From Psammoneis japonica (lineage: Eukaryota), in the NCBI GenBank assembly GCA_008632985.1, contig QPGO01000057.1, positions 62,001-126,000 on the forward strand: a stretch of DNA of 64,000 nucleotides, written 5' to 3'. The translations under genes and the position numbers were made by a program. How positions within the stretch are numbered: position 1 is the first letter of the stretch; each line of letters starts with the position of its first letter. Below are positions 1 to 64,000 of this stretch, piece after piece. The notes beneath the pieces are model-generated. The model was not told the DNA's origin, did no database searches, and saw nothing but the letters and a program-made list of their open reading frames with translations.

Positions 1-351
1 CTTGACGTGGAGGATACGGACATCGTGTTCCAGAAGGGAGACAATGACTTTGTTGATGGATACAGTCCGTTCATGGATAACACTCGCCGAATCCGGACGG
101 AACTCGATTCTATTCTGAAGGAGAGAAATGTGAAAACGGTGTACATTGCGGGTATTGCAACCGACTTTGGTGTGTTTTTTACAGCGTCGCATTCTATTTT
201 CTTAGGGTACAAAACCTACGTTATCCTTGATGCGACGGTTGGTATAGCTCAGGATACGACCGATGCTGCCATTGCGGCAATGGAAGCGGAAGGAGCCATT
301 ATTATCAACACATCAGACCTTCTGGCCATGAAATGCTCTTTTACGGAATGA
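1..351 (+). CDS. Nicotinamidase/isochorismatase-family hydrolase, C-terminal part (5' end outside window)
   Basis: Motifs KGDNDFVDGYSPF and VYIAGIATDFGV...GYKTYVILDAT match the PncA-like KG..D.YS.F and G.ATD.CV pattern, but the catalytic Cys reads Gly. Confidence 0.8.
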   Translation, partial: LDVEDTDIVFQKGDNDFVDGYSPFMDNTRRIRTELDSILKERNVKTVYIAGIATDFGVFFTASHSIFLGYKTYVILDATVGIAQDTTDAAIAAMEAEGAIIINTSDLLAMKCSFTE

Positions 352-544
352 GCAGCTATATTCGGCATCAAGCCTTTTCTTGTTTTCTCACAGAACCGGG
401 TATTTCTTTAGGAGTGAGTGATTGCGAGCACACAATTTAATGATTGACTTTATAGCGTTTCTTTCATTAAAAAAAACTACTACGACTCATGTTGTCTTCA
501 GAATTACCTCCCTCACCGTCATCATTTGAAACATCTCTGCGCAA

Positions 545-980
545 AAAGAAAAACACAAGTTTGCCGCCGGGGCAGACGGGCCAGTTTTGGTCATTGGTCA
601 CATGCGCTCTGACATGGCGTGCTTTTGGTGGCATGGAGCCCAAAGAAGTGAGAGCTGCTCAAACTCATTTCAAAAAATGAGAGCAGAGTGCTTGCAGCTG
701 TTGTGTGTGCTGCCATCATGATGACACAACTCACCAGCAGATTTGCTTGACCCATTCAACCACTGACTGCACACTCAAAAATCAACAACAACAAAATCAA
801 CAACAACAAGTGGTGGTGACCATGTCATTGAGCACCTTGACAGAAAACCTCCCTGACCCCACCACAACCACCAAAGTGGAACATGTCAACTGGACAAATG
901 CTGCTGTTGCACCATTTTGGCTGAGCAGCCTCTGGGAGTGTTCTTGTGTGTAACATCATTGTTTTGTGATGTGGTCATGA
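545..980 (+). repeat. Diverged direct repeat, copy A
   Basis: Exact 35-mer gcagatttgcttgacccattcaaccactgactgca at 737-771 and 5328-5362, plus colinear flanking matches (cattttggctgagcag, gcttttggtggcatg). Confidence 0.85.
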
Positions 981-3900
981 CAAATTGTCAACCATGTTGT
1001 TTGGCACTCACTGGTGTGTTGATCTTCATTTTAGCAACAGCAGCCATGATGAATCTGAAGACAATGGGCTGTGGAGATCTGAAAAAATGGTGGCACTCAC
1101 TCAGCCTGTCCTTCCATCAGATGATGTGTCAAAAATCCCAAAACGCAATGGCGCTGTTGTGACACACACCATTCATCAGACAGACATGTCCCTTGTGATG
1201 GACAATGGCAGTGCAGGGCTTGTTGACTGTCACAGTGAGTGTGATGCCCACTTGTGTGGTTGTCAGAACTGAGCTGAGGGCAAAGGTTAGCACAGCTTTG
1301 ATCCTTTGCCCAGTTGCTTGAAGCAGAGGCAAAAACAGCTTGACCATGGAGCTGTTCTCTGCACTGCATGATGTTGAAAAGGATGGAAATGACACCACTG
1401 CATTGTTGTTGTCATGCAACAACTTGTGCAGGCTTTGCTCCACTTGTGATGCTTGTGCTGAGCGGCAGCTTGTGAGCCACACTGTGACATTTCAGGGAAC
1501 TTGCTGTTGGGCATGCTTGGAGCAGATTCATGTGATTCAAGTCTGAAACAAAAACAACAACAACAATGACAACAACCAAAACCACAGCAACAACAATGAC
1601 ACAACAAGCAGCTCTTTGCAAGTTGCCATGGCATGCTTTTCTCTGGTGTGCTCTTGTGCTGCAATGAAATTTGCTGCTTTTTTGTGTTCATGTTGGGGTC
1701 ATGTGTCTTTTGCTCAGCATGGCATTCACATGACACAAGTTGCTGGTGCCCTTGGATTGCTCCATCTTGCCACCCCATGTGGAGCAGCAGATTTGTTTGA
1801 ATCATGGAAGTTGTGATGCTTTTTCAACATCATCTTTTTGCAGGGGGCACAGTGCTCAACTGGCTGGACATTGGCAAGGATTTTGCCCATGTTTTGGAAA
1901 GAGATCATTTCACACCCTGTCAATGCTTCCATGTTCTGGTCCAGGCATGTGCATGATGAGCAGAGCAGCACCATTCTTGGAGGCCACAAGTCCATGAATG
2001 AGCAGAAATCAAAAGCAGGATCCATGTCCTTGGTTGGTTTCCAATCCTTGCTCACTCATGCAGCAAGAAGAACCACCAAAGGCAGGTCCTGTTGTGGTTG
2101 TTTTTGTTCCTGCTGTGGCAGCCTTGCCTGTGCTTGTGCTTGTGCTCCCCTTCCATGACAATTGCCAAATTTGACAAAGGCCTCCTGAAATTGCTTGGGT
2201 GATGCCTTGTCATTTTGTGCAATGCAGAGTGAGCAGCTTGGTCCAGGCATCAAGCAGGGTGTGTTTGACTGCTCTTCTCCTTGCTGAACACTTTTTTACT
2301 TCCTGTTGCAACCCAAAAGCAGTGCCCCACAAATTTTGGAGCGCAGTGCTTGAGCTGCTGTCACAATTTTCATTTTCACCTTTGCAAATCTGATTCTGCA
2401 TCTTTTGATGCTTGTTGCAGTGAGACACTTCTGTTGACATTGATTCTGGTTGAGCAAGCAAGGTCATTTGGTGCTCTTGTTGTGCCAATGCTTCTTTCTC
2501 TGTTGTTGGTTGCTTGTCATTGTTGCAAGAGGAACTTGCAGCGGCGGTGTTGTTGTGGATCTTGTCCAAATCTGTGCTTGCATGAGGTGTTTTTTTTTGT
2601 TGATCTTTGTTGGGTGAAATGGTTGAAGGATGCACCAGTTCTTTCCATTCTTGTCATGTTCAATGTTGTCCAATGCAGAATTGCACAATGCACTCAGTGA
2701 GTTTGCCATTGGCTGAACAGAGCATCTGCCCCACACAAGTGCCAGGCACCACAAATGCAATTCCATGCATTTTGAGTGAGGTGTGTTGCACATGTCAAGT
2801 GAGAAGATTTCCAAATGGGCACTAAACTCAACCACAAAACTGTGAGCCTCTGGCATTGAGATTGCACCTTGCTGTTGCTGTTGGAGCATGTTGCGAGCAT
2901 TTTTTGGTCATCTTCTTCCATGTTGCTGGTGTGAACAGCAGAAGCTGCTGTCACACACCATGCTGGCAAATTTTTGATGAAGTTTTCTGGCTTGCAGACC
3001 TGGTGGCTGGCAGAAATGCTGGTTTGCCAATGGCCCTGATGGAGAGTTTTTGAGAAAGATCATTGACGGCAGATCATCCAGCCCCCCCCCCCCCCCCCCC
3101 NCACACACACACCAACACTTCACTCCATGTCCAGAGGTGGTTCTGGAAAGGGTGCTTCTTTGCTGGTGGGATGCTTCATTGCCATGGTTTTTGCACACAG
3201 TGTGTGTGTTGCTCCCTTTGTGGTTCTGGGCTCAATTTGGAGGCACTTGATCTCACTGACATGCACACCCACAAGATTGGCTGCCACATTGCAAGTGCTG
3301 CATAAAAAAAAATGTTGTTGGCATGCCAACAATGTCCACAACCTTGGGCAAGACAAAAACAAGACAAAATTGAGTTGCCAAAGCAATGATGGAGTCTCAA
3401 TTTTCCAGGACTGGTGGGTGTGGTTGATTGTCCATTGTCATGATGTGAGAGTGGATTTTCAATGCTGTGTTGTTGTCCTGTTGCTGGAGGACAACAAAGA
3501 TCATCTGTTCCTTCACAAACAATCATGTGAGACACACTTGCACTCATGTGCTTTCTGACTGCATGCCGCAGCTTTGACATTTCCAAAGGAGGAAAAAACA
3601 TGTTGCAGAAATGTGAAACAAAATGAATTTTTTTAGAAGGAGCACACAACAATCTGTTGAGTGAAGGTTGTTGCAGCACAATTTTTGCATTTCTCCACTT
3701 CACAGAGAAGTCCATTGTGCAACAACAACATGGTCAGCATTTTTTTAAATCTTCAAGAGTCTTGCTCAATCATGTCGGCATGGAGATTGACCATGGTGGT
3801 GGCTTGTTGTTCCAGCACCACATTCTTGACTTTGGTCTTGCAGACAAGGATGGTCAGAGACAAGACTGTGTCCTGCTTGATTGGCTTGATGAGCCCTCAA

Positions 3901-5087
3901 CAACCGTGCATGACTGGTTTCTTGCAACAGGAAAAGCATCCTCCTCAATTTCCTCACAAACTTTCTCATTTTGTGATTCTTCATCTTTTTCATCAAAACC
4001 TCCCCCCCAACACTCACTTCTCCACACCAATCATTTGTCCCCAGTGGTCTCAACAGCATTGTTGGTGAGGAGCCAACTGACAATGACCTCTGTGGCCTCA
4101 ACCCAGATGCTGTCACATGACTTCAGCAACATGACCCTCAACCTCACATTTGTTGGCAGTGCACTCATCAACACACAGAAGGAAGTGTGCTCATCTGGTG
4201 CCAGCTGTGACATGGTGACCAGTGACTGGGTCAAGGACAAGGCATTCCTGCCTGGCTCAATGGTTGACTGGCTCCAAGGCATTGACATGTGCAATTGCTG
4301 GGAGCTGTCATGTGAAGGTGTGTGGGATGACCACGTTGCCGATCTGGCACCCTGGAAGTTGGAATCACTCATCTGCGCCACATGACACAGCTTGTGTTTG
4401 ACATTGCACCAAACACCACAAGTGTGTCTGGCTTTGGTGACATCACCAGTGAGTGTGTTGCAGCAGAGGACGATGCAAGGGAACAGCAGCTTTCGTGCAA
4501 AAGAAAAGAAAATTGTGCAGCATGTGAGCAACCGAGTGGCAGAGCAGCAGCTGTCAATTGTGGTGAGAGAACATTTTTGAGTGCAGGACATGTTGGGTGT
4601 GATGTGCAGTGCTGCATGGAGCAAGGAGGCAAGCCAGTGCAATGATCAGCAAGAACACATGACAGCACAACTTCACATTGAAGCCGGCAGCGCTTTTGAA
4701 AACACATTGATGCAGACATGCTGGCAGTTGAATGTGATCTCTTGTCTCACTCTGCATTTTTGCACCAGAGGTGACCAAGAGCAAAAATGGTGGCAAACAC
4801 ACTGTGTGGTGCAAAGAACAGATTGAGAAACATGCTGTCCAGTCAAAGCTTTGTGCCAGTTAAGAGCCATGCTCTTGCTTGTTTCAGCACTCACTTTCTG
4901 GTCTGACTTGGCACTTGCTTTCCTCTTTGCTTTGATGCTTCAAATGGCAAACAATTTCATGCATGGCCAAATTTAATCCCAAGACACATTTGTTTGGCCA
5001 CCCCAGCTCCAGTTGAACAACTTCCAAGCCTGGTGCACATGTCTGCGAGGGGCGGGGCACAACTGGTGCAGCGCACTGGTGCGAGAT

Positions 5088-5595
5088 GAAAAAAACCAAA
5101 GCTGGCTGGGACAGAGGGGCCAGTTTTTGTCATTGGTCATGCATGCTCTGGCATGACATGACAGTGCAGTTGGCCACACCCTGCAGGAAAAGCTTTTGGT
5201 GGCATGCAGCCCAAAGAACTGAGAGCTGCTGAAGATCTCACATTTCAAAGTGGGCCCGAGACAGCAGCCACAGAGAGAGCTTGCAGCAGTTGTTGCCGTG
5301 TCAACATCATGACAACATGACTCACTGGCAGATTTGCTTGACCCATTCAACCACTGACTGCATGCTCAAAAAGCAACAACAACAAGTGGTGACCATGTCA
5401 CCAAACACTTCACAGTGGTCAACTTCCTTGTTGTCCCACACCTTTGGACTTGCAGCGGCCGCTGCCAGCCAAAATTTTTAAATGGAACATCCATGTCGAC
5501 TGCACAAACACTCCTGTGCCAGACATTTTGGCTGAGCAGTCTCTGGGAGAGTCTTCTCGGATGGAGGAGCGATGTTTCGTGATGCGGTCATCATG
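5088..5595 (+). repeat. Diverged direct repeat, copy B
   Basis: Colinear with 545-980, with indels and CA<->TG swaps. Confidence 0.85.
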
Positions 5596-5713
5596 AAGAA
5601 ACATCATTGGTGTTGTCGTGTTGAGATAATTAAAAATCCGAAAGTCAAAATCGTCTTGCCTTCACCCCTTTCTCCTTCGACTACAATCGGCACCGCGTAC
5701 CGTAGGCCTACTT

Positions 5714-6885
5714 ATGCCACAATCGCTCAACACCATGACGAAGAATAAGACGGACTTCATGATTGTTGTCGCTAAGTTGATTCTGTCCTTACTCTTCCCA
5801 CTTACGCCACTGCCGTTGAGTAAAGCTGGATTCATAGAGGCGTGTAGGAGCAATGCGACTCACATTTGTTGGCCAGGTCAGAAACCAAACCCAACTTCCC
5901 CACTCGCAGATGCTGACAAACATTATGCAATTGCAGATACGGAGTGCTGGTGGCAGACCCGTCGTGAAGCGGAGAAATCTGCTCTAGCCTACCTTCGAGA
6001 TAATGTTATGCCTTTTGACACTCCAAATATGGAAACGTTGGGATTTGTCAAAGAGCATGATGTAGATGTAGATGGTTTGGATTCCGGCTTAGTTGGGCCA
6101 ACCGTGAAGCTGGCGATCGATGCCAAAGTCAGATATTTATGGGCTGACGGTATTCCACAAGATGTATACTTTGAATACGTGTTGAATTATGCCAATGTAA
6201 ACGAGGCTAGGTCCAACTGGAGACCACTGATACTGCAAGCAATCCGGCACCTCTTGGATTCACTGCCAGCTGACGCTTCCGTCAATACCGTTGTGAAAGC
6301 TGTCAATTCCAACTTGTGGACTGCGCTTTCAAGGGGAGAAAACCCGATTGTTTTCAAAGCGGGTCAGACGCCACTTATCTTTGATCCAATGTCTGTCATA
6401 GCCTTTGGCTACGGCAGCTGCACCGGGTTGACTATCCTCTTTGTGAATGCCTTACGAGCTGCCGGAGTCGCAGCAAGATTGGTTGGAACACCAGCATGGC
6501 AGGGTGAGTGAGCAGACGCAATCCTCTCGTCGCCATTTTCCCTTCTAGTATGTCTTGAACTAACCCGTTTACCTATTTCTCTATTTAAAAAGGCGTACGA
6601 GAGAATGGCAACCATAACTGGGTCGAAGTGTATCGCGACGGAAGGTGGGACTTTATGGAACCTTCTGCTGGCGTTGATGATGTGGATGACCTGGACAAGC
6701 TCCCCTGTACAAGATGGTTTTGCAGTCAAAGTAAGCAGTACGGTAAAACGCGTGTGTTTGCGGCGAGACTCGATCGGAAAAAAGCCGACACTGCCTATCC
6801 AATGGCATGGGAATGGAATAACTCAGATGTTCCTGGGGAAGATCGGACTGATTACTATATCGCTGCCTGTTCTCTGTGTGATTAA
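5714..6885 (+). CDS. Transglutaminase-like superfamily protein, 2 exons (intron 6504-6592)
   Basis: GYGSCTGLTILFVNALRAAGVAARLVGTPAW is spliced (gtgagt...aaag) in frame to GVRENGNHNWVEVY..W.F.E; hydrophobic N-terminus. Confidence 0.8.
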
Positions 6886-7091
6886 TGCTACCTACGGCAA
6901 TTTGTATGACAGGTTTTCAATAGACATGTGGCGCATCTTCGGAAGACAACAGCAATATCACTGCCACGAATCGAACGGTGTATTCGTGTTCGTGACTCGC
7001 TCCCTCAATTCTGGCGTCCAGAAACTGGCGAATCCTTAGGTTACTCCCTTTTGCCACCCCTCCCTGCGTCTTTCTCATCCGTTTGCAACGC

Positions 7092-9686
7092 TTATAGTAT
7101 TTCTGATTTGTGTTTGTTTTCATTGTTAGCAAGAAGATCTCTCAACTCGAGCACCTCATTCTGCAGCGCGATGTTTTGTAGCTCCAACGTCTTCATCTTG
7201 CTATCCTTCGCCCCTTCCTTCCCCCCCAGGCTCGACCCAATCTTTTCAGTTTCCTTCTTTATGGTTGTATTTGCTTGATTTCTCGAGCGTTCATCCTTTG
7301 CTTCGGATTCTGCAGCGTCTACTCTTTTCATAAGAGAATCAATGATGCTTCTGAGCTTATTTTCAGTTTCTTTGCTCTCTTCCAATTCCCGTTCAATCTC
7401 CTTTTGCCTAAAAGGTTTTTGTTCATCTCGCGGGTGTGCTAGCTGCTCCTTTAGAGCTTCTACTTCAACTCTCAACCTTTTGGATTCTTCTCGGCTATTT
7501 GCCACCTCACGCTCAGCTAGCTTTCTGCCCTCCGCAATTTCACGGTCTGCAGTGTCAATTCGAACCATTAGTCCTTCTATTTTCACACGCGATGACGCCT
7601 CGTTCTCAGACAACAGCCGTTGCGCTTCCGCCAAATCTCTTGACAACTTGTCTTCTCGAATACTTTTCGCTACTCCTTTGGCATCGGAGTTCTTTTTCAA
7701 CTGGGACAGTTCCTTTTCTGTCTGGTGTAGCTTTGTTCGCAGCCTCAGAATTTCAGATAACCCCCCACTTGTTGCTGCCGGGGCCGCTTTTCCGTCTGAC
7801 GCGGGGCGTGCCGTTGGCGACACCGTGCCCAAACGCTCAAGTTCCAGCTCTTTTTCCACTCTCTGAAGCCTGGTCTTTAAGCGAAGTAGTTCCGGCATAC
7901 CGGCGATCTTGGAACGGTGCTCTGCCAGCTCTCTTTCCGTACGAATCAATTTGGCTCGCAAAGCAACGAGCTGTGACTCTTGTGACATTTCTTGTTGGGC
8001 ATCTTGAGATTTCCGTGCGGTATGTCTGGCTTCAGCCAACTGCGATCGAAGACTGGCAATGTCAGCCCTCAATTCAAGCACGGTCGGCGACTCTGGAGGA
8101 CGATCGAGGTTCGGGGAGCTCTTAACCTTCAGTTTAGCATTTGTAATTTCGAGCTGAGCCTGTAAATCGTCCTGTCGATTGCGATAGCGAGCCACGCGCT
8201 TTTCGGATTCGGTCTTGGTCCGACTAAGTTCGGCACGGAGATGGTTGACTTGGATTTCAAGATCCGTTATTTTTGACCGCAACTTTGAGTTCACGTCTTT
8301 TCTCTTCTTCAATTTCCCTTCCAAGTCTGGTGTGTTATTCATCGTGGGCGTTGAAGTTCTCTGTCTGCTTATTTCCTGCTGAGCCTCTTTCAGTTGAGCC
8401 CTAGTTTTATCCAACTCCGTCTGCATTGTATCTATTTGCCCATCTTGTTTGACAAGTTCCCCTAAAGCTCGAGACAAGCTTGCCTTTGGCACAGTCATTG
8501 ATTCGTCGTCTCTCTTAAACAATTGCAGTCGTATTTTTCGCATTGATTCTGGATCTTCCCCTCCATTGACAATCTCCGCTGTAGGAGAAACTGGAGTTCG
8601 ATCTGATATCTGGCCGTTCTTCCTCCGGAGTGAACGCTCACGTCTGCGTCGAGTTGGTGCGCTTCTTGATCTCTTTTTTCCGTCCAATTTGGGGCCTTCC
8701 ATTATGTTGATTGCCTCCGGGAGTCTCATGGCTCCCCTCGATGAACGAAATCCTTGTCCAGGGGTTTTCTGGCTCTTGGTGGATATCGATGATACTGATG
8801 TGGTGGTTCGCGTCCTGTCTGGTGAATTTTCGTTGTTTTCCCCAAAGCTGGTAAAGAAATCTTTGTCGTCCCCTCTTTGTTCTCCCACCACTCCCATCGC
8901 ACATTCTTCTCTGCATAGAAGAGTACCAGTGTCTGCAAAGTTTCGAAGACAGGCTTCGAATGTGGGGGGGAGTGGAACATTTTTTTCTTTTTTCTTTGCT
9001 GCATCTGTTTCCCGACCAGGTTTCAAGGCAACCTTTATGACTTTGGGAGTGGTCCGTTTTTTATCCATATTATGGGGCTCACCAGATTTTGTTTTGGAAG
9101 AGACAGCAACGGCCTTGGCCTGCACCTCTTTGACTCGTCTAATCATTTCCTGGACGTCTCTTCGTGTTGGTGTCGAGCAACTGATCTTCGTTGGCGTATC
9201 ATCTGGAGAGTCTCTGTCACCATTGTTGGCATCTCCGTTGCTGTTATTTGCCCGAGTATTCTTACCAGCGACCGCACTGCACGAAGCGAATGCCGACCGA
9301 TTTAGACCAATGTTTTGAGGAGAAGGATTACTTTCTGCTGCTGGCTGCGACTGCTGAAAATTCTCATCTTCCATAGAGCGAAATTTGACGGCTCTAGCAT
9401 CCGGAGAGCGTGTCGAGTTTCTCCGAGGCGCGGAATTTGTCACCGCTGTTGGAGATCGAGGGTTGCTCCTTTTTTGGGTGGTTGCAGTGATGTCGTGCAC
9501 ATCAACGTTCCTCATTTTCATGCTCGTTGTTCCACAGTGTGAAAGTACGATAGGCGCTATTCTACTAACGCACTTGGAATACTGGCGTCGGCAAAATACC
9601 GTTTCCCCATCTAGTACTCGACACAACAGCCAGCCTTTCCAATGATCTCTCGATGCCGGTGGTGCTTGGCCCTGTACTGTAGCCAC
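7092..9686 (-). CDS. Large coiled-coil protein with disordered N-terminus (true start probably downstream, ~9350-9520)
   Basis: 864-codon ORF with heptad-rich E/K/R/L C-terminal half and normal dinucleotide usage. Confidence 0.75.
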   Translation of the reverse strand: MATVQGQAPPASRDHWKGWLLCRVLDGETVFCRRQYSKCVSRIAPIVLSHCGTTSMKMRNVDVHDITATTQKRSNPRSPTAVTNSAPRRNSTRSPDARAVKFRSMEDENFQQSQPAAESNPSPQNIGLNRSAFASCSAVAGKNTRANNSNGDANNGDRDSPDDTPTKISCSTPTRRDVQEMIRRVKEVQAKAVAVSSKTKSGEPHNMDKKRTTPKVIKVALKPGRETDAAKKKEKNVPLPPTFEACLRNFADTGTLLCREECAMGVVGEQRGDDKDFFTSFGENNENSPDRTRTTTSVSSISTKSQKTPGQGFRSSRGAMRLPEAINIMEGPKLDGKKRSRSAPTRRRRERSLRRKNGQISDRTPVSPTAEIVNGGEDPESMRKIRLQLFKRDDESMTVPKASLSRALGELVKQDGQIDTMQTELDKTRAQLKEAQQEISRQRTSTPTMNNTPDLEGKLKKRKDVNSKLRSKITDLEIQVNHLRAELSRTKTESEKRVARYRNRQDDLQAQLEITNAKLKVKSSPNLDRPPESPTVLELRADIASLRSQLAEARHTARKSQDAQQEMSQESQLVALRAKLIRTERELAEHRSKIAGMPELLRLKTRLQRVEKELELERLGTVSPTARPASDGKAAPAATSGGLSEILRLRTKLHQTEKELSQLKKNSDAKGVAKSIREDKLSRDLAEAQRLLSENEASSRVKIEGLMVRIDTADREIAEGRKLAEREVANSREESKRLRVEVEALKEQLAHPRDEQKPFRQKEIERELEESKETENKLRSIIDSLMKRVDAAESEAKDERSRNQANTTIKKETEKIGSSLGGKEGAKDSKMKTLELQNIALQNEVLELRDLLANNENKHKSEIL

Positions 9687-10163
9687 TGGAAACCAATGTT
9701 CAATGTCAGTAGCCCTACGGTACGGTACAGCAATAAGGTCAGTGTCAGATGGTTGTATGTGTTGTATTGTAGTTTTCTACCCCTACTGTACGTATGTAAT
9801 TTTGTGCGGTGCAAGAACAAGATTGAAAACGTGACATGCATAAATATTCAATGATGAATGATATAAAAATGAAATGATACATTCATTGCTAAGGAATGAA
9901 GAATAAAGTTGTATCAGGCACGTGATCCGTTGAAAACAAAATTTCAAAGACGAATGACGATACTGCGGGCCGTCGCGATGGTACAGTAATAGAATCCATC
10001 TCCAAATCTCAAATTCGCGCCTTTACGCCATTTTTTGATTTACGAGCCAACTATAAGAAAGATTGTAAGTAACAGTGGATCGACGACCGTCAAAATCACT
10101 ATAGCTCTCTCGAGTTCGAGTTAGTGGTGCAGCGAGGACCATGTTGAGATTTCGTCAGGTATT

Positions 10164-12868
10164 TCAAACTGAAACAGGGTAGAATTCGTTTTGCCACTGC
10201 CCGTGCTCCTCGATGGTGATCCATCGCAGGGCATTCTCAGCAGTTCCAAGTATCTGAGTGGTGTGATTATCATTCTCATCTGGCTCACTCTCTGTCGAAC
10301 GCACCGACGCATTGTCACTGACGTTTTCAGCCCTATATTCCACTTGGTCGGTGAATGTTGTGCCCCCACAAATGCCTAGAATACAGGAAGCCTTCCCTCG
10401 AGCAAGCTTCGTCTTCACCAACTCTGGAAGATGCCGTGGATCACAGTCCACAAACGCAAACACTTGATGCTTTGACATTCGACTCTGTTCCAGTTCTTCT
10501 CTAAGCCAGAGCATCTGCGAGTTACCCGTCTCTCCGTTGGGGGCATCATTACGTGAATCGTTGAGAAAATCATTGGAACGCAACATCAAGCCCTGAGCGC
10601 CACTCAGCCAGAAGGAAAAGAACGTAGAACCGTCATGAACCACCACTGGTATTGAGTCACTGATCCTCGCCAGGAGTTTTCGGCATGAGTCGTCAACAAA
10701 GCCACATGCCACAACCAGTTTGGGACGAGATCTATTGATGGTCGCAATACATTTCTTCAGCTGCTTCTTCCACATCTTTCTCGTTTCCTCGTCAAAGCCC
10801 ATATTCAAGTCTTTCACGAGCAACGGGTTTGTAATATGAACAAACTTAATGGGATCCAACTCGATGGGTTTGGCATTGGGATCATTCGGGTCGACGGCCA
10901 TGGGAAATCGGCCTTGGTTGTCATTCATTCGCGTCAATCCTACATAATCTCGAGTCTCTGGCCGGATTTTGTCCAAGCGAAACTCCACATGAGAAGAAAA
11001 GAAGCGCTGGTAAACAAATGGTTGACTTACAACCTGTAAACGATCCAAGACATGCATGACACATTTGCGATCTCGCAGGCGTAACCGAAGCATGTCATGA
11101 GAAGAGCCATCTCCTGGCGGGTGCCGATCACAGAGCTCCGGATCGCGAGCATCCTTCCGAGCAAGCTCTGCAACAGCGGGGATACACAAATCCACCAATG
11201 AGGGGACAGGAGTGACAGCGTCTGGGCCTGTTGTATTCTTGTTTGAAGTCGTACCGTTCAGGTACGGATGGTTTCGAATCACATCATAACCACCCTCGTT
11301 TTTCGTCATACATCGAGCCTTATCGTTGCTAACTACAAGTTCAAAGCAATCAGCCCCGAGTCGTTTGCTCGGATCTACCTGCATAAGACTCTGAATGAAG
11401 TCCCATGCATCGTCATCGGCAATACCCCACGGGCGATATAGATGCCCTCTCTTGATTTTGAGAAAGGTTAGATACGGACTTGGACTCCAGAAAGGCGTTT
11501 GCCCAGTATGAAGAATAAACGCCAACGCGCCAAAGGCCCACAGGTCGGTAGTGTGGTCGGCGCCAATTTTCCCTTCTTCCAACGCCTTCTCAATTTCGTC
11601 CGGAGCAGAGATTCCCTGGACTGCTTCAGGTGCCATGAAATCCGGCGTTCCCACAAATTCGGGTCCATTGAGATCTGGTTCAATGAGGTCCTTGGCTGTT
11701 CCAAAATCAATCACAATGATGTGACCGTTTTCGTTCATTAAAATATTCTCCGCCTTCAAATCACGGTGGACAATCCCGTGCGTATGCATGTGCTCCAAGG
11801 CATCCAATACTTGCGCCAGGTAGATCTTGATGAGAGATCGATGCACGCCTACCATTTTGTCCTTGTACCTGATCTTTCTCCACAAGTCGGTGTTTTCCGT
11901 GTGCAAGTCCATGAGATAGTAGAGCGAATTGTAGTCCTGAAACGAATGGTACATTCGAACAATGTTGTGATGAGGTGGCAGTCTCTCCAGCAAAGTTCTT
12001 CGTTCCATTTGGATTTCATTGTACACGTTGGGATGTTGTCGTTTCGCAAGTTCAGCCGCTCGTTTCTTGGTTATGATTTTAAGAGCAAAGACTTCTCCTG
12101 TTTCCTTGTGCTTGCAGGTATGCACCTCGGAAAAATTCCCAACGCCCAGCTCCTTGAGGACCCGAAACTCCCGAATAGACACTTTGCGAGACACGTATTT
12201 GATGGATGTTTCCTTTGCAGTCCTACCGTCCCCACTTAATCGTCGATTACATTCTTCCGATAAGTCAGTCAGCGCCTTGCGCTGTCCGGCGGTAGCATCG
12301 GATAACTCGTTCTGTAACGAAGCCGTTAGTGTTTCCAAAGCAGCTGAATGGTTTTCCATAGCAATTTGTGTTTTCGCGAGTCTATAACAAGCCTTGGCGT
12401 TTCTTCCTGCATTCAATCCATGAGAAAGATGCGTATAAAAACGAGGAATTAGATAATAGTAGAGTGAGTCATACTCGTATGTTCGCAGAACTCCCATGGC
12501 ATTGCAAACTATTGAAGCGAGAAAGCATGGCAAATCAACAACGGCTTACCCTTCGTAATGCTCACGGCTTCTTGCGCATCCCTCTGCGAGTCCTCGAAAC
12601 GCTCCATCTTGAACAGCGCCGCCGATCTATTATTCAAGTTTACAACCAAAGCATCTTCATTCCCTTCGTCACGAGCAGTCTCCACCGCCAAGTCGTACAA
12701 GGTCAATGCGTGGTCGTAGTTTCCCTGTGAAAACTGATAATTTCCCATTTGACGGAGATCGTCAAGAGACGGCAATCTGTCACCCAGAGTTTCGCGAAGC
12801 GCATCTAGAGACGAAGTTGCATCATGGCTTCCCACTGCTGCCGCCGTTGCCGCTGAATCTGTCGTCAT
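10164..12868 (-). CDS. TPR + AGC/PDK1-like Ser/Thr kinase + degenerate metallophosphoesterase-like C-terminus (intron 12407-12549)
   Basis: Kinase motifs LGVGNFS, FALK, HRDLKAEN, DFG, FVGTPDFMAPE, DLWAFG. TPR GNYQFSQGNYDHALTLY...NRSAALFKM in exon 1. gtaagc...tgcag intron. Confidence 0.85.
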
Positions 12869-13129
12869 GGTCGATCTTGAGTTTGTGCGGTCCACCGGAT
12901 CTTATTTCGGGATTTTCGGTGTTTGCTTGTCAGACAAAGTTGGTGATTGCATTGTGGTGTCCGCCCTACTGTACACTCAAGTTGAATGTGTGACGTGGCG
13001 AAACTGAAACGCTCACTTTTTCATCTCTCCGCTTTCCGCGGCGTCATCAGCTTTCGCACTTCTCGATCGCAACCAGTGACCACATTATTTGCGGAAGAAT
13101 ACTGCATCTGCAAAAGGACTACTACTATC

Positions 13130-13846
13130 ATGGCGCCTCTTCCCATCAGAAATCTGAGCTTATTTTTCTTGGTCCTTTGTGGGCTTGGTGTCGTGGAATG
13201 TTTCCTTCCGAGTCAAAATTCCTTTGTTTCACGAAGAACAGCGATGAATGTGGTTGCAAGTGGATCCAACAGCAATGACGACGATTCTCGCTTTTTCACT
13301 GGTGGTGCCTTTGATAAGATGGAACCAGAAGCCATCAAGATTGCCTCTCGCATCAATTCTGTAAAGGATCTTGGATGGACTGGTCCCGCCATGCGCCGGG
13401 GCACAACATATCCGCGCCATCGCGCTTTTGGTGGTCAGTCAGAAAAGCCGGTTCAGGACAAGCCCAACTATGATACGTCGAATCCAAGATGTGTGGAGAA
13501 ATGGTTGTCGCAAGAAGAGTTTTACGCCAAAGTCCGGGACTCTAGTCCTGCGGCGGATACGGTCTTTGTTGCTCTTGCTGGAGGTGAGGCCTTTGCCGAA
13601 CGGGAGGTTGTCGAAGAAAAACTATCTGCATGGCGGAGTGGCGGCAAGTTTGACGAAGATGCTTTTCTAAAAACAGTGAAGGATGGACGTTTTGGTCTGG
13701 CTGCTGGATGGCTCTTGTTTTCAACCGTGGTAGGATCGGCTGCACTTTGCATTGTCGCACCCACAAATCCATTGGCAAAAGCACTGGAGAGCGCGCTTGC
13801 TCCGTTGTCCGTTGATCCAGACTTTCTTGCTTCGGTAAAGAAGTGA
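13130..13846 (+). CDS. Uncharacterised plastid-targeted membrane protein, paralog A
   Basis: Signal peptide ending VEC-F, transit-like region, C-terminal TM helix; strong similarity to 25173-25919. Confidence 0.8.
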   Translation: MAPLPIRNLSLFFLVLCGLGVVECFLPSQNSFVSRRTAMNVVASGSNSNDDDSRFFTGGAFDKMEPEAIKIASRINSVKDLGWTGPAMRRGTTYPRHRAFGGQSEKPVQDKPNYDTSNPRCVEKWLSQEEFYAKVRDSSPAADTVFVALAGGEAFAEREVVEEKLSAWRSGGKFDEDAFLKTVKDGRFGLAAGWLLFSTVVGSAALCIVAPTNPLAKALESALAPLSVDPDFLASVKK

Positions 13847-14167
13847 GATAGTTATACTGTAACAGAAATGCGTCAAGTATGAACAACTGCCAAGATATGG
13901 GACGAAAATCGTTTTACTATGTCTGAAGAATAGAGGAACACTACGTCTCTCTTTAGAGATGTATTTTTGTCTCGTCACTCAAAATCAGTTGACCACGTAT
14001 CCATCCGTCTAGTCGACTTTTCATTCTGTTCTACGAAAAGACATTGGGAAAATGCGACGTGGAGACTTGGTATATGCTTACCCAAATTTATGCAATTAGA
14101 TATCTAAATGTTGTAGCGGTGGCCCGCCGTCCTCCCGACACAGCTACAGCTTTGTGAGCGGCACTAG

Positions 14168-14758
14168 TCACTCATTCTTTGGCAGTCCATCATCGTTTAA
14201 CTCCGTGCCTTTGCTATTCCTCTTTCCATATACCAAATCCCCAAGAAAGGTCTTGTCTTTCCTAGCGTGTTTTACACCTTCGCCACCCTTCAAGCGCTGA
14301 AAGGTGGACATGTCCGCCCTTTCCTCGGCGGTTGGAACATGGTCATTCGTTTTGCCGGTTGTAACTTTGGCTACGGTACGAGTTGGACGCTCGCCAAGCC
14401 TCAGTCGATCCATGGCGTTTAGATCTTCCCCGTTTACTTGTTTCTTGTATGCCTTCTCCTCAGCTTTCTCTTTTCGATTCTTGATTTTGTCGACTGCAAT
14501 GTGGCGACCGGTTTCGCCATTTTTGAGGCGTTCAGTGGTTGCCATGTTTTCTCGTTCCTCTTTAGTAAGGATCGGATCATCATCTTTGCCTGTAACTGGC
14601 TTCAGTGCTGCCACAACGGGCCTTTCACCGGCAACGATCCTGTCTGCTGTGTTGAGTTTTTCACCTTTTTCCTGCTTCTCGACCGCTTCCATTTCTCCGC
14701 GTTGTTTTACACGGTGGACTGCGCGTGCTGGAGCTAGGAAGACTTGTGCGACTACCAT
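14168..14758 (-). CDS. Small hydrophilic protein with two ~50-aa internal repeats
   Basis: GEKLNTADRIVAGERP...EERENMATTERLKNGE versus GEDLNAMDRLRLGERP...EERADMSTFQRLKGGE. Confidence 0.7.
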   Translation of the reverse strand: MVVAQVFLAPARAVHRVKQRGEMEAVEKQEKGEKLNTADRIVAGERPVVAALKPVTGKDDDPILTKEERENMATTERLKNGETGRHIAVDKIKNRKEKAEEKAYKKQVNGEDLNAMDRLRLGERPTRTVAKVTTGKTNDHVPTAEERADMSTFQRLKGGEGVKHARKDKTFLGDLVYGKRNSKGTELNDDGLPKNE

Positions 14759-15249
14759 TTTTATTTCGTTTGTTCCTTGTTGTTTGTTGCTTCGAGTGAA
14801 AGATTTGTGAGGAAACCTTGTCAAAAAAATGAGGGCGTATCTGCGAGTTCGTGACCGACGCGTGACTATTTCTGTGCAGTCATCGATCGTGTATTGCACA
14901 CTCAGTAGGATTCTACAGGAGGTGGCCGTTCTACTCGTGACCCCAACTTCAAGTTCGGTCCGGGTAGCGCCGGTTGCGCGCATGCACATGGAAGTAGGTA
15001 CAAGCACATTGCGTGTTGACGAAATCTAGAGAGCTCGTACTGTAGCTCTCTACTCTAGAGTGGTCAAATGAAGTGTACGTAGGCTCTCTCTACTAAAGGC
15101 AGGGTTAGCTAGAGTGGGTCCTACAGTGGCTTACTTCCCCGTCAAACTGTAGGTAATCTGTGCACTAACCTGACGGGTTGAGAATGAGATTTCAGCAACG
15201 CAGCCAATAGAATCACTTCTCCCTAGTTTCCATTCTAAAAAAGGCCGGC

Positions 15250-15965
15250 ACTTCTTCATCTACATTTGGTTCGTCCAACTTGTTCGTAGCTGCCTTGATG
15301 AGGTTGTTGACCTTAGGATCCAAGTCCTTAGCCGTGGCGAAGCACAGCATGGCCTGTTCAGGTCGTCCAGTGCGTTTCAGCTCTCGTCCCTGGGTAAATG
15401 AATGGACGACTCAAGAGATCAATTCTTCCAAGCAAAGGCCACTGCCAGAGCAGCGAGAGCATGCAGCTTTGAGGATTGATGCCAATGGCCCGGCGACAAT
15501 GGCATTCAGCCAAGTCGCACTTTTCCTGGGTGACAATAGATGGAACCAAGCCACACCAGGCGTTGAAATGATGCTCACCAACACACATATGGTAGCGTTG
15601 CGGTACAACACGCCACGGCCTATTCAAAAACTTCGCTGGCCATGTACTCATGTCCCGAGAGCACATGTGCGTAGGATCGAGTTGCATGGCTAGACAAAAA
15701 AGTCAGGGCTGTCTCTCGTTTTGGGGAGCAAAGCCATTGTCCACCACGTACCACGCTGGGGGGATGCGATCAAAGTCCGTGGCGCTCTGGGCCAAATGCG
15801 ATAGATCCACTTCCTTCTTCAAATGCCAAAGGACGTTCTTGTAGTCGGCGACTTCAAAGCATGTCCGACAAATCTGATGCAAGACCCATCCTCTTTCAAA
15901 GCGCTTGGGTGAGAGCACACTGAAAGTCTGCAATGCCACGCAGCAGCGGCACTGTACCAAGAGAA
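15250..15965 (-). pseudogene. CDC27: CDC27/APC3 (anaphase-promoting complex TPR subunit) pseudogene fragment
   Basis: GWVLHQICRTCFEVADY, LWHLKKEVDLSHLAQ, QLDPT, HFNAWCGL, QEKCDLAECHCRRAIGINPQS match the CDC27 C-terminal TPRs; spread over several frames with deletions. Confidence 0.8.
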
Positions 15966-16291
15966 GGAATAGCTCGCAGCAGCCTTTCCATAGGAAAAGC
16001 TACTTGCAGCAGAAGAAAGCTACTTTGTCTCGTCACTTTTTCAATTAAAGTCAATCGAGCATATGTCCTTCGCCAGTTGAATGCGCATCCTTTGCTACCA
16101 CTGGACATTTGAAAAATGGAACGCGAAGAGTAGCGTCGTGTCGACTGGTCCTTTCGGTGTCTGTTCGGGTGATGAGTGATGCACTGCGAAGTACGACCTT
16201 TGCGTAACACAGCAATAGAGCAAGCGAACCGGCGTTAACAGCCATCTCGATTTTCGTATGCGGAGCGTCGCCTTCCTTTTCTCTCTTTGTG

Positions 16292-16987
16292 TCATTTATC
16301 TTGACTGAGTCGACGAAGCTGCTTCTCAAGTAGAGGCCTTGCTTTGCGCTGACCGCCTCGTTCATTGATCGCCCGTTCCAGCGAACGCAGACCGTTTTGT
16401 ACAGCCAGCACGTTTGGATCCAAGCCTCTTTGAAAACATTCATCGAGCCAATCGAGAGGCTTTGTATGGCCCCTCAGCTTGTTACAGCGCCTGCAACAGG
16501 CAAGTTCATTCTCCACCCAACTCGGCCCTCCTTTGATCCGTGGTATCAAGTGATCAGTAGTGGCAGTCTCGAGAGAAAGTGGCGTTCTGCACCATACGCA
16601 GTCAAAGCCGTCTCGCTGTAAGATGGCGTTCATTCTCTCTCGTCGATTCGGCTGTTTACGTTGCGGCGAGGACAGAGTGGTATCAAAAATAGCATCGCTT
16701 GACTCGTCATTCTGATGCTGTCGTCTTCGTTTTCTCGTCGCATGTAGCTGAGTTCGACGGCGTGGCCTTCCCCCCAAAACAACCTTTGGTAAAACTGGGC
16801 GGGTCCTTGCATGCTGCACAGTTTGGTGGCTTAGTCTGCGAACACATTTAATGCTACTTCTACCTACGGAGATCGAGATCGGTGTCTGCGAGCAAAAAGC
16901 AGCGCATCTCAAAGCCAGAACTGAGGTAATCATTGACAGCAGATTGAGTTGCCGTAGAAGCATTGGAAAACTCATTCCATGCATCAC
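16292..16987 (-). CDS. HNH endonuclease (McrA-like/HNH_5) with N-terminal organelle-targeting extension
   Basis: RDGFDCVWC...TTDHLIPRIKGG...NELACCRRCNKLRG. Confidence 0.85.
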   Translation of the reverse strand: MMHGMSFPMLLRQLNLLSMITSVLALRCAAFCSQTPISISVGRSSIKCVRRLSHQTVQHARTRPVLPKVVLGGRPRRRTQLHATRKRRRQHQNDESSDAIFDTTLSSPQRKQPNRRERMNAILQRDGFDCVWCRTPLSLETATTDHLIPRIKGGPSWVENELACCRRCNKLRGHTKPLDWLDECFQRGLDPNVLAVQNGLRSLERAINERGGQRKARPLLEKQLRRLSQDK

Positions 16988-17496
16988 ATGGGTCTAAAGA
17001 CGTTTTGACTGCTGGCACAACTGTATGCTCAATGCGGTGCTCTCTATTGTGCCCATAAAATTTCGCCATGGCGTCATGGCGGCTGCGGGCAGTGGACAGA
17101 CAACTTCGATTAGACCGACTTTGAACTTACTCTAACTATACACTCAGTTCAAAAGTTAACGGTGTCAGAACTGAAGTGTGAACATGATTGTTCGGTACAT
17201 GGAGGCAAAGAATTCATTATTGTGGTTAGGCATTACCCAATTTTGCCAGTTGGAACCTGCTGGTGGAGTTGGAGCCAACCCCCAAAAGCAAGCCACGTGG
17301 GTGGGGTTTGGCCCGCAAAGCAGGAAAGAAGGCAAACTTTGATTTGGTTCTCAGTATTTAAAGAGATTATTTGCCTTCCGTCGCTCAATTCCGTAGAGCA
17401 AGATGGACCTGACAGAAGAGCATGTTTGCGATCGAGATCGAAAGCCCGAGTTCGAAAAGACGTGTTCGTCAAGCGCAGGATTCTCAGCGCCAAAAG

Positions 17497-18216
17497 TTAT
17501 TCTTTTAGATAGTCTTCGATATGAGATATTGATGATGCAGGGGGTATGAATTGAAACGCCGGCGTTTCCGCACTTTGACTCGTTGCAAGCAGTTCTACCG
17601 CCTTTCCAAGAGATAAGCTGGACACTTCGAAATCATCCACGCTCCCTCCATCCATTTCGACAGCCTGTTTTAATGCAGCATTCGCTTCTTCCAGTTTGAA
17701 GAACATTGGGAGACAAGGTTTGCCGGCTTCGTTTTCATGCATGATATCCATGCACGCAAACAGCGGCACCTGCTGACCCGCAGGATTCGCATCAGGAGGT
17801 GCACCCGCGGCCATTATTGCTTGACGGCTTGGAATTATCACCGCTTTATCGTCCGCCCACATTTGGAAACACCCTCCTAGTCCCATTGGGATGATATCAA
17901 GTCCGTCCATTTTCGTTGCCTTCTGGGCTTTGCTTAGCTCGGCCTTTGCGTCTTCGACATCAACGAAAAAGAAAGGTAGCTTCCAAGTTTTCCCTTGAGC
18001 TTCTACTTCGTATGCCAATGGTTGCCCTTTTTCGTTGGCGCATGTAAAGATTGGTACAGCGTCAAGCTCCTTCTTGATGGCGGCCCAGCCGTCGCTAGCA
18101 AAGAGTTCATTTGCGTTAGCAGGAGTTGCAGCCAGTGAACTTACGGAGCGAGGGCGGTTCACGATGAATCCTTCCACGTTGAAGATGCTCAATAGAATCA
18201 ATGTAGCTTTTATCAT
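17497..18216 (-). CDS. TIC22: Tic22-like plastid import chaperone
   Basis: Signal peptide ending VEG-F; LDAVPIFTCANEKGQPL, PFFFVDVEDA, VPLF, PMFFKLEEA, FQFIP. Confidence 0.75.
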   Translation of the reverse strand: MIKATLILLSIFNVEGFIVNRPRSVSSLAATPANANELFASDGWAAIKKELDAVPIFTCANEKGQPLAYEVEAQGKTWKLPFFFVDVEDAKAELSKAQKATKMDGLDIIPMGLGGCFQMWADDKAVIIPSRQAIMAAGAPPDANPAGQQVPLFACMDIMHENEAGKPCLPMFFKLEEANAALKQAVEMDGGSVDDFEVSSLSLGKAVELLATSQSAETPAFQFIPPASSISHIEDYLKE

Positions 18217-18499
18217 TGTGCTAGTCTTGACAGGTATCGATGATGGTTGGAAGCTGCTTTGTAATGTGGGTTGTAAGCTGTTGAGCAGTGTTGATGTTGG
18301 CGTGTTGTAATAAGATGATCCTAGGCCCTATCTTCTCTATCGTGAATTTTGTGAGGTGATAAGGAGCGCGGGGAAAAAAAGCGGACATCGCACAGGCGAC
18401 GCACATAATCGGTTGTAGTTAGTTAGACTACGGTATGTGCGTGCTGTCTGTCGCGTTCAACGTTTTCGTGCGTTCAACACCGCCATGATGACGATGCCA

Positions 18500-21400
18500 T
18501 TTCTAAACAGCATCATTCGGCAACAAAATGAATCAGGATTGACTGACATTGTGATGAAATGCCAATGTGAGAAAAGGAAAACAGAGGGAAAGAGTTGCAC
18601 TGCATCTTTCTGGAGCAGCTGACATTGTCGCGTTCTCTCCTCTTAGAAAAAGCGCGCTTCTTTGGGGGCCGTTCAACCCTCTGCACAAAAATCGCATGCC
18701 TCCAAGATTTTGAGGCAAACACACGCATTGCCATGTCTTGAGATGAAAGTGTGGATGCCACAAATTTTGCAGCTTTGAGCATGGCTGTGGCTTCTTCTGT
18801 CTCACTTTGTTGGCTCTCCTCAAGTGGGTGGGAGAGAAGCTGTGTGTTGTTTTGCATTTCTCCTCTCATCTGGAGCAAGTGGCACACACACCTGTTTGCA
18901 TTTTTTGGCAAAAGGGATGATGAACAGAACAATTTGCTGCCCGGGGCTTTTGATTGTGTCAACAACAACGCAAAAAAAAAGGCACTCAAGCAAGATGCAA
19001 ACTGTTGCACACACAGACAATGAGCATGTGGTTCACCTGAGACTGGTTTGGATTTGGACAAGCCAGTCATGCTGACACATGCTTTGTCATTCTTCAGGGT
19101 GCATTGACACTCCAGCAATGGAGCCCATGGGAGCTTGGGTGTGCTGTGAAAGCCCAGCGCACATGCACAATGTCAGATCTCACAAGCTCTTCTGGCAAGG
19201 CTGTCAATGACTCAAATTCAAAGTCTGCAAAGGATCAGTCAGTTGCTCCAACACTGAAAAAAGTGCTGGGAAAGCAACCCAGGGCAGTTTGTGCTCCTCA
19301 TTTCAATCTACAGGAGGTGTGTGCCAAAATCTCAACAAGACAAGAGAAGCCCCCTGTTGCACTGTTTCTTTTTTAAAATGCCCAAGAGAGTTGACTCATC
19401 AGAGTGTCCATCTGCCAGCAGCTGCAGAACTGCCACAGCAGAAACCACATTGAAACAATTGTGCAAAGAGCCAGAGGTGCACAGCAAACTGCTGGCAAAT
19501 GATGTGTGGCTGCAACTCAACTGCTGGAGGCACTGGTGGCTTGTTGCTTTCTCCTTCTTGAAACTTGGATGGTCAAAGAACAGTGCTTCACTGTGATGCA
19601 GAGTTGTGCTTGTCACAGCCTTTGCAGCCAGAGCCAAAATGACAAAAAGTGCTTTTGTGGCTTTTCTGCAGCATCTGGCAACTGTTTTGCCCATGCATTT
19701 TGGTGCCAGGTGTTGTCGCTGTCCTTGCACAAAACCCAGAGAGATGTGACAGTTGCGCACAAAGTGCTGCAAGAGACAACTCACTTGCACAGGTGCCACT
19801 TGCTTGTGCCAAGAGACTTCAAATGCTGCAACAAGCACTGCTGCATGCTTTGGAGAGAATTCTGCAGTGTCAGCATCAAGCTTCCTTTTTTCTTGGGCTG
19901 AAAGCTGAGAATGTGCAGCAAGCCTTGATGCGGAAAACTCAGAACAAAACATCATTGACCCCAGATGTCCAGCAAAACAACCACAAGGCTCCAACAAATT
20001 TGCTTGCTCATTGACACACACCAAGAGCTCCAGTCAATGCTTGCACCATTGTTTCTCACAAGCAGTGGTGGTGGTGGCAGGAGCTTGACTTTTGCCAGTG
20101 AGAAGTTTTGCTTTGTCAGAGAGCAGAGCTGCTCACAAAACAAAGAGTCACAGCTCCAGCTGTCCAGCCACGCTGCAGATTCTTGGCAGCTCTTCCAGTC
20201 ATGGCAGCACACAGACATTGCTGAGACAAAAAGACAACAAAATCTTTGCACCCTCAGATGTTCATTCCAGAGATGCACATCTTGGCAAGTTGGCTGGCAA
20301 TGGGTTCTGAGCCTGTCATCAAAGGATTTTTCATCTTGCAACTCTGCAAAAGTGGAGCACCATTTTGTTCTCAGTTGGGTTCTTGAGAGTGGTTGATTTG
20401 CCAGCAGTCTGCCTTGAAATGTGAGGTGGCAATGGCAGCATCTCACAAGTGGTGCTCTTGCAAACAAATGTCAATTTGGCCAGTGTGCAACAAACTGCAG
20501 CACCCAAGAGGACAGCTTTTGAAGCCATGGCTGTTGTTCCACAAACTGTTGTTGAGAAGACAAAGCAACACTTTTCCCTTGGAGACAGCAGCAACAATGA
20601 GGAGCTCAAAGTTGCTTGCATGACAGATCCTCTCAAAGTGATCAAGGACAACTCTGCAATTGCTGGGTTGATTTTCTCAATTTCTGGATTCTGTTGAGCA
20701 CTGGATGATCATCTGTTTTAGCTGTTTTGTAGACTGCCCAGCTCTGGACAGCAATGCCTGGGTTTCTGCACAATCCTTTGGCTCTTGCCAGCCAGCCTTT
20801 GACCTTGAGCACTGCCTCCAAAACAGCTGGCAGCACTTGTCCAAAATTGTGCAATGCAGCCATGCTGGCTTGCACTGCCACTCCTTCTGCAAACTTCCCA
20901 GTTTTGGCTTTGCTTGGTTGTCTTGTGGGTTTGAGTGGATTGTTGCTTCTTTGGGCATGTTGTCAGTGCTGGCTGCAGCTTTCCATTTGTGTTGCATCCA
21001 AGGGAGCAGACTTGTCTTTGTTTGAGTTTGCCATCAAAGGCAGACTCCATGGGCTGATCTTCAACTGGCAGTCAAACCCCAGAGGCAAGAGTGCACCCAG
21101 GCAATGAAAAAGCTCTCTCAGTTTTCTTTGCCAAAGCACGGAGGCTTCCATGTGACCACAAATCTCTGAAACCCACGACGCAATGCTGTGCAATGAGAAA
21201 AAGGAAACAGGTCATCAAACTGACTCAACAAAATGACAGATGGAAAACAATTTGCTGTTGCTCGCTGCTTCACCTTTGAGACAGTCTCCAACTTTGCACT
21301 GAAAGCAAGTGCTCCCTCCAGAGACAACAGAGATGAGTGCCACCCCAGTGAGCACAAATCAACAGGGTGTGGTGCAGTGAGGGTGTGCAAAGGAACAAGG

Positions 21401-21600
21401 GGAAATCTTTTGTCAGTGCACAACAACCTGCAATGTCTGAGAGGACAACTTGAAGCCACTGTCGTCATTCCAGCCACTGGCAAGTGGTGCTTGAGAAATC
21501 TGAGCAACAATGCCACCCTTGGAAGACAGTGAAAATAACAAGAGGAGTCCGAACTTGCATGGTGGACCATATCTGGGTGAGCAGAGTCTAGGGTCTTGGA
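18500..21600. other. TpA/CpG-depleted hypermutated block 2
   Basis: Near absence of TA and CG, strong CA/TG excess, nearly Tyr-free overlapping ORFs; no recognisable product. Confidence 0.85.
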
Positions 21601-21941
21601 GTGGTTTGAGTTTCAAGGGAGTGAGTTTTGGGGGGTGGGTGGAGGTTTATGACATGGGCAGAGTTTCTGCTGGGTGAGAGTAGCTTTGTTCTTATCATTT
21701 TTTTTTCACAGTGCAACGGAACGGATGATCACCTCATTTTTAAGTTGCAACAGGCCTTCCCGTTGCTATGATTAAACTATCATATGGCCGATGAGAAGCT
21801 CACATATGATCTGGCCGCCATTCTTCTTTCCAGAGATCAAAGAGAAGGGGCGTCGGCAACTAAACCGCCGTTCTCAGTCACTCGGATATATTCGCACACC
21901 TGTTTGGAAACATTTTGACAGCGACTTCACGCCTCCCTGTA

Positions 21942-23633
21942 TCACAGAGTGCATGAGAAGGGGTGACCGTTATTCTCCCAGTCCAATTCAATCGATCCGA
22001 TAGACCCAGCTAGTCCACCGATTAGTACAACGACACCGAAGACTCCGAGTCCGTACGAAGCCAAGGAAGAGCGAGTCGGGCGCCACATTGGTATGTTAAA
22101 AGCTCGACGGTACAAAATAGCAGGCAACAATAACGTCAGCGGTACTGATGTCAATGCACCAATGAGTGCTACCAAGTCTTTGAAAAAGGGCACCATGTTT
22201 GCAACTAGGTAGGATGATATTGTCAAACATAGTGTCAAGGTCAACCAACGTTTTCGAGGGTGCTGAGACGGAGCAAAATGTTGGAAAAAGCGGCGATCAA
22301 TGGATGCACAAATAGCTTGCGAGTTGATGGCATAGGAAACTGCGACGTGTATCCAGAGCAACAGTCCTGCGAACTTTCGAGCCGCTCCTGAAGGAATAGA
22401 GTCAAAGAGAAATGGCGGCGGGTTTGGCCCAGCCAGGACACTAATCGCCACATATACCGCTCCAAACACCACGGACGAAATGGCAAGACTCTTGGGTGAA
22501 TCATCTCGATGTTTCATTTCTCGTCGAATGTTGAGAAGCAACTTGTTGGAACCGGTTGCAAACGCAATACTAGCCATGGCCGAGAGTCGACGCAGAAAGG
22601 ACGTGTCACTTGGAGGCTGGTAAACTTCCTGTCGTTCTCCCGCCACTAGACACTGTATCACAACAACTGCTAGACAACCAAGAGATAGTATGGTAACCTT
22701 CTTCCCCAAGTGTGCCATTGTACGCAACTGGCCAAAGGCGAGCATCAGAGTTGATGCCACCAGACCTGCGTGTGGTATGCAAATGTCGACAATTGCCGCC
22801 ACAGCGTGCGACATTACCAAGATATAATCCCCGAGAACGAGGAAAATGTTGGTATAAAAGATAGTGACGACAACTCGAGTTGCAATGGGATGGTGAAACA
22901 GGGCCTGTGTCATTCCGATGAAATCATGTGTGTCGATTTCTTCTGAGTTGGAATTGGATATGCCACATGCTCCATCGTTGGGAAGCTGCGCAACGTTGTC
23001 AACCGCCTCTTTCTCGTGATTGTCATCCGTCGTACAAACGCTAGAATATTTGTTAGTGCTCTTTTCGGCCTCAACGCGGACATGTTCCTCACTGTCGTCG
23101 AGAGTTTCGGGGTCTTCCTCAGCTGTAACTTCTGACGCGTGGACACTAGAATACGCACTCTTTTTCGAACTAGCACCAATTCGCATAATTCCGTCGCTGC
23201 TTTTCATTTTCTGTTTTGATTTTTGGTCTGAAAGAGTATTTGGGGACTCCACATTGGAAGTCATACGAAACACACCATCGCCTTCGCTTTTTGGCTCCTC
23301 AGATTGCCGCTCCACTCGTGAAGCAGCATTCGACAAAATCATTCCAGCAAACCAATTGAGCGGCAGATTCATAATCAAGAAGGAGAGCCCCACAGCCTTT
23401 CCCAACACTTTGATGTCCTGAGGCAGAGCTAGAAGCCCAGTGCCGAGAATGTCTGCGGTTAGAAGCGACGCTGCCTGCAGAACCGTCAAATCATCGTTGA
23501 ATTCCTGATGGATGGAGTGATGAGCGTCTTCACTGTCACCTTCACTATCCGGATCATCATAAGAGAGTCCATGGTCTGACTCTCCATTTTGACTTTTCAT
23601 TTCAATCTCTGAAGAAGGCACTGCTGTCATCAT
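21942..23633 (-). CDS. Amino acid transporter (AAAP/Aa_trans family)
   Basis: LLTADILGTGLLALP, many TM segments, VPFFKDLVALIGALTSVPLTLLLP. Confidence 0.85.
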   Translation of the reverse strand: MMTAVPSSEIEMKSQNGESDHGLSYDDPDSEGDSEDAHHSIHQEFNDDLTVLQAASLLTADILGTGLLALPQDIKVLGKAVGLSFLIMNLPLNWFAGMILSNAASRVERQSEEPKSEGDGVFRMTSNVESPNTLSDQKSKQKMKSSDGIMRIGASSKKSAYSSVHASEVTAEEDPETLDDSEEHVRVEAEKSTNKYSSVCTTDDNHEKEAVDNVAQLPNDGACGISNSNSEEIDTHDFIGMTQALFHHPIATRVVVTIFYTNIFLVLGDYILVMSHAVAAIVDICIPHAGLVASTLMLAFGQLRTMAHLGKKVTILSLGCLAVVVIQCLVAGERQEVYQPPSDTSFLRRLSAMASIAFATGSNKLLLNIRREMKHRDDSPKSLAISSVVFGAVYVAISVLAGPNPPPFLFDSIPSGAARKFAGLLLWIHVAVSYAINSQAICASIDRRFFQHFAPSQHPRKRWLTLTLCLTISSYLVANMVPFFKDLVALIGALTSVPLTLLLPAILYRRAFNIPMWRPTRSSLASYGLGVFGVVVLIGGLAGSIGSIELDWENNGHPFSCTL

Positions 23634-23849
23634 TGTCTTCCGGCTTCGGTGTTCGTTTTCTTGCGTTGAGTGTGTTGTGTGTTGTCGCCTGTCGCCGCAG
23701 TTGTCAGTGATTTTTGATGTTGGAGGGAAAACGAGTTTTTCGGAGTTCTACTGCGGTATCGCGATAGCATGTACTACCGGTGTGTTCAATGTATCCGAAG
23801 CAGACGACGACGACTCCTCCTCCCTCCACGTGGGTGATCCAACGGTCAT

Positions 23850-25000
23850 TAAACTGATCGCTTGGCAGCAGTCATGGAGCTGCAGGTGTTGGAACAATTG
23901 CATTTCTGGTTCAGCAGCTTAAGGTTGATTGTTGTGGAGTTGGTTGTCCCCCCACAGAGCAGAGAAATGCTGGTGTGAACAGGCTCAACACACGCAGCAA
24001 AACTCCTCGCTTGTCTTTTCCACTACAAGCCCCGCGCAGTTGGAGCAAGTGATGCAATGATCTTGGAACAAGAAAGGATCAGCTTGTGGTTTAACAGAGT
24101 GGCTTTTTTGTCCACAACTGGTGCCCCATTTGCTCTTGACAGCTCAAGAAGAGCTCCCCAGAGTGGGCGACAACTTTCTGGTGCCAGCACAAGCACGACC
24201 GCCTCTGTGTGATGTGGCAACTCAGCAGTTGCTCATGGCACAAGCTGCATGTGACACCATTGCAGCAGTTGCTCATGCCTGCTGCTGACATGAGGAAAGC
24301 ACTGGTTCTTGTCAATCAGCGCTCTCGAGCTCTCCAGCAGAGAGAGTCATGGTGACAGCATCGTTCCTGCACACATGCGGGGGTGTTGTCAGGTTGTGAG
24401 CAAAACTTCCCTTCAGGAAGCAGTGCTCCTCTGACTGAAAAAAACTCTCAGTGCGAACACTCTTTGCTTCCACATCTGCAACCTCCTCATTGGCATCTTT
24501 CTTGATGCAAAAAACAAGCTGGGGGGGTTGTTGGTTGCATCGTCAACAACGACGGCGCGTGTGCAAAATGGCTGCTGCTGCATTTTTTGGTTGCTGTCCG
24601 TGGCTGCTCGCACAGCACTTGTCACCACACACTCCTGCATGCCTCAAAGAGCTGCAGCTGGTGGCATTGTCAGCTCTGATGCCTGTTGCCTCAGGCACTG
24701 TCACCACATGACATGCTGTGTTTTGTGGGCTGGGTGCTGCTGCCACCGTGGCAGTGGTGCCTGCTGCGCTTGCTCAAAGAGGACACAGGCTGATGTTGAG
24801 GACTGGCGCAGCACTCAAACAAGATCCAGACAAGGCTGCGCAACACAACAGGAGACTCCAACCCCACCCCACCCCCCAGGACACGTGTCAGCCCCCCACC
24901 CCACCCTCTGCAGAGACAACTCAAGCTGCACCGCCTCCGTCTCTCCCTGGCCTGGCTGCGCTGCAGTTCTTGTGGATACACAGCACAGACGCCCAGCAGC
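23850..25000. other. TpA/CpG-depleted hypermutated block 3 (between divergent genes)
   Basis: TpA nearly absent; CpG reduced but partly retained. Confidence 0.8.
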
Positions 25001-25172
25001 GTCTTGATGCACGACGCGTTTGGCATCGGCTCGCTTATTGTGAATTTCGTGAAGATCGGAGATCGGATCTTTGATCTTTGCCATTGTTGCTCTGTTGCAG
25101 CGATTGAATCAACCTGAACGAGAGTTTGAAATATCCTGTAACAGCGCCTTCGACTCCAAAGGAAGCGTCTTC

Positions 25173-25919
25173 ATGTCTCAGATTATAGTTTGCGCCGTTT
25201 TCCTCTTTTGCTTGGCGGTCGACACGCATGGATTTGTAATCCGGTCGCCACTCACAACAAGAACGAGAAGTCGGTCGATTCTGCCTACTCGAATCGGAAT
25301 TAGCAAGGATGAAAAGGATGTAGAATTTGTCGCGGCGCTAAAAGAGGCGGGAAAAAATGATATTCCTTATGTATTTACGGGAGGAATAACAGACAAGATG
25401 GAATCCGAAGCTGCCAAAATCGCTTCTCGCCTCAGGTCCGTCAAAGATTTGGGATGGACGGATCCTCCAAAACGGCGAGGATCCGCCCGTCCGCGTCATC
25501 GTGCCTATGGCGGGCAGACAGAAAAGCCCATTCAGCTCAAACCCAATTATGACGAAAGCAGTCCGTTATGTGTTGAGAAATGGTTGACTCAAGAAGAATT
25601 CTACAACAAAGTTGGCGATTCATCTCCTGCCGCCGACACTGTTTTTGTTGCTCTTGCTGGAGGCGGAGCGTTTGCCGAACGCGAGGTTGTGGAAACTATG
25701 TTGAATCAGTGGCGAAGTAGCGGAACGTTCGACGAAGCACAGTTTCTGAAATCTGTCCAGAAGGGAAGGACTCAATTGGTTCTCGGATGGGCAGTATTTC
25801 TCTCACTCAACGCAATTTTTGTCGTTTGTCTCGTTGCTCCCAACAACCCACTTGCGCAGTGGTTGTACAGCGTCATCGGACAAATAAAGGACAACTTGCG
25901 ACCCGCCGGTTTGCCATAG
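25173..25919 (+). CDS. Uncharacterised plastid-targeted membrane protein, paralog B
   Basis: Signal peptide ending THG-F; shares SVKDLGWT, PRHRA, KPNYD, CVEKWL.QEEFY, DSSPAADTVFVALAGG.AFAEREVVE with 13130-13846. Confidence 0.8.
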   Translation: MSQIIVCAVFLFCLAVDTHGFVIRSPLTTRTRSRSILPTRIGISKDEKDVEFVAALKEAGKNDIPYVFTGGITDKMESEAAKIASRLRSVKDLGWTDPPKRRGSARPRHRAYGGQTEKPIQLKPNYDESSPLCVEKWLTQEEFYNKVGDSSPAADTVFVALAGGGAFAEREVVETMLNQWRSSGTFDEAQFLKSVQKGRTQLVLGWAVFLSLNAIFVVCLVAPNNPLAQWLYSVIGQIKDNLRPAGLP

Positions 25920-25944
25920 GTAGCTACTAATGTTTCTTGTTAAA

Positions 25945-27297
25945 TCATTTCTGTTCGTCGGTATCTTGCTCCGCCCTGAAGTGTAAGTAGTCGGAAACTC
26001 GTATGCATCCATCGGACTGTATAAGTTGTGACCATTCTTTCTCGTCCTCTGAGGATTGCAGTAATGATGATATCGCAACACTGCAGCATGAAGCAAATTC
26101 GGTCGGCAAGGCTCGCACGAAATGATCCATCGCAAGGGTTGCTCCGTATCGTGCACTCAAATGAAACAACACTAATTTTGCAGGCCGCCACGGTGCAGCT
26201 TGCTCGTCTTTTCCAGCTTGAGATTGTTGAATTGAGAGTATCTTGCCAATGTCCTCAATATGCATGTGACCACGATATTGTGACAACTCACGAGACTTAT
26301 CATCATCATCCAAAAATGTCACCTCGCAGAATATAAGTCGACATTGCAATGCCTCTTGGAGGATGAAATTGTCATCCAGTCTCGTGAGTCCTTCAACACT
26401 TGTATCACCAGTGTATGCCACTTCCAACACATCCGGCGGACTAGTCTTGATGGACACTCCAGACGCAATCAGATCTCGTATCTGTTCAGAGGGCAAACCA
26501 CGGTATTCTTCGCGTAGCTGTGGACCACGCCGTGATCCAATCACATATCCAACAGCGGGACATCCCGCGTGTGTCACGGCAAACACACGAGTAAACAGGC
26601 TTTCAGCATAATCATCGGCAAAAGTCGATGATTGAATCAGTTTGTTAGAAACGAGCCACACAGTATGCGAGCTGCATGCCACGACGAACTATGTACAATA
26701 CTCACTGAACACCATTCAAATGTTTCTTGATGGGCAAAATAATTTCATCACCGGGGTTGACACCCACAATGTTCATCTCGATCATACTCGACCGGCGACT
26801 TCCGGTTCCGTCATTGGCTGCGTCCAACGCGGACATGGCATCTCTTGCTTGCTCCAGAGAAGGAACAAGCGGTGCTGGGACATAGTACGTTGGTATCGAT
26901 CTAAACGAGAAGATAAATCGGAATAACCAATGATCAGAGGCGGTGAGAATATACATGACGCACAAAACAAAAAAAAACGTTGATTGAAAGGAGTTGTTCC
27001 TCACCCACTCTTGGCAACATTGTGTGCTCGAGCATGACTGAAAATCGAGCCAATGTGGTCAATATGTCCGTGACTTATAAGGACGACGCTGGAAGATATG
27101 GATTCATCAAAGCATGGAGTAGCGCCAATATCTAGCACCAATCTTGGATACTTCTTCCGCCTTGCAGCTACGGCGTTGTCCGCTCCTTCGGAGGACTTGA
27201 TGGATTTGTCGGGATTGTATTCCAACACGACCGATGTCCCGATTCCAGCTTTCGACCAGCAGGACACAATATCAAAGTTGCTTTGTGGTAGAGTCAT
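25945..27297 (-). CDS. tRNase Z-like metallo-beta-lactamase (intron ~26925-27003; apparent frameshift ~26700)
   Basis: SHGHIDH, AYTGDT, CEVTF, GHMH and LFHLSARY motifs. Confidence 0.8.
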
Positions 27298-27759
27298 TTT
27301 CGTCTTCGGATTCAAAGTTTGGCAGAGGCCAAAAACACAAGTCAACACGAAGGGACTGGTAATTATCAAGAAGTGAGACGTGCACCAGAAAAGCGATGAA
27401 TATTGACGAAATATACGCCAGTGCATTACGCCTCTACTAGTAGGCCCTCTCAATGAAAGGAGCAAACGAGTTGCGTTGCTTGATTGTACTTCTAATAAGC
27501 ACGTTTCAGCCGTGCCTGAAAGCTCTCTATGTACTCTAGCTAGAGTCGTATTTATTGATCGGTATATACATAAATACTCCTCGTCATCTACAAGATTGTA
27601 TACATCATTGAAATTCCAAAAAAAATCGCATCGCGGACGGACGCGGATTCCTTCGATAGAGCATGGAGCAGGAGCATGGAGCGGAGCGGGCTTGTTACAT
27701 AACCTCATGGTGCGGAGTGTGGAGTAGTGCATATCAACACCGCATATAGCCCCATCATC

Positions 27760-28630
27760 ATGGAGTCTCCAGCAGCAGATGAAGATTCATCGATAGCATT
27801 TGAATGGATTCAGTGCATGGATCTTGACTATGCCACTGACGATGCGACATCAGAAGCATCGGCGTCCTCCGTTGTTTGTTTTCGATGCGGCAATTCCGCT
27901 GAGAAGCTTTCGAAATGTGCAAAGTGCAAAATAGCTGCGTATTGTTCTCGCGACTGTCAAGTGAAGGATTGGAAAACTGGAAATGGCGGTGGCGGTCATA
28001 AACTATCTTGTGCAGGTACGAAGATCTGCGCCGCTGATGCCTCCAAGAACGAACCATAGGACTCATTCGTTTTATCTTTCTGCTATCGCCATTACTATTC
28101 TTTTTTAAAGCCTATGTTCGAGTTGGTAAGGAAATGAGAATCGCAAGCGAGGATCAGCAGGCCATTGCGAGGCAAGAAATCTTTACACGAGTTCGATTTT
28201 ATGCTTGTTCTTATGCTGTACACAAATTCTTCGACTTGGGAAAAGGCTTCCTTTTTGTGCAGGGAACATGTACGTTGGCCGAAATGTCATTTTTGAATGG
28301 CTTCCCTCGTAACAATCCAAAGAATGGTTTGCCATTGCAACCCAAAGCACGATCACTCTTGATTCATTACTTGACATTGGGTGAATACGATTCTGAAGTT
28401 TGTCGGGACGATTTTGAGTTGGCCGCGGTACGGTCGTCTCTTCAACAAGCGGTGCGAGAAAAATACGACCCAACAACACAATTGTGATTTTGATGAGATT
28501 TCGTTGTGGGCATGTAGCAGTGGGGATTGTAAAGCTTGTTCCGGATTTCCGTGTTTGCAAAAGCTTAGCGAAAGATTACTTTGCCGACAATTCATCTAAC
28601 GCTCTTCAACTCAACATTGATGACGTTTAA
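27760..28630 (+). CDS. MYND zinc-finger protein (intron ~28017-28110; apparent frameshifts near 3' end)
   Basis: CFRC...CAKCKIAAYCSRDCQVKDW...HKLSC. Confidence 0.75.
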
Positions 28631-28699
28631 TTCTTCCTTTAAAAGCATAAACAAGGATGCTGATACGTTTTCTAGCGGCTCGTTGCTCTACTTTTCCGA

Positions 28700-30503
28700 C
28701 TACCTTGTCTGCTTCTGTCGTTTCATACCTTCTTGCGTGTAATTGTCCATGGGTTTTACTTCAAAGTCACTAATGGAGTCCAGCAACCAGTTGGCAGATA
28801 CGATGGGCGGTGACGAGGAAGAACTGTCCTCCTCCATAGAATTTGTCACGAGCTTTTGCGCTGACCGCCAATCACGTGCATGAGGATTAGTACGAACTAC
28901 ACAAGCACCTTGCTGTGGTAGAAGAATCCGGAACCACAAGCTTATTGTCTGGATGCAAGTGACGCACGCGAGCACGACAGCATTCCAACAAAGTTTGGAC
29001 ACGTTCTAGACTGTACAAGCGTCGTGAGCCAGTATTCCTGAGCCAGACGCGGTAGTACGGGCTCGTTTCTTCCGACCCGACCTGGAGGACGCGATAGAGT
29101 CAAACTCTCCATACAGATACACGGTATATCCTGTAGCACGTAGTCCCAACAGCCGTACCCTGTGCTTCCTTACAAGACATCGCATTCTCCAGCGCTCGTT
29201 GTGGTGCCATCCATTCTGTCGACTCGGCGTCCCCAATAACAAGGTTCTTATTGGCGTCACGAGAAGGAAACAAGGACCCTTCTTGATCATGTAGGTGCGA
29301 ATGTACATGATCGGCAATCCACAAGCCAAAGCCAAATATATTCAAAGGTGCGTTCCACCAGAAATCCATCTCCAGTTTCAATTTCAGCGTTGCTGCATAA
29401 TGCAAACGTGTGCTTGTCCAGCCTCGAGAGAAATCTCGTCTTTTATGGTCTTGAACGTCAACTTCGTCTTCAATGGAATCCAACACCAATTCCAATCGAC
29501 CCTCGTCAATACATCGCGAAACAATAGCCTTATCAGACGCGTTGAGTGACGAAGCCAAAAGCACACGCGGCGTAGTATCTTGGTCGATCTCAGTGGGTTG
29601 CGTGTCTACGGACTTTGCTCTTGCTGGAATTGCGAGTGGAGTAGCCTTCTCGTCGTCCTCGCGGGCTGCTGAGATTGAATTAGAGCAATGGGTGACAAGC
29701 CCGGTGACTGTAGCACGCAGCTATTGTTTCGCTTCTTGGGACTTCCGTTTTCATCTCGATAATAGTATCCATCAAGGCGGGCGAAGCCGTTGATGATCCT
29801 GAATCGTCGCCCGACATTTCAAACTTTTGCGTCGTTTGAGAATCCTGCGTTCTCGGAACCACAGATGACTGCTGACTTTCAGATTGATTGAAAGGCTCAG
29901 TCCCCTGACTCATTGGAGATTCATTCATAGCTTCAGTCGATGGACTGTAGCGATTCGTAGCACCCCGATCTGACAAAGCCGGAGACGCCTGCTGGTTAGC
30001 TTGCAAATCAACTTCACTTTCTTCTCCTTCATTCTGGGTTAGCCCATCCGGTATAGGAGTATTCCACCATTCGGTAGGGGCTTCGTTCAGAACTTTACAG
30101 ATCTTACCAAACGATGTGACGACCGTGTTGATGTTGGGGTTGGCTTGAGGTACGACCCCGCGGTTCCTCTGACCGTCACGGGCAAGCCACAACCTGGGAC
30201 TGCAGCAACAGAAAGGAAGATGGCTGAGTGTGAAAAGTATTGTTTGATCTTTAAAATAAAAAAATCTAGACGACACAAAGAGCCAGATACTTACAAGGAC
30301 AGTTCCACGAATTCATTGTGTAGTTCTCGATACAGATGCCAGAAAGTATGAGAACATGCCAAAGTAGTCGCTTTCACAAAGACTTGGTTGCAGAGCGGAC
30401 AAAGGAGACAAGAACGAAGATCTTCTAGAGACTCTCTCATGGCGTCAGTCACCTTATCGGGGTCTAGCGTCAAGGACGGGGGAGGCGGCGGTGCGGTTGA
30501 CAT
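28700..30503 (-). CDS. RING + BRCT protein (BRCA1/BARD1-like); intron ~30210-30343, several apparent frameshifts
   Basis: N-terminal CPLCNQVFVKATTLACSHTF RING; C-terminal BRCT-like ACGLPI, YTVYLYGEF and PIVSANWLLDSIS..Y. Confidence 0.65.
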
Positions 30504-30976
30504 GGTGCATAACAATAATATGTATGATACACGTATCGATGTTGCTGCGATGCGTCTGGCAATGTTGTGAGTTATGAGGTGGACCGCGGACCGGTGCCGG
30601 CCGTCGCTGCTTTTGTGGCGGTCGATTATGGCGCGACGATGATGACCGATAAAATAAATACGGTATATGGTTTTGGTTGAATAGAAATATTTGAAAAAGC
30701 GTATTGAAGGTATCAAACCACGAGCTCCCTCGTAGGTAGTTGTCGAGCTCCAAAGCTTGAAAGTGAAACACTAAACATTGCTACAACCACTTCTGAAGCA
30801 TGTAACTAAGGTATCTCAAAGTGGCGGTTTATCTCTAATCTATTGAATATATAACACAGAGAATGTGCTGTTGGAATCGAAAATGAGTGAGCCGTCACTA
30901 CGACTAGCGAAGAGTGGTCTGGAGGGGACGCTCTCGAGCCGAAACGTTGTCAGCAGAAGACGTGCCACTCGCAACA

Positions 30977-33900
30977 TCACCGTCGAATCCTCCAACTTCC
31001 GACACATACCTTCATATGGCTATCACGGTGGGGTGACGAAAAGTCCTTCATGAGTGGGGCGTAAACACGTGACAGCATAGCACGATCATCTGGCGATAGA
31101 GACGGCCGCGTAGTTTTGAGCGACTGCAACAAGTGCTTCAAACTGATTTTCACGACCTCTTGATCACCCGCAGCCGCAAGATGATCATGAACAGCAGCTA
31201 GGTGAGCAGTGTCCATGACAGCTTTCATGTCCGCTGCTGATAGATAGCGCAAGTGAGGGACACAGTCAATGACTCTGTCCAGAAGCTTTCCAGAGGAAAC
31301 GAGCTCTTGAATTCAGAGTCTGTATTCTCTGTCCAGCCGAAGATAATACGTCCAAACAAGTCGTTCCATTCGTCTTCACTCTCGGGATATCCTACAAACA
31401 CGTGGGTTTCCAGTCGACCAGGACGCAGCAGTGCTGGATCGACTTATCTGGCCTTGACGTGGCAGCAAGGATGTAAACTTGCTTGTCACTCTCGCCGTCT
31501 TGTTGCTCGACACCGTCGAGAAAGGTCAACAGCTGATTCACAACACGGTCTGTCACCCCTGTGTGGTCCGAACCACGACGTGGTGCCAACGCGTCAAATT
31601 CATCCAAGAACAAAATGCACGGAGCGGCTGCACGGGCTCTAGCAAACAGATGACGAACCTTGGCTTCACTCGCACCTATGTACTGTCCAACATTCGGGGC
31701 CACGGCATGTAAGCAAATGGAAATTGCATTCCTTAGCGATGGCGGGGACAAGAAAGGATTTGCCGCACCCAGGTGGGCCATATAGTAGCATGCCTCGTGG
31801 AAGTCGAATGGGTGCCTTGCATAAATAGATCTGTACTTGACCGGGTGAAGAATCGAAGAGAACAGCTGCTTCTTAACACGGAAAAGCCCCCCGACTTCAC
31901 TCCATCCAGCACTTGAGTTGGTGTCTTCGACGGCAACTGATTGGCGAGAAATGGGAGTGAAGCCCTCAAGCAGTCGGTCTATCGCGTCCATCCAAGCAAT
32001 TTCGCCTTCATACCTGCGGAGTATAATTCATGACAGACTCGCATAGCAAGAATCTCAAGGTCTTTCGGTCGGAATCCTTCGGTCTTCTTTGCAAAGCCCA
32101 TCTCAGCAAAGTCTATGTGACTAATTTCTACCGGTGTGTCTTGGTATATCGCTAGCTGCAACATGATTTTCAACATCTCCTCTCTTTCTGCGCTACCAAA
32201 ATTCGGAACAGCCACAACAAGGGGACAGGATTGGCCGCCCACGAGACTAGCTGACAAAGAACTTTCATCACGACACGTGAAAACAACAGTCACCCCGCGT
32301 GAGTCGTGAGATTCCACTGAACTCGTCTCCAGCATCAAATTTTGAATGTGATCAGAAATCAGCTTTGACTGAGCGACGGCGATGGGGTTTACTTGCTGGT
32401 GGTGAATGCTGCCAGCGTCGTCGTCGCCCGCGTCTGTATTCATGCTAGGGGCGATTTCGTCCAGATCATCAAGAATCAAGACACAGGGGTGTGCTTTACG
32501 TGCTGTATGGAATGCATCGGTGAGCTCGTTGAGAATGTCCTTCATCTGTACTCCCGACGAAGACTGCAACATCTTGCAATCCAGATATACAGTAGCATGT
32601 GCTTTTCTGCGACGTGCCCACGCAGCAAAGACGAGAGCAGTGTGCGTTTTACCGCTACCAACCTCCCCGGTGAAGATAACAGCGTCAGTATGTCCGAGAG
32701 AACTACGCAACATCTCATAGTCGAGCCCTTCACTCGAAACATCTTGGGTGGGGGGGAGCGCATTCAGCAAAAGCTCAAACGGCGCGGCTGACTCAGAAGT
32801 CTCCCTTTCCACATGAGAGGAGTCGGTCGCTACCTCCTCGTCAGCGGAAGAAACAAGTCTTTCAACCGTGATTGGTTTCGAACTCAGAAGCGTAGGGACG
32901 AGGTCCTTCGCAAGGACAAATCGCGGGCTTTCTACAAAGGATGGTGCGCCGTGAGGTATTCGTGGACGATGATAGGACAATCTGTATGTACAGGCACCAG
33001 CCTCTGCAGAAAACGTCTCCTTCTGAGGGATAAATATCAGTGATCCTGTTGAAATCGGCATTTCATCGTGGACGTCGGGTAGATCTAGCCATGACGCAAC
33101 CAACGACTCATTTTGCTGTGAAGATGGACCTGAAATAGATTGTCGAAAATGAAGAGGCGTCTGTAACGCACCACAGGGGAAACGCCAGAGTCTCGCTCTG
33201 GAGCCACTCGCCTCGAAAGGAATATTCTCGAGGGTTAGGGATGCTGTTTGGTTCAAAACTGAGTTACGCAGATCAACAGATCCTGATCTGGCTTGATCAT
33301 CGTCTAGTAGCTTCAACCGCACATGATCGTAGAGCGGCGTAGCACAAAGGTGATGCCGGACGAGATAATGCATCGCTGTATAGGATTCAACGGAAAATGG
33401 AAACGGTAGGTGAGGATTAATTTCAATATGACAGGGAAAATCCCAGGCAGTTGCTGCTGCATGTAATACTATCTCAGAATCAATTGGAGGTTTAAATGCT
33501 CGACATGGGTATGTGTGTTCAGAATTAGCATGGTAAAACAATCGTCATTGACAAGTAATGCTTGGGGGCATCTCCGCACCAAATCTAACTCACCTACATG
33601 TCCTTTCGGTATATCATCGGACTCGCAAACACAAACAACTGCCGCCTCTTGATCGGTGATGCTACCCAGAAACTCTTTCTCAACAGAGTCATTTTCATCA
33701 AGCGATTTCCACACAACCGCCAGACGCGTCTGCTTTGGCGCTTCAATCCATCCTGGGAAAGAGGCGTGGAGGGTGTCCGGATGCGCTTGTACAGTCAAGG
33801 GAGGGACTTTGATATGAGGTGGGTCTTGCAGTTGTCTCATTGCGCTTGACCAATCGTCGAGAGTGGGGATTAACCGAAGCGGGTCACTCATGCCTGTCGC

Positions 33901-34847
33901 CACGGTAGCAGAGGATCGAGGTTTCGGAGTGACAATCACCTCCGTGCTTGCCACGAGACGCAAAAGCGCTGGTGAATAATCCATCGACGAATCATCGTCA
34001 TCCGAATCAAACCACTCTTCGTCATCTTGATTACCTTGAAAAGATTTGGGCAGTACATTGACATAACAAAAGTCCTGTCCTCCTACCCACAGGGGTAGGA
34101 CCTGATTTGGATAAACAATGCAAACCTGCTGAAGCAACCCTCCGCTCTCCAAGAAATCAGCATGTGTTTCTAAAAGCTCCCAATCACATACGTTAACCGG
34201 TTCCACAAAAATGACACTCGCATTGTACACATAATGAAGAACCTTGACAGTGACGACATCAACATTGTCGGGTAACACCGAATCCGGAATCTCCATGACA
34301 GGTTTAGCTGATGGCAACGACGTGAACGAAGTGAAACAGAATAGAACAATTAGAAAAGGAGCGAATCGGATTCGGGTGCTAATAATCGTCGATAAAGCAG
34401 GCCTCAGAAGGAAGGCAGCAGTACGTGGTTTCAACATGTAATACATTCTGTGGTAGTGACAATGCACTGATTCAGCATTGGCCTGACAATCGTTCGCATA
34501 CCACCAACACAAACGTGCTCCGTACCTTGAGATTGCCCTGCGTTTCGAGCAATTGATCCGCCATTGTACGACACATAAATTTCTTGTGAGGAAGACGTAG
34601 CTGTGATGGAAAGCGGCAAAAACTCGATTCCAGATTCGCACAAGGAGCAAGGAGCCGCATCATCCGTCAGTTGCCAGCCGTCCGTTGGATCCACAATGTG
34701 AAAATCATTCTTGTTTCTAAGCGCTTCACTGCGTAGTGACTGTGCTACATCAGGTTCTAACCTTGCGAAGAGGTTCCATGAATTAAACTCATTTCTGTGT
34801 GAAGGCTTATGACGGGATCGAACAGCGATTTGATGGCCGGTGCTCAT
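30977..34847 (-). CDS. PEX1: Peroxisome biogenesis AAA ATPase PEX1 (introns and several apparent frameshifts)
   Basis: VEP...DWELLE PEX1-N motif; D1 GEVGSGKT and LILDDLDEI; D2 WSEVGGL, YIGASEAKVR, LFLDEFDALAPRRGSDHTGVTDRVVNQLLTFLDGVE. Confidence 0.9.
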
Positions 34848-35079
34848 CGTTTTGTCACGTCATGGTTGCCAAGTGTCAAGATGAAACACCACACAGTTTG
34901 TCTTGAGGCAGATGACCGAATAGGAGCTCGTAGCTCGTACGTCATCGAGGTTCGTGCCCGCAGTTGCCCGCAGAAGAAAAACATCGTTTTCATTGACAGC
35001 CATGTGTGGTTGCTTGGCTCAGCACCATCCGGTGAGTCGATCGTCTCGTTCTCATTGATAACCAGATCTGCTAGAGTTA

Positions 35080-38000
35080 AGTCATTGAATGTCATCTGCA
35101 CACGATCACCATGCAGACCTGAAGGCTTGGGTCCTCCTTTGCACTTCTTTCCTGTGTGCGCACTTGATTGCTGCGCACATCTTTGGAAGTTGGCCAGAGG
35201 CAGAACGATGGTTGCCTGTCAAATTGGCCCGTGGTTTGGATGGGGATGCACCACAACAGCCAGCAAACTCATGTTTTTGCATGTGCATTGAATGCTTGCA
35301 CAGGTCCATCAATGGGGAAATTGTTGTCACCAACTGGCGCACTTTTTGACCACTGCTGCTGCTTGTGTGTTGTCTCTCCACGCACTCTGTGGCCACAGTG
35401 TGAGGGCCAGCCTCTGCACATTTTTGAATCCACACTGAGTGACATTTGTTGACATCCTGCACCAAGATGGTGTGCATTGCAGATGGCAGCCTTTTTCACA
35501 AATGTCACAAAGTGTTTCAGACCACTTGAGTGGCTCCTTGAGCATCTCACATCTGAACCCATGTGCAGGCCCAACAGGCTTTTGGGCTGTCGGCCTGCTT
35601 CAATCAGCAACATTCTCCACACAGCATTTTAGACATCATCTTGCTGAGTCATTTCTTTGCAACTCACACTCTCTTTTCAGATTCACACTTCCTGCTTTGA
35701 GCAGATGGCATGAGCAAATGGAGAGAAATGCAGCAAGATTGAGAAGCCAGGTTTGCAAGATTGTCAATTGCTTGTTCATTTTGATGATGACTTGGCTCTT
35801 GTCATGCAGCTCTTGTCCCTTTTTAGATGCTGCAAGAGCACTCAGTCTCAATGTTGTCATCAGCTCTGGCCACTTTGCACTTGTCTTCTTTCAGACACAA
35901 AGAAGCTTCTTGACATGTGGCAAGAGCCTCAATGCTGCCCCACCCCCCTCATTGCAACAGCAAAAGCTGGCAAATGATTTCTTGTGGCTTTCAAGTCCTT
36001 GTTCAAGAACACAAAAGCCAATCAAGATGCAAGTGCAATCCAAGCCACCCCAATCCACAAGACATCAGCATGTCTTTGCTCTTGTGTGGCCACTCAAGCT
36101 CATTTGACTCCAAAAGTGTCATGGAAGAATGCAAAACTGCTGACATTGACTTCACCAGAGTGGTGCCTGAGAACTCAAACACTTGTCTGCATCACAAAAC
36201 ATTCTCAAAGCAGCTTCACTCAGCAAAGAACAGCTGAAGCAAACACCAACAAAAAGCTTTTCAGCTCTCCATTTGAACCAAGCAAGAGTGCTCATCCAAT
36301 GTTCTGACATCTGCATTGCCAAGAGATCAGCAAGGATCCACAGAGCTGTGTCTGCATTCAATGTTTTGTTCATGTCTGACAAGGCCAGCCATCTCCAGAA
36401 AAAAAGAAAGCTGTCGCAGGCTTGACTTGTCATTGCAGTGCCACACACAAGATGTGGTGGCAGCTGCCCAAGCTCCAACAGCCCCCATTGAGCCCCACAC
36501 TGCTTGGGGAGGACAGCATTGCTAACTGACTCTCAGGCAGTTGCTGCTTGGTCTGTTGCACCAAAAGTGGCACTCCATGCTCCAGCCCCTTTTGCTCGCA
36601 AATGAGCGCTGGTGCACAGAGAGCCTGTGCTCTGAACAAGGTGCCTTTTGCTCCAATGTGTGAGCGGGAAGTTGATGGGGCAAATCTTCCTCAAAGCTTG
36701 GTGTGAACTCTGCAATCAATTTGAGACTTTGGCTGCTCAAAAAGCTCTGCTGAGCACCTTTCATTTAAGTTCCTGAGAGTGTGAGCTGTGCCAAGGTGCA
36801 TCCACTGCAGCTTTTTTGCTCAACAATGTGAGCAGCAAGTGCAAGAGTTTGTCTTGAAAAGGTTGGCCAAGCATTTGTCACAGCCAGTGTCAAAATGTGA
36901 CTTGTCCTGTGTAAAGATGGGCAACTCAGCTGCTCCAGAGCCACTCACTTGGGAGCACTCTGCAGCACCATGGTTGGAAAGCAGTGTGCTTGCCTCAACA
37001 ACTGCACTCACTTCATTTCATCTGCAAACAAGCCTCTGAAGGATTTCTCATCTGCAAAGCAATTCAAGCATCATCTTGTTTTTCTTTTCCATGCAGTCTG
37101 TCTGCATGTTGTGTCTGCTGACTCATCATGCAATTCCTTGGCACAGCTTCAAAATGCTGCACCATGAGAATGACATCTGGGCCATTGCTGTTGGAACTCT
37201 GTTTTTGCATTGTGGTCATGCTTGTGTCCAAAATGTCACCAGTGAGAAGTGCTGATGATGTTGCTGCCCTTGCATGGTTAGCGGGCAGCAAAGGAGAGCA
37301 CTTTTCCACAAAACAGAACAAAAGTCCTGCGCAAAGCTGTTGGTCATTGCAATTCTGCACAGAGTGCAAAAAGGAAGCATTTTCCTCAGGATTGACTGCA
37401 CACATGAACAGCGGACAGGCTTTCTGATCTGGCCCCTCTCTGGGGCACTTTCCTCTCCTTTTGTGTCAACTCCAGACATTTCACAATGCAGCGTGTGCAT
37501 CTCAGCAATCAACCAGAAGCAGACAAACACCATGGCACACAATGCACACACCTCAAAAGCAAGGTTTCACACACAGCATGGGGCTTGGCATCACAAGCAG
37601 GCTCTGCTGCTTGCTGCAAGGTCCACAACAACATGACAGACATCAGTGGACACAAAACCATCATGTTCTTTTTTTTGTTTCTCTCTGGTGAGTTGCACAG
37701 TCCAACCAAATGTCACTCCTCAAAGAACAGGTCATGGGGGGTGAGAGTGGTTTTTGAGTTTCCCTGCTTCTGTCGTGCCCCAACTCTGCAGCTGCTTTCA
37801 ATTTTCTCACTGCTCTGCAATGTGGTTGACATCAACAGGCGCTGAAGGTTTGGGGTGCATTGGTTGATTGCGTGCTCATGCAGGTTGCCTTCAATCCCCA
37901 GCTTGCCAAAAAAAGAAGTGTGCTTGATTGGCAACACATCCAAGCAACTCCACAAAGTGGAAGAAATTCTTCTCCCAGTCATTGAGTGCCCAAGACACAC

Positions 38001-39560
38001 AAAAGAAGTGGGAAAAAGATCAAGAGAGGAGCAGGACTTGTTTTGCAAGAAGAATGGCAAGACACCAATGCCACCATGCTTGCTTTTGAAACAATTAGAG
38101 TGCAAGCATCTCACAGCCATCAGCACAAAATTGTTTGGTTTTACTTCCATGAAGTTGCATCTTGTGCGGGGAGCTGCAACTTGGCCAGCACACAAGACTT
38201 GGAGCACAAAAAGTTGTTTCCAAATGAGTCTTGATTTTTTGTTTGAGTCCCTTCATTTGAAAGAAGGAAACATGACATGACCATGCTGTCATTGACAACA
38301 ACAGACAAAACTGTGCTGAGAGCATCAACTGGATCCCACAAGGAACGGAGCACAGAGTTGCAGCAAGCTGATGATTTCTCACAAGCTCTTGCTCCAGCCA
38401 AGAACCATCCATGCCAAACTGCCACAGCAGCCCATCTTGTCACTGCAGTGCTGGCTCAACCATTGCATTTTGGTGATGATGAGAGTGACAAGAGCATGAG
38501 TGCCACCTTTGCATCCATCTCATGCTCACTCCTGTCTCAGCTTCAAGCTCCTGATGAGAGCAAAAAAAGCAGCACAAAGACTGCTCATCAAGGGGGGCTT
38601 TTTGTTGCATCACCACAAAGCTCTGTGGCAAACTCCAAAAATGTGCACCTCCCATGCAGAGGTGCAAGGAAATGTGGGATGAGTTGGTGTGACAGAATGC
38701 CATTGCTCGTGCATGGCAAACCATGCTGGAGCTCCAGGTGGGAGCTTGAAATCTGCAGTTTCTGTTCCTGGTGTGTTGGCTTTGTCATCTCTGACTTCCT
38801 TGCACACTCCATCCTGCAGTCATCTGACAGCATGTCCTTTTTGCATTGGCCAAAATGGAGCAGATCCATCACCATTGCTTGTTGATCTGATCTCAACAAG
38901 CCATTTTGCATTTTCCAGCAGCCAGCAGTGTGTGTGAAAGGGGCAAAACAGCACTCAAACAACCTGTTTGTCATTTTTGGGCAAGCTTTTGGCAGATGAC
39001 AAAGCTGCTCTGGGCGGCGGCTCTCCAGAACCATCCCCAAACCAAAATGTGGTCAAAGGTGGGGTCAATTTTCAGCTGTGCTGAGTTTCATCTGCGTCTC
39101 AAAGCATTGGCCGCAAAAGAGAAAACTGCAGTCCAGCACTTGTGTGAACATGGGCTTGTTCAGATTTTTCTAAAATGATGCTCCACACTGCAACCCACAC
39201 AGTTGTGTTTGTGTCATCTGAAACAAAAAAGGCTCAAAGTGGGCTTTTCTCTGTTGACAGAGCAAAAACACTTTCTCCATCGATCATCCTTGACTTTGGT
39301 GTGAGCCACCACCAGCACATGATCAGAGCATGTGTGTGCTGAGAGAGAGCAAAGAGTCAGCTCTCGTCCCATCACCACCCATGCTGCTGAATTCTTGGAA
39401 AAGAGAGCAAGGCATTTGTCAGCATGTCATTGCTGTTGCTGTCAATGAATCCAGCAGTGGCAAAGCAGCAGCTTTGATGGCAAACTCCAGAACACAGGCA
39501 GCATCTGGCTGCATTTCGTGCATGCAAAAAAGATGATCACATGGGTTGTTGCCTGAAGAT
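35080..39560. other. TpA/CpG-depleted hypermutated block 4 (between divergent PEX1 and Z-ISO)
   Basis: Same dinucleotide signature; surviving TA mostly in TTA/TAA context. Confidence 0.9.
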
Positions 39561-39863
39561 CCAATCGCGGATCGCGGGCCAGAGGGATGCTGGAGGCAGT
39601 GAAAATAAACCGTTTTCAATGTGGAATTTTGACCACGAGGTGCTTTTTGTACTTGTCTACTGTGCGCCCGTTGTCTTACACGGCAACACGGCCGCGCGGC
39701 GGCGGGGCGGCGGGGGCCGACTACACCCCGGGAAGACAGAGGTTATGAGCGAAAAGATAGCAAATTTTATGAAAACTATTCAGAAGCGGATGTTTCATTC
39801 ACACTGACGTTTTGCGGGTGTTTCGCATCATCTTTTCTTTTTCACCCATTCAAACGATCCACC

Positions 39864-41042
39864 ATGATGGTTTTTCTCCGAAGATGCAGCATTGTCTGCT
39901 TGTTGGTTGCTTCTTCCGCTTCTTTTCAACCCCCCTTAAGCAGTCGAGCCAGAAGTGAGCAAACCTGTTCTCTAGCGCAAAAGCATGGAGGCTTTGTGAC
40001 TCGCAACTACGAAGAAAGGACCGCTCTGTTTAGTAGCGCAGAGCCCGGTGTGCCCAACCCGATCGAGTACCTGGCCAAATCATCGCCTTCGGATCGTTCT
40101 AATGATTTAGGTGTAGGCGAGGATGCTGCAGTCTTCGACATTGCCAAGGAGGAATGGGGAGCCTTGGGTGAACGAGGATGGCTCACATTTTCGGCGGCAG
40201 TCGGAACGATTTTGACGGCAGTTGCTGTTTTGTGGATCAACGGTTCCACAGGGTACGGTGACGACTTTCAAGCATTTCTGGACGACGCTGCAGGTGGAAA
40301 CCCTCATTTGGTTACCTTGGCATATGGTATCGTTTTTCCTATTGTTCATTCTGGACTCGCATCTCTGCGACCTTACGGTGAACAGGTCGTTGGGGCCAGG
40401 GGCTGGCGAGTTATCTTTGCCTTTCCGAGCTTGTGTTTAGCGTATTCATGGATTGTTTACTTTATTGCTCATGCTCATGATGGGATCGTCTTTTACGACT
40501 TGTCTCAAGTTGGATGGATTCACGCTTTGGCATGGATTATCAATTTCGTTTCCTTCTTTTTCCTGTATCCAACAGTTTTCAACCTCAAGGAGGTGGCCGC
40601 CGTTGAGAAGCCAAAGATTCACTTGTGGGAAACCGGGATAATAAGAATTACCCGTCACCCACAGTACGTTGGTCAATTCATGTGGAGCTTGGGACATTTG
40701 GCAATGGTTGGCACGTCATTTACGGCTTTGACCATGGCGTTGCTTGTTGGGCACCATTACTTTGCTTGTTGGAACGGAGATCGACGATTGCTTGCACAAC
40801 ACGGCGACGACTTTTTGAAAATTAAAGAGCGCACTTCTATTGTGCCATTCAAGGCTATTATTGAAGGTAGGCAGGTGCTACCGAAGGATTACTACAAGGA
40901 GCTACTTCGGGCGCCGTATGCCGTGATTGCAGTCGGATCGATTGGAGCATACTTTGCCCACCCGTACATGCAAGCAGGTGCGGCATTGGCAAAGAATTCG
41001 GGTTTGGTCGAGGGAGGTATCTTCAATGGACTGTTTTCTTAA
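39864..41042 (+). CDS. Z-ISO: 15-cis-zeta-carotene isomerase (NnrU family), plastid-targeted
   Basis: SAS-F presequence; [62 protein letters not shown]. Confidence 0.92.
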
Positions 41043-41771
41043 TATGGCTTCTGCCTCTCGTCACCCCACGTTCTCTTTCGGTGGGGATCGTCTGATGGGC
41101 GACGACGATGGAATCTCACGCAACGTGCTGAAACCGCTAATATTTCAGAACTTCAATATACTTCTGTTGCTGTAGCTACCACCTTTCTCTTAGGCAGTGC
41201 ACTAGAGGGACCGTTGATAACCTTCACTAGGATGAGCTGCTAGCTCCATCCAAGATGCTAGCTTCCCGCACTCGACAGCTTCTCAAATAATGCTGCATAT
41301 AAGAGTGGGGTTTCACATTTGGGATGCACACGGTGAAAACAGGGCCACGGAAGCCGCGTCATCAAGAAGCCTCGCCAGTTCACCGGGCAACAGAAAAAAG
41401 AAAAATGAGCCGGCCCCTCCCCCAGAAGATAGTATCGCGAGCTGCTCTTACGTTTTGGCGCTTTATGTGCACGGAATCTACAAGAGTTTTTAAGGTCGTG
41501 AAAGCTCACTTTCGTGCGGATTCGTTCGAAAGAAACCCCCAACATAATCAGGGTAGGTCTACAAAGATGATGAAGCTATGCGTTTTTCTTCTTCGGAAGA
41601 AGTAGAAAACCACATAAACGTAAATAAAGCGTGGTGACTTCGCTTCACTCAACTCAAAGAATTTAGAAGAAAAATTGAACATGTACAAAAATTATTAAAA
41701 CTGCGAACCAAAATGAAACAAAACTGGGTGACACTCGGAATCAAACCTCAATGAAAACAGTTCCGACGCGA

Positions 41772-43183
41772 CTACGCATCAGGTTGGCCGGTTGTCTGAG
41801 ATTCGAGATCTACCTCGCTGGTTGCGTCGAGAGGAGCAGCATCGTCAGCATCGTTGGTCGCTTCGTTGTTGTTGTCACCTAAGTTCTCATTCGCCATGGT
41901 GTTCTGCCTTGTTCGAGACGCTTCATGCCGCCTACTAATTGAAGTGAGCTGTTTAATTCGTTTCTCGCCAAGAACTTCGATTGCAGTTTCTCTGAATTCA
42001 CTTGGCTTCATCATCAGCTTCCTACAGAAAGGACAATGATCATGCCTGTCTAACCACTCCATGGCACAGTCGAAATGAAACATGTGGTCACACAACCTGC
42101 CTCTCAAGATCATCTCTCCTTCGGCGTATTCATTAATGCAGATAGCACAGGTCGTCAAGTGTTCTGCTTCTTCAAAGTTTTCTGCATTCTCCATGATTGC
42201 GGCCTCAGTACTGTCTTCAGCTGTAGCTTCTTCCTTGCCTTCTTCATCGACAGGGCATTCATCTACAGATTCCGTATCTCCATCCGCAGTTTCAACGTCG
42301 GATGCTTCTCCGACTACTTCGGCTCTGGAAGCCAGCTCAGAGTCTTCTTCAACTGGTTTAGAGGTTGATTCTATCTCCGTCGTTGGAACAATTGCTTTGT
42401 CGTTCTCCTCTTCTTCTTCCTCTTTCTTGGCTTCCTCTTCTGATGAGGGTGCTTCTTCGTCTGCTTCCGCTTCTGAAGCCAGCTCAATGTCCTGCTCTAC
42501 AGAGTCAGAAGTTGACTCAGTCTCCGCCGTTGGTACAATGGCAATGTGATTCTTCTCGCTTTCTTTTATTTGCTTGTCTTCCTCTTTTATTGATGTGCTA
42601 TCAGAAGAGGCTTCTTGATGCTCCACAGGGTTTCCATCGTCATTCGAGCCATCCTGTTGTGCTTCGGTCGCTTTACTCGCCACGACAGATTTGTGGGTGA
42701 CTAAATCTTTTGAGTATGGCTTTCAAATAGTCAAGGTCAAAAATACCGCAGCGGACAATGCGAATAATGAAGCGTTAGGCGAATAGATAAATACAAAACT
42801 ATCAGAAGCACTGAAATACTCGTCTTGCTTACCGTTCCCTTTAAAAGACGGTCCAAAATCAAGCGTCGTTCCTTTAGTGTGAGTCCCCATAACCCTGCCT
42901 TGTGTGCCACAGGACCGGTATCAAATTCAGAAGAATGATCACCAACTGGAATGAAGAACGGACAGCAGCACAAGAAACGATCCATAACCACTGCCAACAA
43001 GTACACCAAGAGTACCAACCCGATCAAGGCTCCGATACAGACAGCAGCAATAACCACGCTTCTCAAAACAACATCGCCGGAATCATCACCTCCACTAGAA
43101 GATCCGCCACCATCACCTCCCGTGCTATTCTCATTGGTACCGAAGCCAATACCGCCTCCACCAGTTTCATTTGGAAGCGACAT
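41772..43183 (-). CDS. Membrane-anchored RING-H2 E3 ligase (intron ~42700-42831)
   Basis: N-terminal TM helix, acidic linker, CAICINEY...CDHMFHFDCAMEWL...CPFCR. Confidence 0.8.
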
Positions 43184-43756
43184 GGAACAAGAATAAAATA
43201 ATAATCTGCCTGAGCGTTGTTTGCAACGTGGTGAGCAAAAAATCGAAAATGTGAGCATGAAACAGCCACGTAGAAATGTACTGGAGAAACGCGTAGAAAG
43301 CGTGACACAAACTTCCGGAAGAAGTGACAGTGAGAATCACCATGATGATTCTGTCATTGTGGGGGGTGTCTATCGACTCGTGCTACCATGGTCATCACTA
43401 CAAGACACAACATACCAACAGAGGTGCAATCAAAAAGAGAGATGCTCTTGTCCTTCAACGTTTTTGCGTGTTGTGTTCAACGATCAGTCACCATTGCGTC
43501 AACTTCGTTTCCGCCAGCGCATCGCGTTGCATTCGCGCATTGGAACAGCCGCGAACAATCTCAATTTTTATGACGTCATCGAGTCTTGCCGTCCGTCAGC
43601 GAGATCTTTGATCCATCAAAGCTGTCCATCAAAGCACAAAATAAAGCGCAGTAGGCCCTAAATGCAAAAAGCGTTCTTATTGCCAGCCATCAGAGTCATC
43701 AACCTCGGCTATCCTGAACGCGTTGCTTTCGATACTTCATTCTCGTCTCTCGCATT

Positions 43757-46698
<2,942 letters not shown>

Positions 46699-46836
46699 GT
46701 ATGCAGTTGTGACGACAAGATGGCGTAATCTTTCAATTAGTTGGTGCAGCTTGAAGTACTTGCATCGAAATGCGAACGGTCCACAATAAAGCGGCCAACA
46801 ATCTTAGCATGCTTTGATTGGATTTTTGTTTTATTA

Positions 46837-48427
46837 TTAGATCTCGGAAGAGGTTTTTCGTTTATTCTTAAACCGCTCAAAGCTGAGCTTTCGTCTCCTC
46901 CTCGCTGGAAAGTCGTTATTCTCGAGTGTTGCATCAAAGTCTCCGATCGACGTTGACGGAACGCTCATTTCGTCCCGACCCCCGTTTTCATTCAGCATTC
47001 TGTGATCCTCCGCCATGGCGTCAAAACTGATTTTTCGCGGTTTGAGCGCACCACTCTCTGGTTCTAGTCCGCGTTCTTCTTGCGTTGGCGACGATCTTGG
47101 TGTAATCTTCTTTGCTCGTTTTCGTTTTCGAGCTCCTTGCTGGCGTGTACGCAACACAGCAAACATGACATCTCCTGCAAGCATTACGATTCCACCCAAA
47201 ATTATGCCGTCCGAGACGTCTTCTTTCAAATACACAATGCTTGCAACGACAACAACGGCTCGTTTAGCCGGTCCTCCCACCAAGGTATTGGTGTATGGAG
47301 AATTCGCAGTGCTGCTCCCCAACACCAAGTAGGCTGCTTCGTTGCATAGATAATACGTCAGTCCGGCAATCAGCATTTCTTGTTGAAACGCATACTTATC
47401 CCTCGATGCTGCATACGCTTGATCCAGTTTCTCCCGCATTTTGTCGCCTTCGCGTATTTTATGCAACAGAAGCAAGAGCATTCCGAAACAATGTCAGGAA
47501 GAGAAAAACATGAGCCAGCGGCAATTGAAATAGCAAAGCAGAGAATGCTTGCGGAGTCCCTACCTTCCAGAACATAGCACACAGGAATCATAATGATGAA
47601 GGAGAGAACGACAAGAAGAGCAAAAACGTTGGCAGGAGTCAGATGGTTTTGTGGAGTTGATTTGATTCGAGCCTTTTTGGACATGATTCCACGGAGAGCA
47701 AAGGCAACATTTGCAACCATGGCGGAAGCAATGCATACGTAAAGCTCTTCTTGATCATGTTTTGATCCTTCCTTTTTGTCGTTTACAGTCAGTACGGAAA
47801 CAATCACTACTCCGACAGCGATTGGAATCAATGCCAGATGAATCATTTTTGGCTCGCGTCGTTTTGCAACTGCCACTGCTGCCAATGTCGAAACGATTGT
47901 TTCTGCCGCTTTCACTGTCAAGGTCAAGAAAAGTGGACCTACGTGTAGCGGTATGCATAAATGTATGTGTGTATGATTGTTAAAACATCACCGGAGGAAC
48001 GTCCCAACCACCATGAGCCACATGAACGTACCGGATTTCATGCTTGCGTTTGTCATGGTTGTAGCAACTGCATGAAAGGCCGCAACCGGAACAAGAGCAG
48101 CAACATCATTCAATTGAACCTTCGGTGGCGGCCGATATCCCAATGACCAAACCGGAACAATGTACAGAAGACCAAGACCGAGATTGGACATTGTTACCGT
48201 GCACGGCAACGGAAACAACTCAAGCACATGCTTTGTATAAACGTTGCAGGCGACAAGTAGAGCATACCACACGACGGCATAGAATCTGGGGGCGAAGAAG
48301 AAATTACGGATAAGGCTCAGATACAAAAAAACATAATTATGAAAGACTAGCAACTGGCGGCGTGAAAATAATGAGCTCCAGTTTCACTGACTTACAGCAA
48401 TGCCAGCGAATCTTTCAGAGCCGACAT
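46837..48427 (-). CDS. Triose-phosphate/nucleotide-sugar transporter family protein (intron and frameshifts, approximate limits)
   Basis: WY..NVYTKHVL..FPLP, TVKAAE, SAMVANVAFALRGIMSKK, YYLCNEAAY, KRAVVVVAS. Confidence 0.7.
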
Positions 48428-48821
48428 CTTTTTTCCTTTTCACAACGCGGTTCGCTCGCTCTCTAAAGACTTCCAGAAGATTTTAATTTACAGGACGTGC
48501 ATCATCCCCTAAAAGCTGCAGTATTCTCCTGAAAGATTAAGAGTCGACTTGGAAGAAGTGAGATGTGGAGACAAAACGCCGCCGCCATTTCGCATCGCTC
48601 TCACTGTTTCTACCTTCACTCTTCGCACCGCATCCCAAAATGCTTATGGGAGCTCGGAGCTCGACTCACACTTCTTCTGTCTGTCTGTCTGTCTGTGCCT
48701 CGTGCGATTTCTGGCATCTGCGGAATCTCCAAAAATCTGCGATGACCATGATGACACAAAACTGAAAACACTAACAACCGCAACAGGCTTTAAGAACGCA
48801 TTCGATACATACAACACAACA

Positions 48822-50649
48822 ATGGACGAAACAGAACTGCTGTATCCTCATATGCTTCAGCCTCTGAAATCACAACAAGAGCTTGTCCGTTTGCTGGAAC
48901 GCTATCATCCCGCTCCGATTGAGTACAGTTATGGGACTGCCGGTTTTCGCTACGATGCATCCGTGTTGGAGTGCGTCATGGTGCGAGTGGGTGTTGTAGC
49001 GGCGCTCCGCAGCTTTGAAAAAGAGGGCCAGGCTATTGGGGTCATGGTGACGGCATCACACAATGATGAATCATACAATGGCGTCAAACTCGCAGATCCT
49101 CACGGTGGCATGATGGAGCCTGACGGAGAAGCCTTGGCTGTGCGACTAGCCAATGCGTCACTGGAACAAGTTCAACAGCTTATAAACTCTCAGTCCACCG
49201 CTAATAGTAATGGGACGGCTATTGTTCATATTGGTCGGGACACTCGCAGTCATTCACCGGCTCTGACGCAGCTTGTGGTTCGGGCCGCTCAAGCCATGGG
49301 AGCAACAGTGATGCTGCACGGGGTTGTGACGACTCCTCAGTTGCATCATGCTGTTGCCCATGCGAATCCACAATACCTTCCGCTTGTGATTCCGCCTCGA
49401 CCTAATCTAGAGGGATACTACGACTTGCTCAGTCATTCCTATCATGCTCTCCTCTTGACTGGTGAGAATACAGACACCACAAGGCCGCCTCTCTCGGTGG
49501 ATTGCGCTTGTGGTGTGGGATATCAACATGTCCAGCGTCTCCACCATCGACTGCAACAGTTAGGCCCAGGTGTATGCAGACCACTGATGGCACGCAATGG
49601 GCCTACGGATGGACCACTGAATGAAAAGTGTGGTTCTGAACATGTGCAGAAAAGTATTTGTCCTCCAGAGTTCTACGACGATGAGTCTGGTGAAATTACA
49701 TACGGTGCATCGTTGGATGGAGATGCGGATCGTATTGTCTTTTTCCGCGACGACAACAACAAGGCTTTGCCTTGATGGACGGAGACAAGATTGCTGTGCT
49801 TCTTTGTGACTTTCTTCAACACGAGCTTGATAGTTTGCTAGGAGCAGTCCACAACAAGACGTCAAGTCCAATGAAACTTACACTCGGCGTGGTGCAGACC
49901 GCCTATGCCAATGGCGCTTCGACGCGCTATCTTGAACAAGTGTTGGGAAAGGACCGTGTCTTGATTGCCAAGACGGGTGTCAAGCACGTACATGCTGCGG
50001 CCCATGACAATTTTGATATTGGTGTGTACTTTGAAGCCAATGGCCATGGTACCGTCTTGTTTGGCCCGCGGTTCTTTCAGTTTTTGGCTTGGGCAGAGAC
50101 TTGGTCCAAGGCATGTTTCGCTACGGCGATTGGCGCTTCTGCCATCGCTTGTCAATCAAGCGGTTGGGGACGCACTCAGTGATTTGCTCTTGGTTGATGC
50201 TATTCTTACACTCAAGGGATGGACTCTGGATACTTGGAATAGTTGTACAAAGATTTACCAAGCAGACAGTGCAAGGTCAAAGTGGAAGACCGTAAGTGCG
50301 ACAATCTAGCAATTTAGTTGGTGAGGCAAGGTTTCTTACTTTATGTTACTGACAAACCTCTCTTTTGTAATTTTTTTCGTTGTCAGGCTCGGTTATCAAG
50401 ACAAATGAAAACGAATCACGCTGTGTTGAGCCACTCGCACTGCAATCCGCGTTGGATGAAGCCATGAAACAAGTAGAGGGCGGTCGTTGTTTTGTTCGTC
50501 CCAGTGGCACTGAAAACGTGGTTCGTGTCTATGCAGAGGCAACAACGACTGCAGATGCGGACGCCCTCGCGTCCAAGGCGGCTCAACTAGTCCACAGCCT
50601 ATGTATGGGAGTCGGAGATCCACCGTCCTTTGTAGCTAGCAAGATGTAA
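48822..50649 (+). CDS. PGM3: Phosphoacetylglucosamine mutase (intron ~50292-50386; apparent frameshifts)
   Basis: [58 protein letters not shown]. Confidence 0.93.
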
Positions 50650-50763
50650 ATTGATCTACTAATTACGTAGGGAGTTTCCAAACGCGAATATTGTTGTTCT
50701 TGTTTCTTCAAAACTGATGTGCCTTCACTCATCGACTCCCGTACTACTTCTTATCGATAAACT

Positions 50764-51923
50764 TTACTTCTTTCTAGTCCCCTTTATCCAGTCGGGAGCA
50801 TCGCTTTTAAAGCGGGCAACAGGTCGCATCAAACGGCCAATGGCTAAAAGCTGTTGCCACACATTTTCGGGCGTGCCCGAGCAATCGAGATTGACCACCG
50901 GCACATGCTGCTCCCTGAGCCAGTCCATGGTGGCGTGGTGGTACTTGTGGTAATTCCGCAGTCTTTTCAAGGCGGTGTCAATGTTATCGTCCTGTCGTTT
51001 AGCACCACCACTGGCAGCACTTTCTCGACCGCGATTGATAATGCGCTCCATCAAAATGGTATCATCGCACTCGAGATGAAGAGCAAGCTCCGGTCTGCCG
51101 CAGAGTTCGACAAAACCTAAAGCGTTTCAATAGAGCGAGGGAACCCATCCAAAAGAACTCTCATGCCAGGATGGGCTCTCATTCTTCGTCGTAGCAGAGT
51201 CACAATCACTGCGCTAGACACCAGCTCACCACGTGCCATGATTGCAGCGCATTCGCGACCAAGAGGCGTGTCACGAGCTACTTCATCACGAAGCAAATCT
51301 CCAGAACTCAAATGTATTACATTGCATTCCGATGCCAACCGAGCACAGAGCCGTCCCTTACCCGAACCTGGACCACCTACAACCAACACAACTCTGGCAG
51401 GCGCTCCAGAGAGAATTCTGTCAGAAGCTTTCAAGAACTCCTAGAGAAAAGATTATGGATTTCAACGACATGCATGAGTGGGGTAATGCCAATAAATGAA
51501 GTGGTTGACAAGGAACAGAAGCGTATGGTCAAACAAATAACGCGAGAGAAAACCATTTATTCATACCTCCAAGTTAATTGTTCCCTTGCCGTTCAAGTCG
51601 GCTGATCGAAACAGTTCTTCGAGTGTATCTTCGTCAGGGCGCTCCCCGATGCTTTCTAGAAGCTCTTTCACTCCTTCCGGATCGAGGTAGCACTGCCCTT
51701 CCACACCTGTCTTTCTGGAAAACTGGTAATAGAGATCCACCACTGCATCGGCTTCACAATCGGCAAAAGCTGCCGAACCAGGAACGTTGGCATCCACAAG
51801 AGTCTTCGCTTCGTTCGAGTTCGTCTGGAACAAGCGCTTCTCCGTCACAGAGAACGATACTACTGCAGGTCTTACTCGCTTGAATAAGCTTCGTGATATC
51901 GATGGTAGAAGACGAACAATCAT
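50764..51923 (-). CDS. Adenylate/UMP-CMP kinase with N-terminal EF-hand (one intron near 51450-51565; frameshift ~51120)
   Basis: GGPGSGKG, HLSSGDLLR, LLDGFPR, RQDDN; EF-hand DLNGKGTINLE in exon 1. Confidence 0.8.
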
Positions 51924-53519
51924 TCTTCTAGCTAGTAGAAGGCGTCCAGGTGCCGGTGATGTGATGCGATGTTTCTTGATGACGACGCTTCTGTTGCGGT
52001 GATGCCATCCTGGCGATAGTCTCTAATTGATAGATAGATTCGTGGGCAAAAACGGTCTGAAATCTGTCCTTTTGAGAACGTAACAACAAAGAGTGAAGTG
52101 CATGTGGGGCGGGCACCATGATGCTGCTCTTCGGATGCCACATTATCTCAAAATCAGCATTTTGCACAGCAGCATGGTGTGCCCACAGAGGATGTCAGCA
52201 AGAAGAAGAGGGGTGACAGTGCCACAAAAGATGGTTTGCCAGGTGTTGGTCATGCACACTTCTGGTTTTTCTTGCTGTTCGAGGCTCGGTCAGAGTCAAA
52301 AGATTTGGGTGCAGACACGGGTGGTGGCTTGGAGCTCTGTGTTTTTGCACTGTCTTTGGGCAAGTCTGCCTGCAAAAGGAAGAAGCCAAGCAGCACCATT
52401 GGCTTTGCAGCAGCAAAAGAAGCCTCAAACAAAGGCAAAGGGGGGCTTCAGAAGTGGAGAGCTCTTGTGTGACCATGGAGTCAAGGGTGCCTGTGTCTTA
52501 GAGGCCCGCCACAAGGCACAAGGCAGGTTGGTGAGCTGACATGTTGGCTGGTGGCACTGACATCCATCATGGTGTGTGTGTGTGGTGTGGGGGGGGGGGG
52601 GGGGGGGCATGTCAGCCAAGCTCATCTTCTTCAAATTAAATGGTGTGCTCAGCGCTGCTGTCATCTCTCCAGTGAGGGGACATTTTTGTTGGTGCTGAAG
52701 GGCCAGTGGCTGGGGCCATGGTCCACTGCTGTGGTTGGTTCTCAGTGCATTTGCACTTGGTGTGGTGCACACAGTCAAGCCATGTGGTGTTGTTGAGCAA
52801 GAAAAAAAATGAGAACAGGCCAAACTGAAAAAGGAGTGGACAGCATCTGATGATGTGAGAAAGGTTGCAAGACCCTGCCAGGGCCCCAAGTGGTGCAAAA
52901 GGCAAGCTCAGTGATGCAGCGCGGCATTCTCCTCCTCAGGCACAGCTGCCAGCTGCCCTGGCTCAGGCCCACAGAACAAAAAAACTCTCCTGTCAAAACC
53001 CCGGGGCAAAAGACCACCCCCACTCAACAATCTTCCAGCTCACGGCTTTGCTCAGACACAAGCTGGACAACAGCTTCACAGGTTTTTCTTGTTGGTTCTT
53101 TTCATCCATTGCTGTTGTTCGTTCATGCCCCAGCAGCTGGCCATTGGAGTCCTCCCAAAATGAGACCCGACACAAATTAAGACCGAGAGGCCATCAAGCT
53201 CACTTCAAGTCTGCAAGGTCCAAGCTCCGAACAACTGTTGTCATGACCCAAGTGTGGCGATGAAGCATCACAGCAGACTCCAGATGCTTGTTTTGTGCCA
53301 ACTGCAACTTCTGGCAGCTGCTGGCACTGACAGACTGCTGTTGAGGTGCATTCATGCATGAAATGGAATGAACTGTTTCACACCACTGCCACTGGACCAC
53401 ACTGTGTCACACCCCCATCAGACTGATCTTCACTGCAAAGGAGCATCGGATGATGCCCCCTTGTGGGCTCGGTTCTTGCTCACACTCGGCAGGATCTTCC
53501 ACTTGGGTTGTGGCATCAG

Positions 53520-56500
53520 ATCAGTTGCCAGTGCCATCTGATTGAATCGTCACACTGCAACACTTCTGCACAAAAACATCCTTCTTGTGCTTGCTTTCTT
53601 TGAGAAATGCTTTGTGGTCAACAAACAGAATGGCACAAAGGTCTTTTTTGGTGACCCACTTGTCAATTGTGCCATTCTTTGCCACAATCTTTCTTGAAGC
53701 CTCTGGGTGCAAAATTTGGTGTTCCTCTTCTTCTGCACTCGTCTTTCTTTCTGACGCAGCTTTGTCAGTGCGCCTTTTCTCTGCAACAGAAGATGCCAGC
53801 TGGAGATGGTTCTTGAGTCTGTCCAACACTTTCTTGTTGTTTTCAAAGCAACAGTGCGCCAAAATGTCACCAAGGAAGTTGAGCTTTTGCTCTGGAAGCT
53901 TCTGAGTGGCGCAACTTGCGCCAGCAAGCTCCACAATGTTTCCACCACAAACATCAATGGAGCTGGGTGCCAGAAGCTCTTGCTGAGTGCTGGTGATTTC
54001 CACGTCAAGAGCCGTGCTGTGCAAAAGTGGCTCATTGCTCTTTGTGACAACAATTTGGGATCTCTGCAAACAAATTGGGTCACATGAGCAAATGCTTTTT
54101 TGTGCAAGCACCCACTGGCAACCCCTGCGTGTGTTTCTATGCGTGCTCTCGTGCTGATGTCGCCCTTTTCAGACGGCGTTTCGCTGAGTCCCCTGTCAAC
54201 CTTTTGGCCCCTTCTGCCATTGGCACACCCTTTCATCTCCATGATGTGCAACAATTTTCAGTGGAAAACGACTGGCATCGACACTTTGTGGCTCGCATGC
54301 TTGTTGTCTTCTTTGGCAATTTTTTGCGGATTCGGTGTGATTTCTACACAGAATCCAGTGCAAATTCTACGCGCTCAAGAAATGCACACCGACAGTCATC
54401 ACGTCTCCGATGCGATCAACTTCCATCCTTGCCTGAAAGCCCCCAACAATTTCTTTTGCTCCCACTGGCTGCTCAAGTTCTTCACCTCATGTGGTGAAAG
54501 TGCTGTCCCTGTTGTGGCGCCTGCGAGTGTTCGCATGGACAAACCATCGGCATCATCTGACGACCGTCCATTTGCTGCACAGATCGGCTTTTCCACGCAA
54601 GATTCAGCATCAATTCTACGTGAGAATGGACATTTCTTCCGACGACCTTCTCGTCACATCACCAAGACTTCCTGTTTCATCCTTGCAAGTCACGAACATC
54701 CCCTTTTCTGCTTGCTGGCCTGCCAAGATCACTGTTCCGAGCAGTGAACTGCACATTGTTGTTCTGGTTCATGCAATTGTGAAATTCAATCAGTCTTTGT
54801 TGAAGACAAGATTCTCCCTCAGAGGCAAAGATTTTCTCTCAGAATGTGCGCTGACTTTGAATTCTCTGCTTGACTTGATTGTCCTTTGCTGTGGCAGTTT
54901 GGGTGCCTTGCATCCTCTCTGAAAGAAAGCAATATCTCATTCTGGTGCAATTTTTCCTTGACCTTTTATCACTGGTGCGCGTCGCTGCAAAGCGGCGTGT
55001 TGGCCGACTGATCGCACGACATTCTGCCGCACTCTCCTCGCAGGGTGCACTGGAAGTGTGGGTTGGCCGGCGCCGGTGTTGCTGGGCAAAGGTGCAACAG
55101 CACTTAAAATTAGGTTTTGGTTTTTTTTTGGGTCACATGAGCAAATGGAGCCTTTCCATGCAAGCCTGGTGGCTTCAACTGACAGTGGTGGAGACCATCT
55201 GTGACACGGCTGGCTGACTCCCGGCCAGCTTCAATCTTAACATTTGCTTGCAAGGGCTGCTCCTTGTCACTCTTGTTCAGTGCCTCCTGGTCAAGGTGAT
55301 CCAGGTTCTCTTTTGCAAGCTTGCAGCAGACTCGCAAGTTCTGGTGGTCCTGAGGGGGATCTTGAATGTCTCCACCAGAAGGTTTTTGATGCACTCAAGG
55401 GTGAACCTGCCATGGTCATCAATGATTGAACCACAGCCTTCTTGGTGACTGGAGGAATCCCATGCCACCAAGACAGAAGAAGCTGGTGCTTGTTGGCAAC
55501 AGTTTCAGGCTTGAAGGCCTGTCCTGCTTTGAGGAAGAGATTGATCTTTTTGCACCACTTTGGAAAGGAGACCCCAGTCTCCTTGGATCAAGATTCACTT
55601 TTTGGAAGGAAGATTCCCAAGTCTCCTTGCTGGTGCCACAGAGACAACAGAGGCCTGCTGACACAAGGCCCCACTGATCGTTGATGTGCTTGGAGCACTT
55701 GATCCTCTGGCCATGCCCACGAAACATGGACATTCCTTCTTGAGAGAGGGTGTTGTTGCTGTTGGCAACAAACGAATTGAGCCCTTGATTTACATGGGAC
55801 ATGTCCCCTTCCTCTTTCAAGCTCTTGATCTTGTTGCTGTGTTGACACTGCACTGCACACAGCATTTTACAGTGCACGCCAAATCCATTGAACATTTCTA
55901 GAAACCACCACTGTGGATCATCACAAACCACAGGAAGACTTCTGTGTCCTTTGACAAGAATGTTTGGGTCAATTGCATCCCGTGCTTGCTCAGTTGTGAA
56001 AGCATTCAGGATCACCGCAATCATCAACCCTTCCTTTGCTCTGTGCCTTGCAAGAAAACTGTCAGCAAATCTGACCCCCTTCATTGCTCACCAGCCAAGC
56101 ACCACGTGGTTGGGCCTTTGTCACCACCGCTGGATTCCCATGTGAACCATCGTGGCCATGGCATGTTGGTTGCTTTGCATCTTTTTGTGTTTTTTCCCTT
56201 GGCACCAACAATTTTGGCATTGCCGCCAAAAGCCACAATGCACATTTCATCCAATCTGCCAACAAAATGATGCACAACTTGCCAAACGTCTTCGCTGTGG
56301 CTCGGCAAAGGACAGCAAGCAAAAAAATGATGAACAATGGTCAAACAAAAAACAGTCCAGCATGCAAGTGACAAACAATGACATTCTCACCTGTTGCTTG
56401 GCAAAGGCCAGCATTCAAGTGACGCAGCTCCACAAAAGCCGAGTCGACCAACACGTGCCAACGGTGTTGCTGCTCCACCGTGATTGCCGTCCGTTTTGCA

Positions 56501-56900
56501 GTTGTGGCCTGAGCTTTCATGGCGTCATTCTTTGGTGTTGAAGTGTTGTTTTTCAAAACAGTGTGATGAAGCATTTGCAATGCTTGCTTGCACTCTAGAT
56601 CAGGGCTCAAATCCTGCACCAAATCAATGGTTTCTGGTGGTGTCCTGCCATCATTCCTGTGATCACATCTTGCCAGAGTCTAGCCAATGAGCTCTTGTTT
56701 GTCCTTTTCTGACAAAGGCTTGTGACCAACACCCACACCAATTTCTCAATGCTTTTCCTCATCTTCTTTTGTGCAAGATTTCAGCTGGTTGCAGCTCATG
56801 TTGACAACTCACGCAAACTCTCGTAACCTGCAAGCCTCTCCATTTGAGCCACAATGTCGGCCGGATTTGTTGAGCCACTCTGACACAGCCTTCTTCATTT
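53520..56900 (-). mobile_element. Degenerate pogo/Tc5-like (DDE_1) DNA transposase, interrupted by a ~1-kb segment
   Basis: Fragments LDEMCIVA..KIVG, GDKGPT, NAFTTEQ, FLEMFNGFGVH and KEEGDMSHVNQ resemble the N.DET, DG..SH and SH..Q..D motifs of DDE_1 transposases; many stops and frameshifts; no TIRs identified. Confidence 0.55.
54075..55147. repeat. ~1.03-kb segment flanked by a perfect 20-bp direct repeat
   Basis: ttgggtcacatgagcaaatg at 54075-54094 and 55128-55147. Confidence 0.75.
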
Positions 56901-59900
56901 TAGACAGATTCAGCTCCACTGACCAATTCACTTGATGTGTCCAAATGTGAGCACAGCACCGCCGCACACACCCCGCTGGCACCTCTTTTTTGAAGATGGA
57001 GCGATCATGTCACCAACAATTTTTGCCATGTTGAAAGCATGTTTTCTCTCACTGGGTGGGGGTGGCAGCAGCACCACCTGCATGGGCTGTCTGCACTCCA
57101 ACAGAACAAGGGAAGAGCACTGCTGCTCACTTCTTGCTCCATGGAAATCACAGCTTGCCACCCATGTGATCTCTCAAGATTGATGCCACCAAAACATGAA
57201 AGATTTTGCAAAGGACTTTGCAGCATGCTTGAAATGCTCTGCAGCAGAGCAGCATCTGTCGGTGCTCCTCTGTGATGCACTCAAAGCTGCCAAAACTAAC
57301 ACCGCCACTGACAATGCTGAGGGAGGAAAATTGGCGAAGGCAGCTGTGACGGAGACCCACTGTGACTTGTCTTGCATGGCAGTTTTCATGAAAACCTGGG
57401 AACTCAATTGCCTGAAAACCTTCAGGAAGGAGCCTGTGCCAGCTCTCATTGTTGATGAGTTCCATCATGATGCAGAGACAAGAACATGGAATGTTTTCAA
57501 ACATTGCTGAGAGATGCAGCATTGAGAGGAGCAGTTGTTTTTCTCATGATGAAAGAATGGGCTTCCAAATTGACAAAATTGAGCACGAAGACCAAACCCC
57601 TTCTCCTCACAATGTGGCAATGAGGGGTGCAATGGATCCAAATGTTTTGAAGGAACACCCCAGTGGAGTTGCTTGTGCTGGAAGGTCCAACAGTTGCAAA
57701 AAATGGTCCAGCCTTCATGTGAGAAAAATGGCATCAAGCCAAAGGATGTCATTCCAGACAACTCTGGGCTTGCCCCTGGCGAGGCCGTCAAAGTCATCCT
57801 GGAAATGTCTTGGGCTGAACAGCCAGGAGCAGGTCCATGAGCATTGTTGACTGGTTTTGAATGCTTGTCAGCTGAAACAATTGGTGGTCTCAAGGTGGCA
57901 CCACACAGTTTTTTAGATTGTGCACAGTCTCCATCTTTAAAATTGAACAGCCACACATGTCAGAGAAAAGATCTTGTGCATTCTCATTTCACCCACTCAC
58001 TGTGACTGGCAGCACACATTTTGGAGGTCTTCTTTCCTCTTTGTGTCCCACGATGATCAAGTGATGACATTGGTCAGTGAGACACTCTCTCATCTAAATC
58101 AAAGCTGGAGTGAGGGCAAGCTGCGCTCCTTGAGTGCGCACATTTCTGCACTGATGTGTCAGAGTGCAGCAGCAACTTCTTCCAAGGGCTCTGAATTGAC
58201 TTGCACTGATTGACAGCTGAGCCTGCAACACGAACAAATCACCTGACTCTGGATTGGCTGGCATCAGCAGCTGACCATCTGGAAAGAAAGAACAAGATGG
58301 AATTTGGTGGGAAATTTCTTGAACAGGAAGGTGGCAATTGTGCCTCCACATGGGTTCACTTGGGGAAAATCAAATGTTTTTGTCATGTGACCAATGCAGT
58401 GCACATGTCAACATTGTCATGTGAAAACTGCACAAAATTGTCTGACCAGCATTCTTTTCAACAACTTCTCTCTGATGTCCTCAGGCCCAAGCAGCCAAAA
58501 TTCTTGGGAACTGGTGCTTGTGCTCCAGCTGCTTGTCAAGGTCTAACTTGACAAAAACTGGCCAAAGAGCTCCTCAATGACATGTTGGATGCTTTGGACA
58601 CTGTGGCAGATGATCCTGCTGGTTCTCAACTGGTGGCACAAAGGCCATCTGCACAATCTTGATGGGAATCAAGTGACAACTCAGCTTTCCTGGTGCTTCC
58701 TTGGCAAACATTGCATCAGCGAGAGCACTTGTGCTGCAAGTGTCCAGGGCCATCACAAACAAAACACAACAACCCTGAAAGGTCCTTGCAGTTCTTCACA
58801 TGGTTGTCTTAACCTCAATCTTTTTGCAAAATGTGCCCCCGTGATTTGCAACTTCATGGCAGTTGAGAGAAACCAGCATCATCAATCTTGCAATGCTTCC
58901 TCCAAGCTTCATTGCCAGAAACTCCAAGATGTGCAGGGCACTCCTTCTCAAGGTCCTTGACAGCAAAAGCATGAAGACAGTGAGCAGGTGCATGACCTTG
59001 CAATCAGATTTCCTGATGAGATGGCAGCAGAAGGTTCCTTCCCAAACAACTTGATGAGGTCTTGGACAGTCTTGGCAAAATGATCTTTGTCCAGGATGGC
59101 ACTTGGGCTGCTGGGCAAGTCATTTCACTGTTGAAGGCAAAGGGAGCACTCAATGGAATCCACAGCCTGGTGGCCATGCTGAGATGCATGGTGGCAGCTG
59201 CAGCTGAGTGTCAGTCTGCTTGTGCCAGTTGTTCAATTGAGAATCACCAAGATGAGCTTCATGGGAAAAGAGATGATGCTCCCCACCATGAGCAGGTGTT
59301 GGAAGAGGTGAAGACACATTGGACAAGCTTGCAGGCATGGAGCCACCTCAGCACACTGCTTGAGGGTTTCCATGCCCACTCCAGCAGCAGCATTGCACCA
59401 GAGTCAAGCATGGTTCTGGATGGAAGATTCGTTGAAGGGTGGGAGTGCAACACAGATGATTGCCAAAGGAGTGCAACACAAAGATCACCATTGGATGGGA
59501 TGTCATCTAAAGAAAACTGTTGGGTGGCAACAAACTCCATGCAAGTTGATGCCAGCACTTTCATTGGGATTAAAACCACTTGGGGGATGCAAAATTGACT
59601 CACACAGAATGTGATGGCAGAGACCTCTCTTGAGGTTGCACAGTGTGATTCAGAGGATGAAAAATGGGGCAAGGGGTGCTGCACTCACCAAGTCATTGCA
59701 CATTGTGTCCCTGCACAAAACAATTGTTGAGACCGCATCTCTTGGAAACATTCAAAGATGTTTTGTGAGACCAAAGGGAGCCGGTGGTTGTTGCTGCATG
59801 TCTCACACAAATTGTGCCTTTTTTGCTTGTGTCAGGGGTGAAAGCATTGCTCTGTGGCAGGCAATTGTGTCTCTTCCATTGGGGATGGATTTGCCTTTTG

Positions 59901-59938
59901 CACAACACAAACGTGGGCTTCTTCTGGTCATGACTCAG

Positions 59939-60552
59939 GGGTGGTGGGACATTTCATTTTGATTTGGGCCGCACTGGCAAGGGGGGCAGGGACAGATCTG
60001 CTGTTGCAAAAAAGGTGGGCTCTCTTGCACTGACAATGTCATGCCACACAATGAGTGTTGTTTGATCTTGTTCACACATGGTCATGACACACAGCTTCTC
60101 TGATCATGCACTGCAGCAAAACAGCTCTGAGATGGTCAAATTGTGGAGAAAGGAGTGGTGCGTGTGTTGCTGCAGCAGTCTCCAAGTTAGTTTCCATTGT
60201 GCTTTTGGTTTTTGCAGGATTGGCTTCATCAGGCTGTTCCATCAGGAGCACAACATCCTTGCATCCCCACTTTGCATCATTGGACATGTTTGCCCCTGCA
60301 ACAGTGTCAAAGTCAAACGACCTTGCCGGAATCATTCGTCATTCCCACTTTGCACCAACAATTTTCACGGTGGCAATGCCGACAAGCACATCACCAACTT
60401 TATAATTTTTCCCGTTTTCTCTGCGTTTCCACCTTCTGCCAGTTCCTGTGCTCATGCTCCTCTCCCCGCTTTGATCTCTTCAAACACAACACCAAGGAGC
60501 TTCTGCGTTTTCACCTTGTAAAAGGAAATGCGCTCACGAAATCCTGAAAACT
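59939..60552 (-). pseudogene. Hypermutated tandem partial duplicate of the PDZ gene and its 3' flank
   Basis: Colinear with 60553-61345 apart from two internal deletions; ORF remnant MIPARSFDFDTV.GA.MSNDAKWGC.DVVLLMEQPDEA matches the intact gene. Confidence 0.95.
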
Positions 60553-60892
60553 GGTTGGTGGGATACTTCATTTGGACTACGTTGGTAAGAGGGACAGGGA
60601 TGTGCTATTACATAAAAGGAGGGCTCTCTTGTACTGACAACATCATGCCGTACGGTACAATGAGTGCTGTTTGATATTGTTCACATGGTCGTGACACGTA
60701 GCTTCTCTTACCGTGCACTACAGGGACACAGTTCTGAGAGGGCCAAATTTTGGAGTAAGGAATAGTGCACGCGTTACTGCAGTAGTCTCTAAGTTAGTTT
60801 CTATCGTGCTTTCGGAGGTGAACTCAACGATGCATACAGATGAAGACTAGTACGAGAAAAAAGTGTTCTTGCGTCTTCTTTGAAGTGTTTTG

Positions 60893-61517
60893 CTACTGCT
60901 GTTGTTTCCATGGGTTGTCGAAGGGTGGCTCGAAGAACTCAAGGAACGCATCGGTTTTTGCTGGATCAGCTTCGTCAGGCTGTTCCATCAGGAGCACAAC
61001 ATCGTCGCATCCCCACTTTGCGTCATTGGACATGATCGCCCCTACAACGGTGTCAAAGTCAAACGACCTTGCCGGAATCATTCGTCGTTCCCACTTTGCG
61101 CCAACAATTTTCACGGCGGTAATACCGACAAGCACGTCACCAACTTTGATTTTTCCTGTTTTCTCTGCGTTTCCGCCTTCTACCAGTTCCTGTACATACA
61201 CTCCTCTCCCTGCTTCGATCTCTTCAAACACAATACCGAGGGGCTTCTGCGTTTTCACCTCGTAGACGCCCTTGGGCAAGTTAAAGATCTCTGGGAAAGC
61301 ATCACGATCTTCTTGAGGAAAAACGCTCATGAAATCCTGAAAACTCTTATAGAAACGAAATTCCCCCTTTCCAAAATTCAACCCGGCATTCCACATGCCC
61401 GCAGTAGAAAGCTGTTGAGAGCCGTTGTCGGGAAGCGACCAGGCTTGATGGTTGGGTCACAATAAAGGCTTCTGTCAGTGAAGCCAACCCAAAAAGAATA
61501 CATAGAAGGCGAATCAT
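60893..61517 (-). CDS. Plastid-targeted PDZ-domain protein (apparent frameshift ~61400)
   Basis: MIRLLCILFGLASLTEA-F presequence; KPLGIVFEE...GVYVQELVEGGNAEKTGKIKVGDVL PDZ motif. Confidence 0.8.
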
Positions 61518-61930
61518 ATTACAGGCTTAACGAACAAGTTGGTACCGGTAGTCCCGTTGTGACTTTTGAGATGCTTCATCGCCTTTGCCTTGATGGCAAC
61601 GACTTCGACTAACACTGACGCGGATCGGAGGCAACATCAAAAAAATGTGACGTTGTCCGCTTGTCTGATCGAAACGATGACGTAGTTCACCACACCAAAA
61701 ATCTGAATAGCGAGGATGGATGAACGGCCAGCATTCGCCGAAATCTGTGTAGAAATCCACGAGCTTTCCCTACGAGGAAGTAAAAAAGTCTGCACGTCTC
61801 AACGCACGATGCGAATTGGAGAAATCCAAAATGCGAGCCACCGGCCACCGCACAAGAGACACAACACACGACATTATCATAGCCATTAGACCTGTCTAAG
61901 TTGAATCCAGGGACTGAATCCACTCGTCAG

Positions 61931-64000
61931 ATGGCAAGAGGAAAGAAAAAGGGCGCCAAGCGCCGCGGTGATGACTCTGACTCAGAAGATGAGGCCCAGA
62001 AACCGCAATCGCAAAACAAAGAAGAAGCTGGCGGTAAGAAACTGAGTCGTAAAGAGTTGCGCCTTCAGAAGCAACAGAAGAAGCAGCAACAGGCAAAGAA
62101 GCAGAGTAGTGATGAAGATGACGATTTGATGATGCTTCAGGGTCGTTCTAATGACTACGGGGATGATTCCAGCGAAGACGAGGCGCCTTCACAGCCAGCG
62201 AAGAAATTGAGTAAGAAGCAACAGAGAAAACAGGCGGCTAAAATGGCCATGTTGGCGCAAAGTAGTAGCAGCGAGGAAGAGACCGAGGAGGATGAAGAGG
62301 AGGAAGAAGAAGTTCCACAGCCGGTCAAAAAGTTATCAAAGAAGCAGCTTAACAAGCAGAGAGAATTAGAAGCTTTGGCTGCTCTGGCCGAAGAGGTGAG
62401 TGAAGAACAATCGGAGCAATCGGAAGCTTCGGTAGTTGACGAGGATGAGGCAGAAAGCGATGGTGACGAGCTCGCAATTGACATGAGCAACTTAAAAATG
62501 ATAGACGAGGATGATCTCGATGACATGGGAAAGAAAAAGAAAAAGAAGAAAAAAGATAAGAAAGAAAAGAAAAAATCGAAGCTGGAGAAACAGTTGGCGG
62601 AAGCTACCAAGCTGAAAGAGGATGGTTCAGACGAAGACCTCGACGACGAAGCAAAGGCGAAGGCAGCAAAGAAAGCCGAGAAAGCCAAACGTAAAGCAGA
62701 AAAGGAAGCAGAAGAAAGCAGCTAAAGAAGCAAAGAGGGCAGCCAAACTAGCGGCAGAAACTGCTAGTCCTTCCGGAGACGACAGAGAAGAAGATGGAGA
62801 TGGAGACGATGGGCTGATGTACGGTGCTCCGATGACGTTGCGTGGACAGACAAGAGTCATGCACAAATATCTGCAGAAGAAAAAGCCAAAGAAGGACCTG
62901 ATCTGAGTGTAAGCTACTCTGCCATGATGTGATCGTTGTTGCACTTTCTCTGTCGCTGTCTTACCTTTTCATCTGATCTCGATTTAGCTTATCTATGGTC
63001 CAGACGGCAAGAAACTCAGCAACAAAGAGAGGAAACGCGCGTTGAAAGCAAAGCAGGCAGCTGAGCGAGCTGCGGAGTTTGAAGCTTCTGCTGCGCAGGC
63101 CTCGCGTGAAGGAGCTCAGTTTGCATGTTCCCAGACTGCCGTTGCGGATAATGACGCAAAATGGGAAAACGCGCTTGACATTGTGGTCCCATCGTTTAAC
63201 ATTAGTGCAGCGGGAAAGATATTGTTCAAAGACGCTGCATTAATGATTGGTCAGGGCCGAAGATACGGTCTCGTAGGACCAAATGGAAAGGTATGTTGTG
63301 TTGACGCCCATGCCTGTCACTGCGGAGTGCAAGAGTTGTTCCTTCTCGCCATGTGTTGATGAATTTCTCATTTTCCGTCATCGCTGCATTTATTAGGGAA
63401 AATCAACTCTTTTGAAAATGATCGCGTCGGGAGATCTCAAGATTCCGCCCAGGATCGACTACCTCTATGTTGAGCAGGAAGTTGTCGCGGATGATACTCC
63501 TGCGGTCGATGCAGTTCTGAAAGCCGACACGAAGCGCTGGGAACTCCTCGAAGAGGAAAAGTTATTGATGAAACAAGTTGATGATGGTGACGAGGACCCA
63601 AAGAAAGTTGCGCGACTTCAGGAAGTCTTTGAACAACTGACCCAGATGGGAGCAGACAGTGCAGAGGCGAGAGCTCGCCGAATCTTAAACGGACTTGGGT
63701 TCGACCCACAGATGCAGACACAGGCCACCAAGAAGTTCTCCGGTGGTTGGAGGATGCGTATTTCACTTGCTCGTGCTTTGTTTATGGAACCTACCTTGAT
63801 GATGTTAGGTACGAGAAACTCGTGCTCTTGGCTTGCGATGCTGGGCCACTCTTGACTGCTAGACTAACCGTGCTGTCACCTCTGTCTACAATGCACCAGA
63901 CGAACCTACCAACCACCTCGATCTTAACGCCACAATCTGGTTTAGACGATTACCTACAGCGATGGAAGAAGACGCTACTTGTTGTGTCTCACGACCAAGA
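61931..64000 (+). CDS. ABC-F family translation ATPase (ABCF1/GCN20-like) with charged N-terminus, several introns, truncated by window end
   Basis: [50 protein letters not shown]. Confidence 0.9.

What the first reader, a model, noticed from the sequence alone, without database searches (positions are those of the whole stretch)
545..60552. Candidate regional hypermutation system erasing both TpA and CpG (opposite TpA outcome to RIP)
Seen: five sharply bounded blocks (~22 kb) where TpA and CpG almost vanish and TpG/CpA dominate (0 TpA and 1 CpG in ~1290-2296), while adjacent genes and introns use both normally. Known: CpG->TpG loss is expected from 5mC on diatom repeats (DNMT5), and fungal RIP creates TpA rather than removing it. 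Inference: a second, coupled process converts TpA->TpG/CpA (A->G at TpA on either strand) in silenced DNA. Candidates are a TadA/ADAT-like DNA adenine deaminase, a modified base at TpA, or Pol-eta-like error-prone repair as in somatic hypermutation. The two changes roughly cancel in GC content, so GC or RIP scans would miss it. I know of no description of this but cannot search.
Basis: partly seen in the sequence, partly recalled or inferred. Interest (0 to 1): 0.95.

Follow-up and report, generated by a model that had tools for sequence, protein, structure and literature searches.

The report
TpA- and CpG-erased silent DNA in diatom
One third of this diatom genome window consists of dead, non-coding DNA in which almost every TA and CG step has been mutated to TG or CA, the footprint of a TA-targeted mutator so far measured only in one unrelated alga, acting here alongside ordinary methyl-CpG decay.

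Summary
Five blocks (about 21.9 kb of 64 kb) have TpA O/E 0.04 and CpG O/E 0.19. TpG/CpA is doubled, and base composition and total YpR content are unchanged.

The changes are derived mutations made on DNA:
- A host-gene fragment inside block E, compared with its intact tandem parent, shows 20 of 26 TA and 20 of 28 CG turned into TG/CA.
- The two LTR-like repeats of block A are 77% identical in bases but 97% in purine/pyrimidine code.
- Contigs from a separate public DNA run carry the same block sequence at single-copy depth, which argues against a base-calling artefact.

Gene homology places the organism among the diatoms.

TpA loss and CpG loss overlap but can be told apart. TpA loss is 2-5 times more complete, reaches 100-200 nt further at block edges, and follows a flank rule (TAY over TAR; TTAA resists) that CpG loss lacks.

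A 2026 preprint measured TpA-only A>G hypermutation in integrated viruses of the chlorarachniophyte Bigelowiella natans. Seven literature searches found no report for diatoms.

This is a new variant of a very recently described kind, and the enzyme is unknown.

The parts
505..5479 (.). Block A: TA-free zone with 10 TA and 32 CG in 4935 nt. It is an LTR-element-like unit spanning about 545-5597 with no recognisable protein domains.
   Evidence: composition; terminal direct repeats; no Pfam transposon domain in ORFs or in six-frame read-through.
545..984 (+). Left LTR-like direct repeat of block A.
   Evidence: matches 5085-5597 at 77% base identity (621-794 vs 5192-5385) but 97% in purine/pyrimidine code (694-795 vs 5286-5386). 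There are 9 TG/CA discordant doublets in 329 aligned columns.
5085..5597 (+). Right LTR-like direct repeat of block A. Its outer end (about 5480-5597) lies at the block edge and keeps CG and TA.
18644..21536 (.). Block B: 5 TA and 17 CG in 2893 nt.
24092..24977 (.). Block C: a short, G+C-richer block between two divergent genes, with 1 TA and 23 CG in 886 nt. TpA is erased and CpG only partly lost.
35078..39606 (.). Block D: 10 TA and 33 CG in 4529 nt.
52144..60552 (.). Block E: a composite block with 32 TA and 135 CG in 8409 nt. Its left end coincides with a repeat terminus near 52088.
   Evidence: the DNA run X1 covers it at depth 59-71 over most of its length, like the flanks (57-73). Nine contigs have a loose end at 52088.
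54096..55130 (.). Nested high-copy unit inside block E, bounded by a 20-nt direct repeat (54075-54094 and 55128-55147). It looks like a younger insert: TA retention is 0.21 and CG retention 0.79.
   Evidence: the depth bins 54006-55339, which contain this unit, read 2972-4856 against about 60 elsewhere.
59939..60552 (-). Hypermutated tandem copy of the 3' part of the neighbouring host gene (a pseudogene fragment) at the right end of block E.
60553..61264 (-). Intact parental copy with normal TA and CG. It overlaps ORF 60893-61456 (-), whose product looks PDZ-like by eye. It serves as the reference for the ancestral state.

Best explanation
The five blocks are dead, non-coding DNA of a diatom. 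They include an LTR-like element, a nested multi-copy repeat and a duplicated fragment of a host gene. After arriving in place they were rewritten at the DNA level by two context-specific transition processes that share the same sharply bounded territories.

Process 1 turns TpA into TpG or CpA (A>G on one strand or the other). It is the faster and more complete of the two. It prefers an A followed by a pyrimidine (5'-TAY-3'), so RTAR becomes RCAR, YTAY becomes YTGY, RTAY is lost fastest, and YTAR (above all TTAA) survives longest. It has the same TpA>TpG/CpA signature that mutation-accumulation lines showed directly in integrated viruses of Bigelowiella natans.

Process 2 is CpG>TpG/CpA. It is most simply explained as deamination of 5-methylcytosine, because diatoms methylate CG in transposons.

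Together the two processes remove both self-complementary YpR steps while leaving G+C content unchanged.

Shown here: the depletion, its direction, its action on both strands of DNA after insertion or duplication, its regional rather than sequence-specific limits, the flank rule, and the separability of the two losses.

Inferred: that process 1 is enzymatic adenine deamination by a TadA/ADAT-like enzyme acting on DNA (my odds about 0.45), that the territories are silenced methylated chromatin, and that the outcome serves as genome defence.
For: - Depletion and mass balance. YpR fraction is 0.241 in blocks and 0.239 outside. In the R-YR-R flank class, 9.4 TA and 12.6 CG per kb are lost, and 16.0 CA and 5.6 TG per kb are gained.
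- Direction. In the tandem pair, parental TA gave CA 11, TG 9, other 5, kept 1 (of 26). Parental CG gave CA 12, TG 8, other 1, kept 7 (of 28). Transitions to transversions were 67:14.
- Change after insertion, on both strands. The LTR pair is 77% identical in bases and 97% in RY code, with 9 TG/CA doublets in 329 columns, against 1 in 345 columns for control paralogs outside the blocks. TG and CA counts in the blocks are equal, 2480 and 2473.
- Limits are regional, not sequence-specific. The same LTR sequence keeps CG where it lies at a block edge and loses it where it lies inside. A host-gene fragment is converted while its adjacent parent is not.
- Flank rule. Of 54 residual TA, 36 are YTAR, against 278 of 1556 outside (Fisher p = 1.6e-14). 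No ATAC or GTAC remains, against 351 outside.
- Flank rule, outcome side: RTGR/YCAY to RCAR/YTGY is 1024:1598 in blocks and 1538:1782 outside (p = 2e-8). In the tandem pair, RTAR gave CA 4: TG 1 and YTAY gave TG 6: CA 1.
- The two losses are separable. The nested unit retains TA at 0.21 and CG at 0.79. In the tandem pair 1 of 26 TA and 7 of 28 CG are retained. At edges the CG decline lags by 100-200 nt. CG outcomes show no flank bias.
- Not an artefact. X1 contigs match the block (3537 nt with 17 mismatches and 14 gaps; 1457 nt with 6 mismatches and 3 gaps) at single-copy depth.
- Diatom origin: with 75-82% identity to diatom isocitrate dehydrogenases.
- Precedent: (abstract, Results and Discussion of bioRxiv 10.64898/2026.01.13.699255 read).
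- CG methylation of diatom transposons: (passages of PMC9998398).
- TadA-derived DNA editors can show a YA motif with YAY over YAR: (passages of PMC12528748).
Against: - No enzyme, methylation, chromatin or de novo mutation data exist for this organism. The mechanism rests on sequence footprints alone.
- Only two copy pairs give ancestral states, and the flank test within the tandem pair alone is weak (Fisher p = 0.07).
- A>G at TAY cannot be told from T>C at RTA on the other strand, so a thymine-side mechanism fits equally well.
- The blocks contain no recognisable transposon or viral protein domain. This was checked on 119 ORFs from all blocks, but six-frame read-through was done for block A only. 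'Foreign or selfish DNA' is therefore shown only by repeat structure and copy depth.
- The library type of X1 is not on record. It comes from the same sample as X2 and X3 and may be the source sample of the assembly.
- About 51 kb of three environmental eukaryote-like contigs showed no such blocks, so generality among diatoms is unknown.
- In B. natans no CpG effect was reported, and the depletion there is far milder.
Confidence: 0.8

Rival explanations
1. The regional TpA>TpG/CpA conversion is real, but the lesion is on thymine, not adenine. A modified thymine at R-T-A (for example oxidation to 5-hydroxymethyl- or 5-formyluracil by a TET/JBP-type dioxygenase, which would also see 5-methylcytosine) mispairs with G and gives T>C.
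For: T>C at RTA is the exact strand mirror of A>G at TAY, so all footprints fit equally well. Both erased steps begin with a 5-methylpyrimidine (T or 5mC) followed by a purine, which would tie the two losses to one chemistry. From recall, not from any call: 5-hydroxymethyluracil in dinoflagellate DNA favours TpA, and 5-formyluracil is mutagenic toward T>C.
Against: CpG and TpA losses differ in rate, edge position and flank rule, which does not favour a single chemistry. No such enzyme or base was examined here. The B. natans authors favour adenine deamination, also without proof.
Confidence: 0.15
2. A single bifunctional pathway (for example an ADAT2-like deaminase that acts on both A and C in DNA) makes both the TpA and the CpG changes, as the first reader's word 'coupled' implies.
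For: The two losses occupy the same five territories. The B. natans preprint cites ADAT2 enzymes said to act on both A and C in DNA.
Against: Retention differs: TA 0.21 against CG 0.79 in the nested unit, and 1 of 26 against 7 of 28 in the tandem pair. The CG decline lags by 100-200 nt at edges. The flank-driven strand choice is seen for TA but not for CG. In B. natans the hypermutation was almost wholly A:T>G:C, with 230 of the 231 changes in the two hypermutable regions of that type. Methyl-CpG decay alone explains the CG part.
Confidence: 0.1
3. Error-prone repair synthesis of the somatic-hypermutation type (a Pol-eta-like polymerase) in heterochromatin produces A>G at TA.
For: From recall: Pol eta makes A>G errors at WA motifs. 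The changes here are regional and strand-symmetric.
Against: A WA-motif process should also hit AA. AA is not depleted (O/E 1.25 in blocks, 1.16 outside), and 25 of 26 parental AA are unchanged in the tandem pair. The near-total specificity for T at -1 and the TAY rule point to direct base recognition.
Confidence: 0.04
4. The blocks are a sequencing or assembly artefact, in which modified bases at TA and CG are systematically miscalled.
For: The window looks like a long-read assembly: it has many small indels relative to the X1 contigs.
Against: X1 contigs, built from exact 31-letter words at depth about 60, carry the same TG/CA letters. Each site has one fixed outcome that follows a flank rule, and a strand-dependent miscall would not produce that. 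Two in-window copy pairs differ site by site.
Confidence: 0.02
5. The elements were born without TA and CG, because of selection against these steps (for instance to avoid a nuclease or an RNA sensor) rather than mutation in place. A variant of this idea is A-to-I editing of retroelement RNA before integration.
For: The nested high-copy unit is already TA-poor while CG-rich, so its family consensus could itself be TA-poor.
Against: A host-gene fragment shows the same change relative to its parent. The two LTR-like repeats, taken to have been identical at insertion as LTRs are, now differ by TG/CA doublets. Both strands are hit equally, which single-strand RNA editing would not give. The same sequence is converted or spared according to its position in the block.
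Confidence: 0.03

Closest known systems
TpA-targeted hypermutation of integrated viral DNA in Bigelowiella natans (Mettrop et al., bioRxiv 10.64898/2026.01.13.699255, 2026; abstract, Results and Discussion read)
   Same: The mutated step is TpA only, and the products are TpG and CpA according to strand. The process is confined to particular regions of non-host or silent DNA. A long-term footprint of TpA depletion with CpA+TpG gain is seen in clusters of 1-kb windows. An ADAT2/TadA-like DNA adenine deaminase is proposed but unproven.
   Different: - That organism is a chlorarachniophyte (Rhizaria); this one is a diatom.
- There, depletion is mild: the giant-virus (NCLDV) insert still has TpA Rho 0.45 and 3.3% TpA, and clusters were called at Rho 0.43 or less. 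Here depletion is near-saturated (O/E 0.04) over a third of the window.
- There the targets are giant-virus and virophage inserts. Here they are an LTR-like element, a nested repeat and a host-gene fragment.
- The preprint's text contains no 'CpG', 'diatom', 'context' or 'flanking'. CpG co-erasure and the TAY-over-TAR rule are seen only here.
- De novo rates were measured there and could not be measured here.
Repeat-induced point mutation (RIP) of ascomycete fungi
   Same: It permanently inactivates selfish DNA by dense context-specific transitions on both strands, giving sharply bounded, compositionally odd blocks.
   Different: RIP turns CpA into TpA, which creates TpA and raises A+T. Here TpA is destroyed and G+C is unchanged. 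RIP mutates both copies of a duplication, whereas here one tandem copy is converted and the adjacent one is intact. Most of block E is single-copy.
Methyl-CpG decay of methylated transposons (CG methylation of diatom transposons maintained by DNMT5; PMC9998398, passages read)
   Same: CpG>TpG/CpA loss is confined to repeat territories. Retention is higher in G+C-rich flanks (GCGC 0.66 against TCGA 0.05).
   Different: It explains only the CpG half. Methylation itself was not measured here.
TadA/ADAT tRNA adenosine deaminases and TadA-derived DNA adenine base editors (PMC12528748, passages read)
   Same: A>G by deamination. Engineered TadA variants acting on DNA show a YA motif with YAY over YAR, and ABE3.1 prefers YAC, which resembles TAY over TAR here. 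From recall: the natural substrate is A34 after the universal U33 of tRNA.
   Different: No natural eukaryotic enzyme is known to do this on chromosomal DNA in defined domains. Here -1 must be T: CA accumulates as the product and is not attacked. No candidate gene was examined.

Membership tests
TpA-targeted A:T>G:C hypermutation (B. natans type) | Changes fall on TpA and yield TpG or CpA. | tested here: met
   of 26 parental TA, 20 became TG or CA and 1 was kept, while parental AA was kept at 25 of 26; mass balance of YpR steps holds.
TpA-targeted A:T>G:C hypermutation (B. natans type) | Both DNA strands are hit, so the process acts on DNA and not on one RNA strand. | tested here: met
   TG 2480 and CA 2473 in blocks; the LTR pair diverged after insertion; no strand-coordinated runs of outcomes.
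TpA-targeted A:T>G:C hypermutation (B. natans type) | Confined to particular regions of foreign, transcriptionally silent DNA. | tested here: inconclusive
   Regional confinement is shown. Repeat nature is shown for parts of the blocks. No viral or transposon domains were found, and one converted piece is of host origin. Transcription, methylation and chromatin state were not measured.
TpA-targeted A:T>G:C hypermutation (B. natans type) | A directly measured, strongly raised de novo mutation rate, active only in some lines. | not testable with these tools
   This needs mutation-accumulation lines or population resequencing of this diatom.
Fungal RIP | C>T mainly at CpA, creating TpA and raising A+T. 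| tested here: not met
   TpA O/E is 0.04, CpA is enriched at 1.84, and G+C is unchanged.
Fungal RIP | Triggered by duplication, with both copies mutated. | tested here: not met
   only the in-block tandem copy is converted; most of block E is at single-copy depth.
Methyl-CpG decay | CpG>TpG/CpA in the affected region. | tested here: met
   of 28 parental CG, 20 became TG or CA. CG O/E is 0.19.
Methyl-CpG decay | The region carries 5-methylcytosine. | not testable with these tools
   No bisulfite or modification-aware data were available. There is only the published general finding for other diatoms.
ADAR-type editing of retroelement RNA | A>G on the transcribed strand only, acquired before integration. 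| tested here: not met
   outcomes are strand-symmetric and the LTRs diverged after insertion; a host-gene tandem fragment that was not retrotransposed is also converted.
Pol-eta / somatic-hypermutation WA signature | A>G at WA, so AA is hit as well as TA. | tested here: not met
   AA is not depleted (O/E 1.25) and was kept at 25 of 26 parental sites.

The most novel reading that the evidence does not exclude
Diatoms, and with B. natans perhaps much of the SAR supergroup, possess a DNA adenine-deaminase genome-defence system. A TadA/ADAT-derived enzyme is directed to silenced chromatin and deaminates A in 5'-TAY-3' on either strand until TpA is extinct. Working beside methyl-CpG decay, it deletes both self-complementary YpR steps, removes TAA and TAG stops and Tyr codons, and scrambles any invader without shifting G+C. 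It would be a functional counterpart of fungal RIP with the opposite TpA outcome, and it would escape GC-based and RIP-index scans.
Probability: 0.35. Interest if true: 0.92.

Novelty: new variant of a known kind. Interest (0 to 1): 0.8.

Why it matters
If the footprint means what it appears to mean, a natural, domain-targeted A>G mutator of chromosomal DNA operates in diatoms, one of the most important groups of marine primary producers. It would not be limited to the single chlorarachniophyte where it was measured this year.

That would do four things:
- Extend a barely described form of genome defence across two distant SAR lineages.
- Supply a sequence rule (TAY over TAR, with TTAA resistant) that any candidate enzyme must reproduce.
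- Show that the process acts by territory rather than by sequence origin, because a host-gene fragment is also rewritten.
- Point to a natural DNA adenine deaminase, which would interest base-editing research.

There are practical consequences too. Such regions keep normal G+C content and lack TAA and TAG stops, so spurious long ORFs appear in all frames. They can therefore mislead gene finders, repeat annotators and RIP or GC scans in diatom genomes.

Tried and rejected
- Whole genome: none is held for this window, so no genome-wide scan or repeat-family consensus was possible.
- Protein domains in the blocks. All 119 stop-to-stop ORFs of 90 aa or more from the five blocks, plus six-frame read-through of block A with X at stops, gave no transposon or viral Pfam domain. 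There were only sub-threshold chance hits (Synaptobrevin, INV_N, SP_C-Propep and FH1, each below its Pfam cut-off). A first attempt with all 30 frames was too large to print, and blocks B-E were not repeated in six frames.
- Homology among blocks. Ordinary blastn found only the LTR pair and the tandem pair. Purine/pyrimidine-recoded blast added one short 63-nt match within block B, 20479-20541 vs 21412-21472, not followed up, and no convincing match between different blocks.
- Strand-coordinated clusters of outcomes, as in APOBEC-type kataegis. Runs tests of TG against CA gave z from -1.3 to +0.7 in blocks, similar to outside. No such clusters were seen.
- RNA. No RNA holder is listed for the stretch. 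Run X2, labelled 'DNA?', behaves like RNA: it has 8 joints of 84-126 nt with GT..AG or CT..AC ends in the flanking genes. It has depth 0-1.4 over 52005-60675.
- Other copies or other organisms. A degenerate 36-nt pattern from the nested unit found 0 matches in metagenome contigs. Sixteen loci found through the isocitrate dehydrogenase were scanned. The three long eukaryote-like ones (L002, L014, L015; about 51 kb) have no 1-kb window with TA O/E below 0.43. The sample is too small to say anything about other diatoms.
- In-block differences between the window and X1. Of 499 differences only 40 were listed, and 10 of those lie in block E. Three are CG<>TG/CA and none involves TA, as expected once TA is exhausted. 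This is not informative on ongoing activity.
- Literature. Searches found no description of TpA or TpA+CpG erasure in diatoms. The library omits most subscription journals. The supplements of the bioRxiv preprint are closed and might hold flank or CpG data.
- Earlier notes of this scan: nothing for this genome or sequence.

Full report
**Observation**

Sliding 500-nt windows show five stretches where TpA and CpG collapse together and TpG/CpA doubles. Pooled over 21,852 nt of blocks there are 63 TA (O/E 0.04) and 248 CG (O/E 0.19), with TG O/E 1.80 and CA 1.84. In the remaining 42,148 nt the values are 0.54, 0.98, 1.15 and 1.19. Base composition is the same in both compartments.

The TA-free runs define five blocks:

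| Block | Limits |
|---|---|
| A | 505/545-5479 |
| B | 18644-21536 |
| C | 24092-24977 |
| D | 35078-39606 |
| E | 52144-60519/60552 |

- The longest TA-free run is 1345 nt (P about 1.6e-22 at the outside TA density). The longest TA-free gap wholly outside the blocks is 190 nt.
- Edges are sharp. Pooled over ten edges, TA per 100 nt runs 3.2, 2.3 | 1.0, 0.2, 0, and CG runs 4.9, 4.7 | 2.9, 1.7, 1.2.
- Tandem Repeats Finder reports only two short arrays inside the blocks, both in block A (778-809 and 1547-1607).

**Is it real DNA?**

No whole genome is held. One public run, X1, holds 0.78 of the sampled words of 52000-61500.

Laid on 44001-64000, X1's contigs cover block E at a word depth of 59-71 over most of its length, the same as the flanking genes (57-73). 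They match the window closely: one 3537-nt contig over 55101-58623 has 17 mismatches and 14 gaps, and one 1457-nt contig over 58880-60333 has 6 mismatches and 3 gaps.

The library type of X1 is not on record, and it may come from the sample that was assembled. Kilobase contigs at 31-letter word depth of about 60 imply accurate reads. The many small indels relative to the window suggest the window came from a different, long-read chemistry. Both points are my inference.

A modification-driven miscall would also not give one fixed, flank-dependent outcome per site, which is what is seen (see the anatomy section below). I put the artefact reading at about 2%.

**What organism, and what lies around the blocks?**

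The ORFs between the blocks encode ordinary eukaryotic proteins:
- a protein kinase
- an amino-acid transporter
- a PEX1-like AAA ATPase
- an NnrU-family protein
- a phosphoglucomutase
- a monomeric isocitrate dehydrogenase

The dehydrogenase fragment is 75-82% identical to proteins named from Minutocellus, Chaetoceros, Thalassiosira, Cyclotella, Leptocylindrus and other diatoms.

Run X2 carries eight joints of 84-126 nt with GT..AG or CT..AC ends in the flanking genes, so those genes have short introns.

**What are the blocks?**

They contain no recognisable protein domain. None of 119 ORFs of 90 aa or more gave a transposon or viral family, and neither did six-frame read-through of block A. 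Because TAA and TAG are absent, long spurious ORFs occur in every frame.

Structure nevertheless identifies parts of the blocks:
- **Block A** is bounded by LTR-like direct repeats at about 545-984 and 5085-5597.
- **The left end of block E** coincides with a repeat terminus. Nine X1 contigs have a loose end at 52088 whose consensus resembles the window sequence just after that point.
- **A nested unit at 54096-55130 inside block E** is bounded by a 20-nt direct repeat (54075-54094 and 55128-55147). The depth bins covering it read about 3000-4900 against 60 elsewhere.
- **The right end of block E (59939-60552)** is a tandem copy of the adjacent 60553-61264. That adjacent stretch overlaps ORF 60893-61456 on the minus strand, the C-terminal part of a host protein that looks PDZ-like by eye.

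**The changes are derived and directional**

The tandem pair gives the ancestral state directly.

| Parental step | n | CA | TG | Other | Kept |
|---|---|---|---|---|---|
| TA | 26 | 11 | 9 | 5 | 1 |
| CG | 28 | 12 | 8 | 1 | 7 |

Parental TG was kept at 32 of 37 sites, CA at 40 of 46 and AA at 25 of 26. Transitions outnumber transversions 67 to 14.

Recoding the window into purines and pyrimidines, which transitions cannot change, raises identity as follows:

| Pair | Base identity | RY-code identity |
|---|---|---|
| Tandem pair, first segment | 89% | 98.1% |
| Tandem pair, second segment | 77% | 92% |
| LTR pair | 77% | 97% |

The two LTR-like repeats, which I take to have been identical at insertion as LTRs are, now show 9 TG/CA discordant doublets in 329 aligned columns. 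They also have 9 sites where one copy keeps CG. A control pair of paralogs outside the blocks shows 1 doublet in 345 columns.

If each ancestral site resolved independently, this implies about 27 ancestral TA+CG sites (8%). That is close to the 9.3% density in normal DNA of the window.

Mass balance agrees. Total YpR is 0.241 of steps inside the blocks and 0.239 outside. The blocks are what normal DNA of this genome would become if every TA and CG were turned into TG or CA.

**The process acts on DNA, on both strands, and by territory**

- TG and CA counts are equal in the blocks (2480 and 2473).
- The LTRs diverged after integration, and a host-gene fragment that was never retrotransposed is also converted. 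Editing of an RNA intermediate is therefore excluded.
- The same LTR sequence keeps its CGs where it lies at a block edge (545-620 and 5480-5597) and has lost them where the other copy lies inside the block.
- The converted tandem copy abuts an unconverted parent.
- Most of block E is single-copy today.

The trigger is therefore position in a domain. It is not sequence origin and not duplication as in RIP.

**Anatomy of the TpA process**

Residual TAs are not random. Of 54 residual TA, 36 are YTAR, against 278 of 1556 outside (Fisher p = 1.6e-14). Density relative to outside is 0.42 for TTAA and 0.29 for CTAA/TTAG. None of ATAC or GTAC remains, against 351 outside.

The flanks also decide the outcome. 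In the R-YR-R class, 9.4 TA and 12.6 CG per kb are lost, while 16.0 CA but only 5.6 TG per kb are gained. RTGR/YCAY to RCAR/YTGY is 1024:1598 in blocks and 1538:1782 outside (p = 2e-8).

In the tandem pair, RTAR gave CA 4: TG 1 and YTAY gave TG 6: CA 1 (Fisher p = 0.07 on its own). CG sites show no such bias.

Read as adenine changes, the preferred target is 5'-T-A-Y-3'. Read on the other strand, it is T>C at 5'-R-T-A-3'. The two readings cannot be separated from sequence alone.

Outcomes at neighbouring sites are independent: runs tests gave z from -1.3 to +0.7.

**CpG loss is a separate, slower process**

- In the nested unit, which looks younger, TA retention is 0.21 and CG retention 0.79.
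- In the tandem pair 1 of 26 TA and 7 of 28 CG are retained.
- Taking minus the log of retention, TpA conversion is about 2.4 to 6.6 times faster than CpG decay.
- In the better-conserved half of the tandem pair there are 32 differences in 309 positions, and by my count about two thirds of them lie at parental TA or CG sites. My estimate is that the TpA rate exceeds the background substitution rate by roughly two orders of magnitude.
- CpG depletion begins 100-200 nt further inside the blocks than TpA depletion.
- CpG retention is highest in G+C-rich flanks: GCGC 0.66 against TCGA 0.05.
- Diatoms methylate CG in transposons, with DNMT5 maintaining the mark in Phaeodactylum (passages of PMC9998398). 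Deamination of 5-methylcytosine is thus the economical explanation, although methylation was not measured here.

**Comparison with what is known**

Seven full-text searches found no diatom report. They did find one close precedent: bioRxiv 10.64898/2026.01.13.699255 (abstract, Results and Discussion read).

In mutation-accumulation lines of Bigelowiella natans the preprint reports:
- 231 of 302 nuclear single-nucleotide mutations fell in two integrated viral regions.
- 230 of those 231 were A>G or T>C, and all of these lay on TpA.
- The rate was about 6e-7 per site per generation, and the process was active only in some lines.
- The genome holds 124 clusters of TpA-depleted, CpA+TpG-enriched 1-kb windows.
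- An ADAT2-like deaminase is proposed.

The preprint's main text does not contain the words 'CpG', 'diatom', 'context' or 'flanking'.

The present window shows the same signature in a different SAR lineage. The differences are:
- it is at saturation
- it covers a third of the window
- it affects transposon-like and host-derived DNA
- it is joined by CpG decay
- it follows a flank rule

It is not RIP. TpA is destroyed rather than created, G+C is unchanged, and only one of two tandem copies is hit. It is not a Pol-eta WA signature, because AA is untouched.

The TAY-over-TAR order resembles the YAY-over-YAR and YAC preferences of TadA-derived DNA editors (passages of PMC12528748). From recall, it also resembles the U33-A34 context of the natural tRNA substrate. 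This is a lead and not a test.

**Verdict**

'Coupled' should read 'co-located but separable', and 'undescribed' should read 'described in 2026 in one chlorarachniophyte, not in diatoms'.

| Claim | My confidence |
|---|---|
| Real, post-insertion, territory-bound TpA>TpG/CpA plus CpG>TpG/CpA conversion | about 0.8 |
| Lesion is enzymatic adenine deamination | about 0.45 |
| Lesion is on the thymine side | about 0.15 |

Generality in diatoms is untested. About 51 kb of environmental eukaryote-like contigs showed nothing, which is uninformative.

Noticed in passing
window 54075-54094 and 55128-55147: A 20-nt exact direct repeat (TTGGGTCACATGAGCAAATG) brackets a 1035-nt unit. The depth bins of run X1 that contain the unit (54006-55339) read about 50-80 times the single-copy level. 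It looks like a young non-autonomous element or solo LTR nested in block E. No protein domain was found in its ORFs of 90 aa or more.
   Followed up: partly
window 52088: Nine X1 contigs leave the window sequence here with a related but different continuation. This suggests the terminus of a low-copy repeat (depth 99-181 over 52005-54005) that forms the left end of block E.
   Followed up: partly
window 55101-58623 vs 45788-50096: The window differs from the X1 contigs about nine times more inside block E (17 mismatches and 14 gaps in 3537 nt) than in the neighbouring genes (4 mismatches and 1 gap in 4310 nt). The cause could be higher allelic divergence or more assembly indel errors in the block.
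   Followed up: no
window 13313-13658 and 25392-25737: Two paralogous coding segments 71.5% identical, both outside the blocks and with normal TA and CG. They were used as the control pair.
   Followed up: partly
window 31979-34659 (-): Two adjacent minus-strand ORFs encode a PEX-1N domain and an AAA ATPase domain. Together they look like a peroxin-1 gene ending next to block D.
   Followed up: no
window 61883-62725 (+) and 62988-64000 (+): A Lys/Glu/Asp-rich low-complexity ORF is followed by ORFs with ABC-ATPase-like motifs (assessed by eye only). TRF reports 15- and 22-nt imperfect repeats at 62531-62747 within the charged region.
   Followed up: no
window 3101: A single N lies inside block A.
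   Followed up: no
all blocks: Because TAA and TAG are absent, stop-to-stop ORFs of 90-250 aa occur in all six frames of the blocks: 119 ORFs of 90 aa or more in about 22 kb. A gene finder could call false genes here.
   Followed up: yes

Follow-up and report, generated by a model that had tools for sequence, protein, structure and literature searches.

A truncated, decayed APC3/CDC27 copy in a Psammoneis japonica contig, with codon changes that may record a light dose of TpA/CpG-to-TpG/CpA mutation

RIP of Neurospora and other fungi, which also takes in lightly mutated short duplications and leaks into their flanks, makes C>T and G>A changes only, mainly at CpA, and so yields TpA-rich, AT-rich DNA. 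Retroelements can also be hypermutated by deaminases before integration, ADAR producing A>G and APOBEC G>A changes. A full-text literature search returned no description, in diatoms or elsewhere, of a process that eliminates TpA together with CpG. Background on RIP was taken from PMC9998398 and PMC2621366; the former relates diatom DNMT4 enzymes to the fungal RIP factor RID and gives them no known function.

We analysed a 64,000-nt stretch of DNA from Psammoneis japonica (contig QPGO01000057.1, positions 62,001 to 126,000 of the forward strand), hereafter referred to as the window, within which all coordinates are given. Five stretches of the window, referred to as blocks, are almost without TA and CG:

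601 to 5400, first block
18801 to 21400, second block
about 24000 to 25000, third block
35400 to 39400, fourth block
52200 to 60200, fifth and last block

The O/E ratios in the blocks were 0.02-0.06 for TA, 0.07-0.36 for CG and near 1.7-2.0 for TG and CA at a G+C near 0.48, compared with 0.55 for TA and 0.99 for CG outside them. Relative to normal density, TA survival in the blocks was 0.5% in RTAY, 4% in mixed and 28% in YTAR contexts, the survivors being mostly TTAA, TTAG and CTAA, and TG and CA were locally balanced, that is, strand-symmetric. The first block contains a pair of LTR-like direct repeats (at about 621-795 and at 5192-5385), which have TG and CA exchanged at corresponding dinucleotides. 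Pfam detected no transposon domain in any of the 109 block ORFs of at least 90 aa (three weak, unrelated matches) or in ten of the longest block ORFs, and blastn detected no likeness among the blocks; that they are transposons is unproven, the 'TE' label being drawn solely from the one LTR-like repeat pair.

The process behind these blocks is similar to RIP in its context-specific transitions, its inactivation of sequence in sharply bounded tracts, its graded edges and its attack on host-gene copies, but here TpA is destroyed together with CpG, A>G/T>C makes up half of the changes and G+C is near 0.48. Decay of 5-methylcytosine at CpG would likewise give the CG>TG/CA changes of the blocks, and the Arg CGN>TGY/CAY changes of the gene fragment described below; it cannot, however, account for the lost TpA, which has gone from the blocks more completely than CpG, and the window's normal DNA has a CpG O/E of 0.99. 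Hypermutation by ADAR or APOBEC shares with the blocks clustered transitions with a preferred neighbouring base, whereas the block changes are strand-symmetric. Nor are these changes the same in the two LTR-like repeats of a single element, or in a gene and its adjoining duplicate, and they therefore arose in the chromosome.

This adjoining duplicate was found by a repeat search on purine/pyrimidine-recoded sequence, after which the copies were compared base by base:

59960 to 60530, minus strand: partial duplicate (copy A) of a PDZ gene, at the right edge of the last block
60560 to 61275, minus strand: unmutated counterpart (copy B) of normal composition, comprising the 3' part of the PDZ ORF and its 3' flank
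60893 to 61456, minus strand: intact PDZ-domain ORF (Pfam PDZ, E 5.7e-7)

In the parts that are open in both copies, 41 of 49 residues are identical, and 40 of 56 parental TA and CG are now TG or CA in the duplicate (TA 19/26, CG 21/30). Inside the block, 12 of 18 TA were converted (5 to TG, 7 to CA), the others being one that became CG, one kept (TTAG) and four changed by transversion, and all seven CG were converted (3 to TG, 4 to CA). Over the 330 nt beyond the block edge, 7/8 TA and 14/23 CG were converted and 7 CG kept. Conversion is thus full to about 60200 and partial beyond, with a graded edge that fades within about 350 nt, and the TG and CA outcomes of both zones summed stand at 19 : 21. 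These comparisons show that the block process is real mutation of ordinary sequence with the polarity TA/CG to TG/CA, and that it hits a host-gene copy, has a graded edge and takes TA before CG. Unlike in RIP, only one of the two copies was mutated: the flank of the intact PDZ gene is unmutated although duplicated, and the process is thus not a RIP-like attack on both copies. The proposal of the earlier note, made from the sequence of a CDC27 locus, that host-gene copies and not only TEs are affected is therefore well supported at the PDZ duplicate (59960-60530), but not by the CDC27 locus itself.

Ancestral letters can be known in few places; pseudogenes of conserved genes, such as the CDC27 locus, are among them. 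The region 14800-16500 was read and its stop-to-stop frames were listed, giving three minus-strand pieces with CDC27-like text, and the minus strand of 15240-15990 proved to be the C-terminal TPR third of a diatom-type APC3/CDC27 gene:

15240 to 15990, minus strand: APC3/CDC27 pseudogene fragment, the C-terminal TPR block as far as the natural C-terminus (about positions 436-761 of P0001, the best protein match described below)

In a PDB sequence search, the three pieces matched human CDC27 at 473-517 and 539-582 (first piece, E 1.7e-9), 629-671 (second piece, E 3.9e-7) and 741-790 (third piece, E 1e-3), and they are collinear with human CDC27 473-790. An exhaustive search of the first piece against 1.84 billion protein representatives gave 291 proteins with E up to 1e-3, the best of which (P0001) has 51-55% identity across the matched stretches. 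Residues 430-761 of P0001 then served as the next query and retrieved APC3 of Odontella, Conticribra, Thalassiosira, Stephanodiscus, Cyclotella, Skeletonema and Seminavis, with 63-98% identity to P0001 there. Word-index protein searches with the window pieces gave no match, a metagenome scan with the C-terminal piece gave three loci and no usable APC3 gene, and Pfam gave only weak TPR matches on the pieces.

With 258 diatom and other APC3 proteins, tblastn confined CDC27 homology in the window to this one locus and matched the N-terminal TPR domain or the N-terminal half nowhere in the window. One tblastn alignment extended to 16326, with no convincing similarity above 15990; the homology (15240-15990) extends a little beyond the 15250-15965 of the earlier note. 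A frameshift-aware dynamic programme was further used to fit a profile built from 120 diatom APC3 proteins to 15150-16400 on the minus strand. The alignment ends exactly at the C-terminal Phe of the family, and the fragment is identical in 115 of 153 well-conserved diatom APC3 columns. None of the protein relatives qualifies as the parent: their tblastn identity to the fragment is at most 49%, and 45.7% for the best-scoring one, values that span gaps and out-of-frame stretches.

The best alignment path changes frame nine times (at least three of these changes are plain from the ORF list) and contains two in-frame stops and a deletion junction:

15620 to 15622, minus strand: in-frame TAG where the family residue is Lys
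15419 to 15421, minus strand: in-frame TGA inside a poorly aligned stretch
15834 to 15835, minus strand: junction where 24 codons are deleted, in the window's copy alone

A further ~49 codons are absent between P0001 positions 637 and 703, ~73 being deleted in total, and with the nine frame changes and two stops no ORF able to yield a protein is left. Frameshifts, stops and deletions, together with the missing N-terminal domain, mark the fragment as dead rather than a gene, and the locus is almost certainly an ordinary, 5'-truncated dead gene fragment; the earlier identification of a CDC27 pseudogene thus agrees with the human CDC27 and diatom APC3 matches and with this damage. We rejected a functional gene with introns or recoding on account of the stops, the deleted parts of the conserved TPR and a second copy with different deletions. 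In being a partial copy of a single-copy housekeeping gene with frameshifts, stops and deletions and no N-terminal half, set between unrelated genes, the locus is like other duplicated gene-fragment pseudogenes. It is unlike them in existing in at least two copies with common internal deletions, and in substitutions skewed to TA>TG and CG>TG/CA.

The second copy was found in reads of the source sample. Run X1 of this sample contained 90% of the sampled words of 14000-22000, and its contigs were compared with the window at 80% likeness, which revealed at least one more copy of the fragment, the copies being ~84% alike where alignable. One X1 contig (1070 nt, depth 47 vs about 60) aligns to 15182-15436, with 41 mismatches and 3 gaps, and again to 15529-15691; the 92 nt between (15437-15528) are of equal length in both copies and too diverged to align. 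The match extends beyond the coding homology:

15182 to 15239, minus strand: 3' flank common to the second copy (58 nt), inter-copy homology ending at 15182

Contigs of X1 and X2 match 15182-15436 and then diverge from the window, and the extra X1 depth is confined to about 15107-16009. The second copy has internal deletions of the C-terminal part in common with the window's copy; an already-damaged fragment was therefore itself copied, and only CDC27-derived sequence is common to the two. Another X1 contig (depth 59.7), which has only 20 letters against window 15692-15771, continues past 15835 for 30 letters that read by hand as RMKGLEVLST. This is a family segment absent from the window, and the 24-codon deletion is therefore private to the window's copy.

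Among the inter-copy differences listed, seven fall in 15248-15324, three of them at TA/CG/TG/CA sites and pointing both ways. These source-sample contigs show the fragment to be a sequence repeated in the genome. Runs X3 and X4 cover only 14123-14781, and the low X2 cover of the block was not used as evidence.

Codon changes were read against the consensus of the 120 diatom APC3 proteins, which stands in here for the parent gene of Psammoneis japonica as the ancestral state. This consensus has GRAYFE, NAWYGLGAIY and QEKYDLAEYHF, in agreement with the motifs given in the earlier note (GRAYFE, NAWYGL and QEKYDLAEYH). The fragment has RTCFE for RAYFE, NAWCGL for NAWYGL and QEKCDLAECH for QEKYDLAEYH, as had been read before from its TGC and TGT codons, and the profile alignment reproduced these sites and added a fifth:

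15949 to 15951, minus strand: Tyr>Cys (TGC), QYR to QCR; family Y 0.64, F 0.33
15859 to 15861, minus strand: Tyr>Cys (TGC), RAYFE to RTCFE; family Y 0.69
15553 to 15555, minus strand: Tyr>Cys (TGT), NAWYGL to NAWCGL; family Y 0.90
15517 to 15519, minus strand: Tyr>Cys (TGC), QEKYD to QEKCD; family Y 0.54, the six nearest proteins all Y
15502 to 15504, minus strand: Tyr>Cys (TGC), AEYH to AECH; family Y 0.88
15533 to 15535, minus strand: possible sixth Tyr>Cys, ambiguous; family column H/F/Y

Three of the five Tyr>Cys columns have Tyr in all six nearest proteins and two are Y/F or Y/H in the family. The earlier assumption of Tyr in the parent is supported through the family consensus only. Among ten Tyr columns with an ancestral call, five have Cys, four are kept (483, 570, 579 and 613), one has Phe and none has His; a fifth surviving TAC stands at the F/Y column 592, outside this ten-column set. 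The 15 Arg columns comprise 3 Cys, 2 His, 2 Leu, 1 Ser and 7 kept. Every kept Arg is CGN, and the changes to Cys and His are therefore single CpG transitions. The profile alignment places them as follows:

15585 to 15587, minus strand: Arg>Cys (TGT)
15571 to 15573, minus strand: Arg>His (CAT)
15530 to 15532, minus strand: Arg>His (CAC)
15940 to 15942 and 15694 to 15696, minus strand: two further Arg>Cys
15530 to 15587, minus strand: stretch holding an Arg>Cys, the two Arg>His and the ambiguous H/F/Y>Cys

Between P0001 positions 596 and 626, six of eight Tyr and Arg codons were converted.

Compared with the family consensus, ancestral TA and CG in the fragment went to TG or CA more often than other sites changed. 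A>G at the second codon position was seen in 5/10 Tyr codons and in 5/60 other xAx codons (Asn, Lys, Asp, Glu, Gln and His; Fisher p 0.004), and in 3/8 vs 3/50 on strict columns (80% conservation or unanimous nearest relatives; p 0.03). At codon positions 1-2, TA or CG became TG or CA in 10 of 25 codons, against 3 of 30 for the reverse (p 0.012), and stricter cut-offs gave 8/22 vs 3/26 (p 0.08) and 6/16 vs 2/22 (p 0.05); numbers are small throughout, and the pattern was already known when these enrichment tests were run. TA conversion (50%, Tyr) exceeded CG conversion (33%, Arg), an order that the fragment has in common with the edge of the PDZ duplicate. The base before the mutated Tyr codon is a purine (RTAY) in 5/5 cases, and before the codons that are still TAY it is a purine in 2/5 and C in 3/5.

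The composition of the fragment points in part the same way. Its O/E values are 0.41 for TA, 0.74 for CG, 1.32 for TG and 1.47 for CA at a G+C of 0.50; hence TA and CG are mildly low overall and not nearly absent, and TG and CA not nearly doubled, as they are in the blocks. Some TA and CG were said by the earlier note to be kept, and 17 TA and 36 CG are indeed retained in 15240-15960. Over these coordinates, (TA+CG)/(TG+CA) is 0.42, at or below the minimum (0.42) of 372 overlapping non-block windows of the same size (mean 0.64, sd 0.10), and the compositional shift stops at the fragment ends. The shift is strongest in one patch:

15390 to 15600: patch of block-like composition, with 3-6 TA+CG vs 16-21 TG+CA per 90 nt

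Composition as extreme as that of 15500-15590 occurs in 8 of 3926 normal windows. The most diverged stretch between the two copies coincides with this patch, a divergence that would fit copy-specific hypermutation after duplication. The fungal RIP pattern is absent from the fragment, in which TpA is lost, A>G is present and G+C is 0.50.

On these grounds, the reading that we favour, and to which we give about an even chance of being right, is a non-functional APC3/CDC27 copy that bears a light dose of the TA/CG-to-TG/CA process of the blocks on top of neutral decay. The copy holds the 3' third of the host APC3/CDC27 gene, is truncated at its 5' end and has no role for the cell, and the already-damaged fragment exists in at least two diverged copies. 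Most differences from the family are neutral decay, comprising frameshifts, deletions and substitutions of all types, transversions as well as transitions. A light dose of the TpA/CpG to TpG/CpA process may have been added to this and have converted roughly one in two Tyr TA and one in three Arg CG, the converted sites being concentrated around 15390-15600 and in the RTAY context that is mutated most completely in the blocks. Exposure would then have stopped, and later ordinary mutations would have re-created some TA and CG. The pseudogene, its Tyr>Cys and Arg>Cys/His changes against the family, the second copy, and the block process with its polarity at the PDZ duplicate are established; we infer the link between the excess at the CDC27 locus and the block process, and the repeated nature of the fragment is one guess at the reason for its exposure.

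A serious competitor, which falls somewhat short of an even chance, is ordinary pseudogene decay with nothing added, in which CpG is a hot spot and the run of Tyr>Cys changes is chance or mild bias noticed by an expectant reader. Of 266 sites at codon positions 1-2 outside Tyr, 18 changed by transition and 19 by transversion, and since transversions are about as common as transitions, most of the change in the fragment is generic and not block-type. New TA were created (Cys>Tyr, Lys>TAG, Arg>CTA and Cys>GTA), as were new CG (His>Arg, Gln>Arg and Met>Thr(ACG)), and the 18 TA that survive in 15240-15990 divide into 5 RTAY, 10 mixed and 3 YTAR, the proportions of normal DNA. Real genes reach equally low dinucleotide ratios at the 500-nt scale (0.40 at 8651-9250 and 0.41 at 41951-42550), Tyr>Cys to Tyr>His is 5 : 0 (p about 0.06 against an equal split, calculated by hand), and the strict-column test gave p 0.03. 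The forward changes gave TG and CA outcomes of 8 : 2, where the block process yields the two equally, and the nearest block lies 2.8 kb away, against the roughly 350 nt over which the edge at the PDZ duplicate fades. Ordinary decay alone sits less easily with the A>G excess in Tyr over other xAx codons, with the RTAY context of all five Tyr>Cys sites and with their clustering with Arg>Cys/His in one patch. Data from mutation-accumulation lines of another diatom bear on both sides: in the accessible part of PMC6604790, CpG is the most mutable dinucleotide, and the mutagenic contexts named are CG, CC and TG and do not include TA. The description of the locus as an incompletely mutated target in the earlier note is favoured by the excess of forward over reverse changes, the uniform RTAY context and the patch at 15390-15600, and is weakened by the parity of transversions and transitions, the new TA and CG, the normal contexts of surviving TA, the low ratios of ordinary coding DNA and the lack of Tyr>His (0 vs 5).

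Very improbable, by our estimate, is that the fragment is a retrocopy of an A-to-G (A-to-I) edited RNA in which the Tyr>Cys changes were made on the sense strand before insertion. All five TA changes are indeed sense-strand A>G with none on the other strand, the copy is 5'-truncated, and inter-copy homology ends 58 nt past the stop codon with only CDC27-derived sequence in common. However, the sequence after 15182, where the homology ends, contains no A-rich tract and no direct repeats flank the fragment, so that the A-rich tail and target-site duplication of a processed pseudogene are both absent; Arg>Cys is C>T on the same strand, and A>G at other sense-strand A (5/60) is not raised. Diatoms are also not known to have an ADAR-type enzyme, which counts against editing.

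Least credible of all is a sequencing or assembly artefact, for instance modified bases miscalled so that TG/CA is not the true sequence: the sequencing platform of the runs is not on record, and inside block 18801-21400 the window and an X1 contig differ at five positions, including two TG/CA swaps (19425-19426 and 20669-20670) and one CA vs CG, but a strand-specific miscall at a palindromic dinucleotide should, by reasoning from a per-position consensus, leave about half of the TA and CG in place where the blocks have almost none, the frameshifts and deletions are unaffected by the miscall question, and contigs of two source-sample runs reproduce the pseudogene (one contig covering 15005-17102 with 6 other letters and two more covering it), although these runs are of the same sample and not independent of the assembly. 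The differences between the window and X1 inside the block fit two haplotypes that were converted independently at the last remaining sites.

If the changes in the fragment do stem from the block process, favoured here over decay alone, they would give it the direction TA/CG to TG/CA, indicate that small doses are possible and mean that host-gene copies are exposed. A broader proposal, tentative and in our view rather unlikely, is that a chromosomal hypermutation system deaminates A in TpA (best in RTAY) and C in CpG until the DNA that it marks is free of TA and CG. The CDC27 fragment, a two-copy, 0.8-kb repeat, would be a substrate caught when it had gone through one light episode only; it and the PDZ duplicate would then supply the ancestral states that prove direction and context and indicate that duplicated pieces of host genes, and not mobile elements alone, are marked for destruction. 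Taken alone, the CDC27 fragment is ordinary and functionless, and its value is that of a witness, the PDZ duplicate being the stronger one.

The surroundings of the fragment are those of normal genes, as the earlier note had it, with flanking open reading frames of normal composition. Two paralogues in the window (12986-13846 and 25053-25919) show no upstream homology to each other. Among the neighbouring ORFs are one for a Tic22-like protein, one for monomeric isocitrate dehydrogenase, one for a protein kinase and one for an amino-acid transporter, as well as an ORF that resembles an HNH endonuclease (16292-16993), a set that would fit a diatom-like nuclear genome with few introns.

Five blocks, stretches in which TA and CG have nearly all been turned into TG/CA, were delineated in the window:

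601-5400, block, TA and CG nearly absent
18801-21400, block, TA and CG nearly absent
about 24000-25000, block, TA and CG nearly absent
35400-39400, block, TA and CG nearly absent
52200-60200, block, TA and CG nearly absent

The edges of these blocks are sharp, and the observed/expected dinucleotide ratios (O/E) within them fall to 0.02-0.06 for TA and 0.07-0.36 for CG, while TG and CA rise almost twofold and G+C is unaltered. Because TAA and TAG are absent from the blocks, TGA is the sole stop codon left, which leaves many long spurious ORFs; none of the 109 block ORFs of at least 90 aa matched a transposon domain in Pfam.

The cleanest evidence for the direction of conversion, and for its effect on a host-gene copy, is a partial gene duplication at the edge of a block:

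59960-60530, partial duplicate of the adjoining PDZ gene, at the block edge; counterpart at 60560-61275
60893-61456, minus strand, intact PDZ-domain ORF, neighbour of the duplicate

In the duplicate, 19 of the 26 parental TA and 21 of the 30 parental CG dinucleotides now read TG/CA, and conversion is near-complete within the block and graded beyond it. The PDZ gene copy and its flank (60560-61275) show no conversion.

We found that TA loss depends on context, with survival in the blocks relative to normal density of 0.5% for RTAY, 4% for mixed contexts and 28% for YTAR (R, purine; Y, pyrimidine); 32 of the 51 TA left lie in TTAA, TTAG or CTAA. The loss of CG in the blocks shows little context dependence, GCGC being the best-surviving context. 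In the sub-stretches 54000-55400 and 24000-25000, TA has disappeared (O/E 0.06-0.09), whereas part of the CG remains (0.36-0.70). Loss of TA can therefore be told apart in degree from loss of CG, and TA is lost first.

The first block (601-5400) is framed by a repeat pair:

621-795 and 5192-5385, LTR-like direct repeats

At some dinucleotide positions one repeat reads TG and the other CA, which places conversion later than the repeat duplication. Within block 18801-21400, a contig from the source sample disagrees with the window at two sites where TG stands against CA and at one where CA stands against CG (19079, 19425-19426, 20669-20670), and single-base indels between the two are likewise concentrated in the block. 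These differences may represent independently converted haplotypes, or consensus differences.

Four further ORFs were annotated:

12986-13846, plus strand, ORF of unknown function
25053-25919, plus strand, its paralogue
14168-15025, minus strand, 285-aa ORF containing an internal repeat
16292-16993, minus strand, 233-aa ORF carrying an HNH endonuclease domain (HNH_5, E 2.8e-9)

The paralogous pair share cores (13313-13687 and 25392-25766) that are 70% alike, with no homology found between the two ORFs upstream of the core; the second starts directly after a TA/CG-poor stretch. The 285-aa ORF matched no Pfam entry and has a paralogue elsewhere in the genome (85% similar). It has very high coverage in X2, a sequencing run with contigs matching the window, and is found also in runs X3 and X4, from other organisms. 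The HNH ORF, which may be either a host gene or a piece of a mobile element, lies immediately upstream of the CDC27 fragment, a dead APC3/CDC27 gene piece, on the same strand.

Follow-up and report, generated by a model that had tools for sequence, protein, structure and literature searches.

The DNA analysed here, a 64-kb stretch of the Psammoneis japonica genome referred to below as the window, has a G+C content of about 48% and the character of eukaryotic DNA with introns. It carries recognisable nuclear genes, which, in a scan of 52 of the 90 ORFs listed outside the islands, include a kinase, Tic22, an amino-acid transporter, PEX1, a monomeric IDH, a triose-phosphate translocator, a phosphoacetylglucosamine mutase and an ABCF protein; none of the same 52 ORFs encodes a deaminase, a DNMT or a TET/JBP protein. 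A search of Rfam gave no matches, and a search for tandem repeats found nothing in the region. Between the genes lie gene-free islands from which the dinucleotides TA and CG have almost vanished, and one of these islands ends at the junction of a tandem duplication of a PDZ-domain gene, of which one copy stands inside the island and the other outside it. The features are as follows.

506..5626, no strand: island 1, with limits that match LTR-like direct terminal repeats at 538-1022 and 5080-5624
18645..21570, no strand: island 2, TA/CG-free and gene-free
24093..24976, no strand: a short island (~0.9 kb) that has no TA and has lost only about two thirds of its CG
35079..39606, no strand: island 4, TA/CG-free and gene-free
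52145..59938, no strand: remainder of the gene-free, TA/CG-free island joined to copy A; no Pfam family in its ORFs
59939..60552, minus strand: copy A, a defunct tandem duplicate of the PDZ gene, truncated at the 5' end (codon 18 onward) and followed by the 3' flank, from alignment to copy B
60552..60553, no strand: junction of the tandem duplication and also the island boundary, from the alignment and a bridging read contig
60553..61345, minus strand: copy B, the intact duplication unit, which comprises the greater part of the PDZ coding sequence together with the 3' flank (60553-60892), from the alignment and dinucleotide fates
60812..60950, no strand: 139-bp stretch of copy B missing from copy A, flanked in B by a short tcgg/cgg repeat
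60893..61396, minus strand: intact PDZ-domain ORF of 167 aa (Pfam PDZ, E 4.6e-07)
61267..61315, no strand: 49-bp stretch of copy B's coding sequence missing from copy A

The 167-aa ORF represents the conserved C-terminal part of a ~210-aa diatom protein with 423 homologs, the best at 72-78% identity and the named ones from pennate and other diatoms. The duplicate units had initially been placed at 59939-60552 and 60553-61345, and local alignment returns exactly those limits. Relative to copy B, copy A has acquired two TGA stops, a 2-bp insertion and the two deletions of 139 bp and 49 bp, and its frame is broken; an intron is ruled out for the 139-bp stretch, since the ORF of copy B continues through it.

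Copy A forms the right-hand end of an 8.4-kb island (52145-60552) in which two sub-stretches, 54150-54650 and 54900-55150, have lost TA and retain CG, and in which 59000-60333 is single-copy by read depth. Across the four large islands TA falls from ~35 to ~2 per kb and CG from ~55 to ~4 per kb, while TG and CA each rise from ~75 to ~115 per kb. Accordingly, the O/E values inside the islands are 0.04 for TA, 0.19 for CG, 1.80 for TG and 1.84 for CA, compared with 0.52 (TA) and 0.98 (CG) in long ORFs outside the islands and 0.70 (TA) and 1.00 (CG) in the remaining non-island DNA. The edges of the islands are sharp to tens of bases (~50 bp). Roughly 40% of the window is TA-free DNA in which TGA provides the sole stops, and long empty ORFs run through it in six frames.

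Among 108 island ORFs of at least 90 aa (of 114 listed), no Pfam family reached its cut-off, and the longest ORF of the islands (252 aa, 3627-4382) had no phmmer hits in a set of 1.84 billion proteins. The ORF at 1415-1687 on the minus strand has weak sub-threshold matches, for example to synaptobrevin (21 bits, with the cut-off at 26.4). Given that neither Pfam nor phmmer produced a match, the one feature that points to a transposon origin of the islands is the pair of LTR-like repeats of island 1. That pair was considered as a second control on the mutational spectrum and dropped as too diverged, with 82 mismatches over 446 positions, 48 of them transversions, and many indels, although it does contain five TG/CA complementary doublets. 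Self-comparison of the window in purine/pyrimidine coding revealed no further island/non-island duplicates; a diverged duplicate pair at 13313-13658 and 25392-25737 lies outside the islands. Beyond the window, 80 PDZ-linked metagenome loci of other algae (435 kb) were divided into 3994 windows of 500 bp, none of which shows the pattern, defined there as at most 3 TA per 500 bp together with low CG; the 66 low-TA windows among them are all CG-rich, with at least 48 CG. Either the pattern is not general to diatoms or it has been lost from metagenome assemblies.

Fate of TA and CG sites in copy A

The initial annotation had proposed that the duplicate pair serves as an internal control for the mutations that shaped the islands, and the alignment bears this out: copy A is the derived copy, and its changes are overwhelmingly transitions of TA and CG to TG/CA. 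Over 598 aligned positions there are 80 mismatches, divided into 63 transitions and 17 transversions, and 31 of the 63 transitions are A-to-G or T-to-C. Copy A contains 3 TA and 12 CG; the aligned sites of copy B contain 25 and 29. When copy B's sites are followed one by one, 2 of the 25 TA are kept in copy A, 10 have become CA, 9 TG and 4 something else (23 changed, 19 of them to TG/CA); 8 of the 29 CG are kept, the remainder reading CA (11), TG (9) or CC (1), which makes 21 changed and 20 to TG/CA. The assertion that TpA loss is at least as complete as CpG loss is upheld by these counts (23/25 against 21/29). Per base, transitions have affected 19 of 54 TA bases, 20 of 61 CG bases and 24 of the 483 others (Fisher p 6.6e-10 and 1.1e-9), and CA-to-TG double changes occur three times in the pair.

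Our recount also reproduces the earlier tally by region. In the coding part, 7 of copy B's 8 TA became TG/CA and one was kept, precisely as first reported, and 14 of 23 CG became TG/CA with 8 kept, within one or two sites of the ~13 of 21 first given. In the flank, 17 TA could be aligned (the first tally had ~20, with one survivor, ~13 changed to TG/CA and a few transversions), of which one is kept, 12 became TG/CA and four changed otherwise; all 6 flank CG are lost. Every example change quoted in the initial annotation was located in the alignment. Copy B itself has the TA and CG densities normal for non-island DNA, its non-coding flank included (17 TA in 340 bp).

The direction of these changes was established from orthologs, using the first 60 of 120 listed diatom sequences, a comparison that could have supported TG/CA as the ancestral state and instead supported TA and CG. 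The two copies differ at 31 codons, 17 of them non-synonymous, and at all 17 most diatom orthologs match copy B's residue, with none or one matching that of copy A; copy A is therefore the derived copy. At the base level, and at polarisable sites only, the derived state lies in copy A for 6/6 TA losses, 7/7 CG losses and 7/7 other changes. Nine changes (eight of CG, one of TA) stay unpolarised because they are synonymous, and the flank sites because they have no outgroup; the composition of copy B's flank is that of non-island DNA and the composition of copy A's flank is that of the islands.

Sequence rule, tempo and confinement of the changes

The loss of TA is aimed at the A of 5'-TAY-3', which is changed to G. 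Among the TA sites that remain in the four large islands, 35 of 51 are YTAR (8/11, 2/4, 7/9 and 18/27 island by island), compared with 268 of 1510 outside the islands (p 8e-15) and, when the count there is limited to non-coding DNA, 72 of 316 (p 3e-10). Expressed as the ratio of island to non-island density in the four large islands, RTAY stands at 0.005 (1 site vs 432, a depletion of ~200-fold), RTAR at 0.026, YTAY at 0.050 and YTAR at 0.27 (~4-fold). This ranking fits a TAY target because RTAY presents the target on both strands, RTAR and YTAY on one, and YTAR on neither. The trinucleotide ratios are 0.01 for TAT, 0.03 for TAC, 0.09 for TAG and 0.17 for TAA, and the products are enriched in the islands to match, TGY/RCA by ~1.75 and TGR/YCA by ~1.35, with TGC/GCA highest at 1.90. 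An independent test comes from the duplicate pair: of its 12 one-sided sites (YTAY, RTAR), 10 changed on the side that the rule predicts (p 0.019). The rule is graded rather than absolute, because CTAG is strongly depleted (0.078) despite belonging to the YTAR class. A dipyrimidine-biased origin of new TA was rejected as the sole cause of the YTAR excess, since by our own calculation from flank-class counts it would give at most ~52% YTAR against the 35/51 seen.

The loss of CG follows a different pattern, with ratios of 0.14-0.22 across all four flank classes, and hence weak flank dependence; by context, GCGC is the most retained (0.53) and TCGA the least (0.05). Ordinary deamination of 5mC is consistent with this pattern. 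Since TA loss is trinucleotide-specific and CG loss is only weakly dependent on its flanks, two processes are at work.

Relative rates were taken from the coding part, where selection holds copy B. There, background transitions between the copies amount to 0.039 per base, against 2.08 for TA loss and 1.06 for CG loss, which, per dinucleotide, places the two at ~27 and ~14 (13.6) times the background transition rate. The equilibrium predicted from the rates of the pair is 4.3 TA and 8.4 CG per kb, and the islands stand at 2.5 and 9.5, within twofold of prediction. Events are scattered over both strands, with 20 strand runs against 20.4 expected (P 0.52). The process looks slow, continuing, site-by-site and near equilibrium rather than like a burst, a view that draws on the equilibrium fit, the three CA-to-TG double changes, the sub-islands that keep part of their CG, the YTAR bias of residual TA and the absence of strand runs.

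With respect to confinement, mutated sites in copy A extend to 60517, and copy B has its first TA at 60564; copy B, 11 bp away, is unmutated, its non-coding flank included. A symmetric homology-triggered mechanism is thereby excluded, because copy B is unmutated right next to the boundary. The evidence argues for a chromatin domain as what sets the confinement, with a limit imposed either by the unit that was inserted or had died, or by the point at which the active transcription unit of the PDZ gene stops. The position of the boundary within 47 bp of the duplication junction is unpredicted by a model of purely spreading heterochromatin.

Two proposed transition processes in silent DNA

On the evidence of this one 64-kb window, we consider it about 70% probable that the direction, spectrum, TAY specificity, island confinement, strand symmetry and near-equilibrium state of the changes reflect a continuous, domain-confined decay of methylated CpG together with an undescribed TAY-directed A-to-G process, and that these shaped copy A and the islands alike. 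Copy A, a promoter-less tandem duplicate, would have fallen inside a silent, gene-free chromatin domain and then been rewritten in place by two transition processes common to every island in the window. The first would convert CpG to TpG/CpA at ~14 times background through deamination of 5-methylcytosine in methylated silent DNA. The second would convert A:T to G:C at the adenine of 5'-TAY-3' (equivalently, the T of RTA on the other strand) at an average of ~27 times background, nearly eliminating RTAY and sparing YTAR. TG/CA would act as the common sink, because it lies one transition from both TA and CG and is itself no target. We infer that the islands are methylated heterochromatin and that the second process is enzymatic.

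The CG half of this explanation requires nothing new if the islands are methylated like the silent transposons of P. tricornutum, whose CpG sites are reported to be methylated via DNMT5a (Hoguin 2023, PMC9998398). As in vertebrate genomes and methylated transposons, CG is converted to TG/CA symmetrically on the two strands (20/29 sites; 9 TG, 11 CA), far above other transitions, and the conversion is restricted to silent DNA. The rate of 5mC decay depends on flanking GC content, and GC-flanked sites are likewise lost more slowly here (GCGC 0.53, TCGA 0.05). Methylated-CpG decay does not, however, account for the whole spectrum: its chemistry misses TpA, whereas TpA is lost here faster and more completely (19/25 to TG/CA).

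For the TA half, a tentative possibility is a putative DNA deaminase that requires a 5' T, is recruited to silent chromatin and converts adenine to hypoxanthine. It is favoured because the strict 5' T and the preferred 3' pyrimidine resemble the U-A-C target of TadA/ADAT. The tRNA adenosine deaminases TadA and ADAT2-ADAT3, and the base editors derived from them, act on U33-A34-C35; the likeness extends to an A-to-G outcome and to a near-obligatory 5' T, although the 5' T is true by definition in a TA site. On the 3' side, where the enzymes' target has C, sites with C and T are hit alike in the islands (TAC 0.03, TAT 0.01) and those with G and A more slowly. In contrast, the natural substrates of these enzymes are RNA loops; we know of no natural activity of TadA/ADAT on adenine in genomic DNA and, to our knowledge, of no natural eukaryotic DNA adenine deaminase at all. 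Alternatively, the paired thymine at RTA may carry a mutagenic modification; since TA is self-complementary, the adenine and thymine routes are inseparable by sequence alone. Two other chemistries were considered. A route through 6mA is disfavoured, in that P. tricornutum DNA is reported to contain 5mC and not 6mA, and eukaryotic 6mA is described as located at ApT in active genes and seems barely mutagenic (bioRxiv 10.1101/2024.10.28.620566). UV dimers are an unlikely cause, for it is the T preceded by a pyrimidine (YTA) that is spared, whereas dimers would leave the reverse signature.

A further and more doubtful step would be to regard the whole as a heritable defence or silencing system that edits DNA adenines, in which a putative chromatin-recruited TAY deaminase and 5mC deamination together irreversibly strip TA and CG from silenced insertions and dead duplicates. 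Were this true, it would be the first adenine-directed counterpart of repeat-targeted mutation of the RIP kind and the first outside fungi, and it would also remove TATA boxes, AATAAA signals and the stops TAA and TAG. Fungi are known to mutate silent DNA by directed point changes, in the form of RIP, and methylated genomes are known to undergo CpG decay; the TAY rule is new here. In the literature searched, whose coverage may not extend to a genome paper for this species, if there is one, we found no description, for diatoms or for any other organism, of islands in which TpA and CpG are jointly lost to TG/CA, no counterpart of the TAY-directed half, and no regional A:T-to-G:C process of 25-fold to 200-fold strength. 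In the duplicate pair one 600-base sequence can be read in both a protected and an exposed state, a natural before-and-after control that yields direction, spectrum, relative rates and a sequence rule (TAY to TGY, CG to TG/CA) in a diatom; should the second process prove enzymatic, a natural editor of adenine in DNA would be indicated. On a practical level, TA-free DNA with false ORFs would mislead gene finders and composition-based binning.

Competing explanations

The same bias might act genome-wide and be visible in silent islands only, with selection or transcription-coupled/open-chromatin repair preserving TA and CG everywhere else. In its favour, the gene-free stretches of the window are exactly the islands, and a single heterozygous TA/TG site, at 61406, lies outside the island. 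We nevertheless regard such a bias as unlikely. Non-coding DNA outside the islands retains a TA O/E of 0.70 and a CG O/E of 1.00, and all 17 TA still stand in the 340-bp 3' flank of copy B, against 16 of 17 changed in copy A; selection cannot hold every TA when that non-coding flank is intact at 17/17. A version in which repair operates only in open chromatin may still apply; it differs from the two-process explanation solely in where the specificity sits.

A burst akin to RIP, in which the tandem repeat is recognised by homology and mutated within one or a few sexual cycles, would explain why the mutated tract stops within 47 bp of the duplication junction and why the limits of island 1 are its LTR-like repeats, and many diatoms are reported to have DNMT4, a relative of fungal RID with no function known (PMC9998398). 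The RIP of ascomycetes (RIPCAL, PMC2621366) shares with the present case irreversible, context-specific transitions in silent or duplicated DNA, sharp limits, and stops that kill the duplicate. In chemistry and symmetry it nonetheless differs from what we observe. RIP changes C to T at CpA and so creates TpA, whereas 23 of 25 TA are lost in copy A and half of all changes run from A:T to G:C; RIP mutates both copies, whereas copy A alone is affected here and copy B is normal, with 25 TA and 29 CG, including 17 TA of the flank. Strand-coordinated runs are absent, the changes have a continuous rather than a premeiotic-burst appearance, with steady-state counts that match a continuous process, and the host is a diatom. 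Moreover, nothing in the window matches the island DNA that lies beyond copy A, even when bases are coded as purine or pyrimidine, and the diverged pair at 13313-13658 and 25392-25737 sits outside the islands. RIP-like hypermutation at CpG/TCG occurs in basidiomycetes. Taken as a cause of the present pattern, a duplication-triggered burst is decidedly unlikely.

It is highly improbable that copy A and the islands arose by reverse transcription of RNAs that had first undergone a single episode of A-to-I and C-to-U hyper-editing. The duplicated unit, from codon 18 to ~340 bp past the stop, is shaped like a 5'-truncated cDNA, and RNA adenosine deaminases typically edit an A that has a T on its 5' side. 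ADAR and APOBEC differ in context from what is seen here, with a 3' G for the former and TC/CC for the latter, and the 3' preference in the islands is for Y rather than for G, the order of loss being TAY > TAG > TAA. Editing of retroelements by these enzymes does leave deaminase transition clusters fossilised in mobile-element copies (PMC4866542); it strikes a single RNA or cDNA strand, however, and gives coordinated runs, whereas the changes here were made in place, equally on both strands and without A-to-G runs on one of them. Copy A, in addition, stands in tandem at its own source, and has no poly(A) or poly(T) at its end (no A/T tract at 59939). The residual TA of the islands stand at a low steady state with a YTAR bias, which a past burst would not maintain.

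Selection for TA/CG-free islands, whether through avoidance of nuclease or binding sites or through RNA-level suppression of CpG and UpA, would invoke the very two dinucleotides that RNA viruses and cytoplasmic mRNAs are reported to suppress (Simmonds et al. 2013, PMC3829696), but that suppression is mild, selective and at the RNA level, whereas silent DNA is purged here almost totally and by mutation (TA as a whole is depleted 25-fold and RTAY 200-fold, which greatly exceeds known selective suppression), the DNA affected consists of ORF-less spacer and a defunct gene copy that carries stops and frameshifts, and the graded TAY pattern with its matching product enrichment suits a mutation rule, so that we give selection very little credence.

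Equally hard to sustain is an artefact, either a haplotype mis-join that fakes the duplication or modified bases miscalled as G/A and T/C in a long-read assembly. The mis-assembly feared at the outset is contradicted by reads that bridge the 60552 junction at full depth: in run X1, which may equal the sample from which the window was assembled and is then not independent of it, a 769-base contig of depth 62 spans 60311-61079 with no differences. Depth in the same run is even at ~59-62 over copy A, copy B and both flanks, whereas a truly heterozygous stretch (61355-61492) resolves into two contigs of depth 25 and 31; at full diploid depth over both copies, the duplication is therefore present on both haplotypes. 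Read contigs built from k-mers reproduce the TA/CG-free sequence, and copies A and B differ by indels and 17 transversions as well as by transitions. Within 59000-59436, the window and a read contig differ by five transitions and two indels, which an artefact would accommodate.

Order of TA and CG loss

Dinucleotide counts single out three stretches in which TA is gone and CG has been incompletely lost:

24093-24976
54150-54650
54900-55150

All three hold 0-4 TA per 250 bp, and CG still stands at 13-14 per 250 bp in 54150-54650 and 54900-55150. Because CG is partly retained where TA has been depleted, TA loss precedes CG loss and is in part independent of it.

Duplicated sequences and island ends

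Two pairs of repeated sequence bear on the process by which TA and CG become TG or CA in the islands, gene-free stretches nearly lacking both dinucleotides:

13313-13658 and 25392-25737, dispersed duplicate pair, both outside islands
538-1022 and 5080-5624, LTR-like direct repeats placed exactly at both ends of island 1 (506-5626)

The dispersed copies are 71.5% identical (85.5% in purine/pyrimidine coding), and judging from this non-island pair the mutation process is not brought by duplication as such. The LTR-like repeats differ at 82 of 446 aligned positions, with numerous indels, and contain five complementary TG/CA doublets, as would be expected if ancestral TA or CG had decayed separately in each repeat.

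Open reading frames

Since TA is gone, neither TAA/TAG stops nor tyrosine codons are possible in islands (e.g., 506-5626 and 52145-60552). Across all six frames, the islands contain 114 stop-to-stop ORFs of at least 90 aa, whose translations have a high content of C, H, W, Q and M; such ORFs are a pitfall for gene finders. Separately, the ORF at 16295-16993 (-) encodes an endonuclease domain of the HNH type (HNH_5, E 2.8e-09); its neighbors are ordinary nuclear genes, and the window is diatom-like.

Sequence quality and read contigs

The sole ambiguous base of the window is one N at 3101, within island 1. Contigs from sequencing run X1 (full depth ~59-62) resolve two alleles at 61355-61492, just upstream of the intact PDZ ORF, with depths of 25 and 31; these are separated by substitutions and 1-bp indels, including TA/TG at 61406. 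At 59000-59436, the window differs from a full-depth read contig by two single-base indels and five substitutions, every one a transition (for example, a TG/CG difference at 59411 and a CG/CA difference at 59431), differences that represent either assembly errors or strain differences.
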